Source: a virus
Strand: one strand, 5' to 3'
Virus record (IMG/VR): IMGVR_UViG_3300035695_000001
Location: 1 to 64,000 of that record
DNA: 64,000 nt
In this document: piece after piece, positions 1-64,000 of the stretch
Layout: each line of letters starts with the position of its first letter
How positions within the stretch are numbered: position 1 is the first letter of the stretch
Translations under genes and position numbers: made by a program
Notes under the pieces: model-generated
Database searches by the model: none
What the model was told of the DNA's origin: nothing
The model's input: only the letters and a program-made list of their open reading frames with translations

Positions 1-1541
1 AGCACGTCGAGCGGATCGCCGGTGGCATCCCGATGGGCCAGCCGATCATTCGGGGGCACCACAGCCAGCGCAAGGCCGAGAAGGACGCGGAGCGCATCGA
101 GAGCGGCATGAAGGCCGCCGTGCGGCTCCACGACACGTCCGAGTATTGGGAGCGCCGCGCCGAGCGGGTGATGCGTCACGCCGCGTACAAGGCCGACCCC
201 GGCCTTCGGGCGCGCCGGATCAAGACCCTGGAGGCCGACCAGCGCCGCCACCAGCGGAGCCTCGCACACGCCGAGCAGTTCGCCGGGCTGTGGCAGAAGG
301 TCGCCGCCTGCACGGACCCGGCCGAGCAACTCAAGATCGCACTCGCGGTCGCCAACCACGACCACGGTGGGGCCTGGTACAAGATCAAGGACGGGGCCCT
401 CGCGCCCGCTCAGGCGGCCGAGCAGGGCATCGCCTCGCACGCCGCCATCGCTGCTTACGAGCGGCGCTGGATCGAGCACCTGACCAACCGGCTGGCCTAC
501 GAGCGGGTCCTGCTCGGCCGTGCTCCGGACCAGGAGATCAAGGTCGACCGGACGCGCACGGGCGCGGCGGCGCTCCCGCTGCTCAACTACAAGGCCCCGG
601 AGGGCCGGATCTCGATCCGTCGCCGGTTCGGTGGGGAGGTCGAGTCGCGCAGGCAGGTCGAGATGACCTCCGCCGAGTACCAGCGGATCTACCACGAGCA
701 GCGTGGGACGCAGGTCTCCGAGGACGGGACGCACCGCGTACGCAGCGCGATCGTCCACACCAAGGGGTCCGGTTCCTACGGTGGCGAGCACGTCGTCGTC
801 TTCCTCTCCGACAAGGGGGCGCACCCCGTGCCCATCCCGAAGCCGAAGGCTCACGAGCCTACGGCAGAGGAGATCGAGGAGGAGGCCGCCGAGGAGGTGG
901 TGGAGCCCGAAGCCTCCGAGCCGTCCGACCCGGAGCCGGTGACCTTCACCGAGCCCGAGGAGCCGGAACCGCCCGAGCCGGTCAACCCTTTCGAGGCCAT
1001 GCGCCAGTCGCTCAAGGCTGGGGTCAAGGCCGTCTCGGTGCCCGAGTTGTTCGTGACGCCGCCCGACCTCGCCGAGCGCGTGGCGGACGAGGCGTACATC
1101 TACCCCGGCATGACCGTGCTCGAACCGAACGGAGGGCTCGGGGCGCTCGCCGAGGCTGCCCGGAAGCGTGATGGCGACGTGACGTGCGTCGAGATCGCGC
1201 ATGCCGCGGTCCAAGTGCTCCGAGGCAAGGGCTTCACCGTCCACCACGACGACTTCCTGACCGTGGACCTGGGCGGGCAGACGTTCGATCGCGTGGTTGC
1301 AAATCCGCCGTTCAGCGCGGAGATCCCCCACGTTCAGCGGGCGTGGTCGATGCTCAAGCCCGGCGGTCGGCTCGTCGCCATCATGTCGGCGGGGGTCTCC
1401 TTCCGCCAGGACAAGGCCACGAAGGCGTTCCGAGACTTCGTGGAGGAGCACGGCGAGATGGAGGACTTGCCCGAGGACTCCTTCGCGTCGTCGGGGACCA
1501 ACGTCCGGACCGTGCTCGTCACCCTCGACAAGCCGCAGTGA
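1..1541 (+). CDS. DUF3560-domain protein fused to SAM-dependent N6-adenine-type DNA methyltransferase (5' truncated by window edge)
   Basis: Frame open from window start. N-terminal GQPIIRGHHSQRKAEKDAERI is typical of DUF3560. C-terminal motifs are FVTP, VLEPNGGLG (motif I), VEI, DFL and VVANPPF (motif IV). Confidence 0.85.
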   Translation, partial: HVERIAGGIPMGQPIIRGHHSQRKAEKDAERIESGMKAAVRLHDTSEYWERRAERVMRHAAYKADPGLRARRIKTLEADQRRHQRSLAHAEQFAGLWQKVAACTDPAEQLKIALAVANHDHGGAWYKIKDGALAPAQAAEQGIASHAAIAAYERRWIEHLTNRLAYERVLLGRAPDQEIKVDRTRTGAAALPLLNYKAPEGRISIRRRFGGEVESRRQVEMTSAEYQRIYHEQRGTQVSEDGTHRVRSAIVHTKGSGSYGGEHVVVFLSDKGAHPVPIPKPKAHEPTAEEIEEEAAEEVVEPEASEPSDPEPVTFTEPEEPEPPEPVNPFEAMRQSLKAGVKAVSVPELFVTPPDLAERVADEAYIYPGMTVLEPNGGLGALAEAARKRDGDVTCVEIAHAAVQVLRGKGFTVHHDDFLTVDLGGQTFDRVVANPPFSAEIPHVQRAWSMLKPGGRLVAIMSAGVSFRQDKATKAFRDFVEEHGEMEDLPEDSFASSGTNVRTVLVTLDKPQ

Positions 1542-1603
1542 CCTCGCGCAGACCCTCCGGCCTACCAGGCGCGGGGGGTTCTTGCGTAGGAGGTGATCAC
1601 ACC

Positions 1604-2218
1604 ATGTCCAGCAGCAAGAAGGCCCGGCCGATGTCATCCGCGTCCCCCATGTCCCGCGTGCTGCCCCCGCCGCAGCGCAGACGCAAGAATGTGGTCGTGG
1701 AGGATGGCGGCGCGATCGTCCAAGTGAACACGCCGCTCGGGGTCGTGTACGTCAAGGCGGACACCATTTCGTCCGGACCCGGTGACGCCAGGCGCCGTGT
1801 GGAGGTCCGCGTCTCCAAGGACAGCGGCAACTTCCTCGCCAGCGAGAGCGCCACCACGCTGGCGATCCTCGACTACGACCCCACCACGCAAAGCGCTCCC
1901 GTCAAGGCTTGCGTCCTGACCCGAGAGACCTTCCTGGGCTTCGAGTGCGCCGGCTTCTACGCTCGCGTGAAGAGCCGCAACGACAACCGCGTGCGCGTCC
2001 GCACCTACAAGGACCCGCAGAGCGCCGTGACCTTCATGGCGCAGAGCGTCGGCCGGAGCCCGAACCTCACTGCCAGGACGACGGACGGCGACGTGCCCAT
2101 CCTCGACGGCAAGGGGGCGCTGCTGCCTGGCGCAGCGGACGCGCTGCGCTGCCTGCTGAACGATGACGAGGCCGCCCTGCTCGACCTCTTCGGGGTTGGG
2201 AAGCCGCCCAGCAAGTGA
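1604..2218 (+). CDS. hypothetical protein
   Basis: SD AGGAGG before ATG 1604; high GC3. Confidence 0.75.
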   Translation: MSSSKKARPMSSASPMSRVLPPPQRRRKNVVVEDGGAIVQVNTPLGVVYVKADTISSGPGDARRRVEVRVSKDSGNFLASESATTLAILDYDPTTQSAPVKACVLTRETFLGFECAGFYARVKSRNDNRVRVRTYKDPQSAVTFMAQSVGRSPNLTARTTDGDVPILDGKGALLPGAADALRCLLNDDEAALLDLFGVGKPPSK

Positions 2219-2274
2219 GCGCTCGCCCCGAGGCTTCCAAGCCGTCGGGGCTGAGCCCGTGAAGGAGGTCAACC

Positions 2275-2883
2275 ATGTACGTGCTGGTCCAGAAGGTCAA
2301 CGACGGGGTCACGTTCTACCCGTGCAACAAGGCGGGCGTGCCCAAGAAACTCCCCAGGCCCAAGCCGACGTTCCGAGGCAAGAGCAAGCCGGCCGAGATC
2401 GGGCCTACCACCCGCCTGGCCCTCGATGCGGCCGAGGAGTGGTACCGAGCCGAGGTCATGGCGGCGTTCGACTCCGGCCCGATGAAGGGGTGCGGGTACG
2501 CCGATGACTTCCGCCAGCACGCCTACACCAAGGACGGGGAGGGTGGCCGGTTCCTCAAGTTGGAGCCGGTGGGCTTCGCCATCGTCGGCGATGACGGCCA
2601 GGTCACGATGAACGACTCGGGCAGCACCCCGACGACTGGCCGCGCCAAGGTGCTCGCCTGCTACCAGGCCCCGCTCCTCAAGGTGAAGAGCACCGAAGGG
2701 GAGGGCTGGTGGCGCTTCGAGCGGATCGTCACGACGGAGCCGGCCGAGGTACCGATCCGTGGCCTCGACAAGATGCGCAAGATCCACCGCGTCATCCCTC
2801 CGGTACCGGCACGCGCGACCTGCGCCAGTCCGGAGGGGCAGCGTCGAAGCGCCGAGTCGACGGACTTGGACCGGCGACAGTGA
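2275..2883 (+). CDS. hypothetical protein
   Basis: SD AAGGAGG; high GC3. Confidence 0.8.
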   Translation: MYVLVQKVNDGVTFYPCNKAGVPKKLPRPKPTFRGKSKPAEIGPTTRLALDAAEEWYRAEVMAAFDSGPMKGCGYADDFRQHAYTKDGEGGRFLKLEPVGFAIVGDDGQVTMNDSGSTPTTGRAKVLACYQAPLLKVKSTEGEGWWRFERIVTTEPAEVPIRGLDKMRKIHRVIPPVPARATCASPEGQRRSAESTDLDRRQ

Positions 2884-2947
2884 CAGCGCACAGTCCGGGG
2901 GCCTCATGGCCCGCCGGGCTGCTGCCGTTGGAAGGAGCCACGTACCC

Positions 2948-3193
2948 ATGCGTCACGACTACGACCCCACGTCGATCCAGGACCCGGCAGCGCGCCGGGC
3001 AACCATCCTCGCCAGGGCCCGCGCCAAGGTCCGGCCCCCCGTCACGGTCGAGCAAGCGAGGGCCGCTACGGCTCTCCTGGCGGTCGCCCAGAGGTCTGGC
3101 GACCCCTCGGAGATCGAGGAGGCCGAGGCCCGCGAGCAGGCGACGTGGGAGGCGTTCGACGAGAGCGCCGAGCGGCCGAAGGAGGCAGCGTGA
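2948..3193 (+). CDS. hypothetical protein
   Basis: SD AAGGAG before ATG 2948; GTGA overlap with next gene. Confidence 0.7.
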   Translation: MRHDYDPTSIQDPAARRATILARARAKVRPPVTVEQARAATALLAVAQRSGDPSEIEEAEAREQATWEAFDESAERPKEAA

Positions 3194-3651
3194 CCCGCGC
3201 AGAGATGGTGGCCATCGTGGTAGCGCGCACGGCCGGAGCGAAACAGCCGATGCGGCACACGCACATCGAGTGCTGGTGTCCGGACCGGGAGCATCGACGC
3301 GACGACTACGACGAGGGCTGCTTCTGCCCACCATGCGCGAGCGAAGCAGCCGTGGCGCTCGGCTACCCGGCCACCGACGCCGAGCCGGAGGCCGAAGGGG
3401 CGGACGACGGCCCGCGCTTCTGCCAAACCTGCGACCGTCTCATCACCCTCCGGAGCACCGACGACATCGAGTGGGGCGTCACCCTCGACGGCGCCTTGGA
3501 TGAGTTGGCCCACTACGAGACCGGGCTCGGATTCGAGCGAGGCGAGCCCAAGACGCCCGAAGACTGGCAGGTCTTCCTGCTCATGGTCGACGCCATCGCC
3601 GAGGAGCACCTGCCCCGGGTCGAGGCCATCATCATGGCGAGGGCGTCATGA
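3190..3651 (+). CDS. Zn-finger-like hypothetical protein
   Basis: CxxC pairs (CPPC, CQTC); coupled start and stop. Confidence 0.7.
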   Translation: MTRAEMVAIVVARTAGAKQPMRHTHIECWCPDREHRRDDYDEGCFCPPCASEAAVALGYPATDAEPEAEGADDGPRFCQTCDRLITLRSTDDIEWGVTLDGALDELAHYETGLGFERGEPKTPEDWQVFLLMVDAIAEEHLPRVEAIIMARAS

Positions 3652-3914
3652 CCACCGCGAAGACCTACACCGTGCTCGCCACCGACTCGTCGGCGTGCCT
3701 CGCCGAGCACGTCACCGCGGAGGAAGCCCTGGAGGCTCACTCCAAGGCAGGCTTCAAGGCGACCATCTTCGACGACTCGGACAACGACCCGGCGTGCATG
3801 GTCGAGATGGGCGGCGCCCTGGCCTGCGAGTGCCACCGATGCGACCCGGGCCACGTCGACCCGGATCAGGACTGGGGTGGCGAGGCCGAACTGCGGGAGG
3901 AGACCAGACGATGA
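3648..3914 (+). CDS. hypothetical protein
   Basis: ATGA coupling; CECHRC motif. Confidence 0.65.
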   Translation: MTTAKTYTVLATDSSACLAEHVTAEEALEAHSKAGFKATIFDDSDNDPACMVEMGGALACECHRCDPGHVDPDQDWGGEAELREETRR

Positions 3915-4000
3915 CGGAGCGCACACCCCGGGGCTCATCGTGAGCTGCCGGGGCTTCGTGCTGAGAGAGCCTGTAGGCTCAACCAGAAGGAGACGACCCC

Positions 4001-5077
4001 ATGTCATTCGACCCCAAGGCAGCGAAAGAGAAACTCGACAAGGCCATCCAGACCGGCGTGGCCCAAGCCAGCACCACGGTCCAGCGGGTGCTCAGCACCG
4101 TCCCGGAGGACGCGATCGTCCGGACCCGCTCGCTGGCGTGGGAGCCGCGGGAGCGGGACGTCGCCATCGTCTTCAACGGGCAGGCCCACCCCATCCACGA
4201 GCACGCCATGCGCCAGATCGGCGAGGTGGCCGGCATCCCCCGCGCTTACGTCGAGTCCCTCATGACCGAGGGCACCCCGCAGCAGCGCCGGGCCCTGCTC
4301 GCCCACAACCTCCGCGAGATGATGGCGGAGCAGCCGGAGACCAAGCGGCACCTCGTCCGCACGGTCGGCAACAGCGTCCGAGGCTTCCTGTCCGACTCCT
4401 ACCGGCGCCTCGACTCCCGCCCGCTGCTCTCCGCCTTCGTCGAGGAGGTGGATCGCTTCGGGGCCGTGCCCTACAGCGGCCGTGCCGGCGACGTCCGCTC
4501 GACGCTCAAGGCGATCATCCCGCGGGTCCTGATCGCTGGCGGCGACGCGGTCGCCTTCGGCCTCCAGTGGGAGAACAGCGACTTCGGCGCCGGGGCGCAC
4601 AGCATCCGGGCCTTCCTGCTCCGGCTCACCTGCCTGAATGGGGCCACGACGGAGGACAACCTCCGCCAGGTCCACCTGGGCAAGCGCTTGGAGGAGAGCA
4701 TCGAGTTCAGCGCGAAGACGCTTGCTCTCGACACGCAGGCCAACGTCTCGGCGCTCCGAGACGTCGTCAAGGCGGCGCTCCTCCCGGCCAAGATCGACAG
4801 CCTCATCGCCCGCATCGACGCCGCGCAGGCCAAGGAGGTGAACTGGGGCGGACTGAAGACCAGGCTCGCCAAGGCGCTGAACAAGGGCGAGATGACGGCG
4901 GCCGAGACCGCCTTCCTCGGGCCCGACGTCGAGAACCTCCCCCCCGCCCCGACGCTGTGGCGGGCCAGCAACGCCCTGTCGTGGATCGCCAAGACGGCGA
5001 CGCCCGACCGGGCCCTGGAGTTGGAGAAGCTCGCGGGCGGGATCCTGGAGAACAAGATCGTCGCCGAGGCCGCGTAG
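4001..5077 (+). CDS. DUF932-family phage/plasmid protein
   Basis: RGFLSDSYRRLD and LRLTCLNG motifs; TLWRASNAL near the C-terminus. Confidence 0.75.
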   Translation: MSFDPKAAKEKLDKAIQTGVAQASTTVQRVLSTVPEDAIVRTRSLAWEPRERDVAIVFNGQAHPIHEHAMRQIGEVAGIPRAYVESLMTEGTPQQRRALLAHNLREMMAEQPETKRHLVRTVGNSVRGFLSDSYRRLDSRPLLSAFVEEVDRFGAVPYSGRAGDVRSTLKAIIPRVLIAGGDAVAFGLQWENSDFGAGAHSIRAFLLRLTCLNGATTEDNLRQVHLGKRLEESIEFSAKTLALDTQANVSALRDVVKAALLPAKIDSLIARIDAAQAKEVNWGGLKTRLAKALNKGEMTAAETAFLGPDVENLPPAPTLWRASNALSWIAKTATPDRALELEKLAGGILENKIVAEAA

Positions 5078-5165
5078 CCTCCCGCCCTCCTGATCGATGA
5101 GTACGGCGCACACCCCGGGGGCTCCACAGCCCTGCGGGGTTGTGGCCGTGTAGGAGGTTCACACC

Positions 5166-6164
5166 ATGACGACCACGACGACCGACAAGACCGACCCGCG
5201 CATCGACAAGGCCCGCAAGATGTTCGCCGAGCGGTGGATCCTGGCCCTGTGCTACGGCACTCAGGCTCCCCTCACGCTGACGGACCACGACTCCGGCTGG
5301 CGGGACATCGAGAGGCACGCCGGCAAGCGCAGAGCGCTGCTCAAGGTGCTCGTCGAGATGGGCTACATCTGGCGCAACGGAGACAAGGACCAGATCACCG
5401 ACAAGGGATTCGCGGAGTCCTTCCTCGACTCCGGCTCGGTCGACTTCTCCCACTTCGTCCCCGAGGGCAAGTCGGTGTGGGAGTACGAGCACGAGGTCAG
5501 GCCCGGGAGCTTCTTCGACTCCGACGGGCTCCCGCTCGGCGTTCGGTGCTTCATCGCCGCCCACCACGACCGCTTCCAGTTCTTCGACTGGGACCCGTAC
5601 ACCAAGCGAGGCACGCCGATCGCCTTCGGTTCCTTCGCCAAGAAGGAGTCGAGCCACAGCATCCTGGTCGCCGACGCGGCCTACACGGCGAAGTTGACCG
5701 CCGAGAAGGACGCCGCGCAGTTCCGGGAGGTCTCCGGCGCCAACCTCGCGCACGGGATGGTGAAGATGGGCTACGCCGAAGAGGCCACCAAGCACGTCTT
5801 CCGGAACGGCAAGCACGACGGCCCCTTCGGCGTCCTGCGATTCGGCACCGACCCGAAGCAGTGGCAGGCGGAGAGCGCCGCCAGGCAGGAGAAGATCCGG
5901 AAGGAGATCGTCGCACTCGCCGAGGAGTTGACCGCCCTGGAGTACGCCGAGAACAAGATGCTCCTCGCCGCTGGGGTCGAGAAGACGCTCTCCCAGGGCG
6001 TCACGGAGGAGGACCGCACGAAGGCGTGGGGCATCTTCCTCGCCGACTACGAGCGGGAGGTCCGGGAGCAGATCGCCAAGCAGAAGGCGTTCGAGGCACA
6101 GCAAGCGGCGGCGGGGTCCATCGACGAGGGCTGCGTGGACGCCAGCCGACGCCGGGAGCAGTAG
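5166..6164 (+). CDS. hypothetical protein
   Basis: SD AGGAGG; high GC3; C-terminal coiled coil. Confidence 0.8.
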   Translation: MTTTTTDKTDPRIDKARKMFAERWILALCYGTQAPLTLTDHDSGWRDIERHAGKRRALLKVLVEMGYIWRNGDKDQITDKGFAESFLDSGSVDFSHFVPEGKSVWEYEHEVRPGSFFDSDGLPLGVRCFIAAHHDRFQFFDWDPYTKRGTPIAFGSFAKKESSHSILVADAAYTAKLTAEKDAAQFREVSGANLAHGMVKMGYAEEATKHVFRNGKHDGPFGVLRFGTDPKQWQAESAARQEKIRKEIVALAEELTALEYAENKMLLAAGVEKTLSQGVTEEDRTKAWGIFLADYEREVREQIAKQKAFEAQQAAAGSIDEGCVDASRRREQ

Positions 6165-6242
6165 CAGCGCACAGCCGGGGCCTCCTACAAGTGGGCGCCC
6201 GGCTTCGCCGTTGCGAGCCGTAACTCGCAGGAGGAGACCAGC

Positions 6243-6872
6243 ATGGATCAGATGGTGGACGAGGTGACGGAGCAGCCCAAGAGCAACGGGATCACGGTGA
6301 CCGTCGAGGGGGTCGACATCCTGCCCGGGTGGGAGGGCCGCGTCTCCTGGGCCGGCAGCTACCGCTGGCTCAAGATCGTCGGGCACTTCGAGCACGCGGT
6401 CGAGGAGGTCGGCATGACCTTCCGCCTGGACATGCACTCGGAGTACAGCGGGATCCGGTGCGACTTCTCGGAGACCCACGACGGCAGCAAGGAGGACGGG
6501 GACAAACTCTGGCAGGCCACCTGGGGCACCGACGGCTTCGTCGCCCTCTCGTACGCGACCCCGCCGCCCCCGAAGATCGCCGCCATCCTCCACGCGAAGG
6601 CCAAGGCCGCCTTCGACGCCTACGAGCGGCCCCTGCTTGCCCGGTACACCGACACCTGCATGGCCATGCTCGACGCCGACCAGTACGACCGCGCGGCGAC
6701 GCGGGACCGGGACCTGGCCTGCAACATCCTGCGGGAGTTCCGCAAGGCCACCAGACCCAAGCCCGCCGAGCCGGACGAGGACGAGGAGCCCAAGCGGGTG
6801 TCCCCCGCCCAGGCGTTCGTCGACCTGACCGGGCTCCCCGTGGGGCTGCCCGCGGGCGAGGCGGAGGCGTAG
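6243..6872 (+). CDS. hypothetical protein
   Basis: SD GGAGGAG; high GC3. Confidence 0.8.
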   Translation: MDQMVDEVTEQPKSNGITVTVEGVDILPGWEGRVSWAGSYRWLKIVGHFEHAVEEVGMTFRLDMHSEYSGIRCDFSETHDGSKEDGDKLWQATWGTDGFVALSYATPPPPKIAAILHAKAKAAFDAYERPLLARYTDTCMAMLDADQYDRAATRDRDLACNILREFRKATRPKPAEPDEDEEPKRVSPAQAFVDLTGLPVGLPAGEAEA

Positions 6873-6901
6873 CGGTTCTCCCGCAACCGAACGATCCAGA
6901 T

Positions 6902-6929
6902 TGTCTAGCAGTGCCTCAAGTGCTAGACA
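6902..6929. promoter_or_regulatory. Paired operator/promoter motif TGTCTAGCA-N10-TGCTAGACA
   Basis: Intergenic inverted pair; also reads TTGTCT-N17-TAGACA (sigma70-like). Confidence 0.75.
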
Positions 6930-7014
6930 GTGACCAGGCGCACGACCCCGGCTCTACCAAGAGCGCGGGGTCGTGGCGTTGCCGGGGACCAGATCCCCGC
7001 AGGAGGATCCTACG

Positions 7015-7392
7015 ATGGGCATGACGAAGAGAGACATGCTGCTGCTCCGCGCCGAGTTCCCGGCGCGCCCTGGACTGCTGCCGTTCGGCGTCGTCCTCTA
7101 CTTCCAGCCGGCACGACCGAGCGTGTCGATCAACGAGCAGCTCCAGGACGTGCTGGATGGCAAGGGCAAGTTCATCGTCCACGACGAGCGGCACTGCGAC
7201 GGCGAGAACGCTGGCGAGATCGCCTACGACAACGGCTCGTACTTCGAGCGCCCCGCCGACGATCGCGCGTATGCCAACGCCTACAAGGAGTTCCGGCGGC
7301 GGGTGGACAAGCACCTCGCCGACTGCGACAACGACGCCAAGGCCGAGGTCAACCCCATCGAGCGGATCCTCCGCTACCGGGGGTCGCGGTGA
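7015..7392 (+). CDS. hypothetical protein
   Basis: SD AGGAGG before ATG 7015. Confidence 0.75.
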   Translation: MGMTKRDMLLLRAEFPARPGLLPFGVVLYFQPARPSVSINEQLQDVLDGKGKFIVHDERHCDGENAGEIAYDNGSYFERPADDRAYANAYKEFRRRVDKHLADCDNDAKAEVNPIERILRYRGSR

Positions 7393-7790
7393 AGCGGCCC
7401 GACGGCACAAAGAGCGCCCCCTTCACCTACAGGATGTCTCGGGGCGAGGCACGCGACTGGGCCAACAACGACCCCGAGGACGTCCGCAGAGCGGTGCGCC
7501 GGACCTATCCCCGAGGCTACGTCCGGATCGTGCATCCGACCCGCGGGAACGCGCTGGTGGAGGTGCTCCAAGATCCTGGCTACGCGCCTCCCGCCAAGCC
7601 CAAACGCCAGCCGCCGAAGCCGCCGAACAAGGACACCTTCGAGGCGAGAACCAACGAGGCCATCAACTGGCTGACCGCGGCGCAGTCCGCCGAGCGCAAA
7701 GGCGACATGGCCGAGGCCAAGCGCTGCGTAAGCGCCGCTCGCGACGAGATCCACCAGGCCGAGATGACCATGGTCGAGAGGGCCGAGTGA
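7389..7790 (+). CDS. hypothetical protein
   Basis: GTGA coupling at both ends. Confidence 0.65.
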   Translation: MKRPDGTKSAPFTYRMSRGEARDWANNDPEDVRRAVRRTYPRGYVRIVHPTRGNALVEVLQDPGYAPPAKPKRQPPKPPNKDTFEARTNEAINWLTAAQSAERKGDMAEAKRCVSAARDEIHQAEMTMVERAE

Positions 7791-8053
7791 GCCGCCGCGT
7801 CCAAGGCTGGGAGAAGGACAAGGCAATCATCTCCCTGTTCGAGATCCTCCGCGACTTCTCGGACATCGACGCGCTAGCGCGTTTCGCTGAGACCGCGCCA
7901 CGCATCGACCCGAAGGTCAAGGCCCGGATCCTGAGCATCCGCAACGCCTACGGGCGAGCCGCCGTCAAGTTCGTCGGTGGCCTCCCGCCCGAGTTCTTCC
8001 GCAAGGAGCGGCAGGCCACCAAGCAGAACGCTCGAAAGAAGAGGGCAGGATGA
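7787..8053 (+). CDS. hypothetical protein
   Basis: GTGA/ATGA coupling. Confidence 0.6.
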   Translation: MSRRVQGWEKDKAIISLFEILRDFSDIDALARFAETAPRIDPKVKARILSIRNAYGRAAVKFVGGLPPEFFRKERQATKQNARKKRAG

Positions 8054-8265
8054 TCAAAGCGAAGGGGACCGAGCACTGTTCATGGTGCCTCGGCGGGACG
8101 ACCAAGGGCGAAGACCTGCTGGAGGGCTCCGAGGGGTGCGAGGATTCTGGCGCCCTCTACCACGGCAACTGCTACTCAGAGTTGAACCTGGCCGAGAGCG
8201 GCGAGTTCGACGACGCCGAACATGAGAAGCGCTTCAAGGCGTGGAAGCAGAGGATGGGGGCGTGA
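8050..8265 (+). CDS. small hypothetical protein
   Basis: ATGA coupling; CSWC...HGNC motif. Confidence 0.6.
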   Translation: MIKAKGTEHCSWCLGGTTKGEDLLEGSEGCEDSGALYHGNCYSELNLAESGEFDDAEHEKRFKAWKQRMGA

Positions 8266-8942
8266 GCAAGCCTGGCGCCATCTTCTCGATCGGCATGGGG
8301 CAGCGCAGGGGATCGAAGAACCGCGAGCCCCTCTCCTTCGACTCGCCGGCCCCCATCATCGAGATCGTCTCGATGCTCGACGCCGTGCTCGTCGATGTCC
8401 GAGCCCTCGGTGGCCCTGCGAAGCAGGAGGACGTCGAGGTCCGCGGCAACCGGAAGTTCTACGCCGCCACGGGGAGCCCCATCTACGATTGCCGGCACGG
8501 ATTCTGGCGGTACGAGTGGGCCCAGGCGCTCGGGGACCGCTACCGCTACCTCGGCGACCTCCTCGGCGGTCCTGGCGGCGGAATGAAGGGCCCCAAGCCC
8601 GCGGGCATGGACATGCTCGAAGCCTGGCACCGCGCCGGGCAGCGCCTCGTGCTCATGTGCGCGTGCTGGGCGGTTGACGATGGCTGGCCCAACGGGCGGC
8701 TATGCCATCGGCACCATCAGATCGCGACCCGTGGGTCGTACTTCGATCCGAGCCTCCCCGCGCCGCTGCTCGACCGCGGGATCGACGTCGCGCACGTCAT
8801 CGATCTTCGACACGATCTCGCCAGACCGAAGAAGCGGCGGGTCCTCGGCTACGTGATGGCCTCCGACCTGCAACGGGCCATCTCCGAGGGGGAGGGGGCC
8901 GAGTACGACATCCCGAACCTGGACGACCTCCTGAAGGAGTAG
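8262..8942 (+). CDS. DUF488-family protein
   Basis: IFSIG, LVDVR, YLGDLLGG, LMCAC and CHRH motifs. Confidence 0.7.
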   Translation: MSKPGAIFSIGMGQRRGSKNREPLSFDSPAPIIEIVSMLDAVLVDVRALGGPAKQEDVEVRGNRKFYAATGSPIYDCRHGFWRYEWAQALGDRYRYLGDLLGGPGGGMKGPKPAGMDMLEAWHRAGQRLVLMCACWAVDDGWPNGRLCHRHHQIATRGSYFDPSLPAPLLDRGIDVAHVIDLRHDLARPKKRRVLGYVMASDLQRAISEGEGAEYDIPNLDDLLKE

Positions 8943-8946
8943 TGAC

Positions 8947-9153
8947 ATGAAGGACATGACCGACATCATCCTGCCTGGCATGCGGATCTCTCGCGTGGCT
9001 GAGATCCTTTGCGCCAACGCTCCGGCCCGTGCCGAGGTCAACACGGTCACCATGCGGGCGCGCTACGCCACCACCAAGCCCGCCGACGTGGCGGAGCAGT
9101 ACCGCAGGGCTATGCGCGCCAAGTACTCACAGAATCCGGGCCGTGGATTCTGA
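8947..9153 (+). CDS. small hypothetical protein
   Basis: SD AAGGAG; fills the gap before a hairpin element. Confidence 0.55.
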   Translation: MKDMTDIILPGMRISRVAEILCANAPARAEVNTVTMRARYATTKPADVAEQYRRAMRAKYSQNPGRGF

Positions 9154-9213
9154 GACGCGACCACCCCGGGGGCTTCGGCCTTCCGGGGTCTGGCCGTTGA
9201 AGGAGACCACCAC

Positions 9214-10032
9214 ATGACGACCAACCCCGCGCCCGCCCCCATGGCGCTCGACGGCCTCAAGATCACCCTCGACGGCTCCCCCCGGGGGCCCACCCTCGTG
9301 CTCCGGACCGGCCAGTACGACACCGGAAGGCTGGCGGTCTTCGCCATGTGCGAGGACGGAGAGCCGTACGGCACGCTGACCGTCCACCTGCCCGACGACC
9401 CGATCGAGGCTGGCCTCATCCACGTCAAGACGTGGGGCGGCAACCAGCCGATGGCGCATGGGGCGCTCGCTTCCGGAGCCTTCGAGGACACCGGAAAGCG
9501 CGTGAAGACCGGCCACGTCGAGGCCCAGGTGTGGCGCGTGCTCGCCACCCTGCCAGCGGGGGTGACCACGCTCGGGTCGAGCCGGCTCCTCGCCGTGCTC
9601 GCCGAGTACAAGATTCCCACGGAGCAGGTCACCCCTTTCCTGCTCAAGATGGCGGAGGACCACGAGCGCAGGTACGGGGGCATGGTCAACAGCGGGCACG
9701 GGAACGTCAACAAAGCGGAGTGCTGGCGCCTGCTCGACACCTGGCTCGGCGTGAAGACGAAGGCGGACGCCCCGGCCACGATCACGCCCCGTGAGGCGTC
9801 CGAGGTCATCGACGCCCTCACGTCCGGCGACTACGACGCCGTGGTCGTGGCCTTCGGTGGAACCGTGCCGGAGGAGCCGGACTACGACTGCGACGACATC
9901 CCCCGGTTCAACATCCCGGAGGACCCGGAACTGGCGGCGATCCTCGCCGACCTGGACGAGGATGCCGGTCCCGAGGGGAGCGACACGCCGCCGCTCGCGC
10001 TGCCGACCCCGGATGGCACCAAGATGCCGTGA
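9214..10032 (+). CDS. DUF4313-like N-terminal domain protein
   Basis: Y-x2-GRLAV...GEPYGTLTVHL...TGKRVKTGHVEAQVW. Confidence 0.6.
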   Translation: MTTNPAPAPMALDGLKITLDGSPRGPTLVLRTGQYDTGRLAVFAMCEDGEPYGTLTVHLPDDPIEAGLIHVKTWGGNQPMAHGALASGAFEDTGKRVKTGHVEAQVWRVLATLPAGVTTLGSSRLLAVLAEYKIPTEQVTPFLLKMAEDHERRYGGMVNSGHGNVNKAECWRLLDTWLGVKTKADAPATITPREASEVIDALTSGDYDAVVVAFGGTVPEEPDYDCDDIPRFNIPEDPELAAILADLDEDAGPEGSDTPPLALPTPDGTKMP

Positions 10033-10087
10033 ACTGCGAGTAGCCGCCGCCCATCTGGGTTGGCGGCTCTCAGCGTTGGAGGAACCA

Positions 10088-10396
10088 ATGCCCGACAAAA
10101 ACGATCCCTACGTCGAGAACTACCCCAACCTTCTCAACTGGCTGACGAAGCACGGCGCCGTCCGCATGGTGGCGATGCCTGTCGGTGAGCTTGGGAAATC
10201 GACGGGTCACCGTATCGAGTGCTGGCGGTTCAAGAACAACAACATGGCGATCGTCGCGATCTATGGGGATCAGCGCGGCTGGGACATCTTCACCGCCAAC
10301 GATGGGGGCGACAGTACCAGCCGGAAGACCTTCACCGACGCGGAGGCCAGACTCGGGCTCAAGCGTGTCATCCGCAGCAAGAGTAAGGCGTCGTGA
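10088..10396 (+). CDS. hypothetical protein
   Basis: SD GGAGG before ATG 10088. Confidence 0.7.
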   Translation: MPDKNDPYVENYPNLLNWLTKHGAVRMVAMPVGELGKSTGHRIECWRFKNNNMAIVAIYGDQRGWDIFTANDGGDSTSRKTFTDAEARLGLKRVIRSKSKAS

Positions 10397-11088
10397 CGCA
10401 ACTCCCCGATCCCAACCCCCTCAAGGCCGACGTCCCGCTGGAGGTGAAGCAGCCATCCCGCGTGCTGGGCCGGTTCCTCGGCGCCCTCCTGAAGGATGCC
10501 GGCCTCTCCCAGGCTGCCCTCGCCCGAGCGGTGGGGGACAGGAGCACCAGACCCCTCTCCGAACTGCTCGCTGGCAAGTCGGCGGCCATCGAGGACACCG
10601 TCGAGCGCTACCTCGTCGGCCTCGGCCGGTCCGACATGGTGGCTGCCTACGCCAGGGCCGCCCTGCTCGTGACCATCGCGGATCTCGGCGCTCCGAGGGC
10701 GCTGGCCGTCATCCTCGGCATGGTCTCGGAGGTTTTCCTGTCCCCGCGCGTGAGCCTGAACGGGGAGTGCCTCCTGACGAACGCGGGCCTCGCCTCGGAT
10801 GACCTGGCCACGATCGTGGCCGCCATCTCCGACATCACGGAGACCCTGCACAGTGCCGCCATCACCCCGGCTGCTCAGTCGTCGCGGACGCTCACCAAGA
10901 CGAAGATCCACACGTTCACCGGCTTCTGCGTGGTGAGCCCTGACGGCTTCGTCTCCTCCTCCGGCCACACGGACCGGGACGAGGCGCGGGGAGTCGCCAT
11001 CGAGAAGCATGGACGCGCCGGCCTGTGGCGCATCCTCGCCGCCGAGGATCTCCCGGCGGACGTCGTGAAGAACGGAGCGAAACCGTGA
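10393..11088 (+). CDS. XRE-like helix-turn-helix protein
   Basis: LLKDAGLSQAALARAVG...LSELLAG HTH-like segment. Confidence 0.55.
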   Translation: MTQLPDPNPLKADVPLEVKQPSRVLGRFLGALLKDAGLSQAALARAVGDRSTRPLSELLAGKSAAIEDTVERYLVGLGRSDMVAAYARAALLVTIADLGAPRALAVILGMVSEVFLSPRVSLNGECLLTNAGLASDDLATIVAAISDITETLHSAAITPAAQSSRTLTKTKIHTFTGFCVVSPDGFVSSSGHTDRDEARGVAIEKHGRAGLWRILAAEDLPADVVKNGAKP

Positions 11089-11549
11089 GCCTCAAGGACC
11101 CCAGCAAGAACGTGCTGGCTGACGTGAAGCCTGGCGACAGGCTGGCGATGGTCAGTCGCGAAGGCGCACCGCTCGACATCCTCGTGGTCTCCGAGCGCAA
11201 GCCTCGTAGCATCGTCACCAAGCGCGGCGACGGTGGGTACGAGGAGGGGTGGACCTTCGCTGGCGCTTCCACCACCAAGGATGAGCCGTGCCGGGTGCGC
11301 CTGGCAACCCCACGGGACGAGGCTGTCGTAGCAGCCATCAAGGCGCTTCGTGATGCGAAGAACGCCGAGTACAGCGCCAAGGTCGCGGCCAACCGAGCGG
11401 TGGCCGCGGTGAAGGAGCACCGCGCCAAACTGGCGGAGTGGGAGCGTGCCGTGGTCGACAGCAAGGATGCGCACGAGACGGCGGTGCCCCAGTTTGCCGC
11501 GCGACACCCCACTTTGCCCGCAAGCGGCACCGCTCGGCATAGACTGTAG
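11085..11549 (+). CDS. hypothetical protein (3' end possibly replaced by an insertion)
   Basis: GTGA coupling; coiled coil ends abruptly near 11487. Confidence 0.65.
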   Translation: MSLKDPSKNVLADVKPGDRLAMVSREGAPLDILVVSERKPRSIVTKRGDGGYEEGWTFAGASTTKDEPCRVRLATPRDEAVVAAIKALRDAKNAEYSAKVAANRAVAAVKEHRAKLAEWERAVVDSKDAHETAVPQFAARHPTLPASGTARHRL

Positions 11550-11770
11550 GCGCCGCTTCTCCGGCCCCAGGGCGACTTGACGCAACCCCTGATCCCAGAG
11601 GTCACGCCCACGTCCGCAAGCTCGGTCCCTGTCCGTCGCCTACCACTCCGGATCCGCAGCGGAACCAGGACGGCACGATCGCGGTCGCCAGCATCGGGAC
11701 AACGACCGGGTACCAACCGATCGTCCCCCCGGCGCTCGACACCCAGGAAAACGACCCGAGGAGAAAGACC

Positions 11771-12034
11771 ATGCTCGAAGAACTTGCGCTGATGATCAAA
11801 GTTGCATGTATGTGCATGCAACCCGCTGTTACGGCAGCATGGATGAGCCCGGATGGCACCGATTTCGTGCTTACTGGCCCGGAATGGACTCCTGCACTTG
11901 CCCGTGCAGGCGCACGGCTCTCGGTCGACGCGCAGAGGCAACTCATGCCGGGTTTTGAGCAACTCATCGAAGGCGGATACGAGGAGAACATCGCCCAAGA
12001 CGATGTCCCTGATTGGATTCAGGTGTACCCGTGA
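11771..12034 (+). CDS. hypothetical protein in lower-GC patch
   Basis: SD GAGGAG; more A/T-ending codons than neighbours. Confidence 0.55.
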   Translation: MLEELALMIKVACMCMQPAVTAAWMSPDGTDFVLTGPEWTPALARAGARLSVDAQRQLMPGFEQLIEGGYEENIAQDDVPDWIQVYP

Positions 12035-12093
12035 GAAGCGCTCGGAGACGTCGAGGAAGCGGAGCGGGCGCTGGAAGCGGCGAAGGCGGCCCC

Positions 12094-12306
12094 TTGAGCG
12101 GCCCCCACGACCCCGACGACGACGCCCTGTGCTGGAACGGCTGGGGCAGGGCCACGGGCTCCTCCTTCTCGGTGCTCCACCCGGATCTGCTCTCTGGGAG
12201 GAGAGCCTTCGGGCACTGCGTCGCGGTACCGGCCCTGTGCAACGGGCTATGCGCTGGGCTCTGCACCGAGGAGGACGAGGCCCGAGCCAAGGCGGAGAGT
12301 GTCTAG
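12094..12306 (+). CDS. small Cys-containing hypothetical protein
   Basis: TTG start overlapping TGA; high GC3. Confidence 0.4.
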   Translation: MSGPHDPDDDALCWNGWGRATGSSFSVLHPDLLSGRRAFGHCVAVPALCNGLCAGLCTEEDEARAKAESV

Positions 12307-12331
12307 CACCACGTCCAATGTGTGCTAGACA
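12300..12331. promoter_or_regulatory. Paired operator motif TGTCTAGCA-N14-TGCTAGACA
   Basis: Same motif as 6902, followed by the same GTGACCAGG. Confidence 0.75.
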
Positions 12332-12418
12332 GTGACCAGGACGACGCGCACACCCCGAGCCGCAAGGCTGTCGGGGTCGTGGCGTTGAGGCGGCTTGTGC
12401 CGCCGGAGAGGATCCGCC

Positions 12419-12721
12419 ATGGGAGACAAATTCAGCATCAACGTCGGCCCCGGTTGCGTCATCGGAGCCACAGCGATCGGGCCTGGGGCCACCGCCCACG
12501 GCTCCGTCACCGTCGGGGGCCCGCCAACCGATCGGGGGGAGCGCCTGCGGGCAACGCTCGACGTCAGGGGCGCCACATCGCACCGGGACCTGGCCGACCT
12601 CCTGGAGCAGGCCGCCATCGCCATCCGGAAGGCTGGACCGGGCGGCAAGGTCGGCGCCATCGGCTCCGTCACCGGCGACGCCACCCACGGCATCGCCTGG
12701 ACCATCGACAAGGACAACTGA
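12419..12721 (+). CDS. hypothetical protein
   Basis: SD GAGG; internal repeat GSVT/ATAHG. Confidence 0.65.
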   Translation: MGDKFSINVGPGCVIGATAIGPGATAHGSVTVGGPPTDRGERLRATLDVRGATSHRDLADLLEQAAIAIRKAGPGGKVGAIGSVTGDATHGIAWTIDKDN

Positions 12722-12790
12722 CCACACGGTCCGGCGCACGCCTCGGGGACCTTCGGGTCTGCCGAGGCTGGCGTCGTAGGAGGCATCACC

Positions 12791-13264
12791 ATGCAGAGCA
12801 GATACATGGCGGCACGGCCGCAACAATTCTTCGACCCGTCGGTCGACTACAACGCCGAGAAGGTCACCGAGCGCCTGCGCTTGGCACTGGCGGTCCTCGC
12901 CGACGTCCCGGCTGGCAACGTGGTGGGCGAGGAGCACACGTCAGCGCTCGTCGTCGCTCACGATGCGCTCATCAGCGTCGCGGAGTTCTTCCCGAGCGTC
13001 GAGTGCTGGTGCGTGGTGAAGCACTACGCCAGCCACGACGAAGACCCGACCGACCCGTGGAACCCGACCGTCTGGTGCGCCTTCACGACGGAGGCCCAGG
13101 CCCGCGCGTTCGGCCCTGCGATCGAAGACCACTACGGCAATGAAGCCAAGCGGCGCGGAGGGCGACGCGACCGCTTCGTCGTGGAGCGAGCGGCGTGCAA
13201 GGTGACCCAGATCCTGCGGCCCGACCTGGCCGCCGAGGACTACGTGAAGAGGCTCGGGTCGTGA
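12791..13264 (+). CDS. hypothetical protein
   Basis: SD AGGAGG. Confidence 0.75.
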   Translation: MQSRYMAARPQQFFDPSVDYNAEKVTERLRLALAVLADVPAGNVVGEEHTSALVVAHDALISVAEFFPSVECWCVVKHYASHDEDPTDPWNPTVWCAFTTEAQARAFGPAIEDHYGNEAKRRGGRRDRFVVERAACKVTQILRPDLAAEDYVKRLGS

Positions 13265-13530
13265 GCGCCGACGTGACCCGCGAGAGGGAGGCCCTCTTCA
13301 CGCTGGCGACTGGCAAGAGCCCGAACGAGGCGCCAGAAGCATGGAGGAAGTTCTTCGATGGCTTCACCGAGTTCGCCAAGAACTACCGCAACCGGGCGCT
13401 GAGCGACGCGCAAGAGGCGGTCTGCAAGTACCAGCCGATCCCGACGGAGGACATGAAGCCGGCCTACCGCCGTGGCTTCGAGGACACCCGCGCCGCGTGC
13501 GGGCTCGCCGTGCTGGAACTCAAGTCGTAG
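13261..13530 (+). CDS. hypothetical protein
   Basis: GTGA coupling. Confidence 0.65.
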   Translation: MSADVTREREALFTLATGKSPNEAPEAWRKFFDGFTEFAKNYRNRALSDAQEAVCKYQPIPTEDMKPAYRRGFEDTRAACGLAVLELKS

Positions 13531-13586
13531 GGCGCACGCCTCGGGAGCCTTCTGGCTTGCCGAGGCTGGCGTCGTAGGAGGTGACC

Positions 13587-14054
13587 ATGGAGACGTTCAA
13601 GGAAGTCCTGGCGCGGTGCAGGCTGGGCAACGGACCGTCGCAAGAGGACGACCCGGAGGACTGGGACGAGAGCGGGCGGGACACGCGCTGCGCCATCTGC
13701 CGCGACGAGATGTGCATCTGCGGCAACTGCTACGACTGCGAGCACGACACCGACGAACGACACGGCTGGTCCCCGTTGACGACGGAGTACCTGGAGGACG
13801 GCAGGACGCGCCCCTGGCGCAACGGCAAGGGTCGGTACGTGATCAAGGACCGCGACGACGGGCGCTACATCGGTCGGGAGCTGGATGGCGGCACGCCCGC
13901 GATCCAGTGCTGGCCTAGCAGGCTCACGCGCCACGTCATGCACTTCCGAACGAGGAGCGCCGCGCAGAAGTACATCGACGACGGCAAGACTGGGTTCCCG
14001 AAGCACGAGCACAGCGTCCGCCGTGTGCGAGCGCTGAAGAAGGTCACGAAGTGA
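13587..14054 (+). CDS. Cys-rich hypothetical protein
   Basis: SD AGGAGG; CAIC...CICGNCYDC. Confidence 0.75.
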   Translation: METFKEVLARCRLGNGPSQEDDPEDWDESGRDTRCAICRDEMCICGNCYDCEHDTDERHGWSPLTTEYLEDGRTRPWRNGKGRYVIKDRDDGRYIGRELDGGTPAIQCWPSRLTRHVMHFRTRSAAQKYIDDGKTGFPKHEHSVRRVRALKKVTK

Positions 14055-14272
14055 CCCCGCTCGGAGACGAACTGGACCGGCTCCGGCGCGAGGCGCTGCT
14101 GAACGCCGAGACCACCACGGGCGACACCCGAGAGCAGTGGCGCGGGGAGGCCAGGGCCTACGAGAACGCGCGCAGGATGCTCTCCGACCGCGTCGAGCAC
14201 CAGCGCCCTGCGGACCGCCGCACGCTGGCCCTTTGGGGCTTTGGCGAGACGGCAAGGGGGACGGGAACGTGA
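14051..14272 (+). CDS. small hypothetical protein
   Basis: GTGA coupling at both ends. Confidence 0.55.
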   Translation: MTPLGDELDRLRREALLNAETTTGDTREQWRGEARAYENARRMLSDRVEHQRPADRRTLALWGFGETARGTGT

Positions 14273-14718
14273 GGAACCGCAAGCAAGACACCGGCAAGGT
14301 CTTCCGTCGGTTCGACGCTGGCGCCTCCGCTCGATCGAAGGGCGGCGACAAGAACGACTGCCAAGTGAGGGCGCTGGCTACGGCTCGCGGCATCGCCTAC
14401 AACGAAGCCTACAACCTGCTCTACCGGATCCAGGGGGAGCGAGGCTGGTGCTCGTTCTGCCTCGTCGAGGCGCTAGGTGAACTAGACCCTCGGCTCGACG
14501 TCGTGCGCCGTCTCGACTTCCCTGCCGTGAAGGGCAAGCCTCGGATGACGGGGCGCGCGTTCTGCGCTCAGTACCCCTGCGGGCGCTTCATCCTGCGCAT
14601 GTCCCACCACGTCGCCGCGGTGGTGGACGGCGTGCTGACCGACACGTTCGACTCTTCGGAGAAGTGCGTCTACCTCGCCTGGGAGATCGCAGAGGCGGCA
14701 AGGGGAACTGGAACGTGA
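14269..14718 (+). CDS. putative papain-fold (Cys-His-Asp) phage protein
   Basis: NDCQVRALATA...HVAAVVDG...DTFDS pattern. Confidence 0.55.
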   Translation: MRNRKQDTGKVFRRFDAGASARSKGGDKNDCQVRALATARGIAYNEAYNLLYRIQGERGWCSFCLVEALGELDPRLDVVRRLDFPAVKGKPRMTGRAFCAQYPCGRFILRMSHHVAAVVDGVLTDTFDSSEKCVYLAWEIAEAARGTGT

Positions 14719-15134
14719 CCGGCTTCGACGCACGCGCGGCCCTCAAGGCTCGCGACGACATGAAGCACGAGGACTACCTGCTTTCCGAACTGGTGCTGGC
14801 GACCCTGTCCACCAAGCGCTGGTGGACGATCGCCGGCTTGAGAGACAACGTCGGGGCGTTCTACCGTGGGGTGACCGCCGAGGAGGTCGAGCGGGTCGTC
14901 CGAGTCTACCAGGACATCGGAACCGTCGTCTCCAGGCGCGTCAAGGGCCGCAAGGAGCGCTTCTCGACGCTGTGGGCGTTCCGCAAGGCTCATCCCCGCG
15001 GGAGCCTCCGTGGCACGCTGGCGGAGGCCAACGAGCGGCGGCGCCTCTTCCTCGCTGAGGCGCGGGTCAGGGCCGCCGAGATCCGGGAAGAGCAACGCAA
15101 GAGGTGGAGCGCCGCAGGGTCGGCCAATCCGTGA
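14715..15134 (+). CDS. hypothetical protein, possible winged helix
   Basis: GTGA coupling; helical and basic segment. Confidence 0.55.
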   Translation: MTGFDARAALKARDDMKHEDYLLSELVLATLSTKRWWTIAGLRDNVGAFYRGVTAEEVERVVRVYQDIGTVVSRRVKGRKERFSTLWAFRKAHPRGSLRGTLAEANERRRLFLAEARVRAAEIREEQRKRWSAAGSANP

Positions 15135-15156
15135 CCGATCCGGCTGGCGTTCGTGG

Positions 15157-15185
15157 TGTCTAGCAGCGCCGTTCTGTGCTAGACA
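15157..15185. promoter_or_regulatory. Paired operator motif TGTCTAGCA-N11-TGCTAGACA upstream of ssb
   Basis: Exact motif pair in intergenic DNA. Confidence 0.75.
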
Positions 15186-15227
15186 GTGGAGAGCGCTGGG
15201 CATGGTCCCAGGCGCAAGGAGATCAGC

Positions 15228-15803
15228 ATGATCGCTGTGGTTGTGGTGGGGAACGTGGGCAACTTCGAGGTCCGGTACACGGGCGACGGGACGCCGATCC
15301 TGTCCCTCTCGGTCGCGAGCAACGGCCGGGAGAAGATCCACGGCGAGTGGAAGGACGTCGCCACCTGGGTCAAGTGCTCCTGGTTCGGGAAGAGGGCGGA
15401 GAACTTCGGCAGCCTGGTCCAGAAGGGCTCCACCGTCGTGGTGCGGGGGAACCTCACCCTCGGGTCCTTCCAGGGTCGTGACGGGCAGACCAGAACCAGC
15501 CTGGAGTGCCGGGTCGACGACATCGACTTCGCCGGCCCGAAGCGCCAGGACGGCGGAGGAGAGCACGCGCCGGCCCCGCAAGGACAGGGCGGCCAGCGCC
15601 CGCAGGGGCAGCGGCAGGCGCCTGCCACTGGTGGCGGCGGGTACCAGCGGCGGCCCGAGCCGGCGGCAGCACCTCCACCGGCGGCTGGTGGTGGCGACGA
15701 CTACACCGGAGACGTGGACCCCGACGAGGACATTCCTTTCGCCTCATGCTCGATGAGCCACGACCCCATCCTGCGCTCCATGCGTTGGGTTCGCTTCCCC
15801 TGA
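15228..15803 (+). CDS. ssb: single-stranded DNA-binding protein
   Basis: VVGNVG..EVRYT..G, TWVKCSWFGKRAE, KGSTVVVRGNL, Gly/Gln/Pro linker and DEDIPF. Confidence 0.95.
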   Translation: MIAVVVVGNVGNFEVRYTGDGTPILSLSVASNGREKIHGEWKDVATWVKCSWFGKRAENFGSLVQKGSTVVVRGNLTLGSFQGRDGQTRTSLECRVDDIDFAGPKRQDGGGEHAPAPQGQGGQRPQGQRQAPATGGGGYQRRPEPAAAPPPAAGGGDDYTGDVDPDEDIPFASCSMSHDPILRSMRWVRFP

Positions 15804-15836
15804 CATGGGACCGAGCCGGCGGTCATCCCGGCACAC

Positions 15837-15909
15837 CGAGGGATAGCCTAGGTGGATAGGCACCAGTTTTGGGTACTGGTCCACGCGAGTTCGACCCTCG
15901 CTCCCTCGA
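15837..15909 (+). tRNA. tRNA-Pro(UGG), no encoded CCA
   Basis: Acceptor CGAGGGA/TCCCTCG plus A73; D-arm GCCT/AGGC; anticodon stem CCAGT/ACTGG with loop TT-TGG-GT; T-arm GCGAG-TTCGACC-CTCGC. C1:G72 and A73 match Pro identity elements. Confidence 0.92.
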
Positions 15910-15949
15910 CGAAGAAACGGCGGCGCAGACGCGCTGCCAGGAGGACATC

Positions 15950-17683
15950 ATGGCGCAGCAGAGCAGGTTCACCGCAGCGAGTGTCAGCACTGGCCCGGAT
16001 CGGTCGCCGATGAAGACGATCGTCACCGGCAACTCAGGGGACGGCAAGACGTTCTTCGTCTCCACGATCGTGGACTCCAACGGAGGTCCGATCTTCTTCA
16101 TGCCGGTCGAGGAGGGGGCCAAGGGCATGTGCCCGGACGCGAGCCCGGCCGGCTTCCGGCGCGGCGACACCTGGCTCGCTCCGCGCGACCTCCCGGACTT
16201 CTACGACATGCTCGACGCCTTCCTGCACGAGGTCAACGTTCCCGTGGACGTGGAGGGTCCGGATGGCAAGCCGGTGAAGCGCCGCCCCTACCGGCACCTC
16301 GGCGTCGACAGCCTCACTGGGCTGGAGAGGCTGGTCCACCAGTCAGTCTGCCAGATCGAGCAGGTGGGCAACATGGAGGCGAAGGAGTACGGCAAGGTGT
16401 GGAGGGCCGCTGTGCCTGTGTGGCAGGGGGTCCAGAACAAGCTCGACGAGATCCGCCGGAGCGGCGTCAACCTCTGGATCATCGCGCACGCGACCGAGTC
16501 CATCGACGCGAGCGACACCGGGCAGGTGTTCCGGAAGCAGGACATCATGCTCTCCGGGTCTGGCAAGACCCTCGTCGAGGCGCAGCACCTCTGGCGTGGC
16601 TGGACGGACAACGTGTTCTTCCTTCTGAAGAAGGTGAAGGTCACGGCCGGGTCCAAGACGACGCGGGCGATGGCCAAACTCGGCGGGCGCGTGATCGTCA
16701 CCACGGACAACGGCCGGATCTACGCCAAGACCAGGCACGCGCTGCCCCCCGAGATCCCGGCGACGTGGCCGGACCTCCAGCGGGCGCTCAAGGCGGGGAT
16801 GTCGGTCAAGCCGGCCGAGGTCCAGAAGCAGGTGGCCGCGATCCTGCCCAAGTTGGAGCCGGACGACGCGGCACTGATCTCCGCGGACTTGGCCTTGGCC
16901 AAGAGCCCGAGCCAGTTGGCCGCCGTGCTCTCCCGCGCGCAGGGGATGCTCCTCGTGGACCTGGACGATGAGGCTCCGGAGGAGGAACCCAAGCCGGCGC
17001 CGACGAAGCAACCGCAGTATTCGGAGGCACGCCCGCACCCGCTCAGCGCGCCCTCGGACGATGGCGAGGAGGTCCCGCAGTCGGCGCGCCCGCAGGCTCA
17101 GCCTGTCCGTCCAAAGCCGGCCGCCGAGCCTCCTATCCCTCCGCCGCCCGAGAGCCAGCCCTGGGCCGATCCGCCCAAGGCACCTCGCACCCTCGGCGAG
17201 GCGGTCAGCACGGCGGTCGCCGCCGGCATCCTGGCAGCAGAGGCGAAGGACGCCGAGGCGTACAAGGCCGCCAAACTGGGCCTGGTCGCCTACTTCGACG
17301 CGAACAACATCCCGCAGGCCCGGCGTGACCTCGCCGTCGCGCAGTTCAAGGAGCGGGTGGCGCTCGTCGTCGGGCCGAAGGCTGCCCATGGCCCCGTCCA
17401 GCCCGCGGGGCGCCCGACCATGCCCGAGGCAGCGGCGCCGCCCCGCACCGACGGCGATGGGAACCGCTCGGCGGTCTCTCCCCCGCCTCCTACCCCGCGT
17501 CCGGCGAACGGCTCCCAGCAACGGCACGAGCAGCACGGGCCACCGACCCCGCGCTCCGCCCCGTCCACGGCGCTGGCCCCCGAGGACGAGGCCACCCTCT
17601 TCGGCAAGGACCGGCAGCGGCCCGGCAAGGTGGCGCCACAGGAACCGCCGGCCAGGAACCCCGACGATCCCGAAGACTACTGA
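15950..17683 (+). CDS. AAA_24/Sak4-like P-loop ATPase (single-strand annealing) with long Pro-rich C-terminus
   Basis: Walker A GNSGDGKT, Walker B-like LGVDSLT, IIAH and AKTR motifs; adjacent to ssb. Confidence 0.8.
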   Translation: MAQQSRFTAASVSTGPDRSPMKTIVTGNSGDGKTFFVSTIVDSNGGPIFFMPVEEGAKGMCPDASPAGFRRGDTWLAPRDLPDFYDMLDAFLHEVNVPVDVEGPDGKPVKRRPYRHLGVDSLTGLERLVHQSVCQIEQVGNMEAKEYGKVWRAAVPVWQGVQNKLDEIRRSGVNLWIIAHATESIDASDTGQVFRKQDIMLSGSGKTLVEAQHLWRGWTDNVFFLLKKVKVTAGSKTTRAMAKLGGRVIVTTDNGRIYAKTRHALPPEIPATWPDLQRALKAGMSVKPAEVQKQVAAILPKLEPDDAALISADLALAKSPSQLAAVLSRAQGMLLVDLDDEAPEEEPKPAPTKQPQYSEARPHPLSAPSDDGEEVPQSARPQAQPVRPKPAAEPPIPPPPESQPWADPPKAPRTLGEAVSTAVAAGILAAEAKDAEAYKAAKLGLVAYFDANNIPQARRDLAVAQFKERVALVVGPKAAHGPVQPAGRPTMPEAAAPPRTDGDGNRSAVSPPPPTPRPANGSQQRHEQHGPPTPRSAPSTALAPEDEATLFGKDRQRPGKVAPQEPPARNPDDPEDY

Positions 17684-17748
17684 CCAGAGCAGGACCAGCG
17701 GCAGCCCACCCTCCAACCGGAGCGGTGGGCTTTCGCGTCGGAGGCAAC

Positions 17749-18072
17749 ATGAGCGGACCGTACAAGGTGTGGGCTGTCCACCGGAACAACGATGAGCGCA
17801 ACCACGGTCCCGTCACGGACCTGTGCTCGCACGAGGCTCTGGCCACGCAGGTCTCGAAGGGCAGCGGGTGGTACGGCGGGGACGCGCCAGTCGTGGAGCG
17901 CTGGGCCGTCAACGTACACGGGCAGACGTTCCTGCTCGACCCGGCCACCAAGGGGGAGCCTGTCACCATCGCCAGGAACCTCGACGAGGTCCACCTCTCG
18001 CAGGAGGAGACCGTACGGAAAGCAGCGCTGGCGAAGTTGACGCCCGCGGAACGGAAGGCACTGGGTCTGTAG
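17749..18072 (+). CDS. hypothetical protein
   Basis: SD GGAGG; C-terminal ALAKLTPAERKALGL motif common in phage proteins. Confidence 0.75.
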   Translation: MSGPYKVWAVHRNNDERNHGPVTDLCSHEALATQVSKGSGWYGGDAPVVERWAVNVHGQTFLLDPATKGEPVTIARNLDEVHLSQEETVRKAALAKLTPAERKALGL

Positions 18073-18131
18073 GACACTGCGCAGACCCCATGGGCTTCGG
18101 CTTGCTGGGGTCGCGTCCTTGGGAGGTACCG

Positions 18132-18650
18132 ATGAACGGCACGTACGACAGCAAGGCGAAGAAGACCGAGGTCATCCGCGCGATCCTGGTGGCGCTCCAC
18201 CAGATCAAGGGCTGGGAGCACGCCCGCGAGGGGTCGCGAGACGGGAGCCGCTGGATCGACTTCGGCGAGAGGATCTGCGTCGGCATCCACCTGGAGTCCC
18301 CGACGCACGGCACGCCCCGGTGGCGGCTCCAGATCGAGCGATTCGGCGGGCAGTGGTTCCACGAGAAGAAGGGCACCGGCTTCGACTACCCAGGCATCGC
18401 CCAAGCATGCATCGACCTGGTGGCGAGGCGGAGGGCCGAGAGAACTGAGGAGGACCGTCGCGCCGCTCTCCAGGACCAGGCCAATGAGATGGCCCTCAAG
18501 CACGGCGTCGCCATCCCGCTCTCGGTCCGGGAGGAGGGTGGCCGGATCGTGCTCTCCATGCGGGCCAGGCCCGTGACCGAGGAGCAAGTGGAGGCGATGA
18601 CCAAGGCGGCTCGGGCCTGCGGGCTGATCCTGCCGGACGCGGAGGAGTAG
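18132..18650 (+). CDS. hypothetical protein
   Basis: SD GGAGG. Confidence 0.75.
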   Translation: MNGTYDSKAKKTEVIRAILVALHQIKGWEHAREGSRDGSRWIDFGERICVGIHLESPTHGTPRWRLQIERFGGQWFHEKKGTGFDYPGIAQACIDLVARRRAERTEEDRRAALQDQANEMALKHGVAIPLSVREEGGRIVLSMRARPVTEEQVEAMTKAARACGLILPDAEE

Positions 18651-18653
18651 GCG

Positions 18654-19442
18654 ATGGAGACCAGCGAGACGGTGGTGCGCGGAGCAGCAGCGGTGCGCGA
18701 GGCGATGGCCGAGGAGCACCTCAAGATGCAGCGTCGCGCGTACCGACGGGTCCGCCCCTATCTGGTCGGGGCGCTGACCCGCCTACGTCGTGCCTACCCT
18801 GGCTTTCAGACGGTCGTCTTCGGCGCAGAGAAGGCGGCCTTCGTGCTCGTCTTCGGTGATGGGACGTTCCACCACGAGGCGCCCAAGGCGTTCGCTGGGC
18901 TCAAGTCGGCCTGTGAAGACCTGGCCAGGCTCTCCGAGATCGAGTGGCTCACCGCCAGCGATCCGATCTGGCAAGTGCGCCAAGACGGCCAGGTGCTGAA
19001 GCCGTCCGAGATCGTCGTCCAGCAGTACCACTACATCGAGAAGGATGGCTGGACGTTCTGGATGCGCCGCCCCCTGCGCGAGGCGCGGTACTACATTCGG
19101 CAGGCCATCTTCTCCCGCGTGTTCTACGGCGCCCAGCGAGCCGGGTTCGGGAAGCGGATCGTGACCGAAGGCGGCGCCGTCATCGACGAGTGGGTTGACC
19201 CGCTCGAAACGACTGTCCTCCGCGTGTTCCGTGAGAGGGGAGTCCCCATCAGCCTGTACCCGCTGTGCAGCGTGCTCCACAAGACCGCGAAGCACAACCG
19301 TGGCACAGACGACAGCGACTTCTACATCTGGGACGTCCAGAAGGCGTGCAAGCGCCTCGTCGTGGCGGGGTCGCTGCGGCAGATCAACCCCAAGGCGAGC
19401 GAAGGTAGCGAGCGGTTCGTGCTGGCGGAGAAGCGCTCGTGA
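18654..19442 (+). CDS. hypothetical protein
   Basis: SD GGAGGAG; coupled to next gene. Confidence 0.7.
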   Translation: METSETVVRGAAAVREAMAEEHLKMQRRAYRRVRPYLVGALTRLRRAYPGFQTVVFGAEKAAFVLVFGDGTFHHEAPKAFAGLKSACEDLARLSEIEWLTASDPIWQVRQDGQVLKPSEIVVQQYHYIEKDGWTFWMRRPLREARYYIRQAIFSRVFYGAQRAGFGKRIVTEGGAVIDEWVDPLETTVLRVFRERGVPISLYPLCSVLHKTAKHNRGTDDSDFYIWDVQKACKRLVVAGSLRQINPKASEGSERFVLAEKRS

Positions 19443-19693
19443 ACCTCGACGACGCTACCCTCGCCAAACTGCACCGCGACCAGACCGAGGCGGTGGTCGC
19501 CTGGCTGGAGACCAACCGCTCCGAGTGGGACACGGAGCCTGGGAACGACCGCGAGTCGCCGGCTCACTCTCGGAACTGGCTCCTCTCGTCCTTGTCCGCG
19601 TTCAAGTCGATGCTCGCACGCGGCAAGTTCAAGCTGACCGACCCACAGATCAAGTGGGTCCGCGACGTCGCCGAGCGATGCAACATCACCTGA
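19439..19693 (+). pseudogene. hypothetical gene truncated by the IS1341-like insertion; lost 3' end at 20962-21052
   Basis: Removing 19690-20961 restores an in-frame C-terminus ending in TGA that overlaps the next ATG. Confidence 0.75.
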
Positions 19694-20961
19694 TCTCCAG
19701 CGCGGAAGCCCCCGCCTCGGCTCTTGCCAGGCGGTGGAGGAAGCGCTGCTCCGTCCTTCGGGTTGATGTTCGTGTCTTAGACGTGGTACGCCTAGGATCG
19801 TGAAGTTGGTCGCCACCGTCAAGTTGCTCGTGGACGCGGAGCAGAAGGCTCGGCTCCTGGCGACGATGGCCAGGGTGAACGAGGCGTGCGACTGGCTCGC
19901 CGAGCGGGCATTCAGCCTCCAGACCGCCGACAAGTTGCGCCTCCAGAAACTCTACTACCGCGAACTGCGCGACCGCTTCGGCCTCTCCGCCCAGCATGTG
20001 GTCCGCCTGATCTCCAAGGTCTGCGAGGTCTACAAGCGCGACAAGAGCAAGCGCTGCCGCTTCAAGCCGCACGGTGCGATTCCGCTGGACCAGCGGCTCT
20101 ACAGCTTCAAAAACGGGCTCGACCGCGTCAGCATCCTCGCGATCGACGGACGCATCATCGTTCCATGCGCGATCGGGGCCTACCATGCTGGGCGACTCGA
20201 CGGCGCCCGCGGGCAGGCCGACTTGGTCTACCGCAAAGGGGCGTTGTACCTCTTCGTCAGCGTCGAGGTCCCCGATGGCAGCCCCATCGACCTGGAGGGC
20301 TGGCTTGGGGTCGACCTCGGCATCCGTAACTTGGCCGTCGACTCGGATGGCGAGGCACACTCGGGCGAGGAGACGCTCCGCGTTCGATCGCGCATCGCGA
20401 AGCTCCGTGCTGGCCTGCAACGAGCCGGGACGAAGAGCGCGAAGCGGCACATCCGTAAGCTCCGAAGGAGGGAGCAGGGCTTCCACGCCCACAAGAACCA
20501 CGTCATCAGCAAGCACATCGTCCGCAAGGCCAAAGACACCGGGCGCGGGATCGCAGTGGAAGACCTCCACGGCATCCGCGACCGGGTAACGGTTAGGAAG
20601 GCCCAGCGGAGCGCGCTGCACGGCTGGTCGTTCGCGCAGTTGCGCGGGTTCCTCACGTACAAGGCCAGGCTCTCGGGCGTGGCGCTTGTGGCTGTGGACC
20701 CTCGGAACACATCGCGGACGTGCCCGTCTTGCGGCTGCGTCGACAAGCGGAACCGGCCAAGCCAGGCGGGCTTCCGCTGCATCGGTTGCGGTTTTGAGGG
20801 GAACGCCGACCACGTCGGCGCCAGAAACATCGCGACCAGGGCCGTCGTAGTCCGGCCCATCGTAGGGGCTGTCAGGTTGGGTATCGTGCATCTAGCGAGT
20901 CCTCGACCATGCCACCTGCAAAGCCCCAACCTCGCCGCTGCGGCAGGTGGGGGTTGATTAC
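19690..20961 (+). mobile_element. IS200/IS605-family (IS1341-like, tnpB-only) insertion sequence
   Basis: Related subterminal hairpins at both ends. Left: TCAC target (19686-19689) and GAAG guide at +16..+19. Right: AAAG guide before the hairpin and TTAC terminus at 20958-20961. No tnpA. Confidence 0.88.
19800..20957 (+). CDS. tnpB: RNA-guided endonuclease TnpB
   Basis: RuvC D/E/D intact (GVDLG, AVEDL, NADH); zinc finger CPSC...CIGC; TSRTC motif. Confidence 0.95.
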   Translation: MKLVATVKLLVDAEQKARLLATMARVNEACDWLAERAFSLQTADKLRLQKLYYRELRDRFGLSAQHVVRLISKVCEVYKRDKSKRCRFKPHGAIPLDQRLYSFKNGLDRVSILAIDGRIIVPCAIGAYHAGRLDGARGQADLVYRKGALYLFVSVEVPDGSPIDLEGWLGVDLGIRNLAVDSDGEAHSGEETLRVRSRIAKLRAGLQRAGTKSAKRHIRKLRRREQGFHAHKNHVISKHIVRKAKDTGRGIAVEDLHGIRDRVTVRKAQRSALHGWSFAQLRGFLTYKARLSGVALVAVDPRNTSRTCPSCGCVDKRNRPSQAGFRCIGCGFEGNADHVGARNIATRAVVVRPIVGAVRLGIVHLASPRPCHLQSPNLAAAAGGG

Positions 20962-21048
20962 CATCCCGCAGCCACCTGTCCCGAGGGGCCGCGACGTCAG
21001 GCTGGCCTTCGAGGGGAAGCCGCTACCGATGAAGCCACCAGGGAGGAG

Positions 21049-21288
21049 ATGATGGTCCAACTCTACATCGTGGCGAGCCAGGACAGGGCCGCGCAGGTCC
21101 CCAAGGCCGGCAAGGCGCGGGGGCTCGTCCTGGCCGAGAACGCACTGAGCAGGCGGGAGGATCGGACCCGGCCACCGCTCCCGCTCGACAGAGCGCAGAG
21201 GGTCGCCGACGCTCTCAACCGTGCCCACCAAGAGGATGGGCGCCAGCACTGGGTCGAGCCGTGGACGGCCCCGCAGGATCGGAACTGA
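21049..21288 (+). CDS. hypothetical protein
   Basis: SD GGAGG; ATG overlaps the TGA of the disrupted gene. Confidence 0.6.
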   Translation: MMVQLYIVASQDRAAQVPKAGKARGLVLAENALSRREDRTRPPLPLDRAQRVADALNRAHQEDGRQHWVEPWTAPQDRN

Positions 21289-21346
21289 GCGCACACCCGA
21301 GGGCCATGGTGGTCGCTCGGGTCGTGCCGTGAGAGAGGAGAACGCC

Positions 21347-21538
21347 ATGCCCACGAAACGCACCCGCTTGGTCACCGCTCACGAGATCCTGACCGAGATC
21401 CACAAGGCCACGACCATCGAGATGCTGGCCGAAGCAGAAGCGGTGCTCTCGGAAGCAAAGGTCGCTGGCGTCGTAGAGATCAGCCTCCGGCGCGTGTTCA
21501 ACACGCAGTTGGACCGGATCATCGAGGGCTTCCCGTGA
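21347..21538 (+). CDS. small hypothetical protein
   Basis: SD GAGGAG after a hairpin element. Confidence 0.65.
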   Translation: MPTKRTRLVTAHEILTEIHKATTIEMLAEAEAVLSEAKVAGVVEISLRRVFNTQLDRIIEGFP

Positions 21539-22233
21539 CCGACCAGCCCTGGTGCGGCAAGCGCCGCTACATCGCCGCCGAGAGCAACTTCTGCCTGGTC
21601 CCGCTGGCCAACGCGCCAGCGTCGATCCTGGAGGCCGTGCCACGCTTCCACCGGATCATCCAGGCGACCGGCCAGGATGCGTGGATCGCTGGTGGGGCGG
21701 TGCGGGATGCCTTCCTCGGTTTGGAGCCGAAGGATCTGGACGTCTACCTCGACGCGGCGGGCTCCTGGGAGGAGGCGCGCGCATCGCTGAAGCGTGACCG
21801 CTGCGTCGTGCAGAAGGACCGTCCCTTCCTGGTCGAGTTGACCTCCCCAGGCGGGCGCAAGATCGACCTGATCAAGCGGCTCGCGGACGGGATGCTCGGC
21901 TGCATCCGGTCCTTCGACTTCGTGGCGTGCTGCGCCGCCGTGTCGCGCGACTCGTTCGCCTTCCACCGTGGCTTCTTCCAGGCGGCCGAGACGCGGTCGC
22001 TGGCCCTCAGCGCGTGCCCCAACGCGACGACCACGGTTCGACGGGCCCTCCGGTTCATCGAGCGGGGGTGGACGATGCCGCGGGCCGACGCGGTGGCCCT
22101 CGTCGGGTTGGCCAGCCAGCACGGCCCGGCGACCGACTTCTCCGCGCCGGACCGGGACGATGATGGCTCGCGCGCGGCGGCGCAGGCCGTCTACAACCGA
22201 CGGCTGCTCAAGGCGTGCGAGGTGGCATCGTGA
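21535..22233 (+). CDS. poly(A) polymerase/CCA-adding-like nucleotidyltransferase (head domain)
   Basis: IAGGAVRD...KDLDVY and FDF motifs; RALRF. Confidence 0.8.
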   Translation: MTDQPWCGKRRYIAAESNFCLVPLANAPASILEAVPRFHRIIQATGQDAWIAGGAVRDAFLGLEPKDLDVYLDAAGSWEEARASLKRDRCVVQKDRPFLVELTSPGGRKIDLIKRLADGMLGCIRSFDFVACCAAVSRDSFAFHRGFFQAAETRSLALSACPNATTTVRRALRFIERGWTMPRADAVALVGLASQHGPATDFSAPDRDDDGSRAAAQAVYNRRLLKACEVAS

Positions 22234-24779
22234 AACCGTTGGAGACCGGCTCCGGGAGGAAGTTGCTCCGCGTCTGCCCTGGCGCGGGGGCCCTGCCATG
22301 GGTCGGGCATACCGGCTCCTCGGAAGTCGGATCCGCGATCCACGACGTCATCAACGTGCGCGTGGAGCAGGGCTGGGACGCCTCGGTTGAGGCCCTCCCC
22401 GCCATCGCGGCCAAGCACGGGCTCGACCACGTCGAGGAGGGGGTCTTCCGCGCAAGGGCGCTGGGCTTCACCTGGATGCCGCCCGAGGGCAGCCTGTCGG
22501 AGGTCCCGTTGTCGCTCGCCAAGGGGCCCAACGGGCTCGTGGGCGTCCGCGTGAAGGGTGGGCAGGGAAAGTACGACCTCCCGGAGGGCTGCGCCCCGTT
22601 CGCCGCCACCATCGATGTCATGTGGGCGGAGCCGGAGCCGTTCCGGTTCGTCTGCCCCGTGTGCGCCACCGAGTACGACCGGCCCGGCTTCCACATGGGC
22701 TGCGACGATGCCCCGCTCGTCCCCACCGTCCCGTGGGGGTCGCGCCTGGTGGTCGGCGACCTGAAGGCAGGCAAGGAGGTCCACGTCGAGCCGGTCGAGC
22801 AGAACGCGCAGATCGGCATGGGCGCGGTCCTGGCCGCCCACTACGTCCAGTGGGAGGGAGAGATCGAGGTCGTGCCGGCCCTGCTCTACGTTCGCAGAGG
22901 CCCCGGCGTGCTCGACCGAGGCCAGCCGTGGGACGCCGCGAGGGTTGCCCGTGAACTGAAGGCGCTCGCCTCCGAGGTCCGGGCCATCCAACGCCAGCAA
23001 GACCTCATCGCCGACGGGCAGCCCCTCGACGGGCTCGTGGTGGGGGAGCACTGCGGGTACTGCCCCGCGTTCGAGGCGTGCCCTGCCAAGACGGCGAGCG
23101 TGGCCGCCATGGTCGGCGAGGAGCGGGCGCTCATGGCCCCGGGCGAGATCCCGGAGGCGAAGATCGTCCACGCGGTCTCCATGCTCCAGGTGCTCGACCG
23201 GCTGGGCCGGAACATCCGGGACGCTGCCAAGGCCCACGTCGGCCGGACCGGCAAGCCTCTCCCCCTCGCGCCGTCGAAAGGGTGGGGCCCGCACCCGACG
23301 AAGGAGAAAGTCTTCCACGCCGCCACCGTGTTCCCGGTCCTCGCCGACGTCCTCGGGGAGGATGGGGCGTGGCAAGCGCTGGGTGTGACCGCCGCGTCGA
23401 TCAAGCGGGTCCTGGAGTCGCAGGGCTTGGACCCCGTCCAGGTGACCCAGCAGATGCGGGCGATCTTCTTCAAGGCCGCCAAGGTGCCAGGCGCGCTTGT
23501 CGAGCAGCCTGGGGTGACGTGGGGGGCCTACCGCTGCGAGTTGGACGTGGAGCCCCCCGTGCTCTCCCCCTCGCCGCCGGTCAAGCCTGGGGCCGCAGTG
23601 GAGATCGTCGTGCCCGAGAAGCAGGCGAAGGCCAAGGCGCCAAAGACCCCGAAGGCGAAGAAGGCCGAGAAGCCCAACCCGTGGACGGCGCCGGTACCAC
23701 CCAAGGTCCCCTACCAGGGCAGGGAGAGGACGGTGGCGATGACGGCGGCCCGAGTGAAGGGCGTCGTCACGCAAGCGCTGGTGGACCTGCTCCACGTCGC
23801 GGTCGTGAATGAGCCCGGCCGGCTCACCTCGGCCGAGATGTCCGAGCGCTACGCCGGGGACGACGTGGAGCGCAGGCTGCTCTCCCTGGCCCTGATGATG
23901 CTCGACGGTTCAGGACGCGCCCACCCCGTCAACGGGGTCTGGTGGCCCGATCACACGAAGGAGGAGAAGCATGGCGAAGACGCACCCGAAGCAGGAAGTC
24001 ACGCAAGCGAAGAGGATCCCGACCACGATCACGGGAGGGAGGGACACCTGGGACGTGGTCCTATCGTGCGGCCACAAGGCGACGGTGCCGACCATCCCGG
24101 GGGAGGCCAAGCCCCCCAAGAAGGCGGTGTGCCCGACGTGCCCGCCGAGGTGCGCGTTCACGACGGTCCGCCCGAGCCTGTCGGGTGGGAGGTGCTAGCG
24201 ATCCTGGAAGAGCACGAGGACGCGCTGCGGAGGCGGCTATCCATGGGCCTCGTAGGCTGCACCGTCGGGCCCTGTCCCTTCTGTGGGTCCGCCTTCACCG
24301 GGCTCGAAGCAACCATCTTCGATGGGCTCGACCACAACGCTGGCTGCGCCGGTTGCCGTGGCGTCTTCATGGTCGACATGCCGCCGTTCCTTCCCACGCC
24401 GGACAGCCACGCCATCTGGGAGAGCGTCCTCGCCAAGGCCGTGGCAGACGCTGCGGCTCCTCCGCGGCCCCCGCCGAATGCCCCGCTCATCTGGCGCTAC
24501 TGCTTCGTCCGCGACCCGACCGTCGATCTTCCGACCCTCCCGAACGAGCACATGGTGCTCTGGTCGCCTCAGCCGAAGGCCAAGCGGCTCCCGGCCAAGC
24601 GCCCACCGAAGAAGCCTGACGACTGGGCGCTCGATGGGCACACCGTCCAACTCCTCCGAGGACGAGGGCGAGACCCCGTCAAGGTGCTGGCGGCGTTCCG
24701 GGCGACGTACCCGTGGTGGGAGCCGATGGGGAGGTGGCAGAGCCGCGTCCTCGAATGGGACGCGGCCCTGAAGCAGTGA
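22230..24779 (+). CDS. PD-(D/E)XK (RecB/Cas4-like) nuclease with long C-terminal extension (may be more than one gene)
   Basis: GSAIH, TID, GDLKAG, AQI and HCGYCPAFEACP motifs; C-terminal CPFC/CAGC. Confidence 0.7.
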   Translation: MKPLETGSGRKLLRVCPGAGALPWVGHTGSSEVGSAIHDVINVRVEQGWDASVEALPAIAAKHGLDHVEEGVFRARALGFTWMPPEGSLSEVPLSLAKGPNGLVGVRVKGGQGKYDLPEGCAPFAATIDVMWAEPEPFRFVCPVCATEYDRPGFHMGCDDAPLVPTVPWGSRLVVGDLKAGKEVHVEPVEQNAQIGMGAVLAAHYVQWEGEIEVVPALLYVRRGPGVLDRGQPWDAARVARELKALASEVRAIQRQQDLIADGQPLDGLVVGEHCGYCPAFEACPAKTASVAAMVGEERALMAPGEIPEAKIVHAVSMLQVLDRLGRNIRDAAKAHVGRTGKPLPLAPSKGWGPHPTKEKVFHAATVFPVLADVLGEDGAWQALGVTAASIKRVLESQGLDPVQVTQQMRAIFFKAAKVPGALVEQPGVTWGAYRCELDVEPPVLSPSPPVKPGAAVEIVVPEKQAKAKAPKTPKAKKAEKPNPWTAPVPPKVPYQGRERTVAMTAARVKGVVTQALVDLLHVAVVNEPGRLTSAEMSERYAGDDVERRLLSLALMMLDGSGRAHPVNGVWWPDHTKEEKHGEDAPEAGSHASEEDPDHDHGREGHLGRGPIVRPQGDGADHPGGGQAPQEGGVPDVPAEVRVHDGPPEPVGWEVLAILEEHEDALRRRLSMGLVGCTVGPCPFCGSAFTGLEATIFDGLDHNAGCAGCRGVFMVDMPPFLPTPDSHAIWESVLAKAVADAAAPPRPPPNAPLIWRYCFVRDPTVDLPTLPNEHMVLWSPQPKAKRLPAKRPPKKPDDWALDGHTVQLLRGRGRDPVKVLAAFRATYPWWEPMGRWQSRVLEWDAALKQ
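23971..24198 (+). CDS. small Zn-ribbon protein nested out of frame in the nuclease ORF
   Basis: Strong SD AAGGAGGAG; LSCGH...CPTC motif; high GC3. Confidence 0.5.
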   Translation: MAKTHPKQEVTQAKRIPTTITGGRDTWDVVLSCGHKATVPTIPGEAKPPKKAVCPTCPPRCAFTTVRPSLSGGRC

Positions 24780-24780
24780 C

Positions 24781-27057
24781 CTACGCGGCGGCCCTCGCCA
24801 CGTCGTTGGCGGGGGCCCGCCTGAACCTGCGGCGCAGCGCACGCGCGAGCGCCAGGAAGGCCCACGGGTCGAGGAGCGCCTGGAGGTGCCAGGTATACGT
24901 CGACCTGTCCAACGTGTTGGTCGAGTTGACGGTGACGCTGCTCCCGCTGATCGCTGTCGCTTGGAATGGTGCTCCGACGGTCCCCGATGCCGCAGTGAGG
25001 ATGAAGCTGAAGGTCGCCGCTGCGCTCGGGCTGGAGACGTGCGAGAGCGTGACGGCCGAGCCGGTCGCCGTCCACGTTCCCCAGTTGACCGAGGGCTGGG
25101 TGTTGAACCCACCGCTGGCCGGGTAGTTCGTGACCGTGAAGTCGACGTCCCCGAGGTCGTAGAACGTGCAGGCGGCGTTCGACAGCAGCCCAAAGGAAAT
25201 GTCCAACCCGTTGCCGCTCGCACCGTTGGTGATGCCGCGCTGTCCGTGCATCCGGAACACGTCGCTTGCACTACCGCTCGCGATGAACGCGAGCTGGTGC
25301 GACGGGCTGGTCGGCAGGGCGTACCTGTTGTTTTCGAGCACCCACTGGGCACCGCTCCCCAAGATGGCGTTGGAGTTGCTGCCCGGGACCCCGCTCCATC
25401 CGAGGCGCGAGTCCCTGATCGTGATGAGCGCGCCCGCGCTGGCGGTGATGTTGCTGGCCCCGATCCCCGCGTCGGTGAAGTCGAGGCCGTCGATGGTGAG
25501 GTCCGAGCACGATGCGGACACGCCTGCACCAGTCGTGCTCCGCACGCTCCCGCCGGAGACGAGCACGCGGGAGACGTTCGACCCGGTGAACGCCATCCCG
25601 TTCGAGGTGCAGGAGTCGGCCGTGACTCCGACCACGGAAACGCCCGTCGTGGCAGCAGTTCCCGCGAGGTAGATCCCGGTCCCGCTGCCGGAGACGTTTA
25701 CGTCTTGGATGTGGAGCCTGGTGCCACCAGCGATCTTGATCCCGCTCGTCGAACCCTGGTACGTCCCGCCGACGATGCGGATGTTGTCGGGGTAGCTGCT
25801 CGTGTTCTGGGTGTTGATCAACATCGCGTCGGGCGACCCGAGCGATGTGCAGTCGGTGAGCGAGTACCCGCTGCCTCCGTCTTGGATGTTGATCCCGGTG
25901 ACGCTGTTCTTCAGCGCGACGAAGCTCCTGACCTGGCCCCACCGATCGCCGAGGCTATCGTTTACGCCAGGGGGTCCGGCCTCGTCGTTCAGCATGAGGC
26001 CCGTGCTGCCGTTCGTGGCGCTGCATGCGTCGATCACGAATGCGCGCGCGCCAGCGACCGCGAAGCTGCCGGCCGCGCCGAATGCCCCATCGACGTGGGA
26101 CCGGAAGATGCTCGTGCCGTGCGTGTAGGCCAAGATCACGGCCATCGGCGGCGCGCTCGGTCCTACGAGTTGTTGGACGGTGAGGTCGGAGAAAAGGCAG
26201 TCCCTCGACCCGATGTCCCAACCGGCGACCCAGTTAGAGACTCCGCTCGCCACGAGCTTGACCCCGGTGACCGAGGACTCCCAGGTCGCAGTGGCCTCGA
26301 AGAGGCCACCGCCAGACCCAGTCACGGTCATCCCGTGCCCCTCGATCTGGATCCCTCGCGGGAACCCCTGCGACGACAGGTAGACGTTGGTGCTGCCACT
26401 GCCGGTGAAGGCGTAGTCGAGGGCGATCGGTGCCCCCTCCTTGGTGCCGAGCTGGACGACGTTGCCTCCCGGCAGACCGAGCACGTAGGCAGACTGGACG
26501 GCGCGCATGGTAGGCGTAGGGCCTCCGTCAACCTGCGTCGCTGGCCCGAGGATGATCGCTGATCCGACGCTGAGCCCAGCCGTCGATGCGACGGTGATCT
26601 GCGTCGCCCCTACCGCAGCGTCGGCCGAAAGCGTGGTGCGCACCCCGGCGTTGGCCGCCGGGTCCCAGCCGTCAGCGTACAGGCAGAACTGCGAGGATCC
26701 GAGCGCGCCAGCGGTTACGGCGCAACTGATGGTGACCGAAGCGTTCCCGATCAGCCGGACTGGCGTCTCCAACGGGAACACCAGCGGCGTGTTGATGTGG
26801 ATCGTCGAGTTGTCAGCGAACTGGATGACCCGGATGCCCGAGTTGATGAGCGCGACGAGGTTTGGCGCGTCGTCGCCGCCGGCCGGGCTGTAGACGTAGG
26901 CCGGTTGCAGGGCGAACGTCGGCGTGGCTGCGCCGAGCACGCGACCGTGCGACGGGGCGGAGAGCCGAGCGCCGGTCCAGCCACCCCCGAGAGAGAGCGC
27001 GACGAGCGCGAGGATGGCTCCGACGACGCGGAGCACGCGAGCGAGTTTGCTCCCCAT
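24781..27057 (-). CDS. right-handed beta-helix (tailspike/depolymerase-like) protein with N-terminal signal or TM segment
   Basis: Repeated G-I/V-x-I/L beta-helix rungs; TTLSADAAVGATQITVASTAGLSVG; hydrophobic N-terminus. Confidence 0.75.
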   Translation of the reverse strand: MGSKLARVLRVVGAILALVALSLGGGWTGARLSAPSHGRVLGAATPTFALQPAYVYSPAGGDDAPNLVALINSGIRVIQFADNSTIHINTPLVFPLETPVRLIGNASVTISCAVTAGALGSSQFCLYADGWDPAANAGVRTTLSADAAVGATQITVASTAGLSVGSAIILGPATQVDGGPTPTMRAVQSAYVLGLPGGNVVQLGTKEGAPIALDYAFTGSGSTNVYLSSQGFPRGIQIEGHGMTVTGSGGGLFEATATWESSVTGVKLVASGVSNWVAGWDIGSRDCLFSDLTVQQLVGPSAPPMAVILAYTHGTSIFRSHVDGAFGAAGSFAVAGARAFVIDACSATNGSTGLMLNDEAGPPGVNDSLGDRWGQVRSFVALKNSVTGINIQDGGSGYSLTDCTSLGSPDAMLINTQNTSSYPDNIRIVGGTYQGSTSGIKIAGGTRLHIQDVNVSGSGTGIYLAGTAATTGVSVVGVTADSCTSNGMAFTGSNVSRVLVSGGSVRSTTGAGVSASCSDLTIDGLDFTDAGIGASNITASAGALITIRDSRLGWSGVPGSNSNAILGSGAQWVLENNRYALPTSPSHQLAFIASGSASDVFRMHGQRGITNGASGNGLDISFGLLSNAACTFYDLGDVDFTVTNYPASGGFNTQPSVNWGTWTATGSAVTLSHVSSPSAAATFSFILTAASGTVGAPFQATAISGSSVTVNSTNTLDRSTYTWHLQALLDPWAFLALARALRRRFRRAPANDVARAAA

Positions 27058-27060
27058 GGC

Positions 27061-28059
27061 TCAGTAACTCCCTGCCAGGGTTGCAGAGGCGACGCCTGCG
27101 TCGTGTGGATCGACGACGGCCTCTTGGAGGTCGAGCGCCGCGTAGGCGATGCCGCCGCTCACGTCGAGCGGCACCGGGACGACCACCGTGGTGGTTCCCG
27201 TCTCGGTGAGGGTGACCGTGTTCTTGTACTCGGCCTGGTTCGCCGTGCTCCCAGAGATGGTCGGCGCGGAGTTGCGGATCCTGGTCACGCCCATCGTGCC
27301 CGAGGAGTGTCCGATCCTGAGCCGGTAGGAGAGCTGGGACGTGCTCCCGCCGCCCGAGTAGGAGACCACCCAGGTCAGCGCCTTGACCCCCGCAGGGATC
27401 TGGTAGGCGGTCCCGAGGAGCCAGGTGTTCCCGGAGTCGCCCGTCAGCACCGTGCCGGCGTCGAAGTACTGGCTTGGCGAGATGGGCGGCTGGGCCACGA
27501 CGGCGAGCCCCCCGTCGGGCGTGACGGCGGTGATGGCCCCCCCTGCGACGAAGACCGTGCCACCAGCCACCGAAGTGGAGAGCGCCACCGTCGCGGGAGC
27601 CCCAGCGTCGCCGAGCGCGGAGCAGCGGACCCGGAACTGCTGGGCCCCGCTGACGGTCCAGACCCACTGCCCGTCGGACGTGACGGAGGAGACCTCCGCC
27701 CCACCACCGAGTGGGACGGCCGGCGCGGAGTACCAGACCGAGTTGTCGGCGGTGGACTCGAAGACCAGGGTCCCAGACCATGATCCCGTCACGGCGACGG
27801 TGACGTTGGCCATGGCCTGGGTCCCGACCATGACCATCGGGACCCCAGCGTCGGGGTAGGCCGCCACGCCGTCCCACGTCGCGGTCAGGGTGGCCTTGGA
27901 GGCGTCGGTGTTGCCCCCAGCGAAGGCTGCCTTGACGGGGTGCGGGCCGGGGCCTGGAGGAGGAGCGGGCGGGGCTTGGCACCCCAGGACCGCGAGGAGG
28001 GTGGCCAGGAGGACGGCGGACCAGCCCGTCCATCTGGCTTGACGTGCGTTGGGTCTCAT
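27061..28059 (-). CDS. putative lipoprotein, virion/fibre-like beta protein
   Basis: Basic N-region, hydrophobic stretch and lipobox VLGC; beta-rich; DAG repeats. Confidence 0.7.
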   Translation of the reverse strand: MRPNARQARWTGWSAVLLATLLAVLGCQAPPAPPPGPGPHPVKAAFAGGNTDASKATLTATWDGVAAYPDAGVPMVMVGTQAMANVTVAVTGSWSGTLVFESTADNSVWYSAPAVPLGGGAEVSSVTSDGQWVWTVSGAQQFRVRCSALGDAGAPATVALSTSVAGGTVFVAGGAITAVTPDGGLAVVAQPPISPSQYFDAGTVLTGDSGNTWLLGTAYQIPAGVKALTWVVSYSGGGSTSQLSYRLRIGHSSGTMGVTRIRNSAPTISGSTANQAEYKNTVTLTETGTTTVVVPVPLDVSGGIAYAALDLQEAVVDPHDAGVASATLAGSY

Positions 28060-28116
28060 GCCCGGCAGGCTACCACCGCCCCGGGCGGCCCGGTCACAGC
28101 ATGGAACGATCCGTGC

Positions 28117-28125
28117 TGTCTAGCA
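28117..28125 (-). promoter_or_regulatory. single operator motif TGCTAGACA (minus strand)
   Basis: Exact 9-mer in the intergenic gap upstream of 28059. Confidence 0.6.
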
Positions 28126-28133
28126 GCGCGCCG

Positions 28134-29321
28134 TCACTGGAACACGATCCTGGCGTTCCCGATGTGCGCGACGGTGACCTTGGGGCCGCCGTCTGGCCCG
28201 GTGTCGGCAGGGTCGGCAGCCAGGTCGACGGCGATCAGGTTGGGCGAGGTGAGCCCCATCAGGGCCGAAGTCAGGTCGATGGACGTCTCCAGCAGCGAGG
28301 CCCCACCGTCGGCGAGCGCGCTACCCGCCGTGATGCTCACCGTGCTCGTCCCGATGATGGTGCTGGTCGAGAAGTTCACCACAAACACCCGCGCCTCCTG
28401 GCTCCGCCAGAGGCAGGCGTCGGATCCCTGGTCCAGCAGCCCCGTCCCGAACCCCGTCGGCCCGTGGGTCCCCGCCGAGGTGCATCCCGCGTCCATCGTG
28501 GCCACGTAGACCACGGGGATCCCAGTCCCGGCCCCGTTGTCGTTCCCGACGATGTCGTTGGGCGAGTAGCCAGCGTCCGCCACCCACGCGGACTCTCCCC
28601 CCGTGTGGTCGCAGTACAGCGTCGCCTTGAGCGTCGCCGTCGTCGTCCCTGGGAAGTCCACGCTGGGCTGGACGGCGCCAACCCAGAAGGCGCTGGCGGT
28701 CGACCCAGTGACCGCCGAGGAGCCGGTCAGCGAGAGCGAGACAGAACCGCCACCGCTGGACCGGAGCACCTTGTTGAGGGCCGGGAGCCAGCCGTACTGG
28801 CCGCTCTGGTTCGTCTCGTCGAGGGCCAGAACGAGTGGCGGCGTGTACCACTTCGCGCTGCCCTGCGTCTGGCCCAGGTTGACCCCGCCGTTGTACTGGC
28901 CGGCGTTGACCGTCGCCCGGAGGATCGCGGCCGTGCCCACCCCGCCAACCGCAGCGACGTAGCCATGTGCTTGGCGGACGTTGTCGGTGATGATGATCGA
29001 GTAGTTCGACGGCGAGGTCGTCTCGTCGGTCGAGGTGACCTCCCACGTCGTCTGGCTCACGCCCTGCGTCGCCGAGAGCCGGAAGTACAGCCGGGCCGAC
29101 GCGGGCACCGAGATCGGCGCACTGGCTGCCCCCCACGTCACGTTGTCGAGGCTGAACTCGATCGCGGGCGGGTTGCTCGACACCGCCTTGAGGGGGGCTG
29201 GTGTCCCCGTCGACTGGCTCGGGGCAGGGGAGGGCGCCTGGCAGCCCATGGTCAGCAGAGCGAGCGCCAGGATGGCGAAGAGGATGCCCAACCAGCGGGC
29301 ATGCTTGAGGTGGATCGTCAT
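28134..29321 (-). CDS. putative lipoprotein with tail-fibre-like N-terminal domain
   Basis: ATG 29321; lipobox TMGC followed by QAP; LDET...GW...LN segment reminiscent of fibre anchoring domains. Confidence 0.65.
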   Translation of the reverse strand: MTIHLKHARWLGILFAILALALLTMGCQAPSPAPSQSTGTPAPLKAVSSNPPAIEFSLDNVTWGAASAPISVPASARLYFRLSATQGVSQTTWEVTSTDETTSPSNYSIIITDNVRQAHGYVAAVGGVGTAAILRATVNAGQYNGGVNLGQTQGSAKWYTPPLVLALDETNQSGQYGWLPALNKVLRSSGGGSVSLSLTGSSAVTGSTASAFWVGAVQPSVDFPGTTTATLKATLYCDHTGGESAWVADAGYSPNDIVGNDNGAGTGIPVVYVATMDAGCTSAGTHGPTGFGTGLLDQGSDACLWRSQEARVFVVNFSTSTIIGTSTVSITAGSALADGGASLLETSIDLTSALMGLTSPNLIAVDLAADPADTGPDGGPKVTVAHIGNARIVFQ

Positions 29322-29329
29322 GGGCTCAT

Positions 29330-29860
29330 GGTGCCCTCGCACGCGCGTGATCTCAACCTGCCAAGTGGATCTGCCGGATCTCGGAGGACGGCTGCCCTCT
29401 CCGGCTGAGCGAACAAGCCGCACGATCGATCCAACCGGAGGCACTGGCAGGGCCTGCATCCAGAGCAGAATCATCGAAGGGGGGAGGCCATCGACGCTCC
29501 TTTGGCTCGACGTGGACAGCAGGGCCATCTCAACCTGCCCCATCCCAAAAACCAGATGGCGAACCGCGGAGCCTCCTGGCGTAGCGCGTTCGCTCGACCG
29601 TCCAGGGGGTCGTATCCCCTGGTCGGGGTTCGGGGGCGAGCCCCCGAGCTAGACGCTCACCACGTCCACGTCGGCAACCCGACCCAGAACCAGATCCGGA
29701 CCGGACGCGCCGAGCGCGCAGAACCAGAAGGGCGCCTCCACGCCGACCGTCCCGATCGTAGGGGGTGATCGGATCCGTGGCGTCAAGCAAATCGAACCGC
29801 GGGCCTTTTCTGCCGCTTCTGGTGCGTATGTGCCGATGGCACACTGTGGCATGAGCGCAG
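29330..29860. other. non-coding region with repeats and GC hairpins, candidate replication origin
   Basis: ATCTCAACCTGCC x2; (G/A)AACCAGA x3; tandem hairpins at 29602-29622 and 29630-29647. Confidence 0.4.
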
Positions 29861-29865
29861 GTGGC

Positions 29866-30066
29866 TCAGACGATGGCGGTCCGTCCTTGAGCGACCGCCT
29901 CGGCGATCTTGGCCACCAAGGCGGTGTCCAAAGCCCCGGCCAGGGGGATCCCCACCGAACGCAGGGCGACGGATGGCGGGATGAGGTTTCGGATGAGGGC
30001 CAGGGCCCGCTCCTCGCGGGTCGGCGAGCCTCGGCGCTTCGTGGTGGGCTGGCGTCCGTCGTCCAT
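29866..30066 (-). CDS. small hypothetical protein
   Basis: TG-n-TACCTT 6 nt before ATG (leaderless); adjacent to an operator pair. Confidence 0.5.
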   Translation of the reverse strand: MDDGRQPTTKRRGSPTREERALALIRNLIPPSVALRSVGIPLAGALDTALVAKIAEAVAQGRTAIV

Positions 30067-30092
30067 CCGCCGAAGGTACCACGGGCGACCAC

Positions 30093-30124
30093 TGCTAGAC
30101 AGTGCCGGCCGTACGTGCTAGACA
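30093..30124. promoter_or_regulatory. Operator pair in direct orientation, TGCTAGACA-N14-TGCTAGACA
   Basis: Exact 9-mers between divergent genes. Confidence 0.75.
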
Positions 30125-30277
30125 CTTGGCAGGGATTCGGCTCTCGCCTGTCCCGCGCCGCGTAGATGGACCAACCCGCCTCGGCTCGCAGCCCAGGGGA
30201 CCCGGTACGTGGTGTGGATCTTCAACGACCAGAGAGGATGCGCTACCCGGAGAGGCTGGCGCGGAGAGGACAGGAGC

Positions 30278-31009
30278 ATGCCGAAGGACGAGCGGACCGC
30301 AGTGGTGCAAGGCTACGGCTTCGTGGTGAACACGGAGTCGTTTGCCGGTGCCTTCGAGCGCGACGTCGTGGCGCACATGACCGGCTGCTACGGGGAGTGC
30401 GGGGTCGGGAAGGAGATCGCCAGCAAGGCCCGTCGCGAGTTCAAGGCCAGCCCGGAGGGGAGACGCTTCCGCCGCTGGTGCCGGAAGCACGTCGAGAACA
30501 AGCCCGACGATCACGGCTGCAACCCCCGCCCGCCTCTGAGCGAGGAGGAGCAGTCGAGGTTCAAGGCGTGGCGTGAGAGCCTTCCCGTGGGGCCGCCGCT
30601 CAGCGCGGAGGAGCGCGCCATCCTCGACGAGCGCAGCAAGGGCCCGACGTTCTCCTCGGGCGTCATGACCGCGCTCCTGGCCCGCCGGAAGGAGATGGCC
30701 AAGCAGATCGCGGCGGACACGATGCCGCTCCGTGAAGCGGCAGTGGCGGCGCACGAGAGCAACCTCGAACTCTCGGACCTGCTTACTGGGGCGGCCGACG
30801 CGATCCACGACCTCCGAAGGCGGGCCAAGAAGGCGGAGGCCATCGCGTCGGCCGAGAGGGCGCTGCGGGTGGCGGCGGCGGGGATCGATGCCTGCCGTCC
30901 AGGCGACGGACTGTGCCAAGAACACGAGGACAGCGAACGCGAACAGTCCGCGCTCGGGGCGTACATGGCCGCCGAGACCGCCCTCCGCGCCCTTGGGGTC
31001 GAGCCGTGA
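30278..31009 (+). CDS. hypothetical protein
   Basis: SD AGGAG; FERDVVAHMTGCYGECGVG. Confidence 0.7.
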   Translation: MPKDERTAVVQGYGFVVNTESFAGAFERDVVAHMTGCYGECGVGKEIASKARREFKASPEGRRFRRWCRKHVENKPDDHGCNPRPPLSEEEQSRFKAWRESLPVGPPLSAEERAILDERSKGPTFSSGVMTALLARRKEMAKQIAADTMPLREAAVAAHESNLELSDLLTGAADAIHDLRRRAKKAEAIASAERALRVAAAGIDACRPGDGLCQEHEDSEREQSALGAYMAAETALRALGVEP

Positions 31010-31072
31010 GCACAGCGCTCGCCGAGTGGAACAACCTCGTCGCCTTCGTGAAATAGGAAGAAAGGACCGTTC

Positions 31073-31855
31073 ATGCTCGACAAGTTGAAGGCCCCGTATA
31101 TCGGGGTGACCGGGATCATGTCCGCCGCCCAAGCCGAGGAAGTGCTGGTGCTTTACACCGACGCCTGGAAGGCGGTGCGGTGCGTCCCCACCCACCTGCT
31201 CATGCTCGGCGTGCTGGCCAGCCACAAGACCATGCGCGGGGAGGTCAACCGCTGGCCGCTCCGCTACCCGAAGCGGGAGGACATCGCCGGCTGCTTCGTC
31301 GAGCACCCGCTGGCGCTGAACCTGCTCCACTTCGCGCCTGGGTTCGCATTGACGGATCGACCCGTAGAGCAGGTAGAGGCCATCGGCAGGGCTCTCGGAG
31401 TCGCTGGCCCGCACTGCCACGGGCTCCAGATCAACGGTACCTGGCCTCTGCCAGGCGCGCTCCGCCGCTCGACGCCGTTCTTGTGGCGCTTGGTCCTCCA
31501 GACCAAGACCCTCGCCGTCACCACGACGGCCCGGCCGGAGGCGACGGACCTCCTGCTCGACATGAGCGGTGGCAAGGGGCAGCCCGCAGACGTCGGCGAC
31601 GCCGTCCAGAAGATCCAGCACAGCCCGTGGTCGCGCGGCATCGGGGTCGCCGGTGGCTTCTGCGCCGACTTTCTTCCGCCACCGTGGGTCTTCGGCGAGC
31701 GCGGTCCGAGGGCGGCCCCCAACCACGGTCCTGGGCTCAGCATCGACGCCGAGGGCCGGCTCCGCGACGACGCCGACGGGGGCGGGAACCTCGACATGGC
31801 CAAGGTGGGCGCCTACCTCCGGGCTGCGGTCGTCCTGGCAGCGGGTGCAGCGTGA
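31073..31855 (+). CDS. TrpF/PRAI-like TIM-barrel protein
   Basis: YIGVTG, LQIN, LLDMSGGKG, GVAGG and IDAEGRLR motifs. Confidence 0.7.
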   Translation: MLDKLKAPYIGVTGIMSAAQAEEVLVLYTDAWKAVRCVPTHLLMLGVLASHKTMRGEVNRWPLRYPKREDIAGCFVEHPLALNLLHFAPGFALTDRPVEQVEAIGRALGVAGPHCHGLQINGTWPLPGALRRSTPFLWRLVLQTKTLAVTTTARPEATDLLLDMSGGKGQPADVGDAVQKIQHSPWSRGIGVAGGFCADFLPPPWVFGERGPRAAPNHGPGLSIDAEGRLRDDADGGGNLDMAKVGAYLRAAVVLAAGAA

Positions 31856-31974
31856 GCGTCTTCTTTGGCCTCATGTTCGTAGCGCTGAGCGTCTCCGGCC
31901 TGGGGCTCACCATCGCCGCCGCGTCCAAGGACATCGTCCGCGCCATCGATCGACACAACAGGAGAGAGCCTTGA
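31852..31974 (+). CDS. small membrane protein
   Basis: Single TM segment; coupled at both ends. Confidence 0.45.
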   Translation: MSVFFGLMFVALSVSGLGLTIAAASKDIVRAIDRHNRREP

Positions 31975-32489
31975 ACAGACCGAAGACGAACCACGCGCGG
32001 ACAGGCGCCAACGCCGTCGTCACGACCCCGAACGCTGGCGTGATGATCGACCTCCTCGGGCCTGGCATCCACACCGAGGCGGTGCTTCTGAGCCGCGACG
32101 AGTGGAAGCACGTCAAGCGCCTTTACGGGTACACCCCAGAGAAGCCCACCCCCAAGCCTCCGGAGCCCGTCGACCCGGGCCCGGATGCGTCCTGGGAGGC
32201 CCAGCACAAGTACAACGACGCCAAGCGGGCCTGGGATCGCTGGGAGGACCCGCGCCCCATGATGCAGGCCGGCGCCGACCGCAACGCCCTCCGGCACGCA
32301 GCCTGCGACGGGATGCGCCTCCTCGCCTGGATCGCCAAGCACGTCGAGCCGGGAGAGGACCCGCTCAAGACCCTGGTCCAGATGGCCATCGGGGCTGGCT
32401 TCGACGTCGACCCGGAGGACTACGGCTGGGCGACCAGCGTGCAGGACGAGGAGACCGCCGACGAGGCGGAGGAAGCGGAAGTGGCGTGA
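31971..32489 (+). CDS. hypothetical protein
   Basis: SD AGGAG; TTG start. Confidence 0.7.
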   Translation: MNRPKTNHARTGANAVVTTPNAGVMIDLLGPGIHTEAVLLSRDEWKHVKRLYGYTPEKPTPKPPEPVDPGPDASWEAQHKYNDAKRAWDRWEDPRPMMQAGADRNALRHAACDGMRLLAWIAKHVEPGEDPLKTLVQMAIGAGFDVDPEDYGWATSVQDEETADEAEEAEVA

Positions 32490-32746
32490 TGGCGATCAAG
32501 TTCGAGAAGATCGAGGCCGGCATGCGCCTCAGCGACGTCCATTCCCAGCGCATGGGCAACGCCAGCATGAGCCGTCTCGACTGCTGGCCCGTGGACGTGA
32601 TCTCCGTCGACCAGACGAAGCGGACGGCCCTCGTGCGCTGGAACGGGAACACGGCCCAGACGTGGGACGCGCGCCGTCTGGAGAAACTCTACCGCGAGGA
32701 CAAGTTGCCGAAAGCGTACAGAGACCAGGAGGCGCGGGGCCGATGA
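32489..32746 (+). CDS. hypothetical phage protein
   Basis: TGATG coupling. Confidence 0.7.
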   Translation: MAIKFEKIEAGMRLSDVHSQRMGNASMSRLDCWPVDVISVDQTKRTALVRWNGNTAQTWDARRLEKLYREDKLPKAYRDQEARGR

Positions 32747-33279
32747 CCGAGCCCATCGACGAGAGGACCGCCAAGGATCGCGTGCTCGCCTTCGTGGCGT
32801 TCCGGTTCGGAGCCGTGCAGACGCCAGGCACCATCGGCGCCGACATCGGCAAGGCGGCTCGGGCCAAGGGGCTGTCCACGCCGCTGGCGGACTACCTGGA
32901 GACCATCGCCCGCCGGCACGAGATGATCGCCAGAGCCTTCCGCTTGGCGGTCCGGGCAGCGAACGGGGAGAGCATCGAGACCCTCTGCAAGGTCTCGCTG
33001 GACGAGGACTGGGCCACCCCTACGGCCGCCCACCGGAGCGCTGGCGAGGTGCTCATCGACATCCGCAACCTCCTCGGGCTGAAGGATGGCGAGTCGACCG
33101 TCGATGCCGTGCGGGCGGCGCTATCCAAGTCCGAGGACTCCGCCGACTGGCGCAGAGTGGCCGTGGAGTGCCTCTGGCGCCTGGACCTGATCGGCTGGAA
33201 GGTCGAGCCGTCCCTGCCAAGGGTGAAGCCGGAGAGCGACGCAGAGCCTCCGCATGCGCTGGTCAGGAGAGCCCCGTGA
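32743..33279 (+). CDS. hypothetical protein
   Basis: ATGA coupling; SD. Confidence 0.65.
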   Translation: MTEPIDERTAKDRVLAFVAFRFGAVQTPGTIGADIGKAARAKGLSTPLADYLETIARRHEMIARAFRLAVRAANGESIETLCKVSLDEDWATPTAAHRSAGEVLIDIRNLLGLKDGESTVDAVRAALSKSEDSADWRRVAVECLWRLDLIGWKVEPSLPRVKPESDAEPPHALVRRAP

Positions 33280-33626
33280 CGCGCTGGAAGACCAGCCGCC
33301 CCGAGCGACCGTGGAACGGTGGGATCCGGGAGGCTGCCACCATCGTCGACGGGAAGAGGAACATCCTCGGCGGAGTCATCCGGGCCAGCAACGCCAAGGT
33401 CTGGACGGCCTGGGTCAGGACCACTGACGCGGGGAGGCAGACCCCCGAGATCGGGACCTACAAGCGCCGCTGCGACGCCAAGGTGGCCGTCGAGGTGTCA
33501 CTCGATGGTGCCCGCCGCAAGGAAACCGCCCGCAAGGAAGCCGTGCTCGCGCTCCTCGACGATCAAGAGAAGGCCCGCGCTCGCTTCTATGCGACCGGCA
33601 AGCACCCATGGGAGAAGAACGCATGA
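33276..33626 (+). CDS. hypothetical protein
   Basis: GTGA coupling. Confidence 0.65.
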   Translation: MTRWKTSRPERPWNGGIREAATIVDGKRNILGGVIRASNAKVWTAWVRTTDAGRQTPEIGTYKRRCDAKVAVEVSLDGARRKETARKEAVLALLDDQEKARARFYATGKHPWEKNA

Positions 33627-34099
33627 CCGACGAGACCCTGTACCCGTGCGACTTCGTCGAGTGCCCGTCCTGTCGTGATGGGAAGCGCGGCGCGGCGACG
33701 TGCTGCTTCTGCAACGGCACTGCGAAGTTGCTGGCCCCGCTCTGCGCGGTCTGCGCAGAGACCCCGAGCCAGTGCCGTTGCCCCATCCCGTGCGGCAAGG
33801 GCTGCGCGATCGTCCACGGACGCCAGAGCGGGCCATGTGGGGCGCCAGCCGTCGGACTGATCCAGCCAGAGGACTGGAGTAGCCTCCTTCTCCTGTTCGA
33901 TCCCATCCACACCCTCGACGACGCATTCCGGTGCGCGAAGCACCTTCCTGGTTTCGGTGACGCGCCGTTCGAGCGTTTCGACGCCAGCGAGGAATCCACG
34001 CTCGGTCACCTGCGCCGCTACATCATCGACGAGACGAACTGGAAGCCGTGGGGGGTCGGACGACTATGGCAGGTCGCGCCGGAAGAGAGGCGACGATGA
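33623..34099 (+). CDS. Cys-rich Zn-binding hypothetical protein
   Basis: Multiple CxxC motifs, including CxxCxGxA. Confidence 0.65.
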   Translation: MTDETLYPCDFVECPSCRDGKRGAATCCFCNGTAKLLAPLCAVCAETPSQCRCPIPCGKGCAIVHGRQSGPCGAPAVGLIQPEDWSSLLLLFDPIHTLDDAFRCAKHLPGFGDAPFERFDASEESTLGHLRRYIIDETNWKPWGVGRLWQVAPEERRR

Positions 34100-34785
34100 G
34101 CCGCTTCCTCGACATCCTGCGCAAGCAGTACCCGCTCCCTGCCTACGCCGTCTTCGCCGAGGTCCGGTCCGCCACTGGGGCCGTCGATGGCCCGCGGTAC
34201 GGGGACTACGTCGTCGTGGCCCTGCTCCCCTCCGGCAGGGGGCAGATCATCCTCCTCGAAGAGAAGGCGTCCAAGGGCGACTATGGGCGCGAGATCAGGG
34301 CACCCGAGAAGTCCGAGGAGATCGGCCGGTTCTGCACGGAGCGCTACTTCATCGTCCAGGCCCCGAGGAAGAACGTGATCCCGGACCTGGACCGGGTCCC
34401 CCACCCGTGGGGGCTGCTGGAGGTAGGGGCCGGTGGGATCGTCGAGGTCCGCGAAGCCGTGAAGGTGGAGCCGGCCTGCGAACCGTCTGCTGGCTTCATG
34501 CGCTCGCTGCTCCGGGCCGCCGTCGTCCAGGGTGAGGCTGGCTCCGGCGAGCACGAGAGCACCATCGGCCGGCACCTCGGCGGCAACAGGTACGCGCTCG
34601 GCTGCGGGCACTCCGCCACCATCGGCGTCAAGGCGTCCAAGATGCCGAAGAAGTGGCCATGCCTCCACTGCGCGGCGGGGGACAAGACGGACGAGGAGAT
34701 CGTCGAGGCAGCGATCGACGACGCGGAGCCGGAGCAACTGCGGCGCTGGGCGGAGAAGATCGAACGGATGCGAGGTGGGGCGTGA
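34096..34785 (+). CDS. MmcB-like PD-(D/E)XK endonuclease with C-terminal Zn ribbon
   Basis: FAEV..ATG, RYGD, EEKASKGD, PEK and WGLLEV motifs; LGCGH...CLHC. Confidence 0.7.
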   Translation: MSRFLDILRKQYPLPAYAVFAEVRSATGAVDGPRYGDYVVVALLPSGRGQIILLEEKASKGDYGREIRAPEKSEEIGRFCTERYFIVQAPRKNVIPDLDRVPHPWGLLEVGAGGIVEVREAVKVEPACEPSAGFMRSLLRAAVVQGEAGSGEHESTIGRHLGGNRYALGCGHSATIGVKASKMPKKWPCLHCAAGDKTDEEIVEAAIDDAEPEQLRRWAEKIERMRGGA

Positions 34786-35636
34786 AAAAGGATCGGGCAA
34801 AAGCCATCCTGGACGCTGCTGACGAGTCAGGCGTGCCAGTGGCGTCGCTCGTCCCTGTAGCCCCATCAGGCCGGCTCGCTGTCGCCACGCCACCACAGGC
34901 GAAGCCGAAGAAGAATGGCCCGGCGCGCCGCACGGTGGTCAAGCGGGTGACCGACGAGCGGAGCGGCATCACCGTGGACGTCGTGCTCGACGCACAGACG
35001 GGCCTCTTCGAGGCCAAGGTCCCCGGCTACCCGACGACGATCTTGGGGCCTGACTTCGCCACGGTCGTGGCCGAGACGGAGCGCATCCTACGCGCTGCGC
35101 AGGAGTACCAGTGGAAGCCGTCGATCGTGGTCGATGTGGGCCGCGACGGTGGTTTCTGGGCCGAGGACCGTCCGGGCCGACCTAATGACGACGTGCGCCA
35201 CACGCACCTCCAACGAGGCGGGTGCGTGGTCGACGTCACGGAGGCGGCGCTTGCCATGCGGTACTACCGCGTGGAGATCGCTCCGAAGCCTGGCGACCCG
35301 GCAAGGTTCGTCTGCCGACCGCACATGGAAGACGTGGAAGCCGAAGACGCAGGCAAGGAGTCGTGGGTGCCGAAGCATGCAACGCTGCATCGCGAGAAGG
35401 GCCACGACGTCGGCGACTTCCTGGAGCGCTCCAGCGCCGTCGTGATGCCCTACACGCCAGAACTATGGGCTGCCGTGGAGCAAGCCGCGGAAGACGTGCT
35501 CGCGGTGGGCAAGCGACTCCGCGAACTGGTCAAGCGCCCGGACCTACTGGCCAAGGTTGGCTCGCGCCTGCTCCTCGCCAGCGCACCGGACACCATCCCG
35601 GCCCTGCCCGCACCAGACCAGGAGGGTGAAGCATGA
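34782..35636 (+). CDS. hypothetical protein
   Basis: GTGA coupling; high GC3. Confidence 0.7.
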   Translation: MKKDRAKAILDAADESGVPVASLVPVAPSGRLAVATPPQAKPKKNGPARRTVVKRVTDERSGITVDVVLDAQTGLFEAKVPGYPTTILGPDFATVVAETERILRAAQEYQWKPSIVVDVGRDGGFWAEDRPGRPNDDVRHTHLQRGGCVVDVTEAALAMRYYRVEIAPKPGDPARFVCRPHMEDVEAEDAGKESWVPKHATLHREKGHDVGDFLERSSAVVMPYTPELWAAVEQAAEDVLAVGKRLRELVKRPDLLAKVGSRLLLASAPDTIPALPAPDQEGEA

Positions 35637-36091
35637 AGGTCTGGCTCATCGGCGAGAGCAACCCGTACCAGACCCCGGAGAGCGACCCGGAGCACCACTT
35701 CGCCCTCTACCCGGATCCGCCCAACTCCGCCGGTGGTCGACTCTGTCGGGCGCTCAAACTGCCAGACGCCGAGTACCTGAAGCGGTACCAGCGGAGGAAC
35801 CTGCTCCACACCGTCAAGTGGTCGGTGCCGGCCGCGCGTCGAGCCGCTGCCACCATCCTCGGTGCCGTGGCCGAGAGGGACGCCGTCGTGCTCCTCGGGG
35901 CGAAGGTCGCGGCAGCGTTCGGGGTCCCGTTCGACGTGCTCAAGACCCACCAGCGGCTGGTCCACGGCGAGGTGCTCTACACGCTGCTCGTCGTCCCTCA
36001 CCCGAGCGGACTGTCCCGCCTATGGAACCAGCGATCGATGCGAGAACGGGTGGTAGAGGCCATCCTGCGCCTCGACTCGGTGGCTACATGA
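35633..36091 (+). CDS. uracil-DNA glycosylase-like superfamily protein
   Basis: LIGESNP, SAGGRL, RRNL, VLLG.KVA and PHPSG..R.WN motifs. Confidence 0.75.
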   Translation: MKVWLIGESNPYQTPESDPEHHFALYPDPPNSAGGRLCRALKLPDAEYLKRYQRRNLLHTVKWSVPAARRAAATILGAVAERDAVVLLGAKVAAAFGVPFDVLKTHQRLVHGEVLYTLLVVPHPSGLSRLWNQRSMRERVVEAILRLDSVAT

Positions 36092-36342
36092 GCCGCGCGC
36101 TCTCCGAGCGCCTGGCCTGGCTCCTGGAACTGGCCCCGCCGCTGCCCTCTGAGCCAGAGGAGCCTCCGCCTCCTCCCGCTCCATCCCCGCCGCCGTCTGC
36201 TCCCCGCGTCTCGCTGCCAGTGGCCTGCCCTGCGCTCGGCGAGATCACCTCTACGACCTGCATCGACACCCAGGACGCTGGGAGGGTGAAGGCGTGCCGT
36301 GGCTGCGTGGTCGGGCGATCCGTCGTAGGGCTCGACCCATGA
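36088..36342 (+). CDS. small Pro/Cys-rich protein
   Basis: VACPALGEI...C...ACRGC; coupled. Confidence 0.55.
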   Translation: MSRALSERLAWLLELAPPLPSEPEEPPPPPAPSPPPSAPRVSLPVACPALGEITSTTCIDTQDAGRVKACRGCVVGRSVVGLDP

Positions 36343-36584
36343 GCAAGCGCCTCCACGACCATCGGTCGGTGGCGATGGCCGGCGGGATGATCCTCCTCGA
36401 CCAGGACGAGTTGCGCCGAGCCCCCATCGAGGGCCTGGTCAGGCTCGCCCAGTTCATGGGCCTCCGAGTCCACGGGTCGAAGGCCATGCCTGGCGCGTAC
36501 CGGCACGCTCTCGTCCAAGCGATCATGCGCGAGGAAAAACGGCTGGCCCGAGCACCGAAGGCCAAGCGGCACGACACTGTCTAA
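36339..36584 (+). CDS. hypothetical protein
   Basis: ATGA coupling. Confidence 0.55.
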   Translation: MSKRLHDHRSVAMAGGMILLDQDELRRAPIEGLVRLAQFMGLRVHGSKAMPGAYRHALVQAIMREEKRLARAPKAKRHDTV

Positions 36585-36606
36585 CAGTGCTGGGCCGTGC
36601 TAGACA
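36578..36606. promoter_or_regulatory. Operator pair TGTCTAACA-N11-TGCTAGACA
   Basis: One mismatch in the left half-site. Confidence 0.7.
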
Positions 36607-36628
36607 GTCACCAGGAACGGAGGAGACC

Positions 36629-36952
36629 ATGCAGGAACACACCGGAGCGATCGTGCCGCTGGCCAGCATCCACACCGCGATGGAGGCAGCGCAGGAAGCC
36701 TACCGAGCGCGGGCGGAGCACCTCGCCCGACAGGTGGCAGACGGGAAGATGACGCGCGAGGAGGCGGAGCGGCTTACGGTCGCCGCCGCCACCACAGCGG
36801 CCGAAGCGCTGGCGGCGTCGGAGCGCTACGTCGAGATCCCCGGAGCCGACATGCCCAAGGTGCAGGGCATGAACCGGCACGAGCGTCGCGCGTGGGCCGC
36901 TCAGCAACGGGGCAAGACTCGGAGAGCAGCGAAGGGCAAGGTGCCCGCGTGA
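36629..36952 (+). CDS. hypothetical protein
   Basis: SD GGAGGAG; MNRHERRA motif. Confidence 0.7.
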   Translation: MQEHTGAIVPLASIHTAMEAAQEAYRARAEHLARQVADGKMTREEAERLTVAAATTAAEALAASERYVEIPGADMPKVQGMNRHERRAWAAQQRGKTRRAAKGKVPA

Positions 36953-37674
36953 GACCCAAGACGTCCGACAAGACGTGCCTCTCCTACTGGTTCCCGAAGC
37001 TCGCGGCGTCCGGCGTGCTCGTCCCGCCGACCAGGATCGTGACGACCGAGGACGAACTGGTCGTGCTCGACGACGGGGAGACGCCGCCGCACTGGACGAC
37101 CTTCCTGGCTGGGCTTCGGAACGCGGCCGACGAGGTCGGAGGCTACCCTGTCTTCCTCCGCACCGGCCACGGGAGCGGCAAGCACGACTGGCTGGAGACG
37201 TGCTTCGTGCCGTTTCCAGAAGTCTTCGGACAGCATGTCTACGCCATCGTGGTGTGGAGCAACATCGTCGACATGATGGGGCTGCCCACCAACGTCTGGG
37301 CGGTCCGCAAGATGCTGCCCATGCTGTCGACGTTCACGGCCTTCGGTGGCTTCCCAGTGAACAAGGAGCGCCGGTACTTCATCGAGTCCGGCAAGGTCCG
37401 CTGTCACCACCCGTACTGGCCGCCGTACTCGATCGATGGGCACACCGCCGAGCCGGACTGGCAGGCGAAACTCGCAGCGCTGAACGAGGAGACGCCCGAC
37501 GAGGTCGCCCTGCTCACGAGGCTCTCGGAACAGGTGGCGCGCGCATTCGACGGTGACGGCGCATGGTCGCTCGACTGGGCTCAGACCCGGGACGGCGACT
37601 GGTACGCGATCGACATGGCCGAGATGCACCGCTCTTACCACTGGCCAAACTGCCCGGCGCAGCGGCCCGCCTGA
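36949..37674 (+). CDS. ATP-grasp-fold protein (R2K/Cdc123-like)
   Basis: YPVFLRT...SGKH, ERRYFI and WSLDW...WYAIDMA motifs. Confidence 0.65.
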   Translation: MRPKTSDKTCLSYWFPKLAASGVLVPPTRIVTTEDELVVLDDGETPPHWTTFLAGLRNAADEVGGYPVFLRTGHGSGKHDWLETCFVPFPEVFGQHVYAIVVWSNIVDMMGLPTNVWAVRKMLPMLSTFTAFGGFPVNKERRYFIESGKVRCHHPYWPPYSIDGHTAEPDWQAKLAALNEETPDEVALLTRLSEQVARAFDGDGAWSLDWAQTRDGDWYAIDMAEMHRSYHWPNCPAQRPA

Positions 37675-37698
37675 CCCCACACCTACCACGGAGACCAC

Positions 37699-38664
37699 AT
37701 GACTATCCCCATGGTCGCGCTGCTGAACGTCAAGACCATCGTCTGCCACAAGGACTGCCCGGATGGCGTAGCCAGCGCACTCATCCTGCGCGACGTCTTC
37801 CCGGACGCTCGTGTCTGCTTCGTCCAGCATGGGACGGCGGAGTTGTGTGACTTCCCCGCCGAGCCAGGCCAACTCTGGTGCGACATCGTCCCGCCACGCG
37901 ATCGCGCCCAGAGTTTCGTCACGGCCGGCGCCATCGTGCTCGACCACCACAAGGGCGCAGCCTACATCGTGGCCCTGTTCGGGGACCGCGGGGTCTTCGC
38001 CGACGAGAATGCCGAGCCTGGGGTGAGCGGGGCCATGCTCGCCTTCCGTGAGGTGTGGCGGCGCGTGTGCCAGCCCTCCGCGACCGAGAGCGAGTGGATG
38101 GTGGTCCAGGACTTCGCAACCCTCGCCGGCATCCGGGACACCTGGCAGCGCCAGAGCCCGCGCTGGGAGGATGCGTGCGCCCAGGCTGCCGCGCTCCGCT
38201 TCTGGCCCGTCGGCGACATCCTCCGCCCGCTGCCCGACGGCAGGACCGACTGGCCCAACGTCGCCCGCAAGATGGAGATCGGCCCGGTGCTCATCGCCAA
38301 GGACAGAGAGCGCGACGACAGGACCATCTCGGAGGCGCTGCGCTTCGAGGAAGGTGGCGTCCGCGTCCTCTGCTTCGAGGGGCACCACACCTCAGACATC
38401 TCCGATCGCCTCTGGGCTGAGATCGACCTCGTCATGGGCTGGCGGTACTACGTCGATGCCGGCGCGCCCAAAGTCGCTTTCTCGCTCCGGTCGCGCGGTG
38501 GGTTCTCCGCGGCCGACTTCGCCAAGCGCTTCGGTGGCGGTGGGCACACACAGGCGGCTGGGTTCACGCTCGACCTCCCTAGCGTCAGGGTCCCGCCCCT
38601 CTCAGCCGACCCGTACTCGGCCGCCGTCGACCTTCTGCGTCTCCATCTCGCTGGGGGCCGCTGA
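37699..38664 (+). CDS. DHH/DHHA1 phosphoesterase
   Basis: HxxCPDG, CDI, LDHHK, SLRS and GGGHTQAAGF motifs. Confidence 0.9.
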   Translation: MTIPMVALLNVKTIVCHKDCPDGVASALILRDVFPDARVCFVQHGTAELCDFPAEPGQLWCDIVPPRDRAQSFVTAGAIVLDHHKGAAYIVALFGDRGVFADENAEPGVSGAMLAFREVWRRVCQPSATESEWMVVQDFATLAGIRDTWQRQSPRWEDACAQAAALRFWPVGDILRPLPDGRTDWPNVARKMEIGPVLIAKDRERDDRTISEALRFEEGGVRVLCFEGHHTSDISDRLWAEIDLVMGWRYYVDAGAPKVAFSLRSRGGFSAADFAKRFGGGGHTQAAGFTLDLPSVRVPPLSADPYSAAVDLLRLHLAGGR

Positions 38665-38850
38665 AGCGGCCTTACGCCTCCGTGCCTCGACCCCTAGCCG
38701 GCTGATCCGCTGGTAGTGCGCTCGTCCCTTCCGCTTCGTCGCAGCCCCACCAGCCTGGCGTCCACGCTCCGCCTCGTCCGGGTAGAAGGCAGGCTCGTCC
38801 GACGCGAGGATCTGGGCCGCCCGCACCCGTCCCCCTTTCTCCTTCTTCAA
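38602..38850 (-). CDS. KGG/stress-induced-repeat-like small basic protein
   Basis: TTG overlaps the GH25 stop; KGG...FY...AGG...GRAHYQRISRLG. Confidence 0.4.
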   Translation of the reverse strand: MKKEKGGRVRAAQILASDEPAFYPDEAERGRQAGGAATKRKGRAHYQRISRLGVEARRRKAASAAPSEMETQKVDGGRVRVG

Positions 38851-39521
38851 GACGCTGCCCCGCCATGGCAAGCGATCGGGATCTCCCGGAACCGGCTCAA
38901 GTCCACGCTGGCCCCGACCCCGGCGACGCGGCCGTGCCCGGTGAACTGCCACCCCACTACCTGCGGGTCCTCGCCCCACGCTCCCCATGGCTTGCAGACG
39001 GCTGGGGCGAGCGACGAGTAGGACGCCACCCAGAGCCGGTACCTCGTCAACTCTTGGTGGGCCGCCATGCCCATGCCCGCCGAGACCCAGGCCGCCGAGT
39101 AGAGGATGGGCGGCTCGCCGACGTCCTGCTCGACCAGGGCCAGGAACTTGAGCAGCGCACCGACGGTGGGGAACTTCCCCTGCGACCCGACGGAGCGCTC
39201 CACGTCCACCATCGGCACCAGCATCGGCCCGTCCCACCCGTCGTCGGCGATGTGGAGCTGCCGGAGGAAGTTGTCCGCCTGCGCCTCGGGTTCGGAGAAG
39301 GGCGAGTAGAAGTGGTAGCCCCGCACCGGGATCCCGACCACCCGAGCCGCCTTGACGTTGGCGATCCCGTTGGTGGTGACCGACCCAGGCCCAGCAGCCC
39401 CCTCGCTCAACTTGACCCACGCCGCGTCCACCTTGGGGACGTTGGCGGCGACGAGGGACCAGTCGGGGAGGCCCTGGCTCGGGCCGGTGTCCAGGATCAG
39501 GTGCGGTGCTTCGACGGGCAT
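38847..39521 (-). CDS. GH25 muramidase (endolysin)
   Basis: KLSEG, GYHF, QADNF, DVE, LWVASY and WQFT..G.V.G...VDL motifs. Confidence 0.92.
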   Translation of the reverse strand: MPVEAPHLILDTGPSQGLPDWSLVAANVPKVDAAWVKLSEGAAGPGSVTTNGIANVKAARVVGIPVRGYHFYSPFSEPEAQADNFLRQLHIADDGWDGPMLVPMVDVERSVGSQGKFPTVGALLKFLALVEQDVGEPPILYSAAWVSAGMGMAAHQELTRYRLWVASYSSLAPAVCKPWGAWGEDPQVVGWQFTGHGRVAGVGASVDLSRFREIPIACHGGAAS

Positions 39522-39539
39522 GCCGTCGAGCCTACCTCA

Positions 39540-40133
39540 TCATGGGAGGCTGTCGCGTACCAGGACGCAAGTGCTGCCGTAGTCTCTATGGCCGCGGTTG
39601 TGGGGAAACCCGGTGCCCTGCTGGATGAAGCCTGGCCCGTGCCTTGACGGGTCGTAGATCCCGACGTTCGGCACCCACCAGCCAGTCAAGCCAGCCAGCC
39701 CCGGAGGTGGTGGCCCTCGCCAGTGCTTGCCGGCGTTGGCGATCGGCCTGTCCCCGAGGTCCCCCAGCGCCGTGATGGCGGCGATGACGTGGGCGTCGTG
39801 CCGGTCGCACCAGTCCCTGCTCGACATCCTGGCGTCCCCTGGTACGCACCTCTGTGCCCGGAGGAAGGCGTCTGGGAGTGGGTACGCCTCCAACTCGGTG
39901 CCGGCCGCAGATGCGACCTCGTGGAGCAGTAGGATCTCCGCCGTCGTCGGGAGCCTCGCCCCGAGCCTCTCGGCGATGGCCAGTGCCTCGTCTGTGCTCA
40001 GGTGGGCGAGCCCTGGCCCGTTCGGCACGGGGTCCAGGAGCGGCGTTTGCGTGACCCACACCGACCCGAGCGGCACCCACGACGGGACGACGACGGCCTC
40101 GATGGGGGTAGCGTAAACGTCGGCCATGCTCAC
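39540..40133 (-). CDS. hypothetical protein (FGE/C-lectin-like RLPT motif), lysis-associated
   Basis: ALAIAERLGARLPT, GKHW, GW, IQ and H..DY motifs. Confidence 0.55.
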   Translation of the reverse strand: MSMADVYATPIEAVVVPSWVPLGSVWVTQTPLLDPVPNGPGLAHLSTDEALAIAERLGARLPTTAEILLLHEVASAAGTELEAYPLPDAFLRAQRCVPGDARMSSRDWCDRHDAHVIAAITALGDLGDRPIANAGKHWRGPPPPGLAGLTGWWVPNVGIYDPSRHGPGFIQQGTGFPHNRGHRDYGSTCVLVRDSLP

Positions 40134-40747
40134 TCCGTCGCGGCGAACGCGCCCCGGCGGATCTGGACGAGGGGCTCCGACGCTTGCTCATGGAACTGGC
40201 AGGACGAGGCCACGTAGGTGCGGCACGTCGTCGGGCGCTTGTCGTACACCGTACAGGCGCTCGTCGATGGGTCGAGGAAGAGACAGCGGGGCCCGGTCTC
40301 CGTCGCCCCCTCTGGCCTGGCGGTGCCCTCGCCCGTCCACGGGACGAGGCGGATGTTGCCCACGAACCCGTCGATCCGTGGTCCCTCCGGGTAGAAGTCC
40401 ACGCCCCGCTCGGCGTCCTCCCGCCCGAGCCTCACCACGTCGTCGGCGTCGATCTGGACCTTGGTGTAGACCCCGCCACAGCAGGCGCTGGTGCAGCCCA
40501 CGCACTTGGGCTCACCCTTGAGGCTCTCGCGCTCCCGCACGTACCGGAGCCCCGCCTTGGCCAGGATGTTGAGGGCCTCCCGCATGTACTCGGGGAGCCT
40601 CTCGTCGATGGGGACGACCTCCTCGTAGAGGGTTGGGTTGGCCCCCTCCCCCACGGGGACGTGCAGGGTGACGGTGGCGGTGAGCGCCGTCGCGTCGAGG
40701 AGGATCGAGGAGAGCCAGCGGGGCTGAGCGTCGCGTAGGTCGGCCAT
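40130..40747 (-). CDS. YkgJ-family CxxCxxCC cysteine-cluster protein
   Basis: CVGCTSACC, CLFLD and CTVYDKRPTTCRTY motifs. Confidence 0.85.
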   Translation of the reverse strand: MADLRDAQPRWLSSILLDATALTATVTLHVPVGEGANPTLYEEVVPIDERLPEYMREALNILAKAGLRYVRERESLKGEPKCVGCTSACCGGVYTKVQIDADDVVRLGREDAERGVDFYPEGPRIDGFVGNIRLVPWTGEGTARPEGATETGPRCLFLDPSTSACTVYDKRPTTCRTYVASSCQFHEQASEPLVQIRRGAFAATE

Positions 40748-40760
40748 GGCCCAGCCTACC

Positions 40761-41069
40761 TCAGCGCGGAGCCTCGCAGGCATCGACGGCCTGGCACGAC
40801 GTCGCCGAGGCCCGGCAGTCCATGTTGAGGCGGAGCATCCCCGAAGCGATGGCGTTGGTGAGCACGACCTCGCACGGCACCCCGGCGGGGGTCGGCTTGC
40901 CACCCTCGCAGCCGAGGATCCGGTAGTGCTCACAGACCGCGGCGACGCTGGCCTGGGGAGCGTCGCGCAACGGGGCGGGAGCCGTCGTCGACTGGTTGGA
41001 CGATGAGGACCGGCCTGACGAGCACGCCTCGATGACCAGCGCAGAGGCGAGGAGGATGGCGGGCTTCAC
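40761..41069 (-). CDS. small lipoprotein (o-spanin-like candidate)
   Basis: Hydrophobic leader and IEAC lipobox; Cys-rich. Confidence 0.6.
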   Translation of the reverse strand: MKPAILLASALVIEACSSGRSSSSNQSTTAPAPLRDAPQASVAAVCEHYRILGCEGGKPTPAGVPCEVVLTNAIASGMLRLNMDCRASATSCQAVDACEAPR

Positions 41070-41932
41070 GACGCGGTCTCCTGGGCGGGCGCCCGGTTCA
41101 CGAGCCATAGGTCACCCGAGCGCATCCAGCCCTCGCTCATCCAGAACCTGCCCCCGTCGGCGAAGCCCTGGCCCCAGGAGTTCCTGACCCGGTACCAGCG
41201 CTGTGCGGTCCCGTTCACGGTGACGACCCGCCGGCCGACCACCACCATGGCGTGCCCGCCAGAAGCCTTCGCGGGGAGGTCCACCGGCTGGCTCGGGTCG
41301 AACTGGCCGGCGCAGAAGGCGTCGTCCACGTCGACGCCGATGCAGACGGGGTGCCCGGCCGCCAGCGCCGCGTCCACGTTGTCGCCGAGGTCCCCGGCCA
41401 CGTCGTCGATCACCTGGGCTTCCAGCTCGCCGTCCGTCGAGCGCCGGTCGTACGCCTCGCGCACCACCTCGGCGGGAGGCTCGCTCCGGAACTGGTCGGT
41501 GGGCAGCCCGTCCCCGTCCGGTGCGCCGCTCTTGGACTGGTAGGGCCACGCCGCCTCGGGCGGGATCCCGACCTTGGCCGCCATCGTGAAGATGGACCGG
41601 AACGTGGTCCCCGCGTCTCGGTCGAGCGTGCCGTCCACCGCCCTGCCACAGCGGTACAGCCACTGGCGGCTCCCCATCACGGCGTTGGGGTTGCCCCGCA
41701 GCGCCTCGATGATGTCGGCCTCGGCGGCAGAATGGCCCCCGCAGGATCCCTCCGCCTCCTGGTTCAGGATCGGCACGCTGGCGTCGGTGGCGATGAGGAT
41801 GTCGCCGGGGAGGTTGACGCCTGGACTGGCGGTGAAGGAGCGGAAGCCGCGCCCCGCTGCCCGCAGCGGGTCCCTGAAGAACCCGAGCAGGATCGGCTTG
41901 CCGAGGTGGCCATGGACGAGCGGGGGGCTCAC
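41066..41932 (-). CDS. C1 (papain-family) cysteine peptidase
   Basis: NQ...GSCGGH, GGHAMVVVG and RNSWG...GRFWM motifs. Confidence 0.9.
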   Translation of the reverse strand: MSPPLVHGHLGKPILLGFFRDPLRAAGRGFRSFTASPGVNLPGDILIATDASVPILNQEAEGSCGGHSAAEADIIEALRGNPNAVMGSRQWLYRCGRAVDGTLDRDAGTTFRSIFTMAAKVGIPPEAAWPYQSKSGAPDGDGLPTDQFRSEPPAEVVREAYDRRSTDGELEAQVIDDVAGDLGDNVDAALAAGHPVCIGVDVDDAFCAGQFDPSQPVDLPAKASGGHAMVVVGRRVVTVNGTAQRWYRVRNSWGQGFADGGRFWMSEGWMRSGDLWLVNRAPAQETAS

Positions 41933-42435
41933 TTGCGGGCCGCCCGGACCGCCAGTGGGGTCGGGACGACCAGCCGCGGGGCCTGGGTCGCCATCAGCGC
42001 GCCGCTCCCCCCGTCGGCCGGCGTCGAGGCGGTCGGCTGGGCGGACACGATCCCGAGCGGGCCGAGCAGCGCCATCATCTCGGAGTACGCCTGCGCGAAG
42101 GAGGCGAACGCCGCCGCCATCTGGCCCTGCGTCGCGTGCTCCACCCCGGCCAGGCCCTGCTCCCCGAGCACGAGCGCCCCCTGGGCCTTGGCGATGGCCG
42201 CCTCGATCTCCGCCTGCTTGGTCGGGTTCGGCGAGGCTCGGAAGTAGGAGGCTACCCCCTGCGAGATCATGCCCAGGATGGCGACCGCGTCGCTCACCAC
42301 CTCGGAGACCGTGGGCAGGGCGGCGACGAGGGCCGCGCACCCAGTCGAAGAGACGAACGCGATGGGCGCGACGAAGAACGGGGCCGCGACGATCGTTCCC
42401 ACGCCGCAGCAACGTAGGACGCGGCGGGCAAGCAT
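41929..42435 (-). CDS. helical lipoprotein-like protein
   Basis: Hydrophobic leader ending STGC; start may be 42435 or 42474. Confidence 0.6.
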   Translation of the reverse strand: MLARRVLRCCGVGTIVAAPFFVAPIAFVSSTGCAALVAALPTVSEVVSDAVAILGMISQGVASYFRASPNPTKQAEIEAAIAKAQGALVLGEQGLAGVEHATQGQMAAAFASFAQAYSEMMALLGPLGIVSAQPTASTPADGGSGALMATQAPRLVVPTPLAVRAARK

Positions 42436-42523
42436 CTGCTCCAGGTGCTTCCAGACGGACAGGGGGCGACGCATCAGAGAACCTCTCTGGCCTGCGAGCG
42501 ACCCGACGCCTTACCCGTGGAGA

Positions 42524-42553
42524 AGCCTACCCCGTGCTTGGGGCGGTGTGCAA
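42524..42553 (-). promoter_or_regulatory. sigma70-like promoter for the lysis operon
   Basis: TTGCAC-N18-TAGGCT on the minus strand. Confidence 0.5.
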
Positions 42554-42569
42554 GGTGTGGCTTGGGGGG

Positions 42570-42601
42570 AGGAGGAGAGGCCGGGCCAGTAGAGCCCGGC
42601 C
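42570..42601 (-). terminator. GC hairpin after the 844-aa gene
   Basis: GGCCGGGC/GCCCGGCC stem followed by a pyrimidine tract (no U run). Confidence 0.35.
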
Positions 42602-42610
42602 GGGGGCTGG

Positions 42611-45145
42611 TCAGGCGGGCTTGTAGAGGTCGTTGAGGAGGGCCATGTAGGCTTGGTAGCGCTTGTCCGCCATCTGCCTCGATGCCACGGTTGGCCACTC
42701 GCCTCCGTAGTCGACGCTGGCCTTCTCCAGCGGCTTGAGGAGCGCCCACGCTTCGGCCAGTGCCTTGCCTCGGGCCTCCCCCATCTCTTGCGGAGCGTCC
42801 GGATTGGCGGCCAGGAACGCCGGCATGCGCCTGGCGATGTCCCGGCCAGGCATTCCGCTGGCCTTGTACTCGGCCTGCCATGTCGGGTCGTTCTGGATCC
42901 CACCGACAGGTTTGAACTCCCACACGACTTCGTGCCCCTTGGGCGCTGGCAGCGATGCCGTCTCCCGGTCGTCCGTCGCCTCGATGACTCGATCGCCTTC
43001 GGTCCACGCGACGACGGCGCTCACCATGGGCTTCTCGGTCTCCCACGTCACTGATGCCACGATGCCGCCGGTCGGATCCCCGTGCTTGGCGTGCCACCGG
43101 GAGACCCTCGCAGACGTCTTGCCCAGGATGGGGTGGACGAAGTCGCCCAACTTGCCGTCCATGATCTCGGCCTTGAACGACTCCCAGTAATCGGGGAACC
43201 AGCGGGCGAACCCCTTGGGCGGGATCGCGACGTGCGAGTTGAGGAAGGCGCACTCCACAGTCCAGGAAGCGCACTTCCCTGGCTGCACGGTCGTGTCGAC
43301 GATGGTGCCGAGGAGCGGCTTCCCGCGCCAGGACATCGCAGGCACCGCCTCACGGACCTGGCGCTCCTGCTCCAGGCGGGCGCCGGTGACGGCGGCATCC
43401 TCCTCGTCCGAGAACCGGGCCGGGTCCCCCTCAAACATGGCAGAGAGGCCGGTGATCTTGCCGTCCTCCGAGACGACCAGAGGTCCCGTCACGAGGTGGC
43501 ATTTCCCCTCGCACGAGGCACCGTTGCTGAGTTTCACGATGCGGTAGTCGAGCATCTCGGCGTTGAGGAACGCCTGGTCCAACGAAAAGCCGTGGCCGTC
43601 GATGGGGGCGATGTCGACGTGTTCCTTGACCTCGATCCTGCGCACGGTCGCGCCTCCTGGCGTGGTCCTGGCGAGGCAGGTGGACAGGTGAACGTTGTTC
43701 ACGCGGAGACCACCACCACCTTGGGCGGGCGAGAACAGTTCCAGGAAGAAGCGCTCGCTGAGGTTGGCGCTCGGAAACTTGGGTTCATCGGCCTGCGCCT
43801 TGGCAGCGGTTGCGAGGATGGTGTCCTCGGCCGGCGCAGAGACCGGGACGGCGATGGGCTCTGGTCGCTGGGCATGGCCCTCGACGAGTTGTGGCACGTA
43901 GGCCCGCACCTGCGCGCTGAACTCCCAAGGCATGGTGATGTTCCCGCCAGGCTTGACCTCGACGTCGATCCACGGTCGGCGGTCCGGCGCCCTGAAGAGC
44001 CTGAAGGTCACCGTGGTGTCGGTCGGATTGTGCCAGGTGCTCAGCCCACTCCGATAGAGGAGCGGGCTGGAAGGCGGCTCGGACCGGCATGGTACGACGG
44101 GCGCCGGGACGGTCTCGAAGGTCCTCGGGCACAGATGCGTGAGCGCGAGCGGGCCGCCGACGATGTCTCGGAGGATGACGTGCTGGCTCGGGTCGCGGAC
44201 CCGCATGGCGAACGTGACGTGGATGGTCACGCGGAACTGGCCGGAGACGACCCACGATTCCGGGTCCCTGTCGCCGATGCGCTGCGGCACGCCGTCGAAG
44301 ACTGCCACGCTGCACACGATCGAGCCGGACGGCGCGCTGACGCTGTACGGCTGGACGATCTCGACGCCAGCCGGGTTGATGATGGCGACGACGTCGTCGG
44401 GGCAGGACGTAGACGTAGCGCACTGGTAGCCACCGGAACGGTCTTCGACGTCGGTTCCATCGGCGAATGCCGACGCGGGCAACCCCTTGCCGATCTGGTA
44501 GCGCTCCGCGGTCCCCTTGCTGGCGACGATGAGGTAAGGGCGGCCCACGGTCCTGGCGACCGACGTCTGGTCCTTTGCAGCCTCGACGAGACCCGCCGTG
44601 AGCGCACGCCGCTGGCCGCCGTTCCCCATCGCGGTCCCGGCCCATTCACGGTAGGTGCTCCGACTGATCCCGGCGTAGGCACCGCCAGGCTCGATGGCAC
44701 CGCCGAACAGGCCGACCGCCGTCACGTTGCCTTTGTCGTCGACCCCGTACCCAGTGAGCACCTGGGCTTCGATCTTCTCGGCCATCGCCCTGAGCGCCGC
44801 CGTGACAGTTTCGCGGAAGATGGCCTCCATGACGGCGGGCGCATAGCCAGAAGCCTTTGCCTTCAGCGCGTCGGGAACAGAGACCGTAATGGGCTCGCTG
44901 CGAACCTGCGCGAAGCAGAGGGCCGCAGGGACGGTGGGGTTGAAGGCGTACGCCGAGGACCAGGACATGGTCGGGAAGACGACGTCCCAGTGGCAGTTCT
45001 TCCCAGACTCTTGGACGATGGGAAGCGCGGCGAGCAGGCTGTCGCTTCCGAGCAGGTGGCCGCTCAGGCTCCACTTGAAGGAGTCTGACAGGGCCGAGGC
45101 GAGCGCGATGGCGTCGTCGGTCGTAATCTCGTTCGTGGTATCCAT
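42611..45145 (-). CDS. multi-module fusion of degenerate virion-protein domains (capsid-like, tube-like, Mu gp43-like)
   Basis: aa 630-675 is 28/46 identical to aa 62-107 of the protein at 60121-61077; aa 1-330 resembles an HK97-fold major capsid protein. Confidence 0.75.
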   Translation of the reverse strand: MDTTNEITTDDAIALASALSDSFKWSLSGHLLGSDSLLAALPIVQESGKNCHWDVVFPTMSWSSAYAFNPTVPAALCFAQVRSEPITVSVPDALKAKASGYAPAVMEAIFRETVTAALRAMAEKIEAQVLTGYGVDDKGNVTAVGLFGGAIEPGGAYAGISRSTYREWAGTAMGNGGQRRALTAGLVEAAKDQTSVARTVGRPYLIVASKGTAERYQIGKGLPASAFADGTDVEDRSGGYQCATSTSCPDDVVAIINPAGVEIVQPYSVSAPSGSIVCSVAVFDGVPQRIGDRDPESWVVSGQFRVTIHVTFAMRVRDPSQHVILRDIVGGPLALTHLCPRTFETVPAPVVPCRSEPPSSPLLYRSGLSTWHNPTDTTVTFRLFRAPDRRPWIDVEVKPGGNITMPWEFSAQVRAYVPQLVEGHAQRPEPIAVPVSAPAEDTILATAAKAQADEPKFPSANLSERFFLELFSPAQGGGGLRVNNVHLSTCLARTTPGGATVRRIEVKEHVDIAPIDGHGFSLDQAFLNAEMLDYRIVKLSNGASCEGKCHLVTGPLVVSEDGKITGLSAMFEGDPARFSDEEDAAVTGARLEQERQVREAVPAMSWRGKPLLGTIVDTTVQPGKCASWTVECAFLNSHVAIPPKGFARWFPDYWESFKAEIMDGKLGDFVHPILGKTSARVSRWHAKHGDPTGGIVASVTWETEKPMVSAVVAWTEGDRVIEATDDRETASLPAPKGHEVVWEFKPVGGIQNDPTWQAEYKASGMPGRDIARRMPAFLAANPDAPQEMGEARGKALAEAWALLKPLEKASVDYGGEWPTVASRQMADKRYQAYMALLNDLYKPA

Positions 45146-45244
45146 CTCGTAGGGCCCTCACACGGCCCGCGGGCTCGGTTGTGGCGGGGGTTCGTCCCCG
45201 CCGGCACCGGGCCTGCTCTTCTTCTACGCCTAGGTCGGAGGAAC

Positions 45245-45277
45245 TGTCTAGCAGTGCCGCCCGGGTCGTGCTAGACA
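45245..45277. promoter_or_regulatory. Operator pair TGTCTAGCA-N15-TGCTAGACA between divergent genes
   Basis: Exact motif pair. Confidence 0.75.
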
Positions 45278-45324
45278 CTGGTTCGGAGGACGGATGGCGC
45301 TGCTACAGCGCTCGGAGGTAAGCC

Positions 45325-45708
45325 ATGGCAGAAGACGACCCCATCGTGGACCCGTACGACGCGCCGCCGGACAGCGAGCCGGTGACGGAAGAAGACCTCG
45401 CGCGCATTGCTGGAACTAGGTTGGCGATCGAGCGCGGCGAGACCATCTCGACCGAGGAATTGCAACGTCGACTGGATGCTGAGTTCCACGTCCGCTTGAC
45501 GGTCAAGTTCGACCGAGAGGAAGACGGGCGCTGGATCGGCGACGTGCCTGAGTTCCATGGTTGCCACGTCTACGGTGCCAACAGAAACGAGGCGCGCGTC
45601 AAGGTCAAGGCGCTGGCCCTCCGCGTCCTCGCCGACCGCATGGAGCACGGGGAGGCCGCGGCCCCAGAAACGATCACGTTCACGACCGAAGGGAACGACG
45701 AGGAATGA
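45325..45708 (+). CDS. orphan HicB-like antitoxin with extra N-terminal antitoxin-like segment
   Basis: DREEDGRWIGDVPEFHGCHVYG..RNEA..KVKALALRVLADRMEHGE; no hicA nearby. Confidence 0.8.
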   Translation: MAEDDPIVDPYDAPPDSEPVTEEDLARIAGTRLAIERGETISTEELQRRLDAEFHVRLTVKFDREEDGRWIGDVPEFHGCHVYGANRNEARVKVKALALRVLADRMEHGEAAAPETITFTTEGNDEE

Positions 45709-46763
45709 GCAAGCAGGACAAGGTGGTCGGCCACGGGCTGACGATCACGATCGAGACGATCCCGTGGAAGGAGTGCGGGAGGCTCCTGGAGGAGCACAAC
45801 GGCCGCAACCGGCCCCTGAGCATGACGATGGTCCAGCGCTACTCGCGGGACATGACCGCCAAGCGCTGGCCCCTCTTCCACCAGGGTGTCGCCTTCGACC
45901 ACGCCGGCAACCTGATCGACGGGCAGCACCGACTCGCAGCGGCCTACGCGGCGAAGGTCGACCTGCTCGTGGTGGTCTGTCGGTACACCGACGCCAAGGC
46001 CGGCGAAACGGCGATGATGCTGTGCGACACGGGCAAGTCCCGTTCGGTCGCGGACACCCTCGCCATCGGCGGCGTGATGAAGAAGGAACTGGCGCGGCAG
46101 GCAGCGCCGGTCGCCGGGCACGTCGCCTATCTGCTCAACATGGAGGCCGCCGCGAAGATGACCCGGCAGGAGATCGGCGACGTCTACCTCGCCAACCGTG
46201 AGGCGATCGACTGGGCCGTCACCACGCTCACCGAGAAGCGCTTCTCCGCTCCGCTCCGGGCATGCTTCGCCATCGCCTGGCTCACGGATGCAGCGAAGAC
46301 AGCCGAGTTCACCGCCCAGGTTCGGGAAGGCATCGGTGGCCCAGGCGCGGCGTCGTCCCTCTGGAACCGAGCGATGGCCGACGGGCAGTTGACCGGGATC
46401 CACAGCCTCGGGGAGACGCATCACGCGATGAACCGGGCCCTCCGGGTGCTCAAGGTCCACCTGAACGGCGAGGTGGCACCTCCCAAGTTGCACACCTCGG
46501 AGGAGGGGCTCAACTGGTTCCGAGCCCGCCTCAAGGTCGGTGCTCCTGTCCCCGACTCGGCGTCGGTCGCCATCGGGAAACTGCTCAACCAGGGCGGCAC
46601 GTTCAAGGTAGCCGACATCGCCAGGACGCTCGACATGACCCCGGCCTACGTCAGCACGGTGGCCAGCGAGATGGCTTCGTCCGGGCAGATCCGCAAGGTC
46701 GGCAAGGGCGTCTTCGCGACCATCGTCCAGCCGGACCCCTCGCCGGAACACGACTCGCCGTGA
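45705..46763 (+). CDS. ParB-like (DGQHR) protein with C-terminal winged HTH
   Basis: NRPLS...Y.RDM...W, LIDGQHRL and DTG..RS motifs; C-terminal VADIARTLDMTPAYVS. Confidence 0.8.
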   Translation: MSKQDKVVGHGLTITIETIPWKECGRLLEEHNGRNRPLSMTMVQRYSRDMTAKRWPLFHQGVAFDHAGNLIDGQHRLAAAYAAKVDLLVVVCRYTDAKAGETAMMLCDTGKSRSVADTLAIGGVMKKELARQAAPVAGHVAYLLNMEAAAKMTRQEIGDVYLANREAIDWAVTTLTEKRFSAPLRACFAIAWLTDAAKTAEFTAQVREGIGGPGAASSLWNRAMADGQLTGIHSLGETHHAMNRALRVLKVHLNGEVAPPKLHTSEEGLNWFRARLKVGAPVPDSASVAIGKLLNQGGTFKVADIARTLDMTPAYVSTVASEMASSGQIRKVGKGVFATIVQPDPSPEHDSP

Positions 46764-46861
46764 CGGCCTACTTGACGGCGCTGGCCTTCCGGATCGCGGC
46801 GTGCAGTTCCCGAGCCCTCACCCTGCCCATCTAGCAGGCGCGGCCGTGCTACACGGGCCCC

Positions 46862-47455
46862 ATGGACCTGACCACCTTGGCGGCTGCCGCCCTGACCACC
46901 ATCCATGCCCTCTCGCCCGTCTCCGCCCCGCACGAGCGGCTCCCCGGCTGGGACGAGACCCAGGACCAACGTAGCACCCGGTACGCATCGATCGCTCAAG
47001 ACGTCGCCGGGGCAGCGGTCGACGCCTGCCTGACCAGCCCGAACCAGGACACCTGCCAGCGCTGGTCCGTCTCCGCCCTCTTGGGTGTGGCGAACCACGA
47101 GAGCGGATTCCAGCCCGACGTGGACATCGGGCCATGCTACCGGGGCAAGGACGGCAAGAGCCCCAGGTGCGACGGGGGCCGATCCGTCTCCATGTGGCAG
47201 ATCCTGACGGGCGGCGAGGAGCGAGAGGTCTTCGCTCACGATCGGAAGGCTGCGGCCCGCCGTGCCCTCCGGTCCATCTCGCGGAGCATGGGCGCGTGCC
47301 GCAAGGCTCCCAACGAGGAGCGTCTCAGCGCCTACGCTGGTGGGCGGTGCGACAACCACATGGGGCAGCGGCGCGCCCGTGAACTCTGGCACGACATCCT
47401 GCGGGCCCAGCGCTCACTCGACCAGGCCATCGCTCGGGCTGGTGAAGTCGGGTAG
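46862..47455 (+). CDS. secreted lysozyme-like/lytic transglycosylase protein
   Basis: Hydrophobic N-terminus; HESGF, DGGRS.S.WQI and AYAGG motifs. Confidence 0.65.
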   Translation: MDLTTLAAAALTTIHALSPVSAPHERLPGWDETQDQRSTRYASIAQDVAGAAVDACLTSPNQDTCQRWSVSALLGVANHESGFQPDVDIGPCYRGKDGKSPRCDGGRSVSMWQILTGGEEREVFAHDRKAAARRALRSISRSMGACRKAPNEERLSAYAGGRCDNHMGQRRARELWHDILRAQRSLDQAIARAGEVG

Positions 47456-47481
47456 CCTCCGCACAGAAAGCGAGGCCCATC

Positions 47482-47769
47482 ATGGGTACGTGGAAGATCG
47501 AGATCACGGGCACGGGCATCCACCACAACGGCAAGCCGGAGGACGCGGACGTGCTCGCCCGCAAGTTGGTCGCCGACCTGCAAGCCGCGGGGAGCACCGT
47601 GCGCGAGGCGAGCTTCTCGCTGACCTACACCAGCACGGTGGGCGACAAGACCGTGGAGATGCCGGCCGCCCCCGGATGCGAAGGCTGGACCGACCTGCTC
47701 ATCGACCCGCCGGCCAAGGACATCACCGTTTCCGCTGAGCCTGGATCTGGCCCCCCCCCGCCGAAGTGA
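47482..47769 (+). CDS. hypothetical protein
   Basis: High GC3; coupled to next gene. Confidence 0.65.
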   Translation: MGTWKIEITGTGIHHNGKPEDADVLARKLVADLQAAGSTVREASFSLTYTSTVGDKTVEMPAAPGCEGWTDLLIDPPAKDITVSAEPGSGPPPPK

Positions 47770-48338
47770 CTCTCGCGGACCAGATCCTGGTCGGGCTCGC
47801 GCTGGGGACAGCCCCCTTCGCTGTCCTCCGCCGGGGTCTCGTCCCAGTCGCCCTGACCCTAGCCGCCATGGCCGGCACCGCTGTCGTGCTGGCCCTCTCC
47901 CCCCCGCCCTTCCTCGCTCGGGTCCTCTTCACCGCCTGGCCTGCCCCCATGGCTGCCCTGGCGGTCCACGCCTTCGGGGCCAAGTCCAAGGCCCTGCCGG
48001 TCCTCGCAGGCTTCCTGTACGCCGGTCTCCTGGCAGCCCTGCTCCGGGAGGTGCCCGACGTCGCTGCCATGCCAGAGGCGAACCGAGCGGCCCTCTACCT
48101 GCTCATCTACCGCGCCAGCCGGCTAACAGGGCTCGCGGTAGTTAGCCAGGTCTTGCGTCGCCCCAGGACCCTCCCCCAGGCTGCCGCCGTGGTCCTGGCC
48201 CTCTCCGCGGCTTGGGACGTCGTGATCTGGTTCACCAGTGCCCCGTGGCGTTCTTGGTCCGCCCCCAACGTGCTTGCGGGCGTGACGTGGGCCGTCCTTT
48301 CGGCGATGATCCTCGGATGGAGGAAGCGGCAGAAATGA
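47766..48338 (+). CDS. multi-pass membrane protein
   Basis: About 6 hydrophobic segments. Confidence 0.7.
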   Translation: MTLADQILVGLALGTAPFAVLRRGLVPVALTLAAMAGTAVVLALSPPPFLARVLFTAWPAPMAALAVHAFGAKSKALPVLAGFLYAGLLAALLREVPDVAAMPEANRAALYLLIYRASRLTGLAVVSQVLRRPRTLPQAAAVVLALSAAWDVVIWFTSAPWRSWSAPNVLAGVTWAVLSAMILGWRKRQK

Positions 48339-48568
48339 TAGGGCCAGCGATGGGGTTCTTGGTGACGGTCGCGGTGCTCCTGCTCCTGCTCCAGGGCGCA
48401 ACGCTCGCGTACATGCGCGGGATCTTCATCCGCCTCGCCCCGCCAGAGCCCACGCCGAAGCCCGTTGGGCTCGCGCCGCAGTTTACCGCGCCGAGGGAGA
48501 GCAGCGATCCGCCTGCCCCGGCCCCTTCGCGTCCTGGGCGTCTCCCTCCGCCGCCTCGCGCTCGGTGA
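48335..48568 (+). CDS. single-TM Pro-rich protein
   Basis: SD GGAGG; ATGA coupling. Confidence 0.55.
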   Translation: MIGPAMGFLVTVAVLLLLLQGATLAYMRGIFIRLAPPEPTPKPVGLAPQFTAPRESSDPPAPAPSRPGRLPPPPRAR

Positions 48569-48710
48569 CCACCGGGGGGATCTCCGGCTCGTCCACGTCG
48601 TCCTCTGGTCGACCTCGTAGCGCAGCGTTCAGCTTGCGGAGCAGGCGCAGCGTGGTGCTCGGGGTCCCGTCGAGGCGCAGGGTCGCATCGGCGACGGCTT
48701 GCATGGTCAC
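48483..48710 (-). CDS. small hypothetical protein
   Basis: GTGA coupling with the 48707 gene; overlaps the convergent gene. Confidence 0.35.
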   Translation of the reverse strand: MTMQAVADATLRLDGTPSTTLRLLRKLNAALRGRPEDDVDEPEIPPVVTEREAAEGDAQDAKGPGQADRCSPSAR

Positions 48711-49174
48711 TTCGATCTCTCCTGGAGGGCCTTGAGTCCCTCCTGCAAGAAGCGCAGCGTCGTCAACGCTTCGACGACCTGTAGTTGGATCCCCAGCCAA
48801 GCCTTGCGGTCCGCGTCCTTCGCCTCGCGGTCCCTCCCCTGCTCCCGCTCCAGGGCCGCGGCGCGTTCTGTGACCACGTTGAGGTCGTGCTCGACCTTCC
48901 GCATGGCGGTTTCGAGTTGCTCCACCGCGCCGATCGACGGGAAACTCCCGGTGATCTGGCGGCTCTCCGACCGCAAGGCTGCGAACTGCTCCCGCGCCGC
49001 CTTGATCTCGCCCTGGACGAAGGCTTCGAGGGCGGCCTGGCGGTCGTTCGCCGCCTTCTCGATCGCCGCCTTCTCCTTCGGGCGCTGGACGACCGCGGTG
49101 ACGATCTGGACGACCCCACCGATGGCAGCAACCCCCAACGCGATCCAGCCGGGAGCCGTCGATGGGTCTGCCAT
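48707..49174 (-). CDS. TM plus coiled-coil protein (holin/XhlA-like candidate)
   Basis: N-terminal TM then heptad repeats; TACCTT 6 nt before ATG. Confidence 0.65.
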   Translation of the reverse strand: MADPSTAPGWIALGVAAIGGVVQIVTAVVQRPKEKAAIEKAANDRQAALEAFVQGEIKAAREQFAALRSESRQITGSFPSIGAVEQLETAMRKVEHDLNVVTERAAALEREQGRDREAKDADRKAWLGIQLQVVEALTTLRFLQEGLKALQERSK

Positions 49175-49218
49175 AGGCAGAAGGTAGCCCGAAATACGGC
49201 ATCCTGGCCAGCAAGGAC

Positions 49219-49465
49219 AAAAAGACGAAGGGCCCGGACACCCTTTCGGCTGGCCGAGCCCTACTCCGGCAGCTCCCTCTCCCGCGGCTTCGCCGAGCCC
49301 CTCCCCGCGGTACTTCTCCGCGCTTCATCGGGTCCGGCACGTTCCGGTGGGGAACGGTGAGGTTTCTTGCTGCCAGCCCCTGGAACGCTTTCATGGGCTG
49401 GGTACGGGCGACGTCCGTCAGCAACGTTCCCAGCGTCACCGTGAAGCCAGCCGAGTAGGCGTCCT
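49219..49465 (-). ncRNA. candidate structured non-coding RNA with intrinsic terminator
   Basis: Long closing stem, nested hairpins, GAAA-capped terminal hairpin and U5; begins just downstream of an operator. Confidence 0.5.
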
Positions 49466-49472
49466 GACCCAC

Positions 49473-49481
49473 TGCTAGACA
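49473..49481. promoter_or_regulatory. operator ACTGCTAGACAGT
   Basis: Exact motif in a divergent intergenic region. Confidence 0.7.
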
Positions 49482-49634
49482 GTCCAGGCGGGATACGCCT
49501 GGCACGGTCCAGGGACACGCCTGATTGACCCGGCCGCTCGCTACCCCCATCCTCGCCACGCAACGAAAAAGCCGGGCCGAGCGACTCCTTCGCCCAGCCC
49601 GGCCGTTTAGGACCCCCAACCGACTGGAGATCCC

Positions 49635-50366
49635 ATGCTCAACCCTTACGCGCTTCATGTCCTGGCCGCCATCGCGGCAAGCCTGCTTCTTCCTCGGTAC
49701 GTTCACGACAAGCCCACCGATGGGCCCTACCCCCTCACCAGGGGCGCCCGTCTCGCCTCCATGGCCATCGTCCTCGGCTACGCGGTCGCCCCGACCTTCA
49801 CGGGGAAGGCGTGCATCGTCCTCGACGCCGTCCTGGCGGTCCCCTTCGGGATCCGTCTCTGGAACGACTGCGCCGACCTCCTGCGCCGTCGAGCCCCCCG
49901 CGGGCTCCCCCTCGCCGTGGTCGCCTTCGGGCTGCTCGGACTCGCCACCCAGGCCGCATGCAACAGCGAAGCCCCTGTGGACCCCTGCAAGTACAGGTTC
50001 TGCGGGGACGGTGGGCCCGTGGGCGACGCTGGGACGGGCGGCTCCACGACCAGCACCAGCGAGATCACTGGTACGACGAGCACAAGCACGACCACCACGA
50101 CGCTGATCGGCGATGCCTCAACCGACAGCGATGCGGGCGGTGACGGTGGGACCGGCCTCCTCTACCCGTGTCCTGGCCCAGGGTCGGTGTGCGAGGCCGT
50201 TGGCGGTCAGCATGGCGTCTGCGACGTCAACAACGCCTGCTGCTTCGGCTGCATCGCCGACGGTCTCGTCTGCGAGCCTGGGGACACCCCGAGCGCCTGC
50301 GGCTCGGATGCGACCTGCATGACGTGCTCGGCGGGTCAGCAGTGCGTCCAGGGGGTGTGCAAGTGA
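49635..50366 (+). CDS. membrane protein with Cys-rich myxobacterial-type extracellular domain
   Basis: N-terminal TMs, QAAC lipobox-like site, Thr/Gly/DAG linker and Cys repeats. Confidence 0.75.
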   Translation: MLNPYALHVLAAIAASLLLPRYVHDKPTDGPYPLTRGARLASMAIVLGYAVAPTFTGKACIVLDAVLAVPFGIRLWNDCADLLRRRAPRGLPLAVVAFGLLGLATQAACNSEAPVDPCKYRFCGDGGPVGDAGTGGSTTSTSEITGTTSTSTTTTTLIGDASTDSDAGGDGGTGLLYPCPGPGSVCEAVGGQHGVCDVNNACCFGCIADGLVCEPGDTPSACGSDATCMTCSAGQQCVQGVCK

Positions 50367-50752
50367 ACCGCCCCATCCTCGTGCTCTGCGCCGTCACCAT
50401 GCTGCTCGTCGGAGCCTGCTCCGCTGGCGGGCTCCTCGACGTCACCACATCGTCTGGTGGCGGAGCAGGTACCGGCGGGGCTGCCGCCGACGCTGGGGCC
50501 GATGCACTCCCGTCTCCGTGCGCAGCGCAAGAGCCGACGTGCCCGACGGCTCCGCACGGGTCGGTGTGCAGGCTCATCCCTGGAGGACCCTGCGACGTCC
50601 TCGTCTGCGACCACGGCTGGAACGACTGCGATGGCAACATCTTCCCCAACGGCTGCGAGACCAACGTCGACAGCGACCAACTCAACTGCGGCGCCTGCGA
50701 CCACGCCTGTTCGCCGACGGTGGGCTCCTGCGTCCAAGGGGGCTGCAAGTGA
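50363..50752 (+). CDS. Cys-rich lipoprotein
   Basis: VGAC lipobox; DCDG...NGCET...D..NCGAC..AC myxobacterial repeat. Confidence 0.8.
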   Translation: MNRPILVLCAVTMLLVGACSAGGLLDVTTSSGGGAGTGGAAADAGADALPSPCAAQEPTCPTAPHGSVCRLIPGGPCDVLVCDHGWNDCDGNIFPNGCETNVDSDQLNCGACDHACSPTVGSCVQGGCK

Positions 50753-51228
50753 GCCGCGCCATCTTCGCTACGCTCACTCTTGGGCTCGTCGCCGTCGGGT
50801 GCGGCGAGTTCCCCTGCGCCGACTCGAACACCGGCGGAGACACCGGCGGAGCGCGAACGTGCCAGGACGGTGGCTGCCAGATTCCGCCTGCCGTCGCCGA
50901 CATGCCCCCGTGCTCGTCGCTCGCCGACTGCGCCAAGTACCTGAGCCCCGGGCCGTGCGGCACGCTGGCCTGCGACGAGAGCGGAACCCTGGGGCTGCCA
51001 CCAAACCCATACGTCCCGCCTGGCTGCTACATCCGGATCACTCCGGCGTGCGAGACCACCAGCAACATCGGCGGCCCGTGCTCGGTGGACTCCGACTGCC
51101 TCCCGATCAAGTGCTACACGCCTACCTGCATGGATGGCGTGTGCGACTCGCCGCCGGAACCTGCTGGCACCCCGTGCGACGCAGCATCGGTCTGCGACGG
51201 CGTAGGGCACTGCAAGCCGCAGGGCTGA
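50749..51228 (+). CDS. Cys-rich lipoprotein
   Basis: AVGC lipobox; GTPC....VCDG.G.C repeat. Confidence 0.8.
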   Translation: MSRAIFATLTLGLVAVGCGEFPCADSNTGGDTGGARTCQDGGCQIPPAVADMPPCSSLADCAKYLSPGPCGTLACDESGTLGLPPNPYVPPGCYIRITPACETTSNIGGPCSVDSDCLPIKCYTPTCMDGVCDSPPEPAGTPCDAASVCDGVGHCKPQG

Positions 51229-51235
51229 CCGACCG

Positions 51236-52357
51236 CTACGCCTCGAAGACTGCCCATCCGACTACATCCCAGAGGATGATCAGCCCGACCAACACGGTCT
51301 CGATGGTGATGGCCTTGATCGTCCCGGCCGCTGGCGGGGCAAAGGCCGCGATGAGACCGCTCGCAGAATCCTTCAAGTTCACGCTCCCCGTGTTCTTCGT
51401 CTGGTAGGTTCCGGCGGCCCCGGCCGACACCTCCGTCCCAGGAACTACGAAGGTGCAGCGGACGCCCTCGTCGATTGGCCCGCCGCCAGGGGCGCCGACG
51501 TTCGGGTCCGAGAGCGTCACGTCATACGCAGCCCCAGAGTTGTGCAGCCACACCGTGTCGTATGCGTCCGCATGGAGATTGCCGCCGGGAGCGCTGGAGA
51601 TGCTCACCGTGCGGTGAACGATGCCGGGCACGCCAGACAGATGGATCGGCCCGTTCGCCCGGAGCGCAGCACCGATCCCAGCGGGTGTCGCCTGGATCGC
51701 GTCGCCGTTGGGCGCCCCACCGAAGAACTGGCCACCAGCCCCGGACGTGGCACCGCCCGTAAAGTAGCCGCCCGCGCCGCTCCCAAACCCAGTCCCCTCG
51801 CAGCCGTTGCTGTTGCCAGCCTGGCCGAAGAAAGACCCCCCAGGGCCTGACGTCGCGCCACCGACCCCAGTGACGCCTGAACCCGTCGCGCCGCCCACAC
51901 CAGCCAGTCCAGCGCCGCTACCGTGGCCTGCGCCGAGCCAGCCGTAGTTGTTCCCGCCACCAGCCGCCGCAGCACCGCCAGGGGCGTTGCTAGCGCCCGT
52001 AGCCTGGAGACCCTCTCCAGTCGTGCCACCGCCGATGAAGTGGCCCCCCCACCCGTTCGCCGCCCCACCCGTGGAGACGGTGCCGTACGCGCCGCCATCA
52101 CCCGTAGCGGTGACGCCTGGACGCCCAGACCCGGTCGCAGCGGGCGCGTCGAAGTAGGTGGCGGTGAACTGAGCGTCGACCTGCCAGCGCCCGCCGCCGC
52201 TCGGGAAGGCGAGCACGGAGGCCGGCGCGAGCGCGTACGTCCCGCCCTGCAAGCCATCCACAGCGCTGGCCATCACGACCCGCCAGGTATTGATGACCGA
52301 CGCGGGGATGGTACTCACCCCGTCGATGGCGGGAACCTGGGGGGTCAAGCCGAACAT
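51236..52357 (-). CDS. Gly-rich tail fibre protein
   Basis: G-x-G-x-x-G-x-GG repeats; located at the end of the tail module. Confidence 0.7.
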   Translation of the reverse strand: MFGLTPQVPAIDGVSTIPASVINTWRVVMASAVDGLQGGTYALAPASVLAFPSGGGRWQVDAQFTATYFDAPAATGSGRPGVTATGDGGAYGTVSTGGAANGWGGHFIGGGTTGEGLQATGASNAPGGAAAAGGGNNYGWLGAGHGSGAGLAGVGGATGSGVTGVGGATSGPGGSFFGQAGNSNGCEGTGFGSGAGGYFTGGATSGAGGQFFGGAPNGDAIQATPAGIGAALRANGPIHLSGVPGIVHRTVSISSAPGGNLHADAYDTVWLHNSGAAYDVTLSDPNVGAPGGGPIDEGVRCTFVVPGTEVSAGAAGTYQTKNTGSVNLKDSASGLIAAFAPPAAGTIKAITIETVLVGLIILWDVVGWAVFEA

Positions 52358-52377
52358 GCTGTAGTCCTATCTGCGCG

Positions 52378-53253
52378 TCAGAAGACGTTGGGGAAAGGCG
52401 TTGGCGGCGCGAGCATCCTTGCAAACTGGTACGCGCGGTCGCTGCGCCTCGACACGTAGCAATCGACCTGCTGGAGGATCCGGTAGAGCGAGTCGGGCGT
52501 GGCCAGCCCGAGCCCCGACAGCCCGGGAAGGAGCGCACTGATCGCTGGCGTGTTCAGGGCCAACTGGATCGTGCCCGACTTGAGCGGGTCAGGCTGCGTC
52601 ACGAGGAGCGGCTGGTTGCTCCAGTAGTACGGCGTCACGTTGTCGGGCCGCATGTACCAGCCGACCTCTCGACGAAGGCTCACCCAGAAGTCGAAGTCCG
52701 ACGTGAATGGGGTCCCGTCTGCCGCGCCTCCGTTGCAGGTGATCGAGATCGGCCAGACGTTGTCGCCTGGGCTCAGTTCAGACGGGATGAGAAGCGGGCC
52801 GTTGATCCCCACCAGCCCGCCAGAGAAGACGTGGCCCCCCTGGGTCGTGAGGACCAGCGTGCTCGTCGGGTAGCCCCACCCGCTCTTCCGCAGGTTGCTG
52901 GCCCTGTCGGAGAAGGTGCCATCCGCCTGCTGGGGGCCCGGCCAGGTGGGCAGGCCGTCGAGAGCCACCAAGAGCCTGCGGACGACCCCGCCGGAGATGT
53001 AGGCGTTGGCGTAGGGGACGGGGATCGTGAAGGTGTTCGCCCCCGTCACCGTGACCTGGAAGAAGCCGTTGGCCTCCCCGGTGCCGACGATCTCCGAGAT
53101 GTCGACCCAGTCGCCCGTGGTCCGCCCGTGAGCGATCGAGGTCTGGACCTGGACCAGCCCGCCAACGCTCGACGTGCCGACGACGCCCCCGCCGACAGCC
53201 GTACCTGGCTGCCGAAAGAAGGCGCGAGCCTGAGCATATGTCGAGCAGATCAT
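52378..53253 (-). CDS. tail/baseplate-associated protein (FCCH-like beta domain)
   Basis: AHGRTTGDWVDI..IVGT.EANG motif, shared with the 55393 gene. Confidence 0.7.
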   Translation of the reverse strand: MICSTYAQARAFFRQPGTAVGGGVVGTSSVGGLVQVQTSIAHGRTTGDWVDISEIVGTGEANGFFQVTVTGANTFTIPVPYANAYISGGVVRRLLVALDGLPTWPGPQQADGTFSDRASNLRKSGWGYPTSTLVLTTQGGHVFSGGLVGINGPLLIPSELSPGDNVWPISITCNGGAADGTPFTSDFDFWVSLRREVGWYMRPDNVTPYYWSNQPLLVTQPDPLKSGTIQLALNTPAISALLPGLSGLGLATPDSLYRILQQVDCYVSRRSDRAYQFARMLAPPTPFPNVF

Positions 53254-54035
53254 GCGGCTGCGTCGGTCGGCTTCGCGTCGGGATCCGGGTTGATGACGGT
53301 GGACGGCGGCACGGTCTGCTGAGCGCCCCACACCTCGGCGATGCAGGCGGCGCATGGCCGGCACACCGGGACGGGCTTCGTGACGTTGTGGGCCAGCGAG
53401 ACGGGCACGGTCGTCGACCCCTTGCCGGGCGGGTCGACCTTCGTGGCCACGCACCGCGAGCAGAGCGCCCCCTCGACGACGGGGGACTTGGCCTCCCGAT
53501 CGTCTGGCGAGAGCGACATCCACTCGGCCAGCGTCAGCGGCGGGGCCTCCGGAGCGGCGATGAGAGCGATGGGCGCGTCCACGACGCGGAGCACACGCAC
53601 GTCTGGCACGTCGCGGTGGTCGGTCGAGTTGACGGCGAACGCCCAGAGGCTCTCTCCGTTCGTCACCCCGGCAGCCTTGATCCCGGCGTCGAGTTGCTGG
53701 CGTGTGAGGCCGAACATCTGGCCGTACTGCTCCAACCGGAGCGCGATCACGGCGGGCGCGGTCATGCACCTCGACGCGCCTGGCCAGCGGTCCTCGATGA
53801 TCCTGCTCCCGACCGGATCGTCCGGCGTGGCGATGAGCAGGATCGGGTCGGCGCCGGTGCGATCGATGTGCTCCGCGCGTCGGGCCATGGCGACGGCGAA
53901 CGCCTCGCGGGCCGCACCGATGAGCCGCCCCTCGGGCCCCCTCGGCGTCTGCGGGACCGTCGATGGGTCCAGTACGAAAGCTCCGCCTGGGTTCGAGAAG
54001 GTGAGGAGCGTGGTGTGGGTCTTGGGGTCGTCCAT
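53250..54035 (-). CDS. hypothetical protein with C-terminal Zn finger
   Basis: CSRC...CRPC; TAGCAT 7 nt before ATG 54035. Confidence 0.65.
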   Translation of the reverse strand: MDDPKTHTTLLTFSNPGGAFVLDPSTVPQTPRGPEGRLIGAAREAFAVAMARRAEHIDRTGADPILLIATPDDPVGSRIIEDRWPGASRCMTAPAVIALRLEQYGQMFGLTRQQLDAGIKAAGVTNGESLWAFAVNSTDHRDVPDVRVLRVVDAPIALIAAPEAPPLTLAEWMSLSPDDREAKSPVVEGALCSRCVATKVDPPGKGSTTVPVSLAHNVTKPVPVCRPCAACIAEVWGAQQTVPPSTVINPDPDAKPTDAAA

Positions 54036-54050
54036 GCCGGTCATGCTACC

Positions 54051-54725
54051 TCAGTGGACTCCGGGGAGCGTAGGCTGCTCGACGACCTTATTGGCCTTGG
54101 GCTTCTTCGGCTTGCGCTTTAGCGTCGACGGAGGCTCCGCGCCGTGGAGCACGGACCATTTCTCGACGTAGTCCGCCGCAGCGCGAAGGACCATAGAGTC
54201 GTCGCGCATGGCCCCGACGCCGAAGTTGCACAGGTGACACAGGAGCGCTCGCACCTTGCCAGTTACGTGGTCATGGTCGACAGACAGTCGTCCCTTGCTT
54301 CTTTTGTTTTGGCACGGCTTATGGCAAATCGCGCACACGCCGTTCTGTGCGACGACCATCGCGTCATACTGCTCTGCGGTGAGGCCAAATTTACGACGGA
54401 GATGGCCGGCGCGAGCTGTCGCAGTATACGCTTCTTTCCTATCGTTCCTGTTCTTTGCCGACTTCTCGGCCTGCTTCTTCCTGAATTCGGCCAGTTCTTG
54501 TTCAGACATTCGCGCGATACGCGCTTCGCGACACTTCCTTTGTCTCTCTGGGCTCTGTGAACGACGCTTCGCGTCGGCGGTCCTCCCGTGGGACAGAACC
54601 TTGTCCTTGTTACGGCCGCGCCACTCTTTTGTGGAATCCTGGATGGCCTGGTACCTTGCCGGGTCCGCTTGTGCTGTTCGCCGTCGCTGTTTCCCTGACT
54701 TAGACAGTTCGTTGAATGGTTTCAT
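54051..54725 (-). CDS. endonuclease VII-family (HNH-like) nuclease, probable homing endonuclease
   Basis: FGLT..QY..M...Q.GVCAIC and VDHDH.TGKVR.LLC..CN motifs; lower GC than flanks. Confidence 0.9.
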   Translation of the reverse strand: MKPFNELSKSGKQRRRTAQADPARYQAIQDSTKEWRGRNKDKVLSHGRTADAKRRSQSPERQRKCREARIARMSEQELAEFRKKQAEKSAKNRNDRKEAYTATARAGHLRRKFGLTAEQYDAMVVAQNGVCAICHKPCQNKRSKGRLSVDHDHVTGKVRALLCHLCNFGVGAMRDDSMVLRAAADYVEKWSVLHGAEPPSTLKRKPKKPKANKVVEQPTLPGVH

Positions 54726-54750
54726 TGTCCGATGGTACCACGGCGTACGG

Positions 54751-55389
54751 TCAAATTCCAGTCAGCCCGACAGTGCCAATCCCGGCTACGAAACCACTAC
54801 TAGACACGGTAATGATGGCTACGTCCCATGCCGGCAAGACGAGTTTGAGTCTGAGACATAGCCTCCTCTTGAGGTCATCCAGAGCCGATGAGACAAGTCC
54901 AGTAGCGTTAATTTTTACGCCCAAGAGGTTCGACGTTCCGCTCCATCCGTACCCCGCGGGCCCTGGGTTCAAGCCGGGGGCGTACACGATCGGCGATGCT
55001 GCCGCCGTGAGCCCAACGAAGGCCGAGCCCGCAATGGCCTGGCACGCATCCTCGATCGCCGCCAGCGCGTTGGACGAGAGCCCAGCGAAGCACGCTGCCA
55101 CGGCCCCGCGCCGGTCGTTGTCGCTCGTCCCTGGCAGGACCGAGAGCGAGCACGCCTCCTCGAAGACGGGGAGGCTCTCCATCATCTTTGGGGGGCACAG
55201 GAGCCCCTTGAGCCGCTCGTCGCATGCCCAGACGTTGGACAGCATGATGGCCTCGGCGTGGCACATCGCGACATGAAGCGGGTCTGTCGGGTCGAGCAGC
55301 GAAGCATCGAGCAGCGCCTGCTTCTCCTGCTGGACGACGCTGGGGCCGCCGCCCAAGCGCATCGCGAGGGGTGTCCCTAGACCAGCCAT
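54751..55389 (-). CDS. baseplate wedge protein (Mu gp48-like)
   Basis: Position after J-like genes; E....L...RR and LPAW motifs. Confidence 0.6.
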   Translation of the reverse strand: MAGLGTPLAMRLGGGPSVVQQEKQALLDASLLDPTDPLHVAMCHAEAIMLSNVWACDERLKGLLCPPKMMESLPVFEEACSLSVLPGTSDNDRRGAVAACFAGLSSNALAAIEDACQAIAGSAFVGLTAAASPIVYAPGLNPGPAGYGWSGTSNLLGVKINATGLVSSALDDLKRRLCLRLKLVLPAWDVAIITVSSSGFVAGIGTVGLTGI

Positions 55390-55392
55390 CGC

Positions 55393-56136
55393 TCAGCCCC
55401 CCACGACGAAGACGTTGGTGCCCACCGGGAGGTCGACCGGCACAGGGCGGTAGTATTCGACGCCACCCCCACCACCGTAAGCGTTGGCGAAGGTCGAGCC
55501 CTGGAGGTCGATGTGCGTGCCGTCAATCACGGTCACCTTCCACACGTTGTTGGCCTCGACGGTCCCGGTCACGTCGACCACTACCACGTAGTAGCCGGTG
55601 ACCAGGTTCGCCGTCGAGGACACGGTCAGCCGGATCAGTCCGGACCCGTTGTTGGCGGCGCCGGAGATCGACAGCCCGCTCGCAGCGGCCACCATGACCG
55701 TGATCGAGACCGAGATGACGTTCCCGGCCCGCGTCGTGGTCATCGTCACTGGGAACGGCATCCCGTCGACGTAAGCGAACGACCAGCGGAAGTTGACGAC
55801 CTCCAGTTGGCTGTTCGGCACGCTATTGGCCCAGATCCCAGGCCCCAGGATCGACGTCGGCAGGGCCTCCACCGTGTAGGTCCCCACCCCTGTCCTGGTG
55901 GCCACCATCCAGTTCGACGGGCCCGTTCCCCACTCGGCCGAGCCGTCTGCGGGCGTCGAAACGCCGCTGGCGACCGTCGGGAATCTGAGCCACGCGCGCC
56001 TGGTCGTGAGCGACATCTGGGCGACCGAGTCGAACGCCCGATTGACCTGCGCGGCGGATAGGTCGGTCTGGACGTTAGCGACGATCACGGCATCGCGCAT
56101 TGGGATGCCGTAGGTCCCGGGGCTCTGGGCTTCCAT
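55393..56136 (-). CDS. tail/baseplate protein with FCCH-like domain
   Basis: RTGVGTYTV and VTGTVEANNVWKVTVIDGTHIDLQGS motifs. Confidence 0.65.
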   Translation of the reverse strand: MEAQSPGTYGIPMRDAVIVANVQTDLSAAQVNRAFDSVAQMSLTTRRAWLRFPTVASGVSTPADGSAEWGTGPSNWMVATRTGVGTYTVEALPTSILGPGIWANSVPNSQLEVVNFRWSFAYVDGMPFPVTMTTTRAGNVISVSITVMVAAASGLSISGAANNGSGLIRLTVSSTANLVTGYYVVVVDVTGTVEANNVWKVTVIDGTHIDLQGSTFANAYGGGGGVEYYRPVPVDLPVGTNVFVVGG

Positions 56137-56151
56137 TGGTCGACGCTGCTC

Positions 56152-57711
56152 CTAAAGTTGCCTGAAGGCGAGGGAGCCAGAGAGCCCAGTCGCAGGGACG
56201 GCTCCGGCCAGGGTGATGACGAGTGGCGGGTCCCCAGTCGTGTCTGGGATCTGCGGCGTCGACTGCGCCGTGCTGGTCCCGGCGAGGTTGACCTGCGAGA
56301 GCGAGAAGTCCTCAATCTCAGCGTATGAGTTTGCAAGGATCCCCAGCATTTTAGTGGTGACTCCGCTAGGCACGCCGTTGGTGATGTCGGCCGCTGGCTG
56401 CCGGCTCGCCAGCGGGAGCAATTCGGGGAGCGCCGTGATCTCACCGGGGCCGAGTTTCTGGACCTGCGCGGCGACGTTCCGCGCGTAGGAGACGAGGTTG
56501 ATCGCGCCGGCCGAGATGTAGACCCGGCACCCCGCGTTGACGATCGTCGTGAGCCATGCGGGGTAGGCCCCCTGGACCGTGATGCTGAAGTTGGGCCACG
56601 ACCCAAGCACGGTCGCGATGTTGAACTCGCGCATGGTCCCCATGACGTGAGGGGTCACCGACGTGTCGAGCGTGGTCGGGTCCCAGATCCCGATGCTGGT
56701 CCCGACCACGGGGGCAGAGACCTGGCTCCCGGCCAGTGAGTGCGTCTGGATCGTGACCCCGAAGGCGATCCCGGTGACGTAGACGTCCTCCGCCGGCCAC
56801 GGAGCCTGGTCTCTCCACCCGCCTCCGTTCCCTGCGCCGAGCGGGAGCGGGAGCGTCAGAGCCGCCACCACGTCTGTCGGTTGGATGGTGCAGGAGTTGA
56901 CCGTGATCCGCTCCTGCCCGGGGAAGGCGGCGGCGAGGGCCCCGCGCACGACGTTCAGGGTGGGGGTGTTGAGAGTGCGGACCGGGCCGGCTTGGGTGCA
57001 GGCCACGGCGAAGGAGCCGGCCCCTCCGTTCGCGGCGTAGCAGTAGGCCGCCTCGACGGCCGCCGTGGCGTTCTCCGCGACCTCGACGACCATGGGCCAG
57101 TTGCCGCCCACGGGGGCCGCCGCGAGCCTCTGGAGGAGGCTGGCGCGGAGTTGGTCGTTCCCGTCTGCCGCGTACCCATCGGTGATCCCGCTCCCATCGA
57201 CGACCCCGGTACGGGCGAGCGCCCCGATGGCCGCGCTGTCCCAGGTGAAGATCGCGCCAGCCTGGGCGTCGCCTCCTGGCCCGCCGGAGATGCAGGTGAC
57301 GGGGACCGATGCGCCGGTGGCGAATGTCCCGCCCCCAGTCGCCCCAGTCGTGTACCGCTGGGCGCCGATCGTCCCTGTGAAGTTCGGAGGGATCGTGACG
57401 GTGCCGGAGCAGGTGATCGTGATCCCGCCGCTGGCGTTGCTCGCCGGACGTGGGGCGACCCCGAAGACGGCGGCCAGGGCGATGAGATCGTCCCCCGTCG
57501 CGGTGAGCGGGTTGGACTGGGCCAGGCTGATCTGGTTGTTGGCGATGGCCTGCGCCACCCGCTGCGTGATGGCGACGCCGCGGTTGTAGCAGTCGCTCCC
57601 GACCCCAGTCTCGACCGTGAGCCCGCCCGAGTAGACGTAGTAGGCGTACCGGAGCGCATCGAGGTACGTGGCGAGCAACTGGCTCGGGGTCGGGTACGCG
57701 GTCTGCACCAT
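56152..57711 (-). CDS. baseplate J/gp47 family protein
   Basis: ATGDDL..LA..FGV..RPAS.ASG, C...G..G and D..LR..LL.RL..P.GGN motifs. Confidence 0.9.
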   Translation of the reverse strand: MVQTAYPTPSQLLATYLDALRYAYYVYSGGLTVETGVGSDCYNRGVAITQRVAQAIANNQISLAQSNPLTATGDDLIALAAVFGVAPRPASNASGGITITCSGTVTIPPNFTGTIGAQRYTTGATGGGTFATGASVPVTCISGGPGGDAQAGAIFTWDSAAIGALARTGVVDGSGITDGYAADGNDQLRASLLQRLAAAPVGGNWPMVVEVAENATAAVEAAYCYAANGGAGSFAVACTQAGPVRTLNTPTLNVVRGALAAAFPGQERITVNSCTIQPTDVVAALTLPLPLGAGNGGGWRDQAPWPAEDVYVTGIAFGVTIQTHSLAGSQVSAPVVGTSIGIWDPTTLDTSVTPHVMGTMREFNIATVLGSWPNFSITVQGAYPAWLTTIVNAGCRVYISAGAINLVSYARNVAAQVQKLGPGEITALPELLPLASRQPAADITNGVPSGVTTKMLGILANSYAEIEDFSLSQVNLAGTSTAQSTPQIPDTTGDPPLVITLAGAVPATGLSGSLAFRQL

Positions 57712-57713
57712 GG

Positions 57714-58157
57714 CTACAACGTCACCGTATCCGCCGCGCTGGTGCGCAGGTTGAAGAACTTGATCGAGCGGATCACGGTCTGGTGCCCGTCGTCGGTCAC
57801 GGTGACGACCACGTCCTTGATCGCCCCCTCCTTGACCATGCCTTGCAGGGCCGTGATGTACGCCTGGCGCTGTTGCTCCAGTGCCGCCGCGTAGATGATC
57901 GGGATGGGGATCTCCGCCGCCTGGCAGGTGAGGATGACCCGCTGCGCGGTCCCGTCCATGCCCACGAGGTTCCCCGACGGGTCGACCACGTACCGGAGCG
58001 TTCGCTGGTCAGGGACAGAGCCTGGGGCCATCAGCGCGCCGGGCCCGCGGTCCTGGACGAGCAGGGCCCTCGACGCCTTCACCGATGGGGCGACGAGCGT
58101 GATCGTGCCGCCACCGGCCGGGCCTGACCCTGCGGGGAAGGAGCCTACGCCGCCCAT
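57714..58157 (-). CDS. baseplate wedge subunit (gp46/gp25-like)
   Basis: Size and position between the spike and J genes. Confidence 0.6.
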   Translation of the reverse strand: MGGVGSFPAGSGPAGGGTITLVAPSVKASRALLVQDRGPGALMAPGSVPDQRTLRYVVDPSGNLVGMDGTAQRVILTCQAAEIPIPIIYAAALEQQRQAYITALQGMVKEGAIKDVVVTVTDDGHQTVIRSIKFFNLRTSAADTVTL

Positions 58158-58174
58158 CAGCTACACCGCTCCCT

Positions 58175-58900
58175 TCATGGGACGACCAGCGGCACGAGGT
58201 TGACCAGGATGCCAGCGGGGGCCCCTAGACTCGGCGTCGTGGTGATCGCGATGGTGCCGCCAGGCAGGAAGGCGATGACGCAGTTCCCAGGCGGGGTCGT
58301 CGAGGTGAAGGAGAGCGTCAGACCGGCGGCGGACACGTTGACGGCCCCCGAGTTACCAGCGCCATCGGTGTAGGTGGCCGCGAGCGACGTCGGCGAGGCT
58401 TCCACCGTCACGTCGCCCGTCTGGGCCGTGATGGTGCCGGCCGCCTTGTCGAGCACCAAGGACGCACCCCCTGCCTTGGCGCTGACCTGCTTCGCAGTCG
58501 CGTCCAGTTCGACGTGGAGGTCCGCGTCCGTCTTGCTGTAGAGCCCGACCTTGTCGGCGCCCGTCGCGTCGAGCCACGCGAAGGCGTTGGCGTTCAGGCT
58601 GGTGATGACACGGTCCGACGAGCCGATCGTGAAGTTCGCATTGGCCAGCGCTTGCAGTTCCCTGTCATCGCGGGCCGCGATTCCGATCCGGTCGTCCCCG
58701 AGCGTCATCTGGACGACGCCAGCGCTCCCCCCTTGGGTGTCCGCTGGCGCAGGACCACCGTAGAACCCGAGCGACGCGAACATCGGCGCCTCTGCCGCAA
58801 CGCCGGTTCCGTCGCTGGTGTCGCCGAGGTTCGGGGTCGCCCCGTCGTCCTCCGACGTGGCCGTGACGCCAAGGATCTCGAAGTCATAGTCGTTGACCAT
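58175..58900 (-). CDS. baseplate spike (Mu gp45/GpV-like)
   Basis: GF.G.PA and RD.R motifs; C-terminal beta-strand repeats. Confidence 0.7.
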   Translation of the reverse strand: MVNDYDFEILGVTATSEDDGATPNLGDTSDGTGVAAEAPMFASLGFYGGPAPADTQGGSAGVVQMTLGDDRIGIAARDDRELQALANANFTIGSSDRVITSLNANAFAWLDATGADKVGLYSKTDADLHVELDATAKQVSAKAGGASLVLDKAAGTITAQTGDVTVEASPTSLAATYTDGAGNSGAVNVSAAGLTLSFTSTTPPGNCVIAFLPGGTIAITTTPSLGAPAGILVNLVPLVVP

Positions 58901-60117
58901 CAGGTGCTACCAGGGGAAGGACCGAGGATGAGGGCCCCGCTCGGGATGAGGATGCCGGACGTTCTCTGCCCACCGCTCACGTCGAGGTGCAGGGTACGTT
59001 CAAGCATCCAGAAGGTGGCGTCGAGCCCCTCTGGGACGATGGCCAGCCGGCCCTGTGTGTCCACCGACCAGACCGCGCCAGATTTCGTGAGCCAGCCGTC
59101 GACCGTCCACCCCTTGACCTGGTAGGCGTGGACCGCGTGCTTGCCCAACACAAGTTGCGCCGCCGCGGTACACTTGGTCGGGTCTGAACTGTGCTTGTCT
59201 TTGTAGATCAGCGGCTTGGTCGGATGGGTCGCGCTCTTGTAAACGCATAGCGTAGGGAGCACGTCCGAAGCCAGCGTGACCGGGCTCTTGGGCCTGCTGG
59301 CGTTGAACGCGGCACCGCTCGTACCAGGCGGCGGCCCCTGTTGGCCAGCCTGCCCAATGACTGACGCCTGGGAGAACGCCTGCTTGTTGGTGGTCTCGAC
59401 CTCGATGTCGCCGTAGAACAGGTTGAACTCTGAGCCGAGTCCTGGTTGCGTCGACATCCCCAGCGACCACGACCTTCCCTGTGTGTAGTTCGCCGTACCA
59501 AGGATGATCCCGCCGTTGCCGTCGTCGCGCATGACGACGCCGAGCCTGGTCACGATCTTGTTGATGAAGGCGACGCAGTTCTCACCCTCCTTAGCTACCG
59601 CTGCCTTGGTTTTCAGATCGCTCACCACGAACGGCGGAGCGGTCCCTCCGGGCAACGGCTTGCCTGAAAGAGCCTCGGCCCGTGCTCTACCGTCGGTGGT
59701 GATCGGGAAGCCGGGAGGGTAGTACGGCGCCAGCACCTGCCGGACAACGGCTTCGATCGACGTCGCCGACTTACTGCGGATCGTGTAGTCAGGGTTGACG
59801 TTGGCCTCGTGCGCCGTGGTGAGCAGGCTCTCGCACTGGATCTGGAGCGTGCATCCCGTCTTGGCGCTGTACCTCCGCTTCGCGCTGACGACGAGGTAGC
59901 GCCCCTGGCAGGCGCTGTTGACGTAGACACGAACCTCTGCCCCGCGGTCGAGCCTGGTCCTGTAGTCGTTCCACCGCGCGAGAGGCGGAGCGATGTGCAG
60001 GTCCAGATGGCCGAGCGGGTCGGTGAAAGAGTCCTTGAGCGTGGCCTGCGTGAACGTGTCGACGACGAAACCATCAGGGGTCGCGATGCGAAGTTGGGCG
60101 CGTGGCTGGTTCGCCAT
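58900..60117 (-). CDS. baseplate hub (Mu gp44/late control D-like)
   Basis: GENC..FI......G, VDGW....GAVW and G..T...L.P.GA motifs. Confidence 0.8.
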   Translation of the reverse strand: MANQPRAQLRIATPDGFVVDTFTQATLKDSFTDPLGHLDLHIAPPLARWNDYRTRLDRGAEVRVYVNSACQGRYLVVSAKRRYSAKTGCTLQIQCESLLTTAHEANVNPDYTIRSKSATSIEAVVRQVLAPYYPPGFPITTDGRARAEALSGKPLPGGTAPPFVVSDLKTKAAVAKEGENCVAFINKIVTRLGVVMRDDGNGGIILGTANYTQGRSWSLGMSTQPGLGSEFNLFYGDIEVETTNKQAFSQASVIGQAGQQGPPPGTSGAAFNASRPKSPVTLASDVLPTLCVYKSATHPTKPLIYKDKHSSDPTKCTAAAQLVLGKHAVHAYQVKGWTVDGWLTKSGAVWSVDTQGRLAIVPEGLDATFWMLERTLHLDVSGGQRTSGILIPSGALILGPSPGST

Positions 60118-60120
60118 ACG

Positions 60121-61077
60121 TCAGGCCGCCGTGTAGTAGGTGATGGCCTTGTACTTCGGCACCTGGACGAATGGGATCAACTGCGGGTTGAGCCCGAGGA
60201 TGTCGTCGAAGGTGTTGCCCACCGAGTTTGCAAACGCGGCCAGGGTGGTAGGTGTGTCGATGGTCCTGCTCGCGGTTGGCCGGTTGGCCAGGCCGATCTG
60301 CGTCTGGGCGCCCTGGATGTAGGAGAAGAACGCCCAGACGGCCGACAGCGCCTGGGACGCCTGACAGGCGTCGAGCGACGTCAGGATCTCAGCCATCGCG
60401 ATGACGTCACCGATGAGCGCCAGGATCTGCGCCAGCGTCGTGAATGACAGCGAGAAGACGCCGCCCGAGATGGCCGCCCAGATCGACGAGAGAGAGATGC
60501 TCGCGCCCGTCGGCATCCCGTACATGCCCCACGTTTGCTGGGGCAGCCTCCCAGGCCCAGGGAAGACACCGAACTCGGCGCACGCTGCATCGGCAGCGCT
60601 CGCCAATGTGGCTGGGTTGCCGGCGAGCACGTCGCCGAAGAAGGCGATGGTGCTCGGATCCTCGTTGGTCAACTCCCAGGTGATGGTCACCGTGATGCCG
60701 CTCAGGCTCTCGGTGGTGATGGTCGTCGACCCGTCCGCCACGACGGCGCGAACCGACCCAAGGAGCGGGTGGACGAGATCCCCGGGGTTGCCGTCGAGCA
60801 CCTGGGTCTTGAAGACCTCCCAGTATTCTGGGAACCAGCGCGCGTACCCCAGCGGTGGCGCTTGCGTCTGCGTGTTCAGGAAGCGGCACTCGACCTTGAA
60901 CGGCTTGACGTCCATCCCGGTCCAGTCGTGGCCGGCGATGTCGACATAGGGGTACTCACGCTTCGCCTGACGGTGCGTCCATTCGAGCGGGAAGGCGTGG
61001 TACGGCGGGAGCAAGAGCCCGCGCCAAGACGGCGCGGAGAGCCCTTGGATGATGGTGCTGTCGCCGGTCGCCATCAC
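60121..61077 (-). CDS. DNA-circularisation N-terminal domain protein (Mu gp43-like tube initiator) with C-terminal LysM-like region
   Basis: SWRG, REYPYVD...D.TG and GDLVHPLLG motifs; ILGLNP near the C-terminus; follows the tape measure gene. Confidence 0.85.
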   Translation of the reverse strand: MMATGDSTIIQGLSAPSWRGLLLPPYHAFPLEWTHRQAKREYPYVDIAGHDWTGMDVKPFKVECRFLNTQTQAPPLGYARWFPEYWEVFKTQVLDGNPGDLVHPLLGSVRAVVADGSTTITTESLSGITVTITWELTNEDPSTIAFFGDVLAGNPATLASAADAACAEFGVFPGPGRLPQQTWGMYGMPTGASISLSSIWAAISGGVFSLSFTTLAQILALIGDVIAMAEILTSLDACQASQALSAVWAFFSYIQGAQTQIGLANRPTASRTIDTPTTLAAFANSVGNTFDDILGLNPQLIPFVQVPKYKAITYYTAA

Positions 61078-63245
61078 TTCCCCGGAGTCGCGCCAGAGAA
61101 GACGCTGCCGCCACTGCCGTGGTTGGCTCGATCGACGATCGTGCCCAGCGTAGCGATGTGACGGCCGATTGCATCGGCTGCGGCGTGTTGCTTGTCGGCT
61201 GCGGCGTGTTGCTTGTCGGCTGCGGCGTGTTGCTTGTCGGCTGTTGGACTCCCAGTAGCCGGCGTAGTACCAGGCGCTGCTGTGGTCGTATGGTCACCTG
61301 ACCCACCGAGCCCGCCACCCTCGTCGTAAGCCGCTAGGGCTTGCTTGTGCTCCTTGAGCTTGGCGTACATCGCCATCAACTCGACTTGGGTCCGGCCCTT
61401 GGATTGCTCGCCTGAGTCAAGGGCAGCCTCCTCCTCGCCGACGTAGAATCTGGAAGCGTCAACGATTCGCTTCTTGAGCAGCCTCCGCTTGACCGAAGTC
61501 TCCTTGGACTCGCCAGGCTTCTCCTCGCCGAGCGCTGCGTACTGCGAGAGCGCCTCCTGACGCTCTTGCGCGTACGTCGCCATGGCGTTTGTATGCTCGC
61601 CGCCGCTGACCAGGTGTAGCGCTTGCAGGAATGCGACGACGCCACGGACGGCCGTACCGAGGAGACCCACGGAGCCAGCGAGCGCCTCCCACAGCCCCTT
61701 GTTTGCTCCGATCTCTTTCATGAACCCGGTCAGCGTTGGGACCATCTCCTTGCCCACCGCCTGGACCAGGCTCTGCCAGGCGGCTTCCATCTGGGCTCCG
61801 CCCGTCGCTTGGACCGTGTTCACGTCCTGGAGCAGGTCCTTGTAGTCGCCCGACGCGGCGGCCAGTTCATCGAACTTGGCCTTGACCGCGGATGCCCCGG
61901 CGGCGGCCTTCTCCTTCTCGGTCCCCTGTGTTGAGGCATACGCCTTATTGAAGGCGTCGAGCATTGGCGTCATCACGGCGCCTGGCTGACCCCTGCCGCC
62001 ACCGCCGAAGATTTTGTCGAGCGCGAGCTTCATCGGGACCGCGTTGGTCTCGTCCCCCTTGACGGTGTTCTGGGCGCGGGCCTTCACGAACATCTCCGCC
62101 ATGATGTCTTGGATCGGACGGATCTTTGCCTGCCCGTGCTCGTCCTTCTCGGTCGAGTAGACGTCGAGTCCTAGACCACCCTTCCCGGTCCCCTTTAGTT
62201 TCGTGGCCTGGCTCGTGAGTTTGGACATGAACATGCCCACAGCCTGGCCTGAACGCTCCGGGTCTCCACCCTCGCCCGCCGCACCGAGGAGCGCGTTCAT
62301 GCCGCGAACGCCGAGCCGCTCGATGTCGTAACCTGCACCCTTTGCACGCCCTGATGCCAACTGGAGTTGTGACGCCGCCTGCTCGAACGAGACGCCGCCA
62401 ACCTTCGCACGAGCAGCAACTGCGGCCAGAGCGTCGCCCATCTCGTTGACGTCCTTGATCTTGAACTCGCGGTGGAGTTTGCCCGCGAGCGCCCCGATCT
62501 CCTCCGTCCCCTTCCCGGTCGCCTGCGACACCTTGGCGATGACGTCGGCGTACTTCCGCGCGTCGGGGAGACTCCCGCTCTTCTCACGGAAAGCCCCTAC
62601 GCCGGCTGCCACGTCCTCGGCCTTCATGCCAGGGTTGGCGATGGCGGTCTCCTCGAACTCCCGACGGAGCGCGGAGACGTTGGTCAACTTTTCTCCTGGA
62701 CGGCGCGCGTCGATGGCAATGCGACGGGCGATCCCCTGGAGTTTCATCGACTCGCGGACGGCTCCGCTGATGCCGTCGATGACCTTGCCGCTGAGTCCAG
62801 AGAGGCTGGTCATCCAGCCGGCGCCGAGGTCGCTGATGAGCCGCTTCCCGATCCCTCCTAGGAGGTTCGGCACGACCATGGCAATGCGACGGGCCGAAGC
62901 CACCGCGGCGTCTTCGACCTTCTTGATCGATGCTTCCTGAGCCGCGGCGGCCTTCTTCGCCTCGTCCTCCCGGATCTTCGCGACCGCCTTGGCATCTGCC
63001 ATGGCTTTCTTCGCAGCATCAGAAGACGCCTTGGCCGTAGCGCGCTCCTGTGCCGCCATCTCGGCCGTGACGTTGCGCGAGACGCCTAGCCTGGCGTTCA
63101 TCGCCTTGCGCCACTCGGCGTCGGCACGTTCCTGTGCAGCCTGCTGAGCGGCTTGCGCTCGCACGCCGTCCTCGCCCAGCGTGGCGATGGCCTTCTTCAG
63201 TTCGGCGTCGCCGATCTTGCTGAACTGCCAGACGACTTCGGGCAT
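61074..63245 (-). CDS. tail tape measure protein
   Basis: 723 aa, Ala-rich helical; position upstream of the gp43-like gene. Confidence 0.9.
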   Translation of the reverse strand: MPEVVWQFSKIGDAELKKAIATLGEDGVRAQAAQQAAQERADAEWRKAMNARLGVSRNVTAEMAAQERATAKASSDAAKKAMADAKAVAKIREDEAKKAAAAQEASIKKVEDAAVASARRIAMVVPNLLGGIGKRLISDLGAGWMTSLSGLSGKVIDGISGAVRESMKLQGIARRIAIDARRPGEKLTNVSALRREFEETAIANPGMKAEDVAAGVGAFREKSGSLPDARKYADVIAKVSQATGKGTEEIGALAGKLHREFKIKDVNEMGDALAAVAARAKVGGVSFEQAASQLQLASGRAKGAGYDIERLGVRGMNALLGAAGEGGDPERSGQAVGMFMSKLTSQATKLKGTGKGGLGLDVYSTEKDEHGQAKIRPIQDIMAEMFVKARAQNTVKGDETNAVPMKLALDKIFGGGGRGQPGAVMTPMLDAFNKAYASTQGTEKEKAAAGASAVKAKFDELAAASGDYKDLLQDVNTVQATGGAQMEAAWQSLVQAVGKEMVPTLTGFMKEIGANKGLWEALAGSVGLLGTAVRGVVAFLQALHLVSGGEHTNAMATYAQERQEALSQYAALGEEKPGESKETSVKRRLLKKRIVDASRFYVGEEEAALDSGEQSKGRTQVELMAMYAKLKEHKQALAAYDEGGGLGGSGDHTTTAAPGTTPATGSPTADKQHAAADKQHAAADKQHAAADAIGRHIATLGTIVDRANHGSGGSVFSGATPGK
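61174..61243. repeat. perfect 21-bp tandem repeat x3.3 (ADKQHAA) in the tape measure C-terminus
   Basis: TCGGCTGCGGCGTGTTGCTTG x3 plus 7 nt. Confidence 0.95.
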
Positions 63246-63249
63246 GGCG

Positions 63250-63639
63250 CTACGACCCCACCTGGTTCAAGGCGTCGTCCAGACGCTGCTCGGCGAGCGC
63301 GGCGACCTCCGCCGTACGGGAGAAGCCCTTCTTCTCCACGAAACTGGCGTGCTCGGCGTGCGCTCCCCAGGTCACCGTCACCGAGTCCGCGTCGATGACG
63401 GGAACTTCGGCGTAGGTGCTGGCGTCCAGCGCGCCGGTCTTGCTCTTGTACGCGGCGCTCGCCAGCGCCTCGGCCGTGGCTTCGTCCAGCGTGGTCTTCA
63501 TGACCTCGGCGACGCCTTCCAGAGCCTTGATCTGTTCTGCGGAAGCGCCAGGCATCTCAGCGGCTTCGTCCACCTCGCGCAACGCTGCCGCGACAGCGTC
63601 TGCACCAGTGGCAGTGAAGTCCCAGAGGAGGGCTGGCAT
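63250..63639 (-). CDS. hypothetical tail protein (HK97 gp10-like C-terminus)
   Basis: KTGAL.AS...V......HASFVE.KG pattern. Confidence 0.55.
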   Translation of the reverse strand: MPALLWDFTATGADAVAAALREVDEAAEMPGASAEQIKALEGVAEVMKTTLDEATAEALASAAYKSKTGALDASTYAEVPVIDADSVTVTWGAHAEHASFVEKKGFSRTAEVAALAEQRLDDALNQVGS

Positions 63640-63642
63640 TGC

Positions 63643-64000
63643 TTACTCCGCGGCGGGCTCCGGCCTGGCAGCCAGCGCCGCTTCCAGTTCTGCGATCCGC
63701 ACTCGCGCAGCAGCCAGCGCAGACTCCGCTGCCTCTCGGTCGGCAACGAACGCCGGGAGCGCTGCCTGTGCGTCCACGACCTCCTGCCTGGCGCTTGTGA
63801 GTTTTGCGGCCATGAGCGACGCGATGAGGATCGTCTCGCTCATGCTCCTTGGAGCGAACAGGATCTTGGGGATGTCGGTCCCGATGTTGCTGGCCAGGGC
63901 CGGCGCCATCTTCTCGACGATCTCGTCGGCGCTCTCCACCGTGAGGGCCGGAGCGAGCGCCATCTCCTCCTTCGTCAGCCGGTACATGTTGTGGAGCGCC
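63643..64000 (-). CDS. probable tail assembly chaperone (5' end outside window)
   Basis: Position upstream of the tape measure gene; frame open to the window edge. Confidence 0.55.
   Translation of the reverse strand, partial: ALHNMYRLTKEEMALAPALTVESADEIVEKMAPALASNIGTDIPKILFAPRSMSETILIASLMAAKLTSARQEVVDAQAALPAFVADREAAESALAAARVRIAELEAALAARPEPAAE

Follow-up and report, generated by a model that had tools for sequence, protein, structure and literature searches.

The early region of a large soil phage, whose host probably belongs to the Polyangiaceae, carries an array of bulged RNA hairpins, placed one by one between early genes and just ahead of the ribosome-binding site of the gene that follows. 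The DNA analysed, hereafter the window, is a stretch of 64,000 nucleotides (positions 1 to 64,000 of IMGVR_UViG_3300035695_000001) from a circular phage genome of 163 kb, closed by a 127-bp overlap of its ends and labelled G000. Our tentative reading is that the element is a leader hairpin recognised by a protein, through which the translation or stability of the early genes is controlled jointly, and such an array probably lets one protein or nuclease control the whole 35-kb gene block.

A first-pass annotation of the window had listed fifteen hairpins, all of which were recovered, fourteen by a covariance model (E ≤ 2e-4) and that at 17698 by a parser. The four examples that it quoted (2225, 10042, 12739 and 21295) lie at these coordinates with the pairing that it gave, and no copy occurs beyond 21.3 kb, as it had noted, both strands being empty from 21.4 to 64 kb in the covariance model search (best 19 bits). 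While the array is real, its extent had been understated, as 24 further copies lie at genome positions 148,911-162,340, directly before window position 1. This brings the total in G000 to 39 copies on one strand over 35 kb, with the window's fifteen forming the tail of the array, and about 39 early genes have a hairpin just ahead of their ribosome-binding site. A strict descriptor matched 38 times on the + strand of the array and never on its − strand, compared with 5 (+) and 12 (−) matches in the other 127 kb of the genome and 0.7 ± 0.6 (maximum 2) in shuffles. A relaxed folding scan for copies was too permissive.

Related phage contigs hold 22, 15, 2 and 1 copies, giving 79 natural variants over five contigs, and the capsids of the hairpin-bearing phages are 40-73% identical to one another, with no match to the capsid protein among cultured phages. 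Pattern scans of viral sequences beyond G000 recovered only G001 and G004, the loci matched by a pattern scan of metagenomes were mostly due to chance and never formed an array, and the three more remote phage loci L017, L019 and L267 lack copies. The covariance model gave one in-gene chance match in 151 Polyangiaceae genomes, a weak test in which only 39 candidates were scored per genome. No RNA data set was found to carry the phage sequence, from which nothing follows about its expression. No CRISPR spacer matching the phage was recognised, the best DNA matches being to a short stretch of a clamp-like gene.

The element is about 43 nt long and comprises, 5′ to 3′, a GCGCA box, an irregular spacer, a 6-7-bp C-rich/G-rich helix, and an upper stem of 3-9 bp that varies, as does the loop, followed on the 3′ arm by a single bulged G and a CGU end 0-3 nt ahead of the SD (52 of 63 copies), which itself lies outside the hairpin stem. 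The uninterrupted helix is about 11-12 bp and the mean fold energy −30 kcal/mol; a second hairpin follows roughly 6 of the 39 copies. Covariation, claimed from the window alone, was present in all 12 pairs of a 75-copy alignment, in which 94% of cells were paired, and none of 500 shuffles matched either the paired cells or the covariation score. The accompanying claim that stem sequences diverge holds for the upper stem and the top pairs of the lower stem, which covary strongly, but the lower stem is a conserved C-rich/G-rich helix, with C-G at one pair in 73 of 75 copies. The conserved GCG and CGU ends are able to pair, with no covariation between them. The bulge, described as mostly G with some T or C, is G in 69 of 77 copies, C in 5 and T in only 1. 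It lies 13 ± 1 nt from G1 in 71 of 74 copies and 14-16 nt from the U in 61 of 71; such fixed distances, next to a variable loop and upper stem, suggest recognition of shape and bases rather than a plain barrier.

That the structure forms in RNA of the + strand, as had been proposed, was borne out by the covariation and by strand-specific features. The fixed-register pairs include 44 G·U and no A·C, and the 49 tetraloops include 11 UUCG and 9 GNRA against 0 and 1 of their respective reverse complements. Since G·U pairs and UUCG/GNRA loops are confined to the sense strand, the hairpin acts as mRNA. A search of Rfam 15 gave no match at E ≤ 5 in the window. The element is an uncatalogued structured RNA, and the absence of a U-tract after the stem agrees with the earlier view that these are not intrinsic terminators.

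All copies in the window lie on the + strand. The first (1546..1587; bulged G) follows a DUF3560/methyltransferase gene and precedes the SD of a 204-aa ORF, and a bulged G is also found at 2219..2260 and at 2886..2928, the latter having the highest covariance-model score. The copy at 3919..3962 lacks the 3′ CGU and has a second small hairpin ahead of the SD, while that at 5106..5149 follows a 358-aa gene whose homologue in contig L018 likewise has a copy after it. At 6167..6211 the upper stem is irregular and a second hairpin follows, as it does at 6938..6979, a copy at an inferred transcript 5′ end. Eight nt ahead of the latter is an inverted repeat (6901..6932, +) ending in TGCTAGACA, which may serve as a promoter or operator; a second TGCTAGACA inverted-repeat box (12300..12334, +) lies directly ahead of the copy at 12346..12386, which has a GCAA loop and is near another inferred transcript 5′ end. 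UUCG loops occur at 9157..9197 (pyrimidine bulge), 12734..12777 (cUUCGg, bulged G) and 18079..18116 (bulged C), and the bulge is U at 10036..10076 and C at 17698..17738, the copy missed by the covariance model. The copy at 13532..13575 is 90% identical to that at 12734, and the final copy of the array (21289..21330) is about 85% identical to a copy in G001 that flanks unrelated genes. A degenerate hairpin (19700..19750, +), which adjoins an IS605 tnpB insertion on its left side, was left out of the count.

Most intergenic spaces in the array hold a hairpin and an SD and nothing else. The upstream stop codon is within 4 nt of the hairpin in 26 of 38 copies, and a role facing the upstream gene is therefore also conceivable. 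In G000, G001 and G004 a non-coding leader alone precedes the hairpin of the array's first gene, and two copies (6938 and 12346) sit just past promoter-like boxes, therefore the hairpin appears to go with the downstream gene; no copy follows the last gene of the array. We found no sigma-70-like promoter in the region of the 24 upstream copies and a single one in the window, no more than chance would give, and terminator-like matches on the + strand were no more frequent than in shuffles. A sigma-54-like motif is conserved 820-900 nt ahead of the first copy in three phages. The elements themselves were also considered as sigma-54 or N4-type hairpin promoters and rejected, as they lack the −24 GG/−12 GC pattern, fold in the coding strand, and are accompanied by no ORF that approaches a virion RNA polymerase in size.

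Three roles had been put forward at the outset, namely an element bound by a protein, RNase III-type processing sites and junctions for cassette shuffling of the PeSL type; the first fits best, the second agrees with the layout but not with the AU-rich core of the host family's pre-16S stem, and the third lacks the promoter that defines PeSL. Under the protein-bound reading, host polymerase would probably make a long polycistronic early mRNA from a leader promoter and a few internal promoters, and one RNA-binding factor would read the face of each hairpin from its base to the bulge, beside the ribosome-binding site. This factor could thereby set translation initiation and/or stability of some 40 unrelated, fast-turnover cistrons together, either by repression or by activation. 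Copies are as similar within genomes as between them (0.529 in both cases), which fits functional constraint rather than recent duplication, and neither concerted evolution nor similarity of neighbouring copies was found. There is precedent in Aca1 and Aca2, which bind 5′-UTR hairpins of phage early operons (PMC13551039); these motifs of acr-aca operons resemble the element in being bulged hairpins of phage early leaders that have covarying pairs, precede the start codon at a place close to the transcription start, and are candidate sites for a phage-encoded protein. However, the Aca1 motif is about 20 nt long, occurs once per operon and is recognised by an HTH protein, which binds the promoter as well (PMC13551039), whereas the element is about 43 nt, present in 15-39 copies per genome and mostly intercistronic. 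The order of transcription start, hairpin and start codon fits three copies (array head, 6938 and 12346, with inferred starts) and the others are intercistronic. No aca gene was identified, and of the 56 array proteins one matched HTH_31.

As candidate reader we propose a protein that the phage itself encodes (genome 134,575-135,348 in G000), with a PHAX-type RNA-binding domain, a domain known from eukaryotic snRNA export; a host factor could also fill the role. PF10258 scored above its cut-off in all three phage genomes, the proteins carry an RRTxGGxFF motif, and in sequence the phage protein matches the PHAX RBD structures from human and Cryptosporidium, while the best PDB match of its AlphaFold model is 2w4s, a weak one (E 0.13, TM 0.40/0.49). 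In G004 the gene is divergent and adjoins the array leader, in G001 2.8 kb separate it from the first copy, and in G000 it is 13.5 kb from the array. One gene common to three related phages is not co-evolution with the hairpin. Of 251 genomes from the host family, 26 likewise contain PHAX-domain genes, and the 12 such loci examined had no convincing hairpin. The full form of this proposal, in which the phage PHAX-type domain specifically reads about 40 bulged-G leader hairpins and the 35-kb early block is a purely post-transcriptional regulon that takes in newly captured genes behind a hairpin, is rather doubtful.

Among the alternatives that also place the hairpin in RNA, the one with an appreciable, if minority, chance is processing as in T7, whose early region has five RNase III sites that are AU-richer and share no common sequence. 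RNase III or another host endonuclease would nick the 3′ arm once, turning a long early transcript into single-gene mRNAs that start just ahead of the SD, with a hairpin left to protect the 3′ end of the mRNA upstream. As at R0.3-R1.3 of T7 (R1.1 determinants, PMC1540722), an irregular hairpin lies between stop codon and SD before every unit, including the first, with none after the last; the helix geometry is fixed, and where there are bulges or internal loops RNase III can be limited to cutting once, so that such a protective 3′ hairpin remains (PMC1540722). However, continuous pairing of about 11-12 bp is short for RNase III, the lower helix is nearly all G-C, GC pairs being antideterminants for the E. 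coli enzyme, the bulged G, conserved at 90%, is unexplained, and both complete phages lack an RNase III gene. The element, by contrast, is GC-rich, with a bulged G and end boxes common to as many as 39 copies, and does not resemble the stem in Polyangiaceae pre-16S RNA that RNase III presumably cuts. Despite high GC, that stem keeps an AU-rich core (UUGAAAACU) at 11 of 12 loci, and the covariance model found nothing like the element there. It is improbable that the hairpin is an anti-pausing or antitermination signal, to which RNA polymerase (in the manner of put) or a factor of the N/NusG type would bind afresh behind every gene and thus carry transcription to the end of a message longer than 20 kb, even though sigma-70-like promoter and terminator-like matches in the array stay at chance, copies directly follow promoter-like boxes and the sigma-54-like motif is conserved ahead of the first. 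The HK022 put RNA is likewise a cis-acting early-leader RNA with a critical G, but it is V-shaped with two stems, has G35 paired at the junction and is effective over 10 kb from one copy per operon (PMC9378689), whereas the element is a single stem in 39 copies whose tight spacing to the SD antitermination would leave unexplained. There is little chance that the hairpins work passively and without a specific reader, as insulators that shield the SD from GC-rich RNA upstream and as barriers to exonucleolytic decay: stable folds do fill the space from stop codon to SD, and the G000 copy at genome 153,013 is a perfect hairpin with no bulge, yet the conserved bulged G, fixed arm lengths and GCG/CGU ends across divergent phages would go unaccounted for. 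Highly improbable are mimics of type I-E CRISPR repeats, that is Racr-like decoys bound or cut by host Cas6e/Cas5e. In its 3′ half, a G-run and then 8 nt with CG at the end, the element looks like the I-E repeats of Polyangiaceae (handle GTGARCCG), with agreement at 6-7 of these 8 nt in a few copies, but the mean match barely exceeds shuffles (p about 0.03), the CG is accounted for by the 5′ box, and the repeat tetraloop is replaced by a bulged stem. Moreover, Cas6e occurs in only 18 of 201 host-family genomes and in no phage sequence, the element has no Rfam CRISPR match, and no near-complete match to a host CRISPR repeat, as for a solitary type I-E repeat, was found.

The remaining alternative, to which we give a similarly small chance as to passive insulation, is that the hairpins are sites of gene-cassette shuffling, either as hairpins of single-stranded DNA in the manner of attC or as homology islands in that of PeSL. 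Their anatomy recalls integron attC sites, with an end triplet, an unpaired spacer, a short (here 7-bp) box, an extrahelical G on the 3′ arm and a variable tip. However, the AAC/GTT triplet is absent (the element ends in GCG and CGT), the strand polarity is opposite, with the coding strand folded and RNA-type tetraloops, and no PF00589 tyrosine recombinase or integrase was matched in G000 or G001, while 14 of 14 controls were positive. The cargo of the array is highly mosaic among phages, near-identical copies adjoin unrelated genes in different phages, and there is an empty unit of an SD and a 2-codon ORF (genome 153,826-153,965). The suggestion that synteny breaks at the elements drew mixed results: one exact unit, a hairpin and a 59-aa gene, was gained or lost in G001, showing that units can turn over, but shared genes change neighbours within units. 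One gene fusion joins parts found in separate units of the window's genome. The PeSL of T4-type phages (PMC2839356, PMC4122927) are similar in being intergenic stem-loops, dozens in number, that contain C and G tracts and end at an SD within a hyperplastic region of ORFans, and unit-wise gain or loss was seen here once. They differ in a sigma-70 −35/−10 promoter with an AT-rich upstream tract, both missing from the element, which has no internal promoter and no space for one, and in circles or joints between copies, none of which was seen at the elements in four runs, a weak test in contigs only with 20-26 letters on the sides of listed joints. There is also no homogenisation inside genomes, the median exact stretch shared being 7-8 nt.

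The 79 variants over five contigs provide an unusually sharp consensus and a ready-made set of mutants. To our knowledge, myxobacterial phages are barely known, and the array shows a possible way for a large phage to co-control dozens of fast-changing early genes without a promoter for each. If the PHAX-domain protein is the reader, this would be, within a limited literature search, the first function and the first specific target for prokaryotic PHAX domains, and if instead a host nuclease cuts the hairpin, a GC-rich processing signal would be defined in myxobacteria.

The hairpins quoted in the first-pass annotation are present in the window. A covariance model trained on 20 copies and scanned over the phage genome (G000) recovered 14 window copies and a further 24 between genome positions 148,911 and 162,340. 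Every one lies on the + strand, and nothing in the rest of the genome scores above 19 bits; the parser contributed the copy at 17698, giving 39 copies over 35 kb that span the contig join. A strict descriptor gave 38 matches in the 35-kb array, none on the opposite strand and 0.7 ± 0.6 in shuffles. The Rfam search suggested at first pass returned no family matching the element, which is a real, uncatalogued, reiterated leader RNA. One copy, in stretch L005 of this genome (L005:10013-10055, genome about 153,013), lacks the bulge altogether, forming a perfect 20-bp hairpin, and retains the GCG and CGU ends.

Across 77 parsed copies the element comprises, 5′ to 3′, a GCGCA box, a spacer of irregular form, a helix of 6-7 bp that is C-rich on its 5′ strand and G-rich on its 3′ strand, an upper stem of 3-9 bp whose first pair is often G·U, a variable loop, a single unpaired base in the 3′ arm (a G in 69/77) and CGU; G1 lies 13 ± 1 nt from the bulge, and the bulge 14-16 nt from the U in most copies. 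In a 75-copy alignment, two-sided changes occur at all 12 pairs and 94% of cells are paired, a value matched by 0/500 shuffles and falling to 37-54% in slid registers; because the alignment had been fitted to the model, the covariation figures err on the favourable side. The GCG/CGU ends, which served as alignment anchors and are found in 70/75, show no covariation. Fixed-register pairs include 44 G·U against no A·C, under a parser that penalises mismatches, and among 49 tetraloops UUCG (11) and GNRA (9) compare with 0 and 1 for their reverse complements. The strand that folds is therefore the + strand, most likely as RNA, and with the covariation this bears out the structure first proposed.

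The genome, whose first 64,000 bases make up the window, is a 162,811-bp contig with a 127-bp end overlap, classed as complete, of 68% GC, with major head protein, portal and terminase genes, and the sequencing runs containing it are rhizosphere metagenomes. Its host is probably among the Polyangiaceae, because its IS605 TnpB, the product of a mobile gene, shares 79% identity with a protein of a Polyangiaceae MAG (runner-up 55%); this tnpB, without tnpA, is inserted next to a degenerate hairpin (window 19750-20960). Two related phage genomes carry similar arrays: G001 (IMG/VR 3300010396_000002; capsid identity 40%) has 22 copies within 25 kb and G004 (3300042090_001664; capsid identity 73%) 15 within 10 kb, while contigs L018 and L268 hold one and two. 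In G000, G001 and G004 alike, the array begins at a non-coding leader and extends towards the same DUF2800-type gene, with no strong model matches outside the array.

The cargo is mostly small ORFans; G000 and G001 have just about a dozen array genes in common, and fewer are shared with G004. A DNA clamp-like gene lies within the early array (L005:16854-18500 and L020:8086-10359) and is fused in G001 to a domain that, in G000 and G004, forms part of a distinct gene. A DUF3560/methyltransferase gene of 621 aa crosses the contig join (L005:19361 on, then window 33-1541), and a tRNA-Pro(TGG) at window 15837-15910 is flanked by ssb and AAA_24 genes; DUF3560, methyltransferase and SSB together are reminiscent of anti-defence cargo in plasmid leading regions. 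Behind an SD-less copy, an ORF at L005:12125-12900 (genome about 155,125-155,900) has a GIY-YIG-like start, judged by eye, and the short coding-like remnant 3′ of it suggests an endonuclease insertion that displaced a gene.

The CGU lies 0-3 nt from the SD in 52 of the 63 copies having an adjacent SD, and the element starts ≤4 nt from the upstream stop codon in 26/38. A copy preceded only by non-coding leader stands before the first gene of each array, those at 6938 and 12346 begin a few bases past promoter-like TGCTAGACA boxes, and none follows the last gene, so the element is tied to the downstream gene. These TGCTAGACA boxes are three promoter- or operator-like inverted repeats (window 6901-6932, 12300-12334 and 15157-15188), a type not found in the arrays of G001 and G004. 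The copies have no U-tracts, as originally noted, and sigma-70 consensus matches inside them do not exceed chance; they therefore cannot all be terminators, and identity with intrinsic terminators was rejected on a defining test. A sigma-54-like -24/-12 motif, GGCACG-N4-CTGC, is conserved 820-900 nt upstream of the first copy in all three genomes (L005:4990-5015, genome about 148,000, with equivalent sites in G001 and G004), inside a 1.7-kb leader that is ORF-poor and hairpin-rich and has a 59-nt block 86% identical between G000 and G001.

Of the roles offered in the first-pass annotation, a protein-bound leader is the most plausible and RNase III-type processing comes second; cassette-shuffling junctions are unlikely. 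Unit turnover occurs: G001 has one additional exact unit inserted between two syntenic genes, and G000 an empty one (L005:10826-10965, genome 153,826-153,965) consisting of hairpin, SD, two-codon ORF and about 80 nt before the next hairpin. It looks like a by-product. The complete phages G000 and G001 encode no tyrosine recombinase, and contigs reveal no joints at elements, a weak test in which a single unbroken contig spans 1450-17573. Copies are no more similar within than between genomes, nor are neighbours closer. A DUF488-like gene is mid-unit in G000, but G004 and L268 have it immediately behind a hairpin, and parts that belong to two separate G000 units are joined in a single 757-aa gene of G001. 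PeSL and attC identities were each rejected on a defining test.

Processing would make the copies T7-like cleavage sites, and the array does share the layout of T7 RNase III sites; bulges can also limit RNase III to single cuts (PMC1540722). However, the host-family pre-16S stem retains an AU-rich core, unlike the element, and both complete phages lack an RNase III gene; we consider this mechanism less likely than a protein-bound leader. The 3′ half of the element resembles host type I-E repeats, a statistically slight likeness; few genomes of the host family carry Cas6e, and none of the phage sequences does. Racr and put identities were also rejected, each on a defining test.

For the protein-bound leader, a candidate reader is a phage protein with a PHAX RNA-binding domain, encoded by one of the few non-virion genes common to the phages; we treat it as a lead rather than a result. 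The domain scores above the Pfam cut-off in 3/3 phage genomes and matches solved PHAX domains by sequence. In G000 the gene, with a C-terminal Arg-rich motif, lies on the minus strand at L004:10575-11348 (genome 134,575-135,348), 13.5 kb from the array. The G001 gene lies 2.8 kb away from the first copy of that array, and in G004 the gene and the array leader are arranged divergently. RNA binding by human PHAX is not sequence-specific. Similar proteins occur in 26/251 Polyangiaceae genomes, with no convincing hairpins near their genes in 12 loci inspected. Tentatively, the element may act in the manner of Aca-bound 5′-UTR hairpins, here extended to the whole early region of the phage.

Follow-up and report, generated by a model that had tools for sequence, protein, structure and literature searches.

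Why should a phage encode a single long protein built from shortened copies of its own virion proteins, in addition to the intact genes from which these copies can be recognized? The question is raised by a concatemer gene of 844 codons (42611..45145, minus strand), an intact, stop-free open reading frame with a GC3 of 0.86, which is typical of the genes of this genome. The window analyzed here (64,000 nucleotides) corresponds to the first 64 kb of IMGVR_UViG_3300035695_000001, a complete phage genome of 162,811 bp with a terminal overlap of 127 nt. A sequence-only reading, made by eye, had recognized in this protein the copies of four virion proteins, arranged in normal gene order within one reading frame located away from the structural operon. 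A BLASTP comparison with the phage's own genes upholds all of these assignments, recovering four non-overlapping modules, each with a separate intact parent gene, in an order that follows that of the operon across a span of 15 kb, while the concatemer gene itself lies 15–30 kb from its parents. Three of the parents are located beyond the window, that is, the tube gene (64992-65393), the gene that follows the capsid (73597-74301), and the capsid gene itself (74308-75372).

The fusion is unlikely to be an artefact of assembly, because it is spanned by a unitig, is found in identical contigs, and has a DNA likeness to its parents that is too low for a misjoin driven by repeats, reaching at most 74% over 137 nt. 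The Logan unitig, with a length of 23.6 kb and a depth of 11, covers the whole gene without a single difference, and belongs to a run that is possibly the source sample itself. The contigs of a second study tile positions 43013-43711 identically, and a contig of a third study covers 43336-43505. For junctions 1 and 2, the contig cover comes solely from this possible source run, the gaps in shallow runs being uninformative. None of the objections that the sequence-only reading had raised against itself was borne out, given that module 1 models as a capsid, that module 3 is a homologue of a gene with a tube fold, that a separate capsid gene exists, and that the fusion is assembled over its full length.

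The modules are separated by a Pro-rich linker 1 (aa 331-366; 44048..44155, minus strand), which has a GC3 of 0.83 and no match in three genomes or the fetched loci, a Pro/Ala linker 2 (aa 422-459; 43769..43882, minus strand), which is likewise unmatched, and linker 3 (aa 579-603; 43337..43411, minus strand), for which identical contigs are available from two further studies. The C-terminal region, or module 5 (aa 705-844; 42614..43033, minus strand), has no sequence match, and an Atlas shape search provided a weak lead (TM 0.48) to a 786-aa cluster of viral hypothetical proteins. An 8-bp G+C hairpin directly after the stop codon (42579..42601, minus strand), which does not score as a classic terminator, may represent the 3' boundary. 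No full-length homologue of the concatemer was found in protein libraries of 5.8 billion and 1.84 billion sequences, which makes it a singleton, and no other fusion was recovered by a capsid profile among proteins of 651–2000 aa, which is weak evidence, or by the searches of viral contigs and cultured phages. The anticipated homologues with variable sets of modules did not, then, materialize, and no search returned a second multi-module fusion.

Module 1 (aa 1-330; 44156..45145, minus strand) is a copy of an HK97-fold major capsid protein of the Mic1/A-1(L)-like family, in agreement with what had been seen by eye. This module (aa 10-217/328) matches the protein of the phage's own capsid gene at 30–33% identity (E 6e-27), and its identity to any intact capsid is only about 30%. 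The capsid family, in turn, matches that of the cyanophage Mic1 (6J3Q; E 3e-40), and also A-1(L) (7F38). A model of the module (pLDDT 82, pTM 0.82) returned 7F38 (E 1e-13), 6J3Q (E 7e-11), and also HK97 in Foldseek, which indicates compatibility with this fold rather than proof of it, as the underlying alignment is composed mostly of intact capsids. The E-loop, suspected of being short, is indeed reduced (about aa 53-70; 44936..44989, minus strand), with a tip of 12 aa, compared with 20–24 aa in 68 intact relatives, and none of the ten conserved residues of this tip is kept. The spine helix has exactly the same length as in the intact relatives, and the core (137-192) retains 24 of 34 conserved residues, the mean of the intact proteins being 25.7. 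In HK97-type shells, the E-loops touch the spine helix of the neighboring subunit (PMC8569155). The shell position in the head operon, after the scaffold, is occupied by 74308-75372, and not by module 1.

Module 2 (aa 367-421; 43883..44047, minus strand) reproduces the small domain found in the protein encoded after the capsid, a likeness that had been noted for aa ~368-421 and is confirmed by a BLASTP match (aa 367-441) of 34–37% identity (E 6e-8). The coiled-coil-like flanks of the parent are absent, and the leads of an Atlas search were all below 0.8. Module 3 (aa 460-578; 43412..43768, minus strand) is homologous to the phage's own tail tube, with 42–48% identity (E 2e-29), which supports the earlier view of aa ~460-580 as a contractile tail tube. 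The parent gene is found after the sheath, between the sheath and the tape measure, and its model, while of low confidence (pLDDT 59), has tail tubes as its top matches (Z 9.8, rmsd 3.5, 110 aligned residues) and presents a disordered loop (32-56) between strands. In module 3, 13 aa of this beta2-beta3 loop are deleted, with the junction at about 43655-43672, leading to the loss of six of the eight family-invariant loop residues, while 18 of the 22 invariant residues elsewhere are retained; the loop is present in all seven full-length members of the tube family. In the phage P74-26, the removal of the loop nearly abolishes assembly of the tube in vitro, with the protein still being folded (PMC10034513). 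The alignment of modules 1 and 3 with the true capsid and tube genes, a check that had been proposed at the outset, thus reveals specific loop losses in both.

Module 4 (aa 604-704; 43034..43336, minus strand) is a copy of the N-domain of a Mu-gp43-like (DNA_circ_N) protein, which presumably has a tube-like fold, as in Mu gp43. The intact parent (60121..61077, minus strand; PF07157, phrog_184) is located after the tape measure gene, and PF07157 is matched by seven of nine aligned rows. The parent aligns weakly with the Mu gp43 structure 9KI1 (E 0.017), and a comparison of the hub and tube family profiles was not significant. The module matches the parent in BLASTP (E 4e-21), and a recount gives exactly the values reported earlier, that is, 28 of 46 ungapped residues (aa 630-675) and an SWRG-to-VEC spacing of 21 rather than 41. 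The missing REYPYVD hairpin segment is also verified by the alignment, in which a short turn takes the place of a 20-aa hairpin (REYPY) that all eight intact rows and Mu gp43 possess; the last 180 aa of the parent are also lacking. This hairpin may be the equivalent stacking loop of the family. Given that these conserved loops are missing, the concatemer is not expected to function as a capsid, tube, or hub.

The modules have, nevertheless, been kept as proteins over a long period. At the four-fold sites of identical residues, the agreement between copy and parent is 0.28–0.45, while saturation would produce 0.38, whereas the second codon positions agree at 0.50–0.71, and 30–48% of the residues are kept. 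The GC3 is 0.84–0.92 in every module and 0.76–0.87 in the linkers, and the base use of module 5 is of the coding type. A neutral simulation, with frameshifts ignored, produced no stop-free copy in 300 at an identity of either 55% or 40%, and the retention of residues climbs with the conservation of the alignment column, from 0.12 to 0.64. The NG86 pN/pS is saturated, and was not taken as a dN/dS. Silent sites are saturated and the frame is intact, and the modules are therefore old and are maintained as protein by selection. They form no close grouping with the phage's own genes, matching the proteins of this phage and its sister phages about equally, and their branches are long (1.3–2.0, compared with a median of 0.7).

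Loop-less copies are not confined to the concatemer. A third capsid gene of the same genome, located near the terminase, encodes a protein of 285 aa with an E-loop tip of 5 aa. Two related phages, G001 and G002, share the structural operon of this phage, and G001 (complete, 155.6 kb) combines the intact tube of the operon with a 172-aa tube copy near the terminase, which lacks the same loop as module 3, with different breakpoints, and has an added tail of 45 aa. A third phage (140.9 kb) encodes an intact 368-aa capsid after a scaffold-like gene, and a 351-aa capsid copy near the terminase, in which the E-loop is almost gone. The grouping of this copy with the intact capsid of its own phage (97% SH-aLRT) suggests that it arose independently, although a formal test does not reject a single origin for all the short capsids (p-AU 0.083), and the pairing of the concatemer with the 285-aa capsid in the tree comes with a long-branch warning. 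Three further short-loop capsids were recovered, one of which is clearly outside a head operon; P0030 and P0032 are on 2-kb contigs. The short-E-loop hits P0010, P0048, P0092, and P0107 are probable chimeras or fragments, and were set aside. Stand-alone loop-less copies are thus recurrent, while the fusion itself is a singleton.

The control of the gene also appears to be distinct from that of the structural operon. The motif TGCTAGACA, a probable extended -10 element, is found approximately 100 nt upstream of the concatemer gene (45245..45253, minus strand), and a second copy, arranged back to back with the first, faces a divergent HicB-like gene (45269-45277, plus strand). The 8-mer TGCTAGAC occurs in 49 copies in the genome, where 2.8 are expected, and these copies are almost always intergenic and aimed at a start, being found upstream of accessory genes, of the concatemer gene, and of the 285-aa capsid copy. 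There are no copies between 49474 and 81618, the stretch that holds the structural operon. Tandem copies are 23 nt apart, a spacing similar to that of -35 and -10 elements, and four copies have an ATG 6 nt downstream, a leaderless geometry of which about 0.4 cases would be expected by chance. A generic sigma-70 scan found no promoter upstream of the concatemer, and the motif was not found in G001 or G002. The 8-mer is probably an extended -10 promoter for the host polymerase, and may be an operator, given the LexA-like gene of the phage. The operator-controlled region attributed to the gene thus stands as a separate control motif, but the supposed operator is more likely to be a pair of back-to-back extended -10 promoters. 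The concatemer is probably expressed early and as a non-structural gene, because the 8-mer points at it and is absent from the structural operon.

The genome of the phage also includes LexA-like and ParB-like genes, and a gene for a papain-like peptidase two genes downstream of the concatemer, and no tyrosine or serine integrase was found in it. Of 383 genomes in the family to which a Polyangiaceae MAG belongs, 14 contain this type of capsid, with full E-loops wherever these are aligned, and a host of the Polyangiaceae type is hinted at.

What, then, might such a chain be doing? Its earlier description as a string of non-polymerising virion mimics is strongly supported by the anatomy, the selection, and the recurrence of the loop-less copies, and the protein probably mimics the virion proteins of its phage without building anything itself; the choice between the two uses envisaged for such mimics, as a decoy or as an assembly poison, is not separable in this analysis, as both fit. 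The reading that is tentatively favored is that of a multivalent decoy for the host sensors of virion proteins. According to this proposal, the concatemer would be produced early, from a host-polymerase-type promoter, and its domains, which resemble capsid, tube, and hub, would tie up the immune sensors without activating them, so that the genuine virion proteins, produced later, would escape notice. Without their loops, the copies would both be excluded from the particles of the phage and lack the element to which the sensor responds, and the chain would titrate the sensors without any fixed geometry, early expression ensuring that it is in place first. A broader version of this idea, in which a natural single-chain decoy neutralizes more than one sensor and stands at the far end of a class of loop-less phage copies that is widespread and has yet to be described, is somewhat more doubtful.

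The decoy is suggested by the fact that three separate deletions each strike a conserved inter-subunit loop, that the frame was kept while silent sites became saturated, that the upstream motif also precedes accessory genes and the 285-aa capsid copy, but is missing from the structural operon, and that loop-less single copies recur in other phages. It is also suggested by the SPR tube, which binds the sensor DSR2 with little activation once it has lost its loop: when the beta2-beta3 loop is replaced, the complex is stable and non-toxic, with much lower NADase activity (PMC10981675). Several defences sense virion proteins, capsid and tube included (PMC13728456). Some points weigh against this reading, however, since the activating form for DSR2 is the monomeric tube (PMC10981675), so a copy that does not polymerise could itself be a trigger, binding without activation is known for one sensor only (DSR2), the parent of module 2 is not a known trigger, and the fusion is a singleton. 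The loss of the loops is, moreover, predicted equally by the poison.

An assembly poison directed at competing related phages is the strongest of the rival explanations and comes close to the decoy, although it is rather unlikely. The copies would retain the acceptor surface and lack the loop that recruits the next subunit, and would thus cap shells, tubes, and tail initiators, with the bulky chain adding a steric block. This would be consistent with the effect of the tube-loop deletion (PMC10034513) and the contacts of E-loops with their neighbors (PMC8569155), and Tab, Tai, and Ccm provide precedents for assembly as a target. The complex prediction of module 3 with two copies of the phage's own tube points weakly in the same direction, scoring 0.52, compared with 0.23 for the best of three controls, with at least 65% of the contacts agreeing between runs and a partner pLDDT of at least 74. 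Among 80 solved complexes, 58 reached the mark applied, as did two of 110 mismatches, and scores of up to 0.60 include only seven of the 80 solved complexes and both of the passing mismatches, so that this pass, which may simply mirror a likeness to solved tube rings, belongs to a kind that is more often wrong unless the complex was likely beforehand. The LexA-like and ParB-like genes allow for a plasmid-type prophage state, but the lack of an integrase weakens the prophage setting that is usual for assembly blockers, and counts in favor of the decoy. The best-matching sequences also include proteins of the phage itself and its sister, which implies a risk of self-harm if expression is early, no anti-poison gene was identified, and the identity of the capsid module to any intact capsid is low (~30%).

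A role in the phage's own morphogenesis, as a chaperone-like or timing factor, or as a polyprotein cut into minor virion parts, is improbable. Other phages do use paralogues of capsid and tube proteins as minor components of the virion, as in the case of T4 gp24 and the tube initiators, and both the nearby papain-like peptidase gene and the Pro/Ala-rich linkers would suit a polyprotein. The complete relative G001 shares the structural operon and has no such fusion, however, and the gene is distant from its parents (15–30 kb) and under a different control motif, while modules from the head and the tail base could not be accommodated side by side in a single particle.

Slightly more improbable is a relic, that is, a duplicated or captured structural operon that has collapsed through deletions and is drifting, or older functional copies that were joined recently by chance. 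The collapse of an operon copy would predict the operon order observed over the 15-kb span, and the long branches and singleton status of the fusion would also fit, but 844 stop-free codons, the high GC3, the saturated silent sites, and a retention that tracks conservation all argue otherwise, as does the repetition of targeted loop losses in other phages. The idea that the copies set off an abortive defence, or carry module 5 to particles or sensors as a toxin, may draw on the monomeric form that activates DSR2, the coding-type base use of module 5, and the added 45-aa tail of the G001 tube copy, but it is highly improbable, as the loss of the same loop removes activation in the single case tested (DSR2), and a phage that expressed such a trigger would damage its own lytic growth.

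The virion folds recognized by many bacterial immune sensors are conserved and hard for phages to alter. If the decoy reading is correct, a phage that displays these folds disarmed would be countering the defences in a new way, whereas the poison would constitute a new route of phage–phage warfare, closer to interference of the Ccm type. For each parent-matched module, the genome also encodes the intact parent, which provides a matched control, and a simple rule, the search for paralogues without the stacking loop, finds loop-less copies and may be used to mine genomes for anti-defence or exclusion genes.

Truncated, capsid-derived restriction factors that build no particles and yet interfere are found in eukaryotes, in Ty1 p22 and Fv1, which have an unrelated fold, belong to an unrelated system, and consist of a single module. 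Modules 1, 3, and 4 have their parents in the families of the Mic1 (6J3Q) and A-1(L) (7F38) capsids, the contractile tail tubes, and Mu gp43 (9KI1, PF07157), from which the concatemer copies differ in that their conserved loops are gone, and that they are fused and lie outside the operon. A PADLOC search (library of 2023) returned no match, and an incomplete search of the literature yielded no account of virion-protein copies that are naturally loop-less or fused; the architecture of the concatemer appears to be new. In the SPR tube-delta-Loop1/DSR2 system, the beta2-beta3 loop was likewise removed from a tail-tube fold, but in a laboratory construct, whereas the deletion in the concatemer is natural and is fused to three other virion-protein copies; DSAD1, a natural inhibitor of DSR2, is a separate small allosteric protein, similar to the concatemer only in its possible role (PMC10981675). 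Tab (PMC10884400) and Tai (PMC11364771) are likewise accessory phage genes under separate control, which block tail assembly, but they target tape measure or tail-tip proteins and are not known to be copies of virion proteins, and Tab has an anti-Tab partner. The Ccm of SaPIbov5 (PMC8569155) also acts on capsid assembly, being a capsid homologue that has diverged (24% identity) and that is not encoded within a head operon. This protein is, however, encoded by a satellite against its helper, keeps its E-loop, and is built into pentamers, whereas the concatemer is encoded by a complete phage with a capsid of its own, has its E-loop cut, and carries the capsid as one module of a chain.

Shortened copies of virion proteins are encoded as separate genes both in the complete 162,811-bp phage genome (G000), which also carries the 844-aa fusion, and in a complete related phage (G001). 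The third capsid copy of G000 is a stand-alone protein of 285 aa (89775-90632, minus strand; 9776-10633 of locus L002), in which the tip of the E-loop is reduced to 5 aa and two other loops are also trimmed, with the terminase lying three genes downstream. Its gene is apparently leaderless, and is located behind a TGCTAGAC motif.

This motif, which looks like an extended -10 promoter, was observed at 49 sites, versus 2.8 expected, in the window and genome (positions 6903 to 139931), and the sites are arranged in pairs, either back-to-back or as 23-nt tandems. No copy was found in the structural operon of G000, and the relatives G001 and G002 are without the motif. One pair is common to the fusion and to the divergent, orphan HicB-like gene (window 45325-45708, plus strand; phrog_497, E 0.001). 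A papain-family peptidase gene (41066-41932, minus strand) is found two genes downstream of the fusion, and a TnpB-family gene, which exceeds the NCBIfam cut-off, is located at 19800-20957 (plus strand). In shape, module 5 of the fusion (window 42614-43033) weakly resembles (TM 0.48) one portion of a 786-aa hypothetical viral protein from the ESM Atlas, whose cluster has 67 members.

Capsid copies with a short E-loop are also represented by the protein hits P0075 and P0030 (loci L041:10001-11056 and L043:925-1950), both of which carry at the N-terminus an additional motif, CxCG-x4-DCDYH, that may be a metal-binding tag.

The tail sheath (65425-67665) and an upstream 694-aa gene (70862-72946) share a 95-aa domain with 64% identity, a pairing that is also present in G001 and G002. 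Both genes adjoining the 77080-77715 insert (genome 76528-78398) match a single G002 ORF (279-1223), a pattern consistent with a split fusion gene. The G001 orthologue of a tail-operon gene (window 54751-55362, minus strand) has weak Pfam matches to ADP-ribosyltransferases.

Near its terminase, G001 encodes a loop-less tail-tube copy of 172 aa (34017-34670; L008:10001-10519) with an added 45-aa tail, and an intact tube is present in the same phage. Also near the terminase, an ORF at G001:38701-39327 (minus strand) is possibly a further virion-fragment copy, given that a 41-aa stretch resembles residues 56-96 of a baseplate-J-like profile (E 5e-7).
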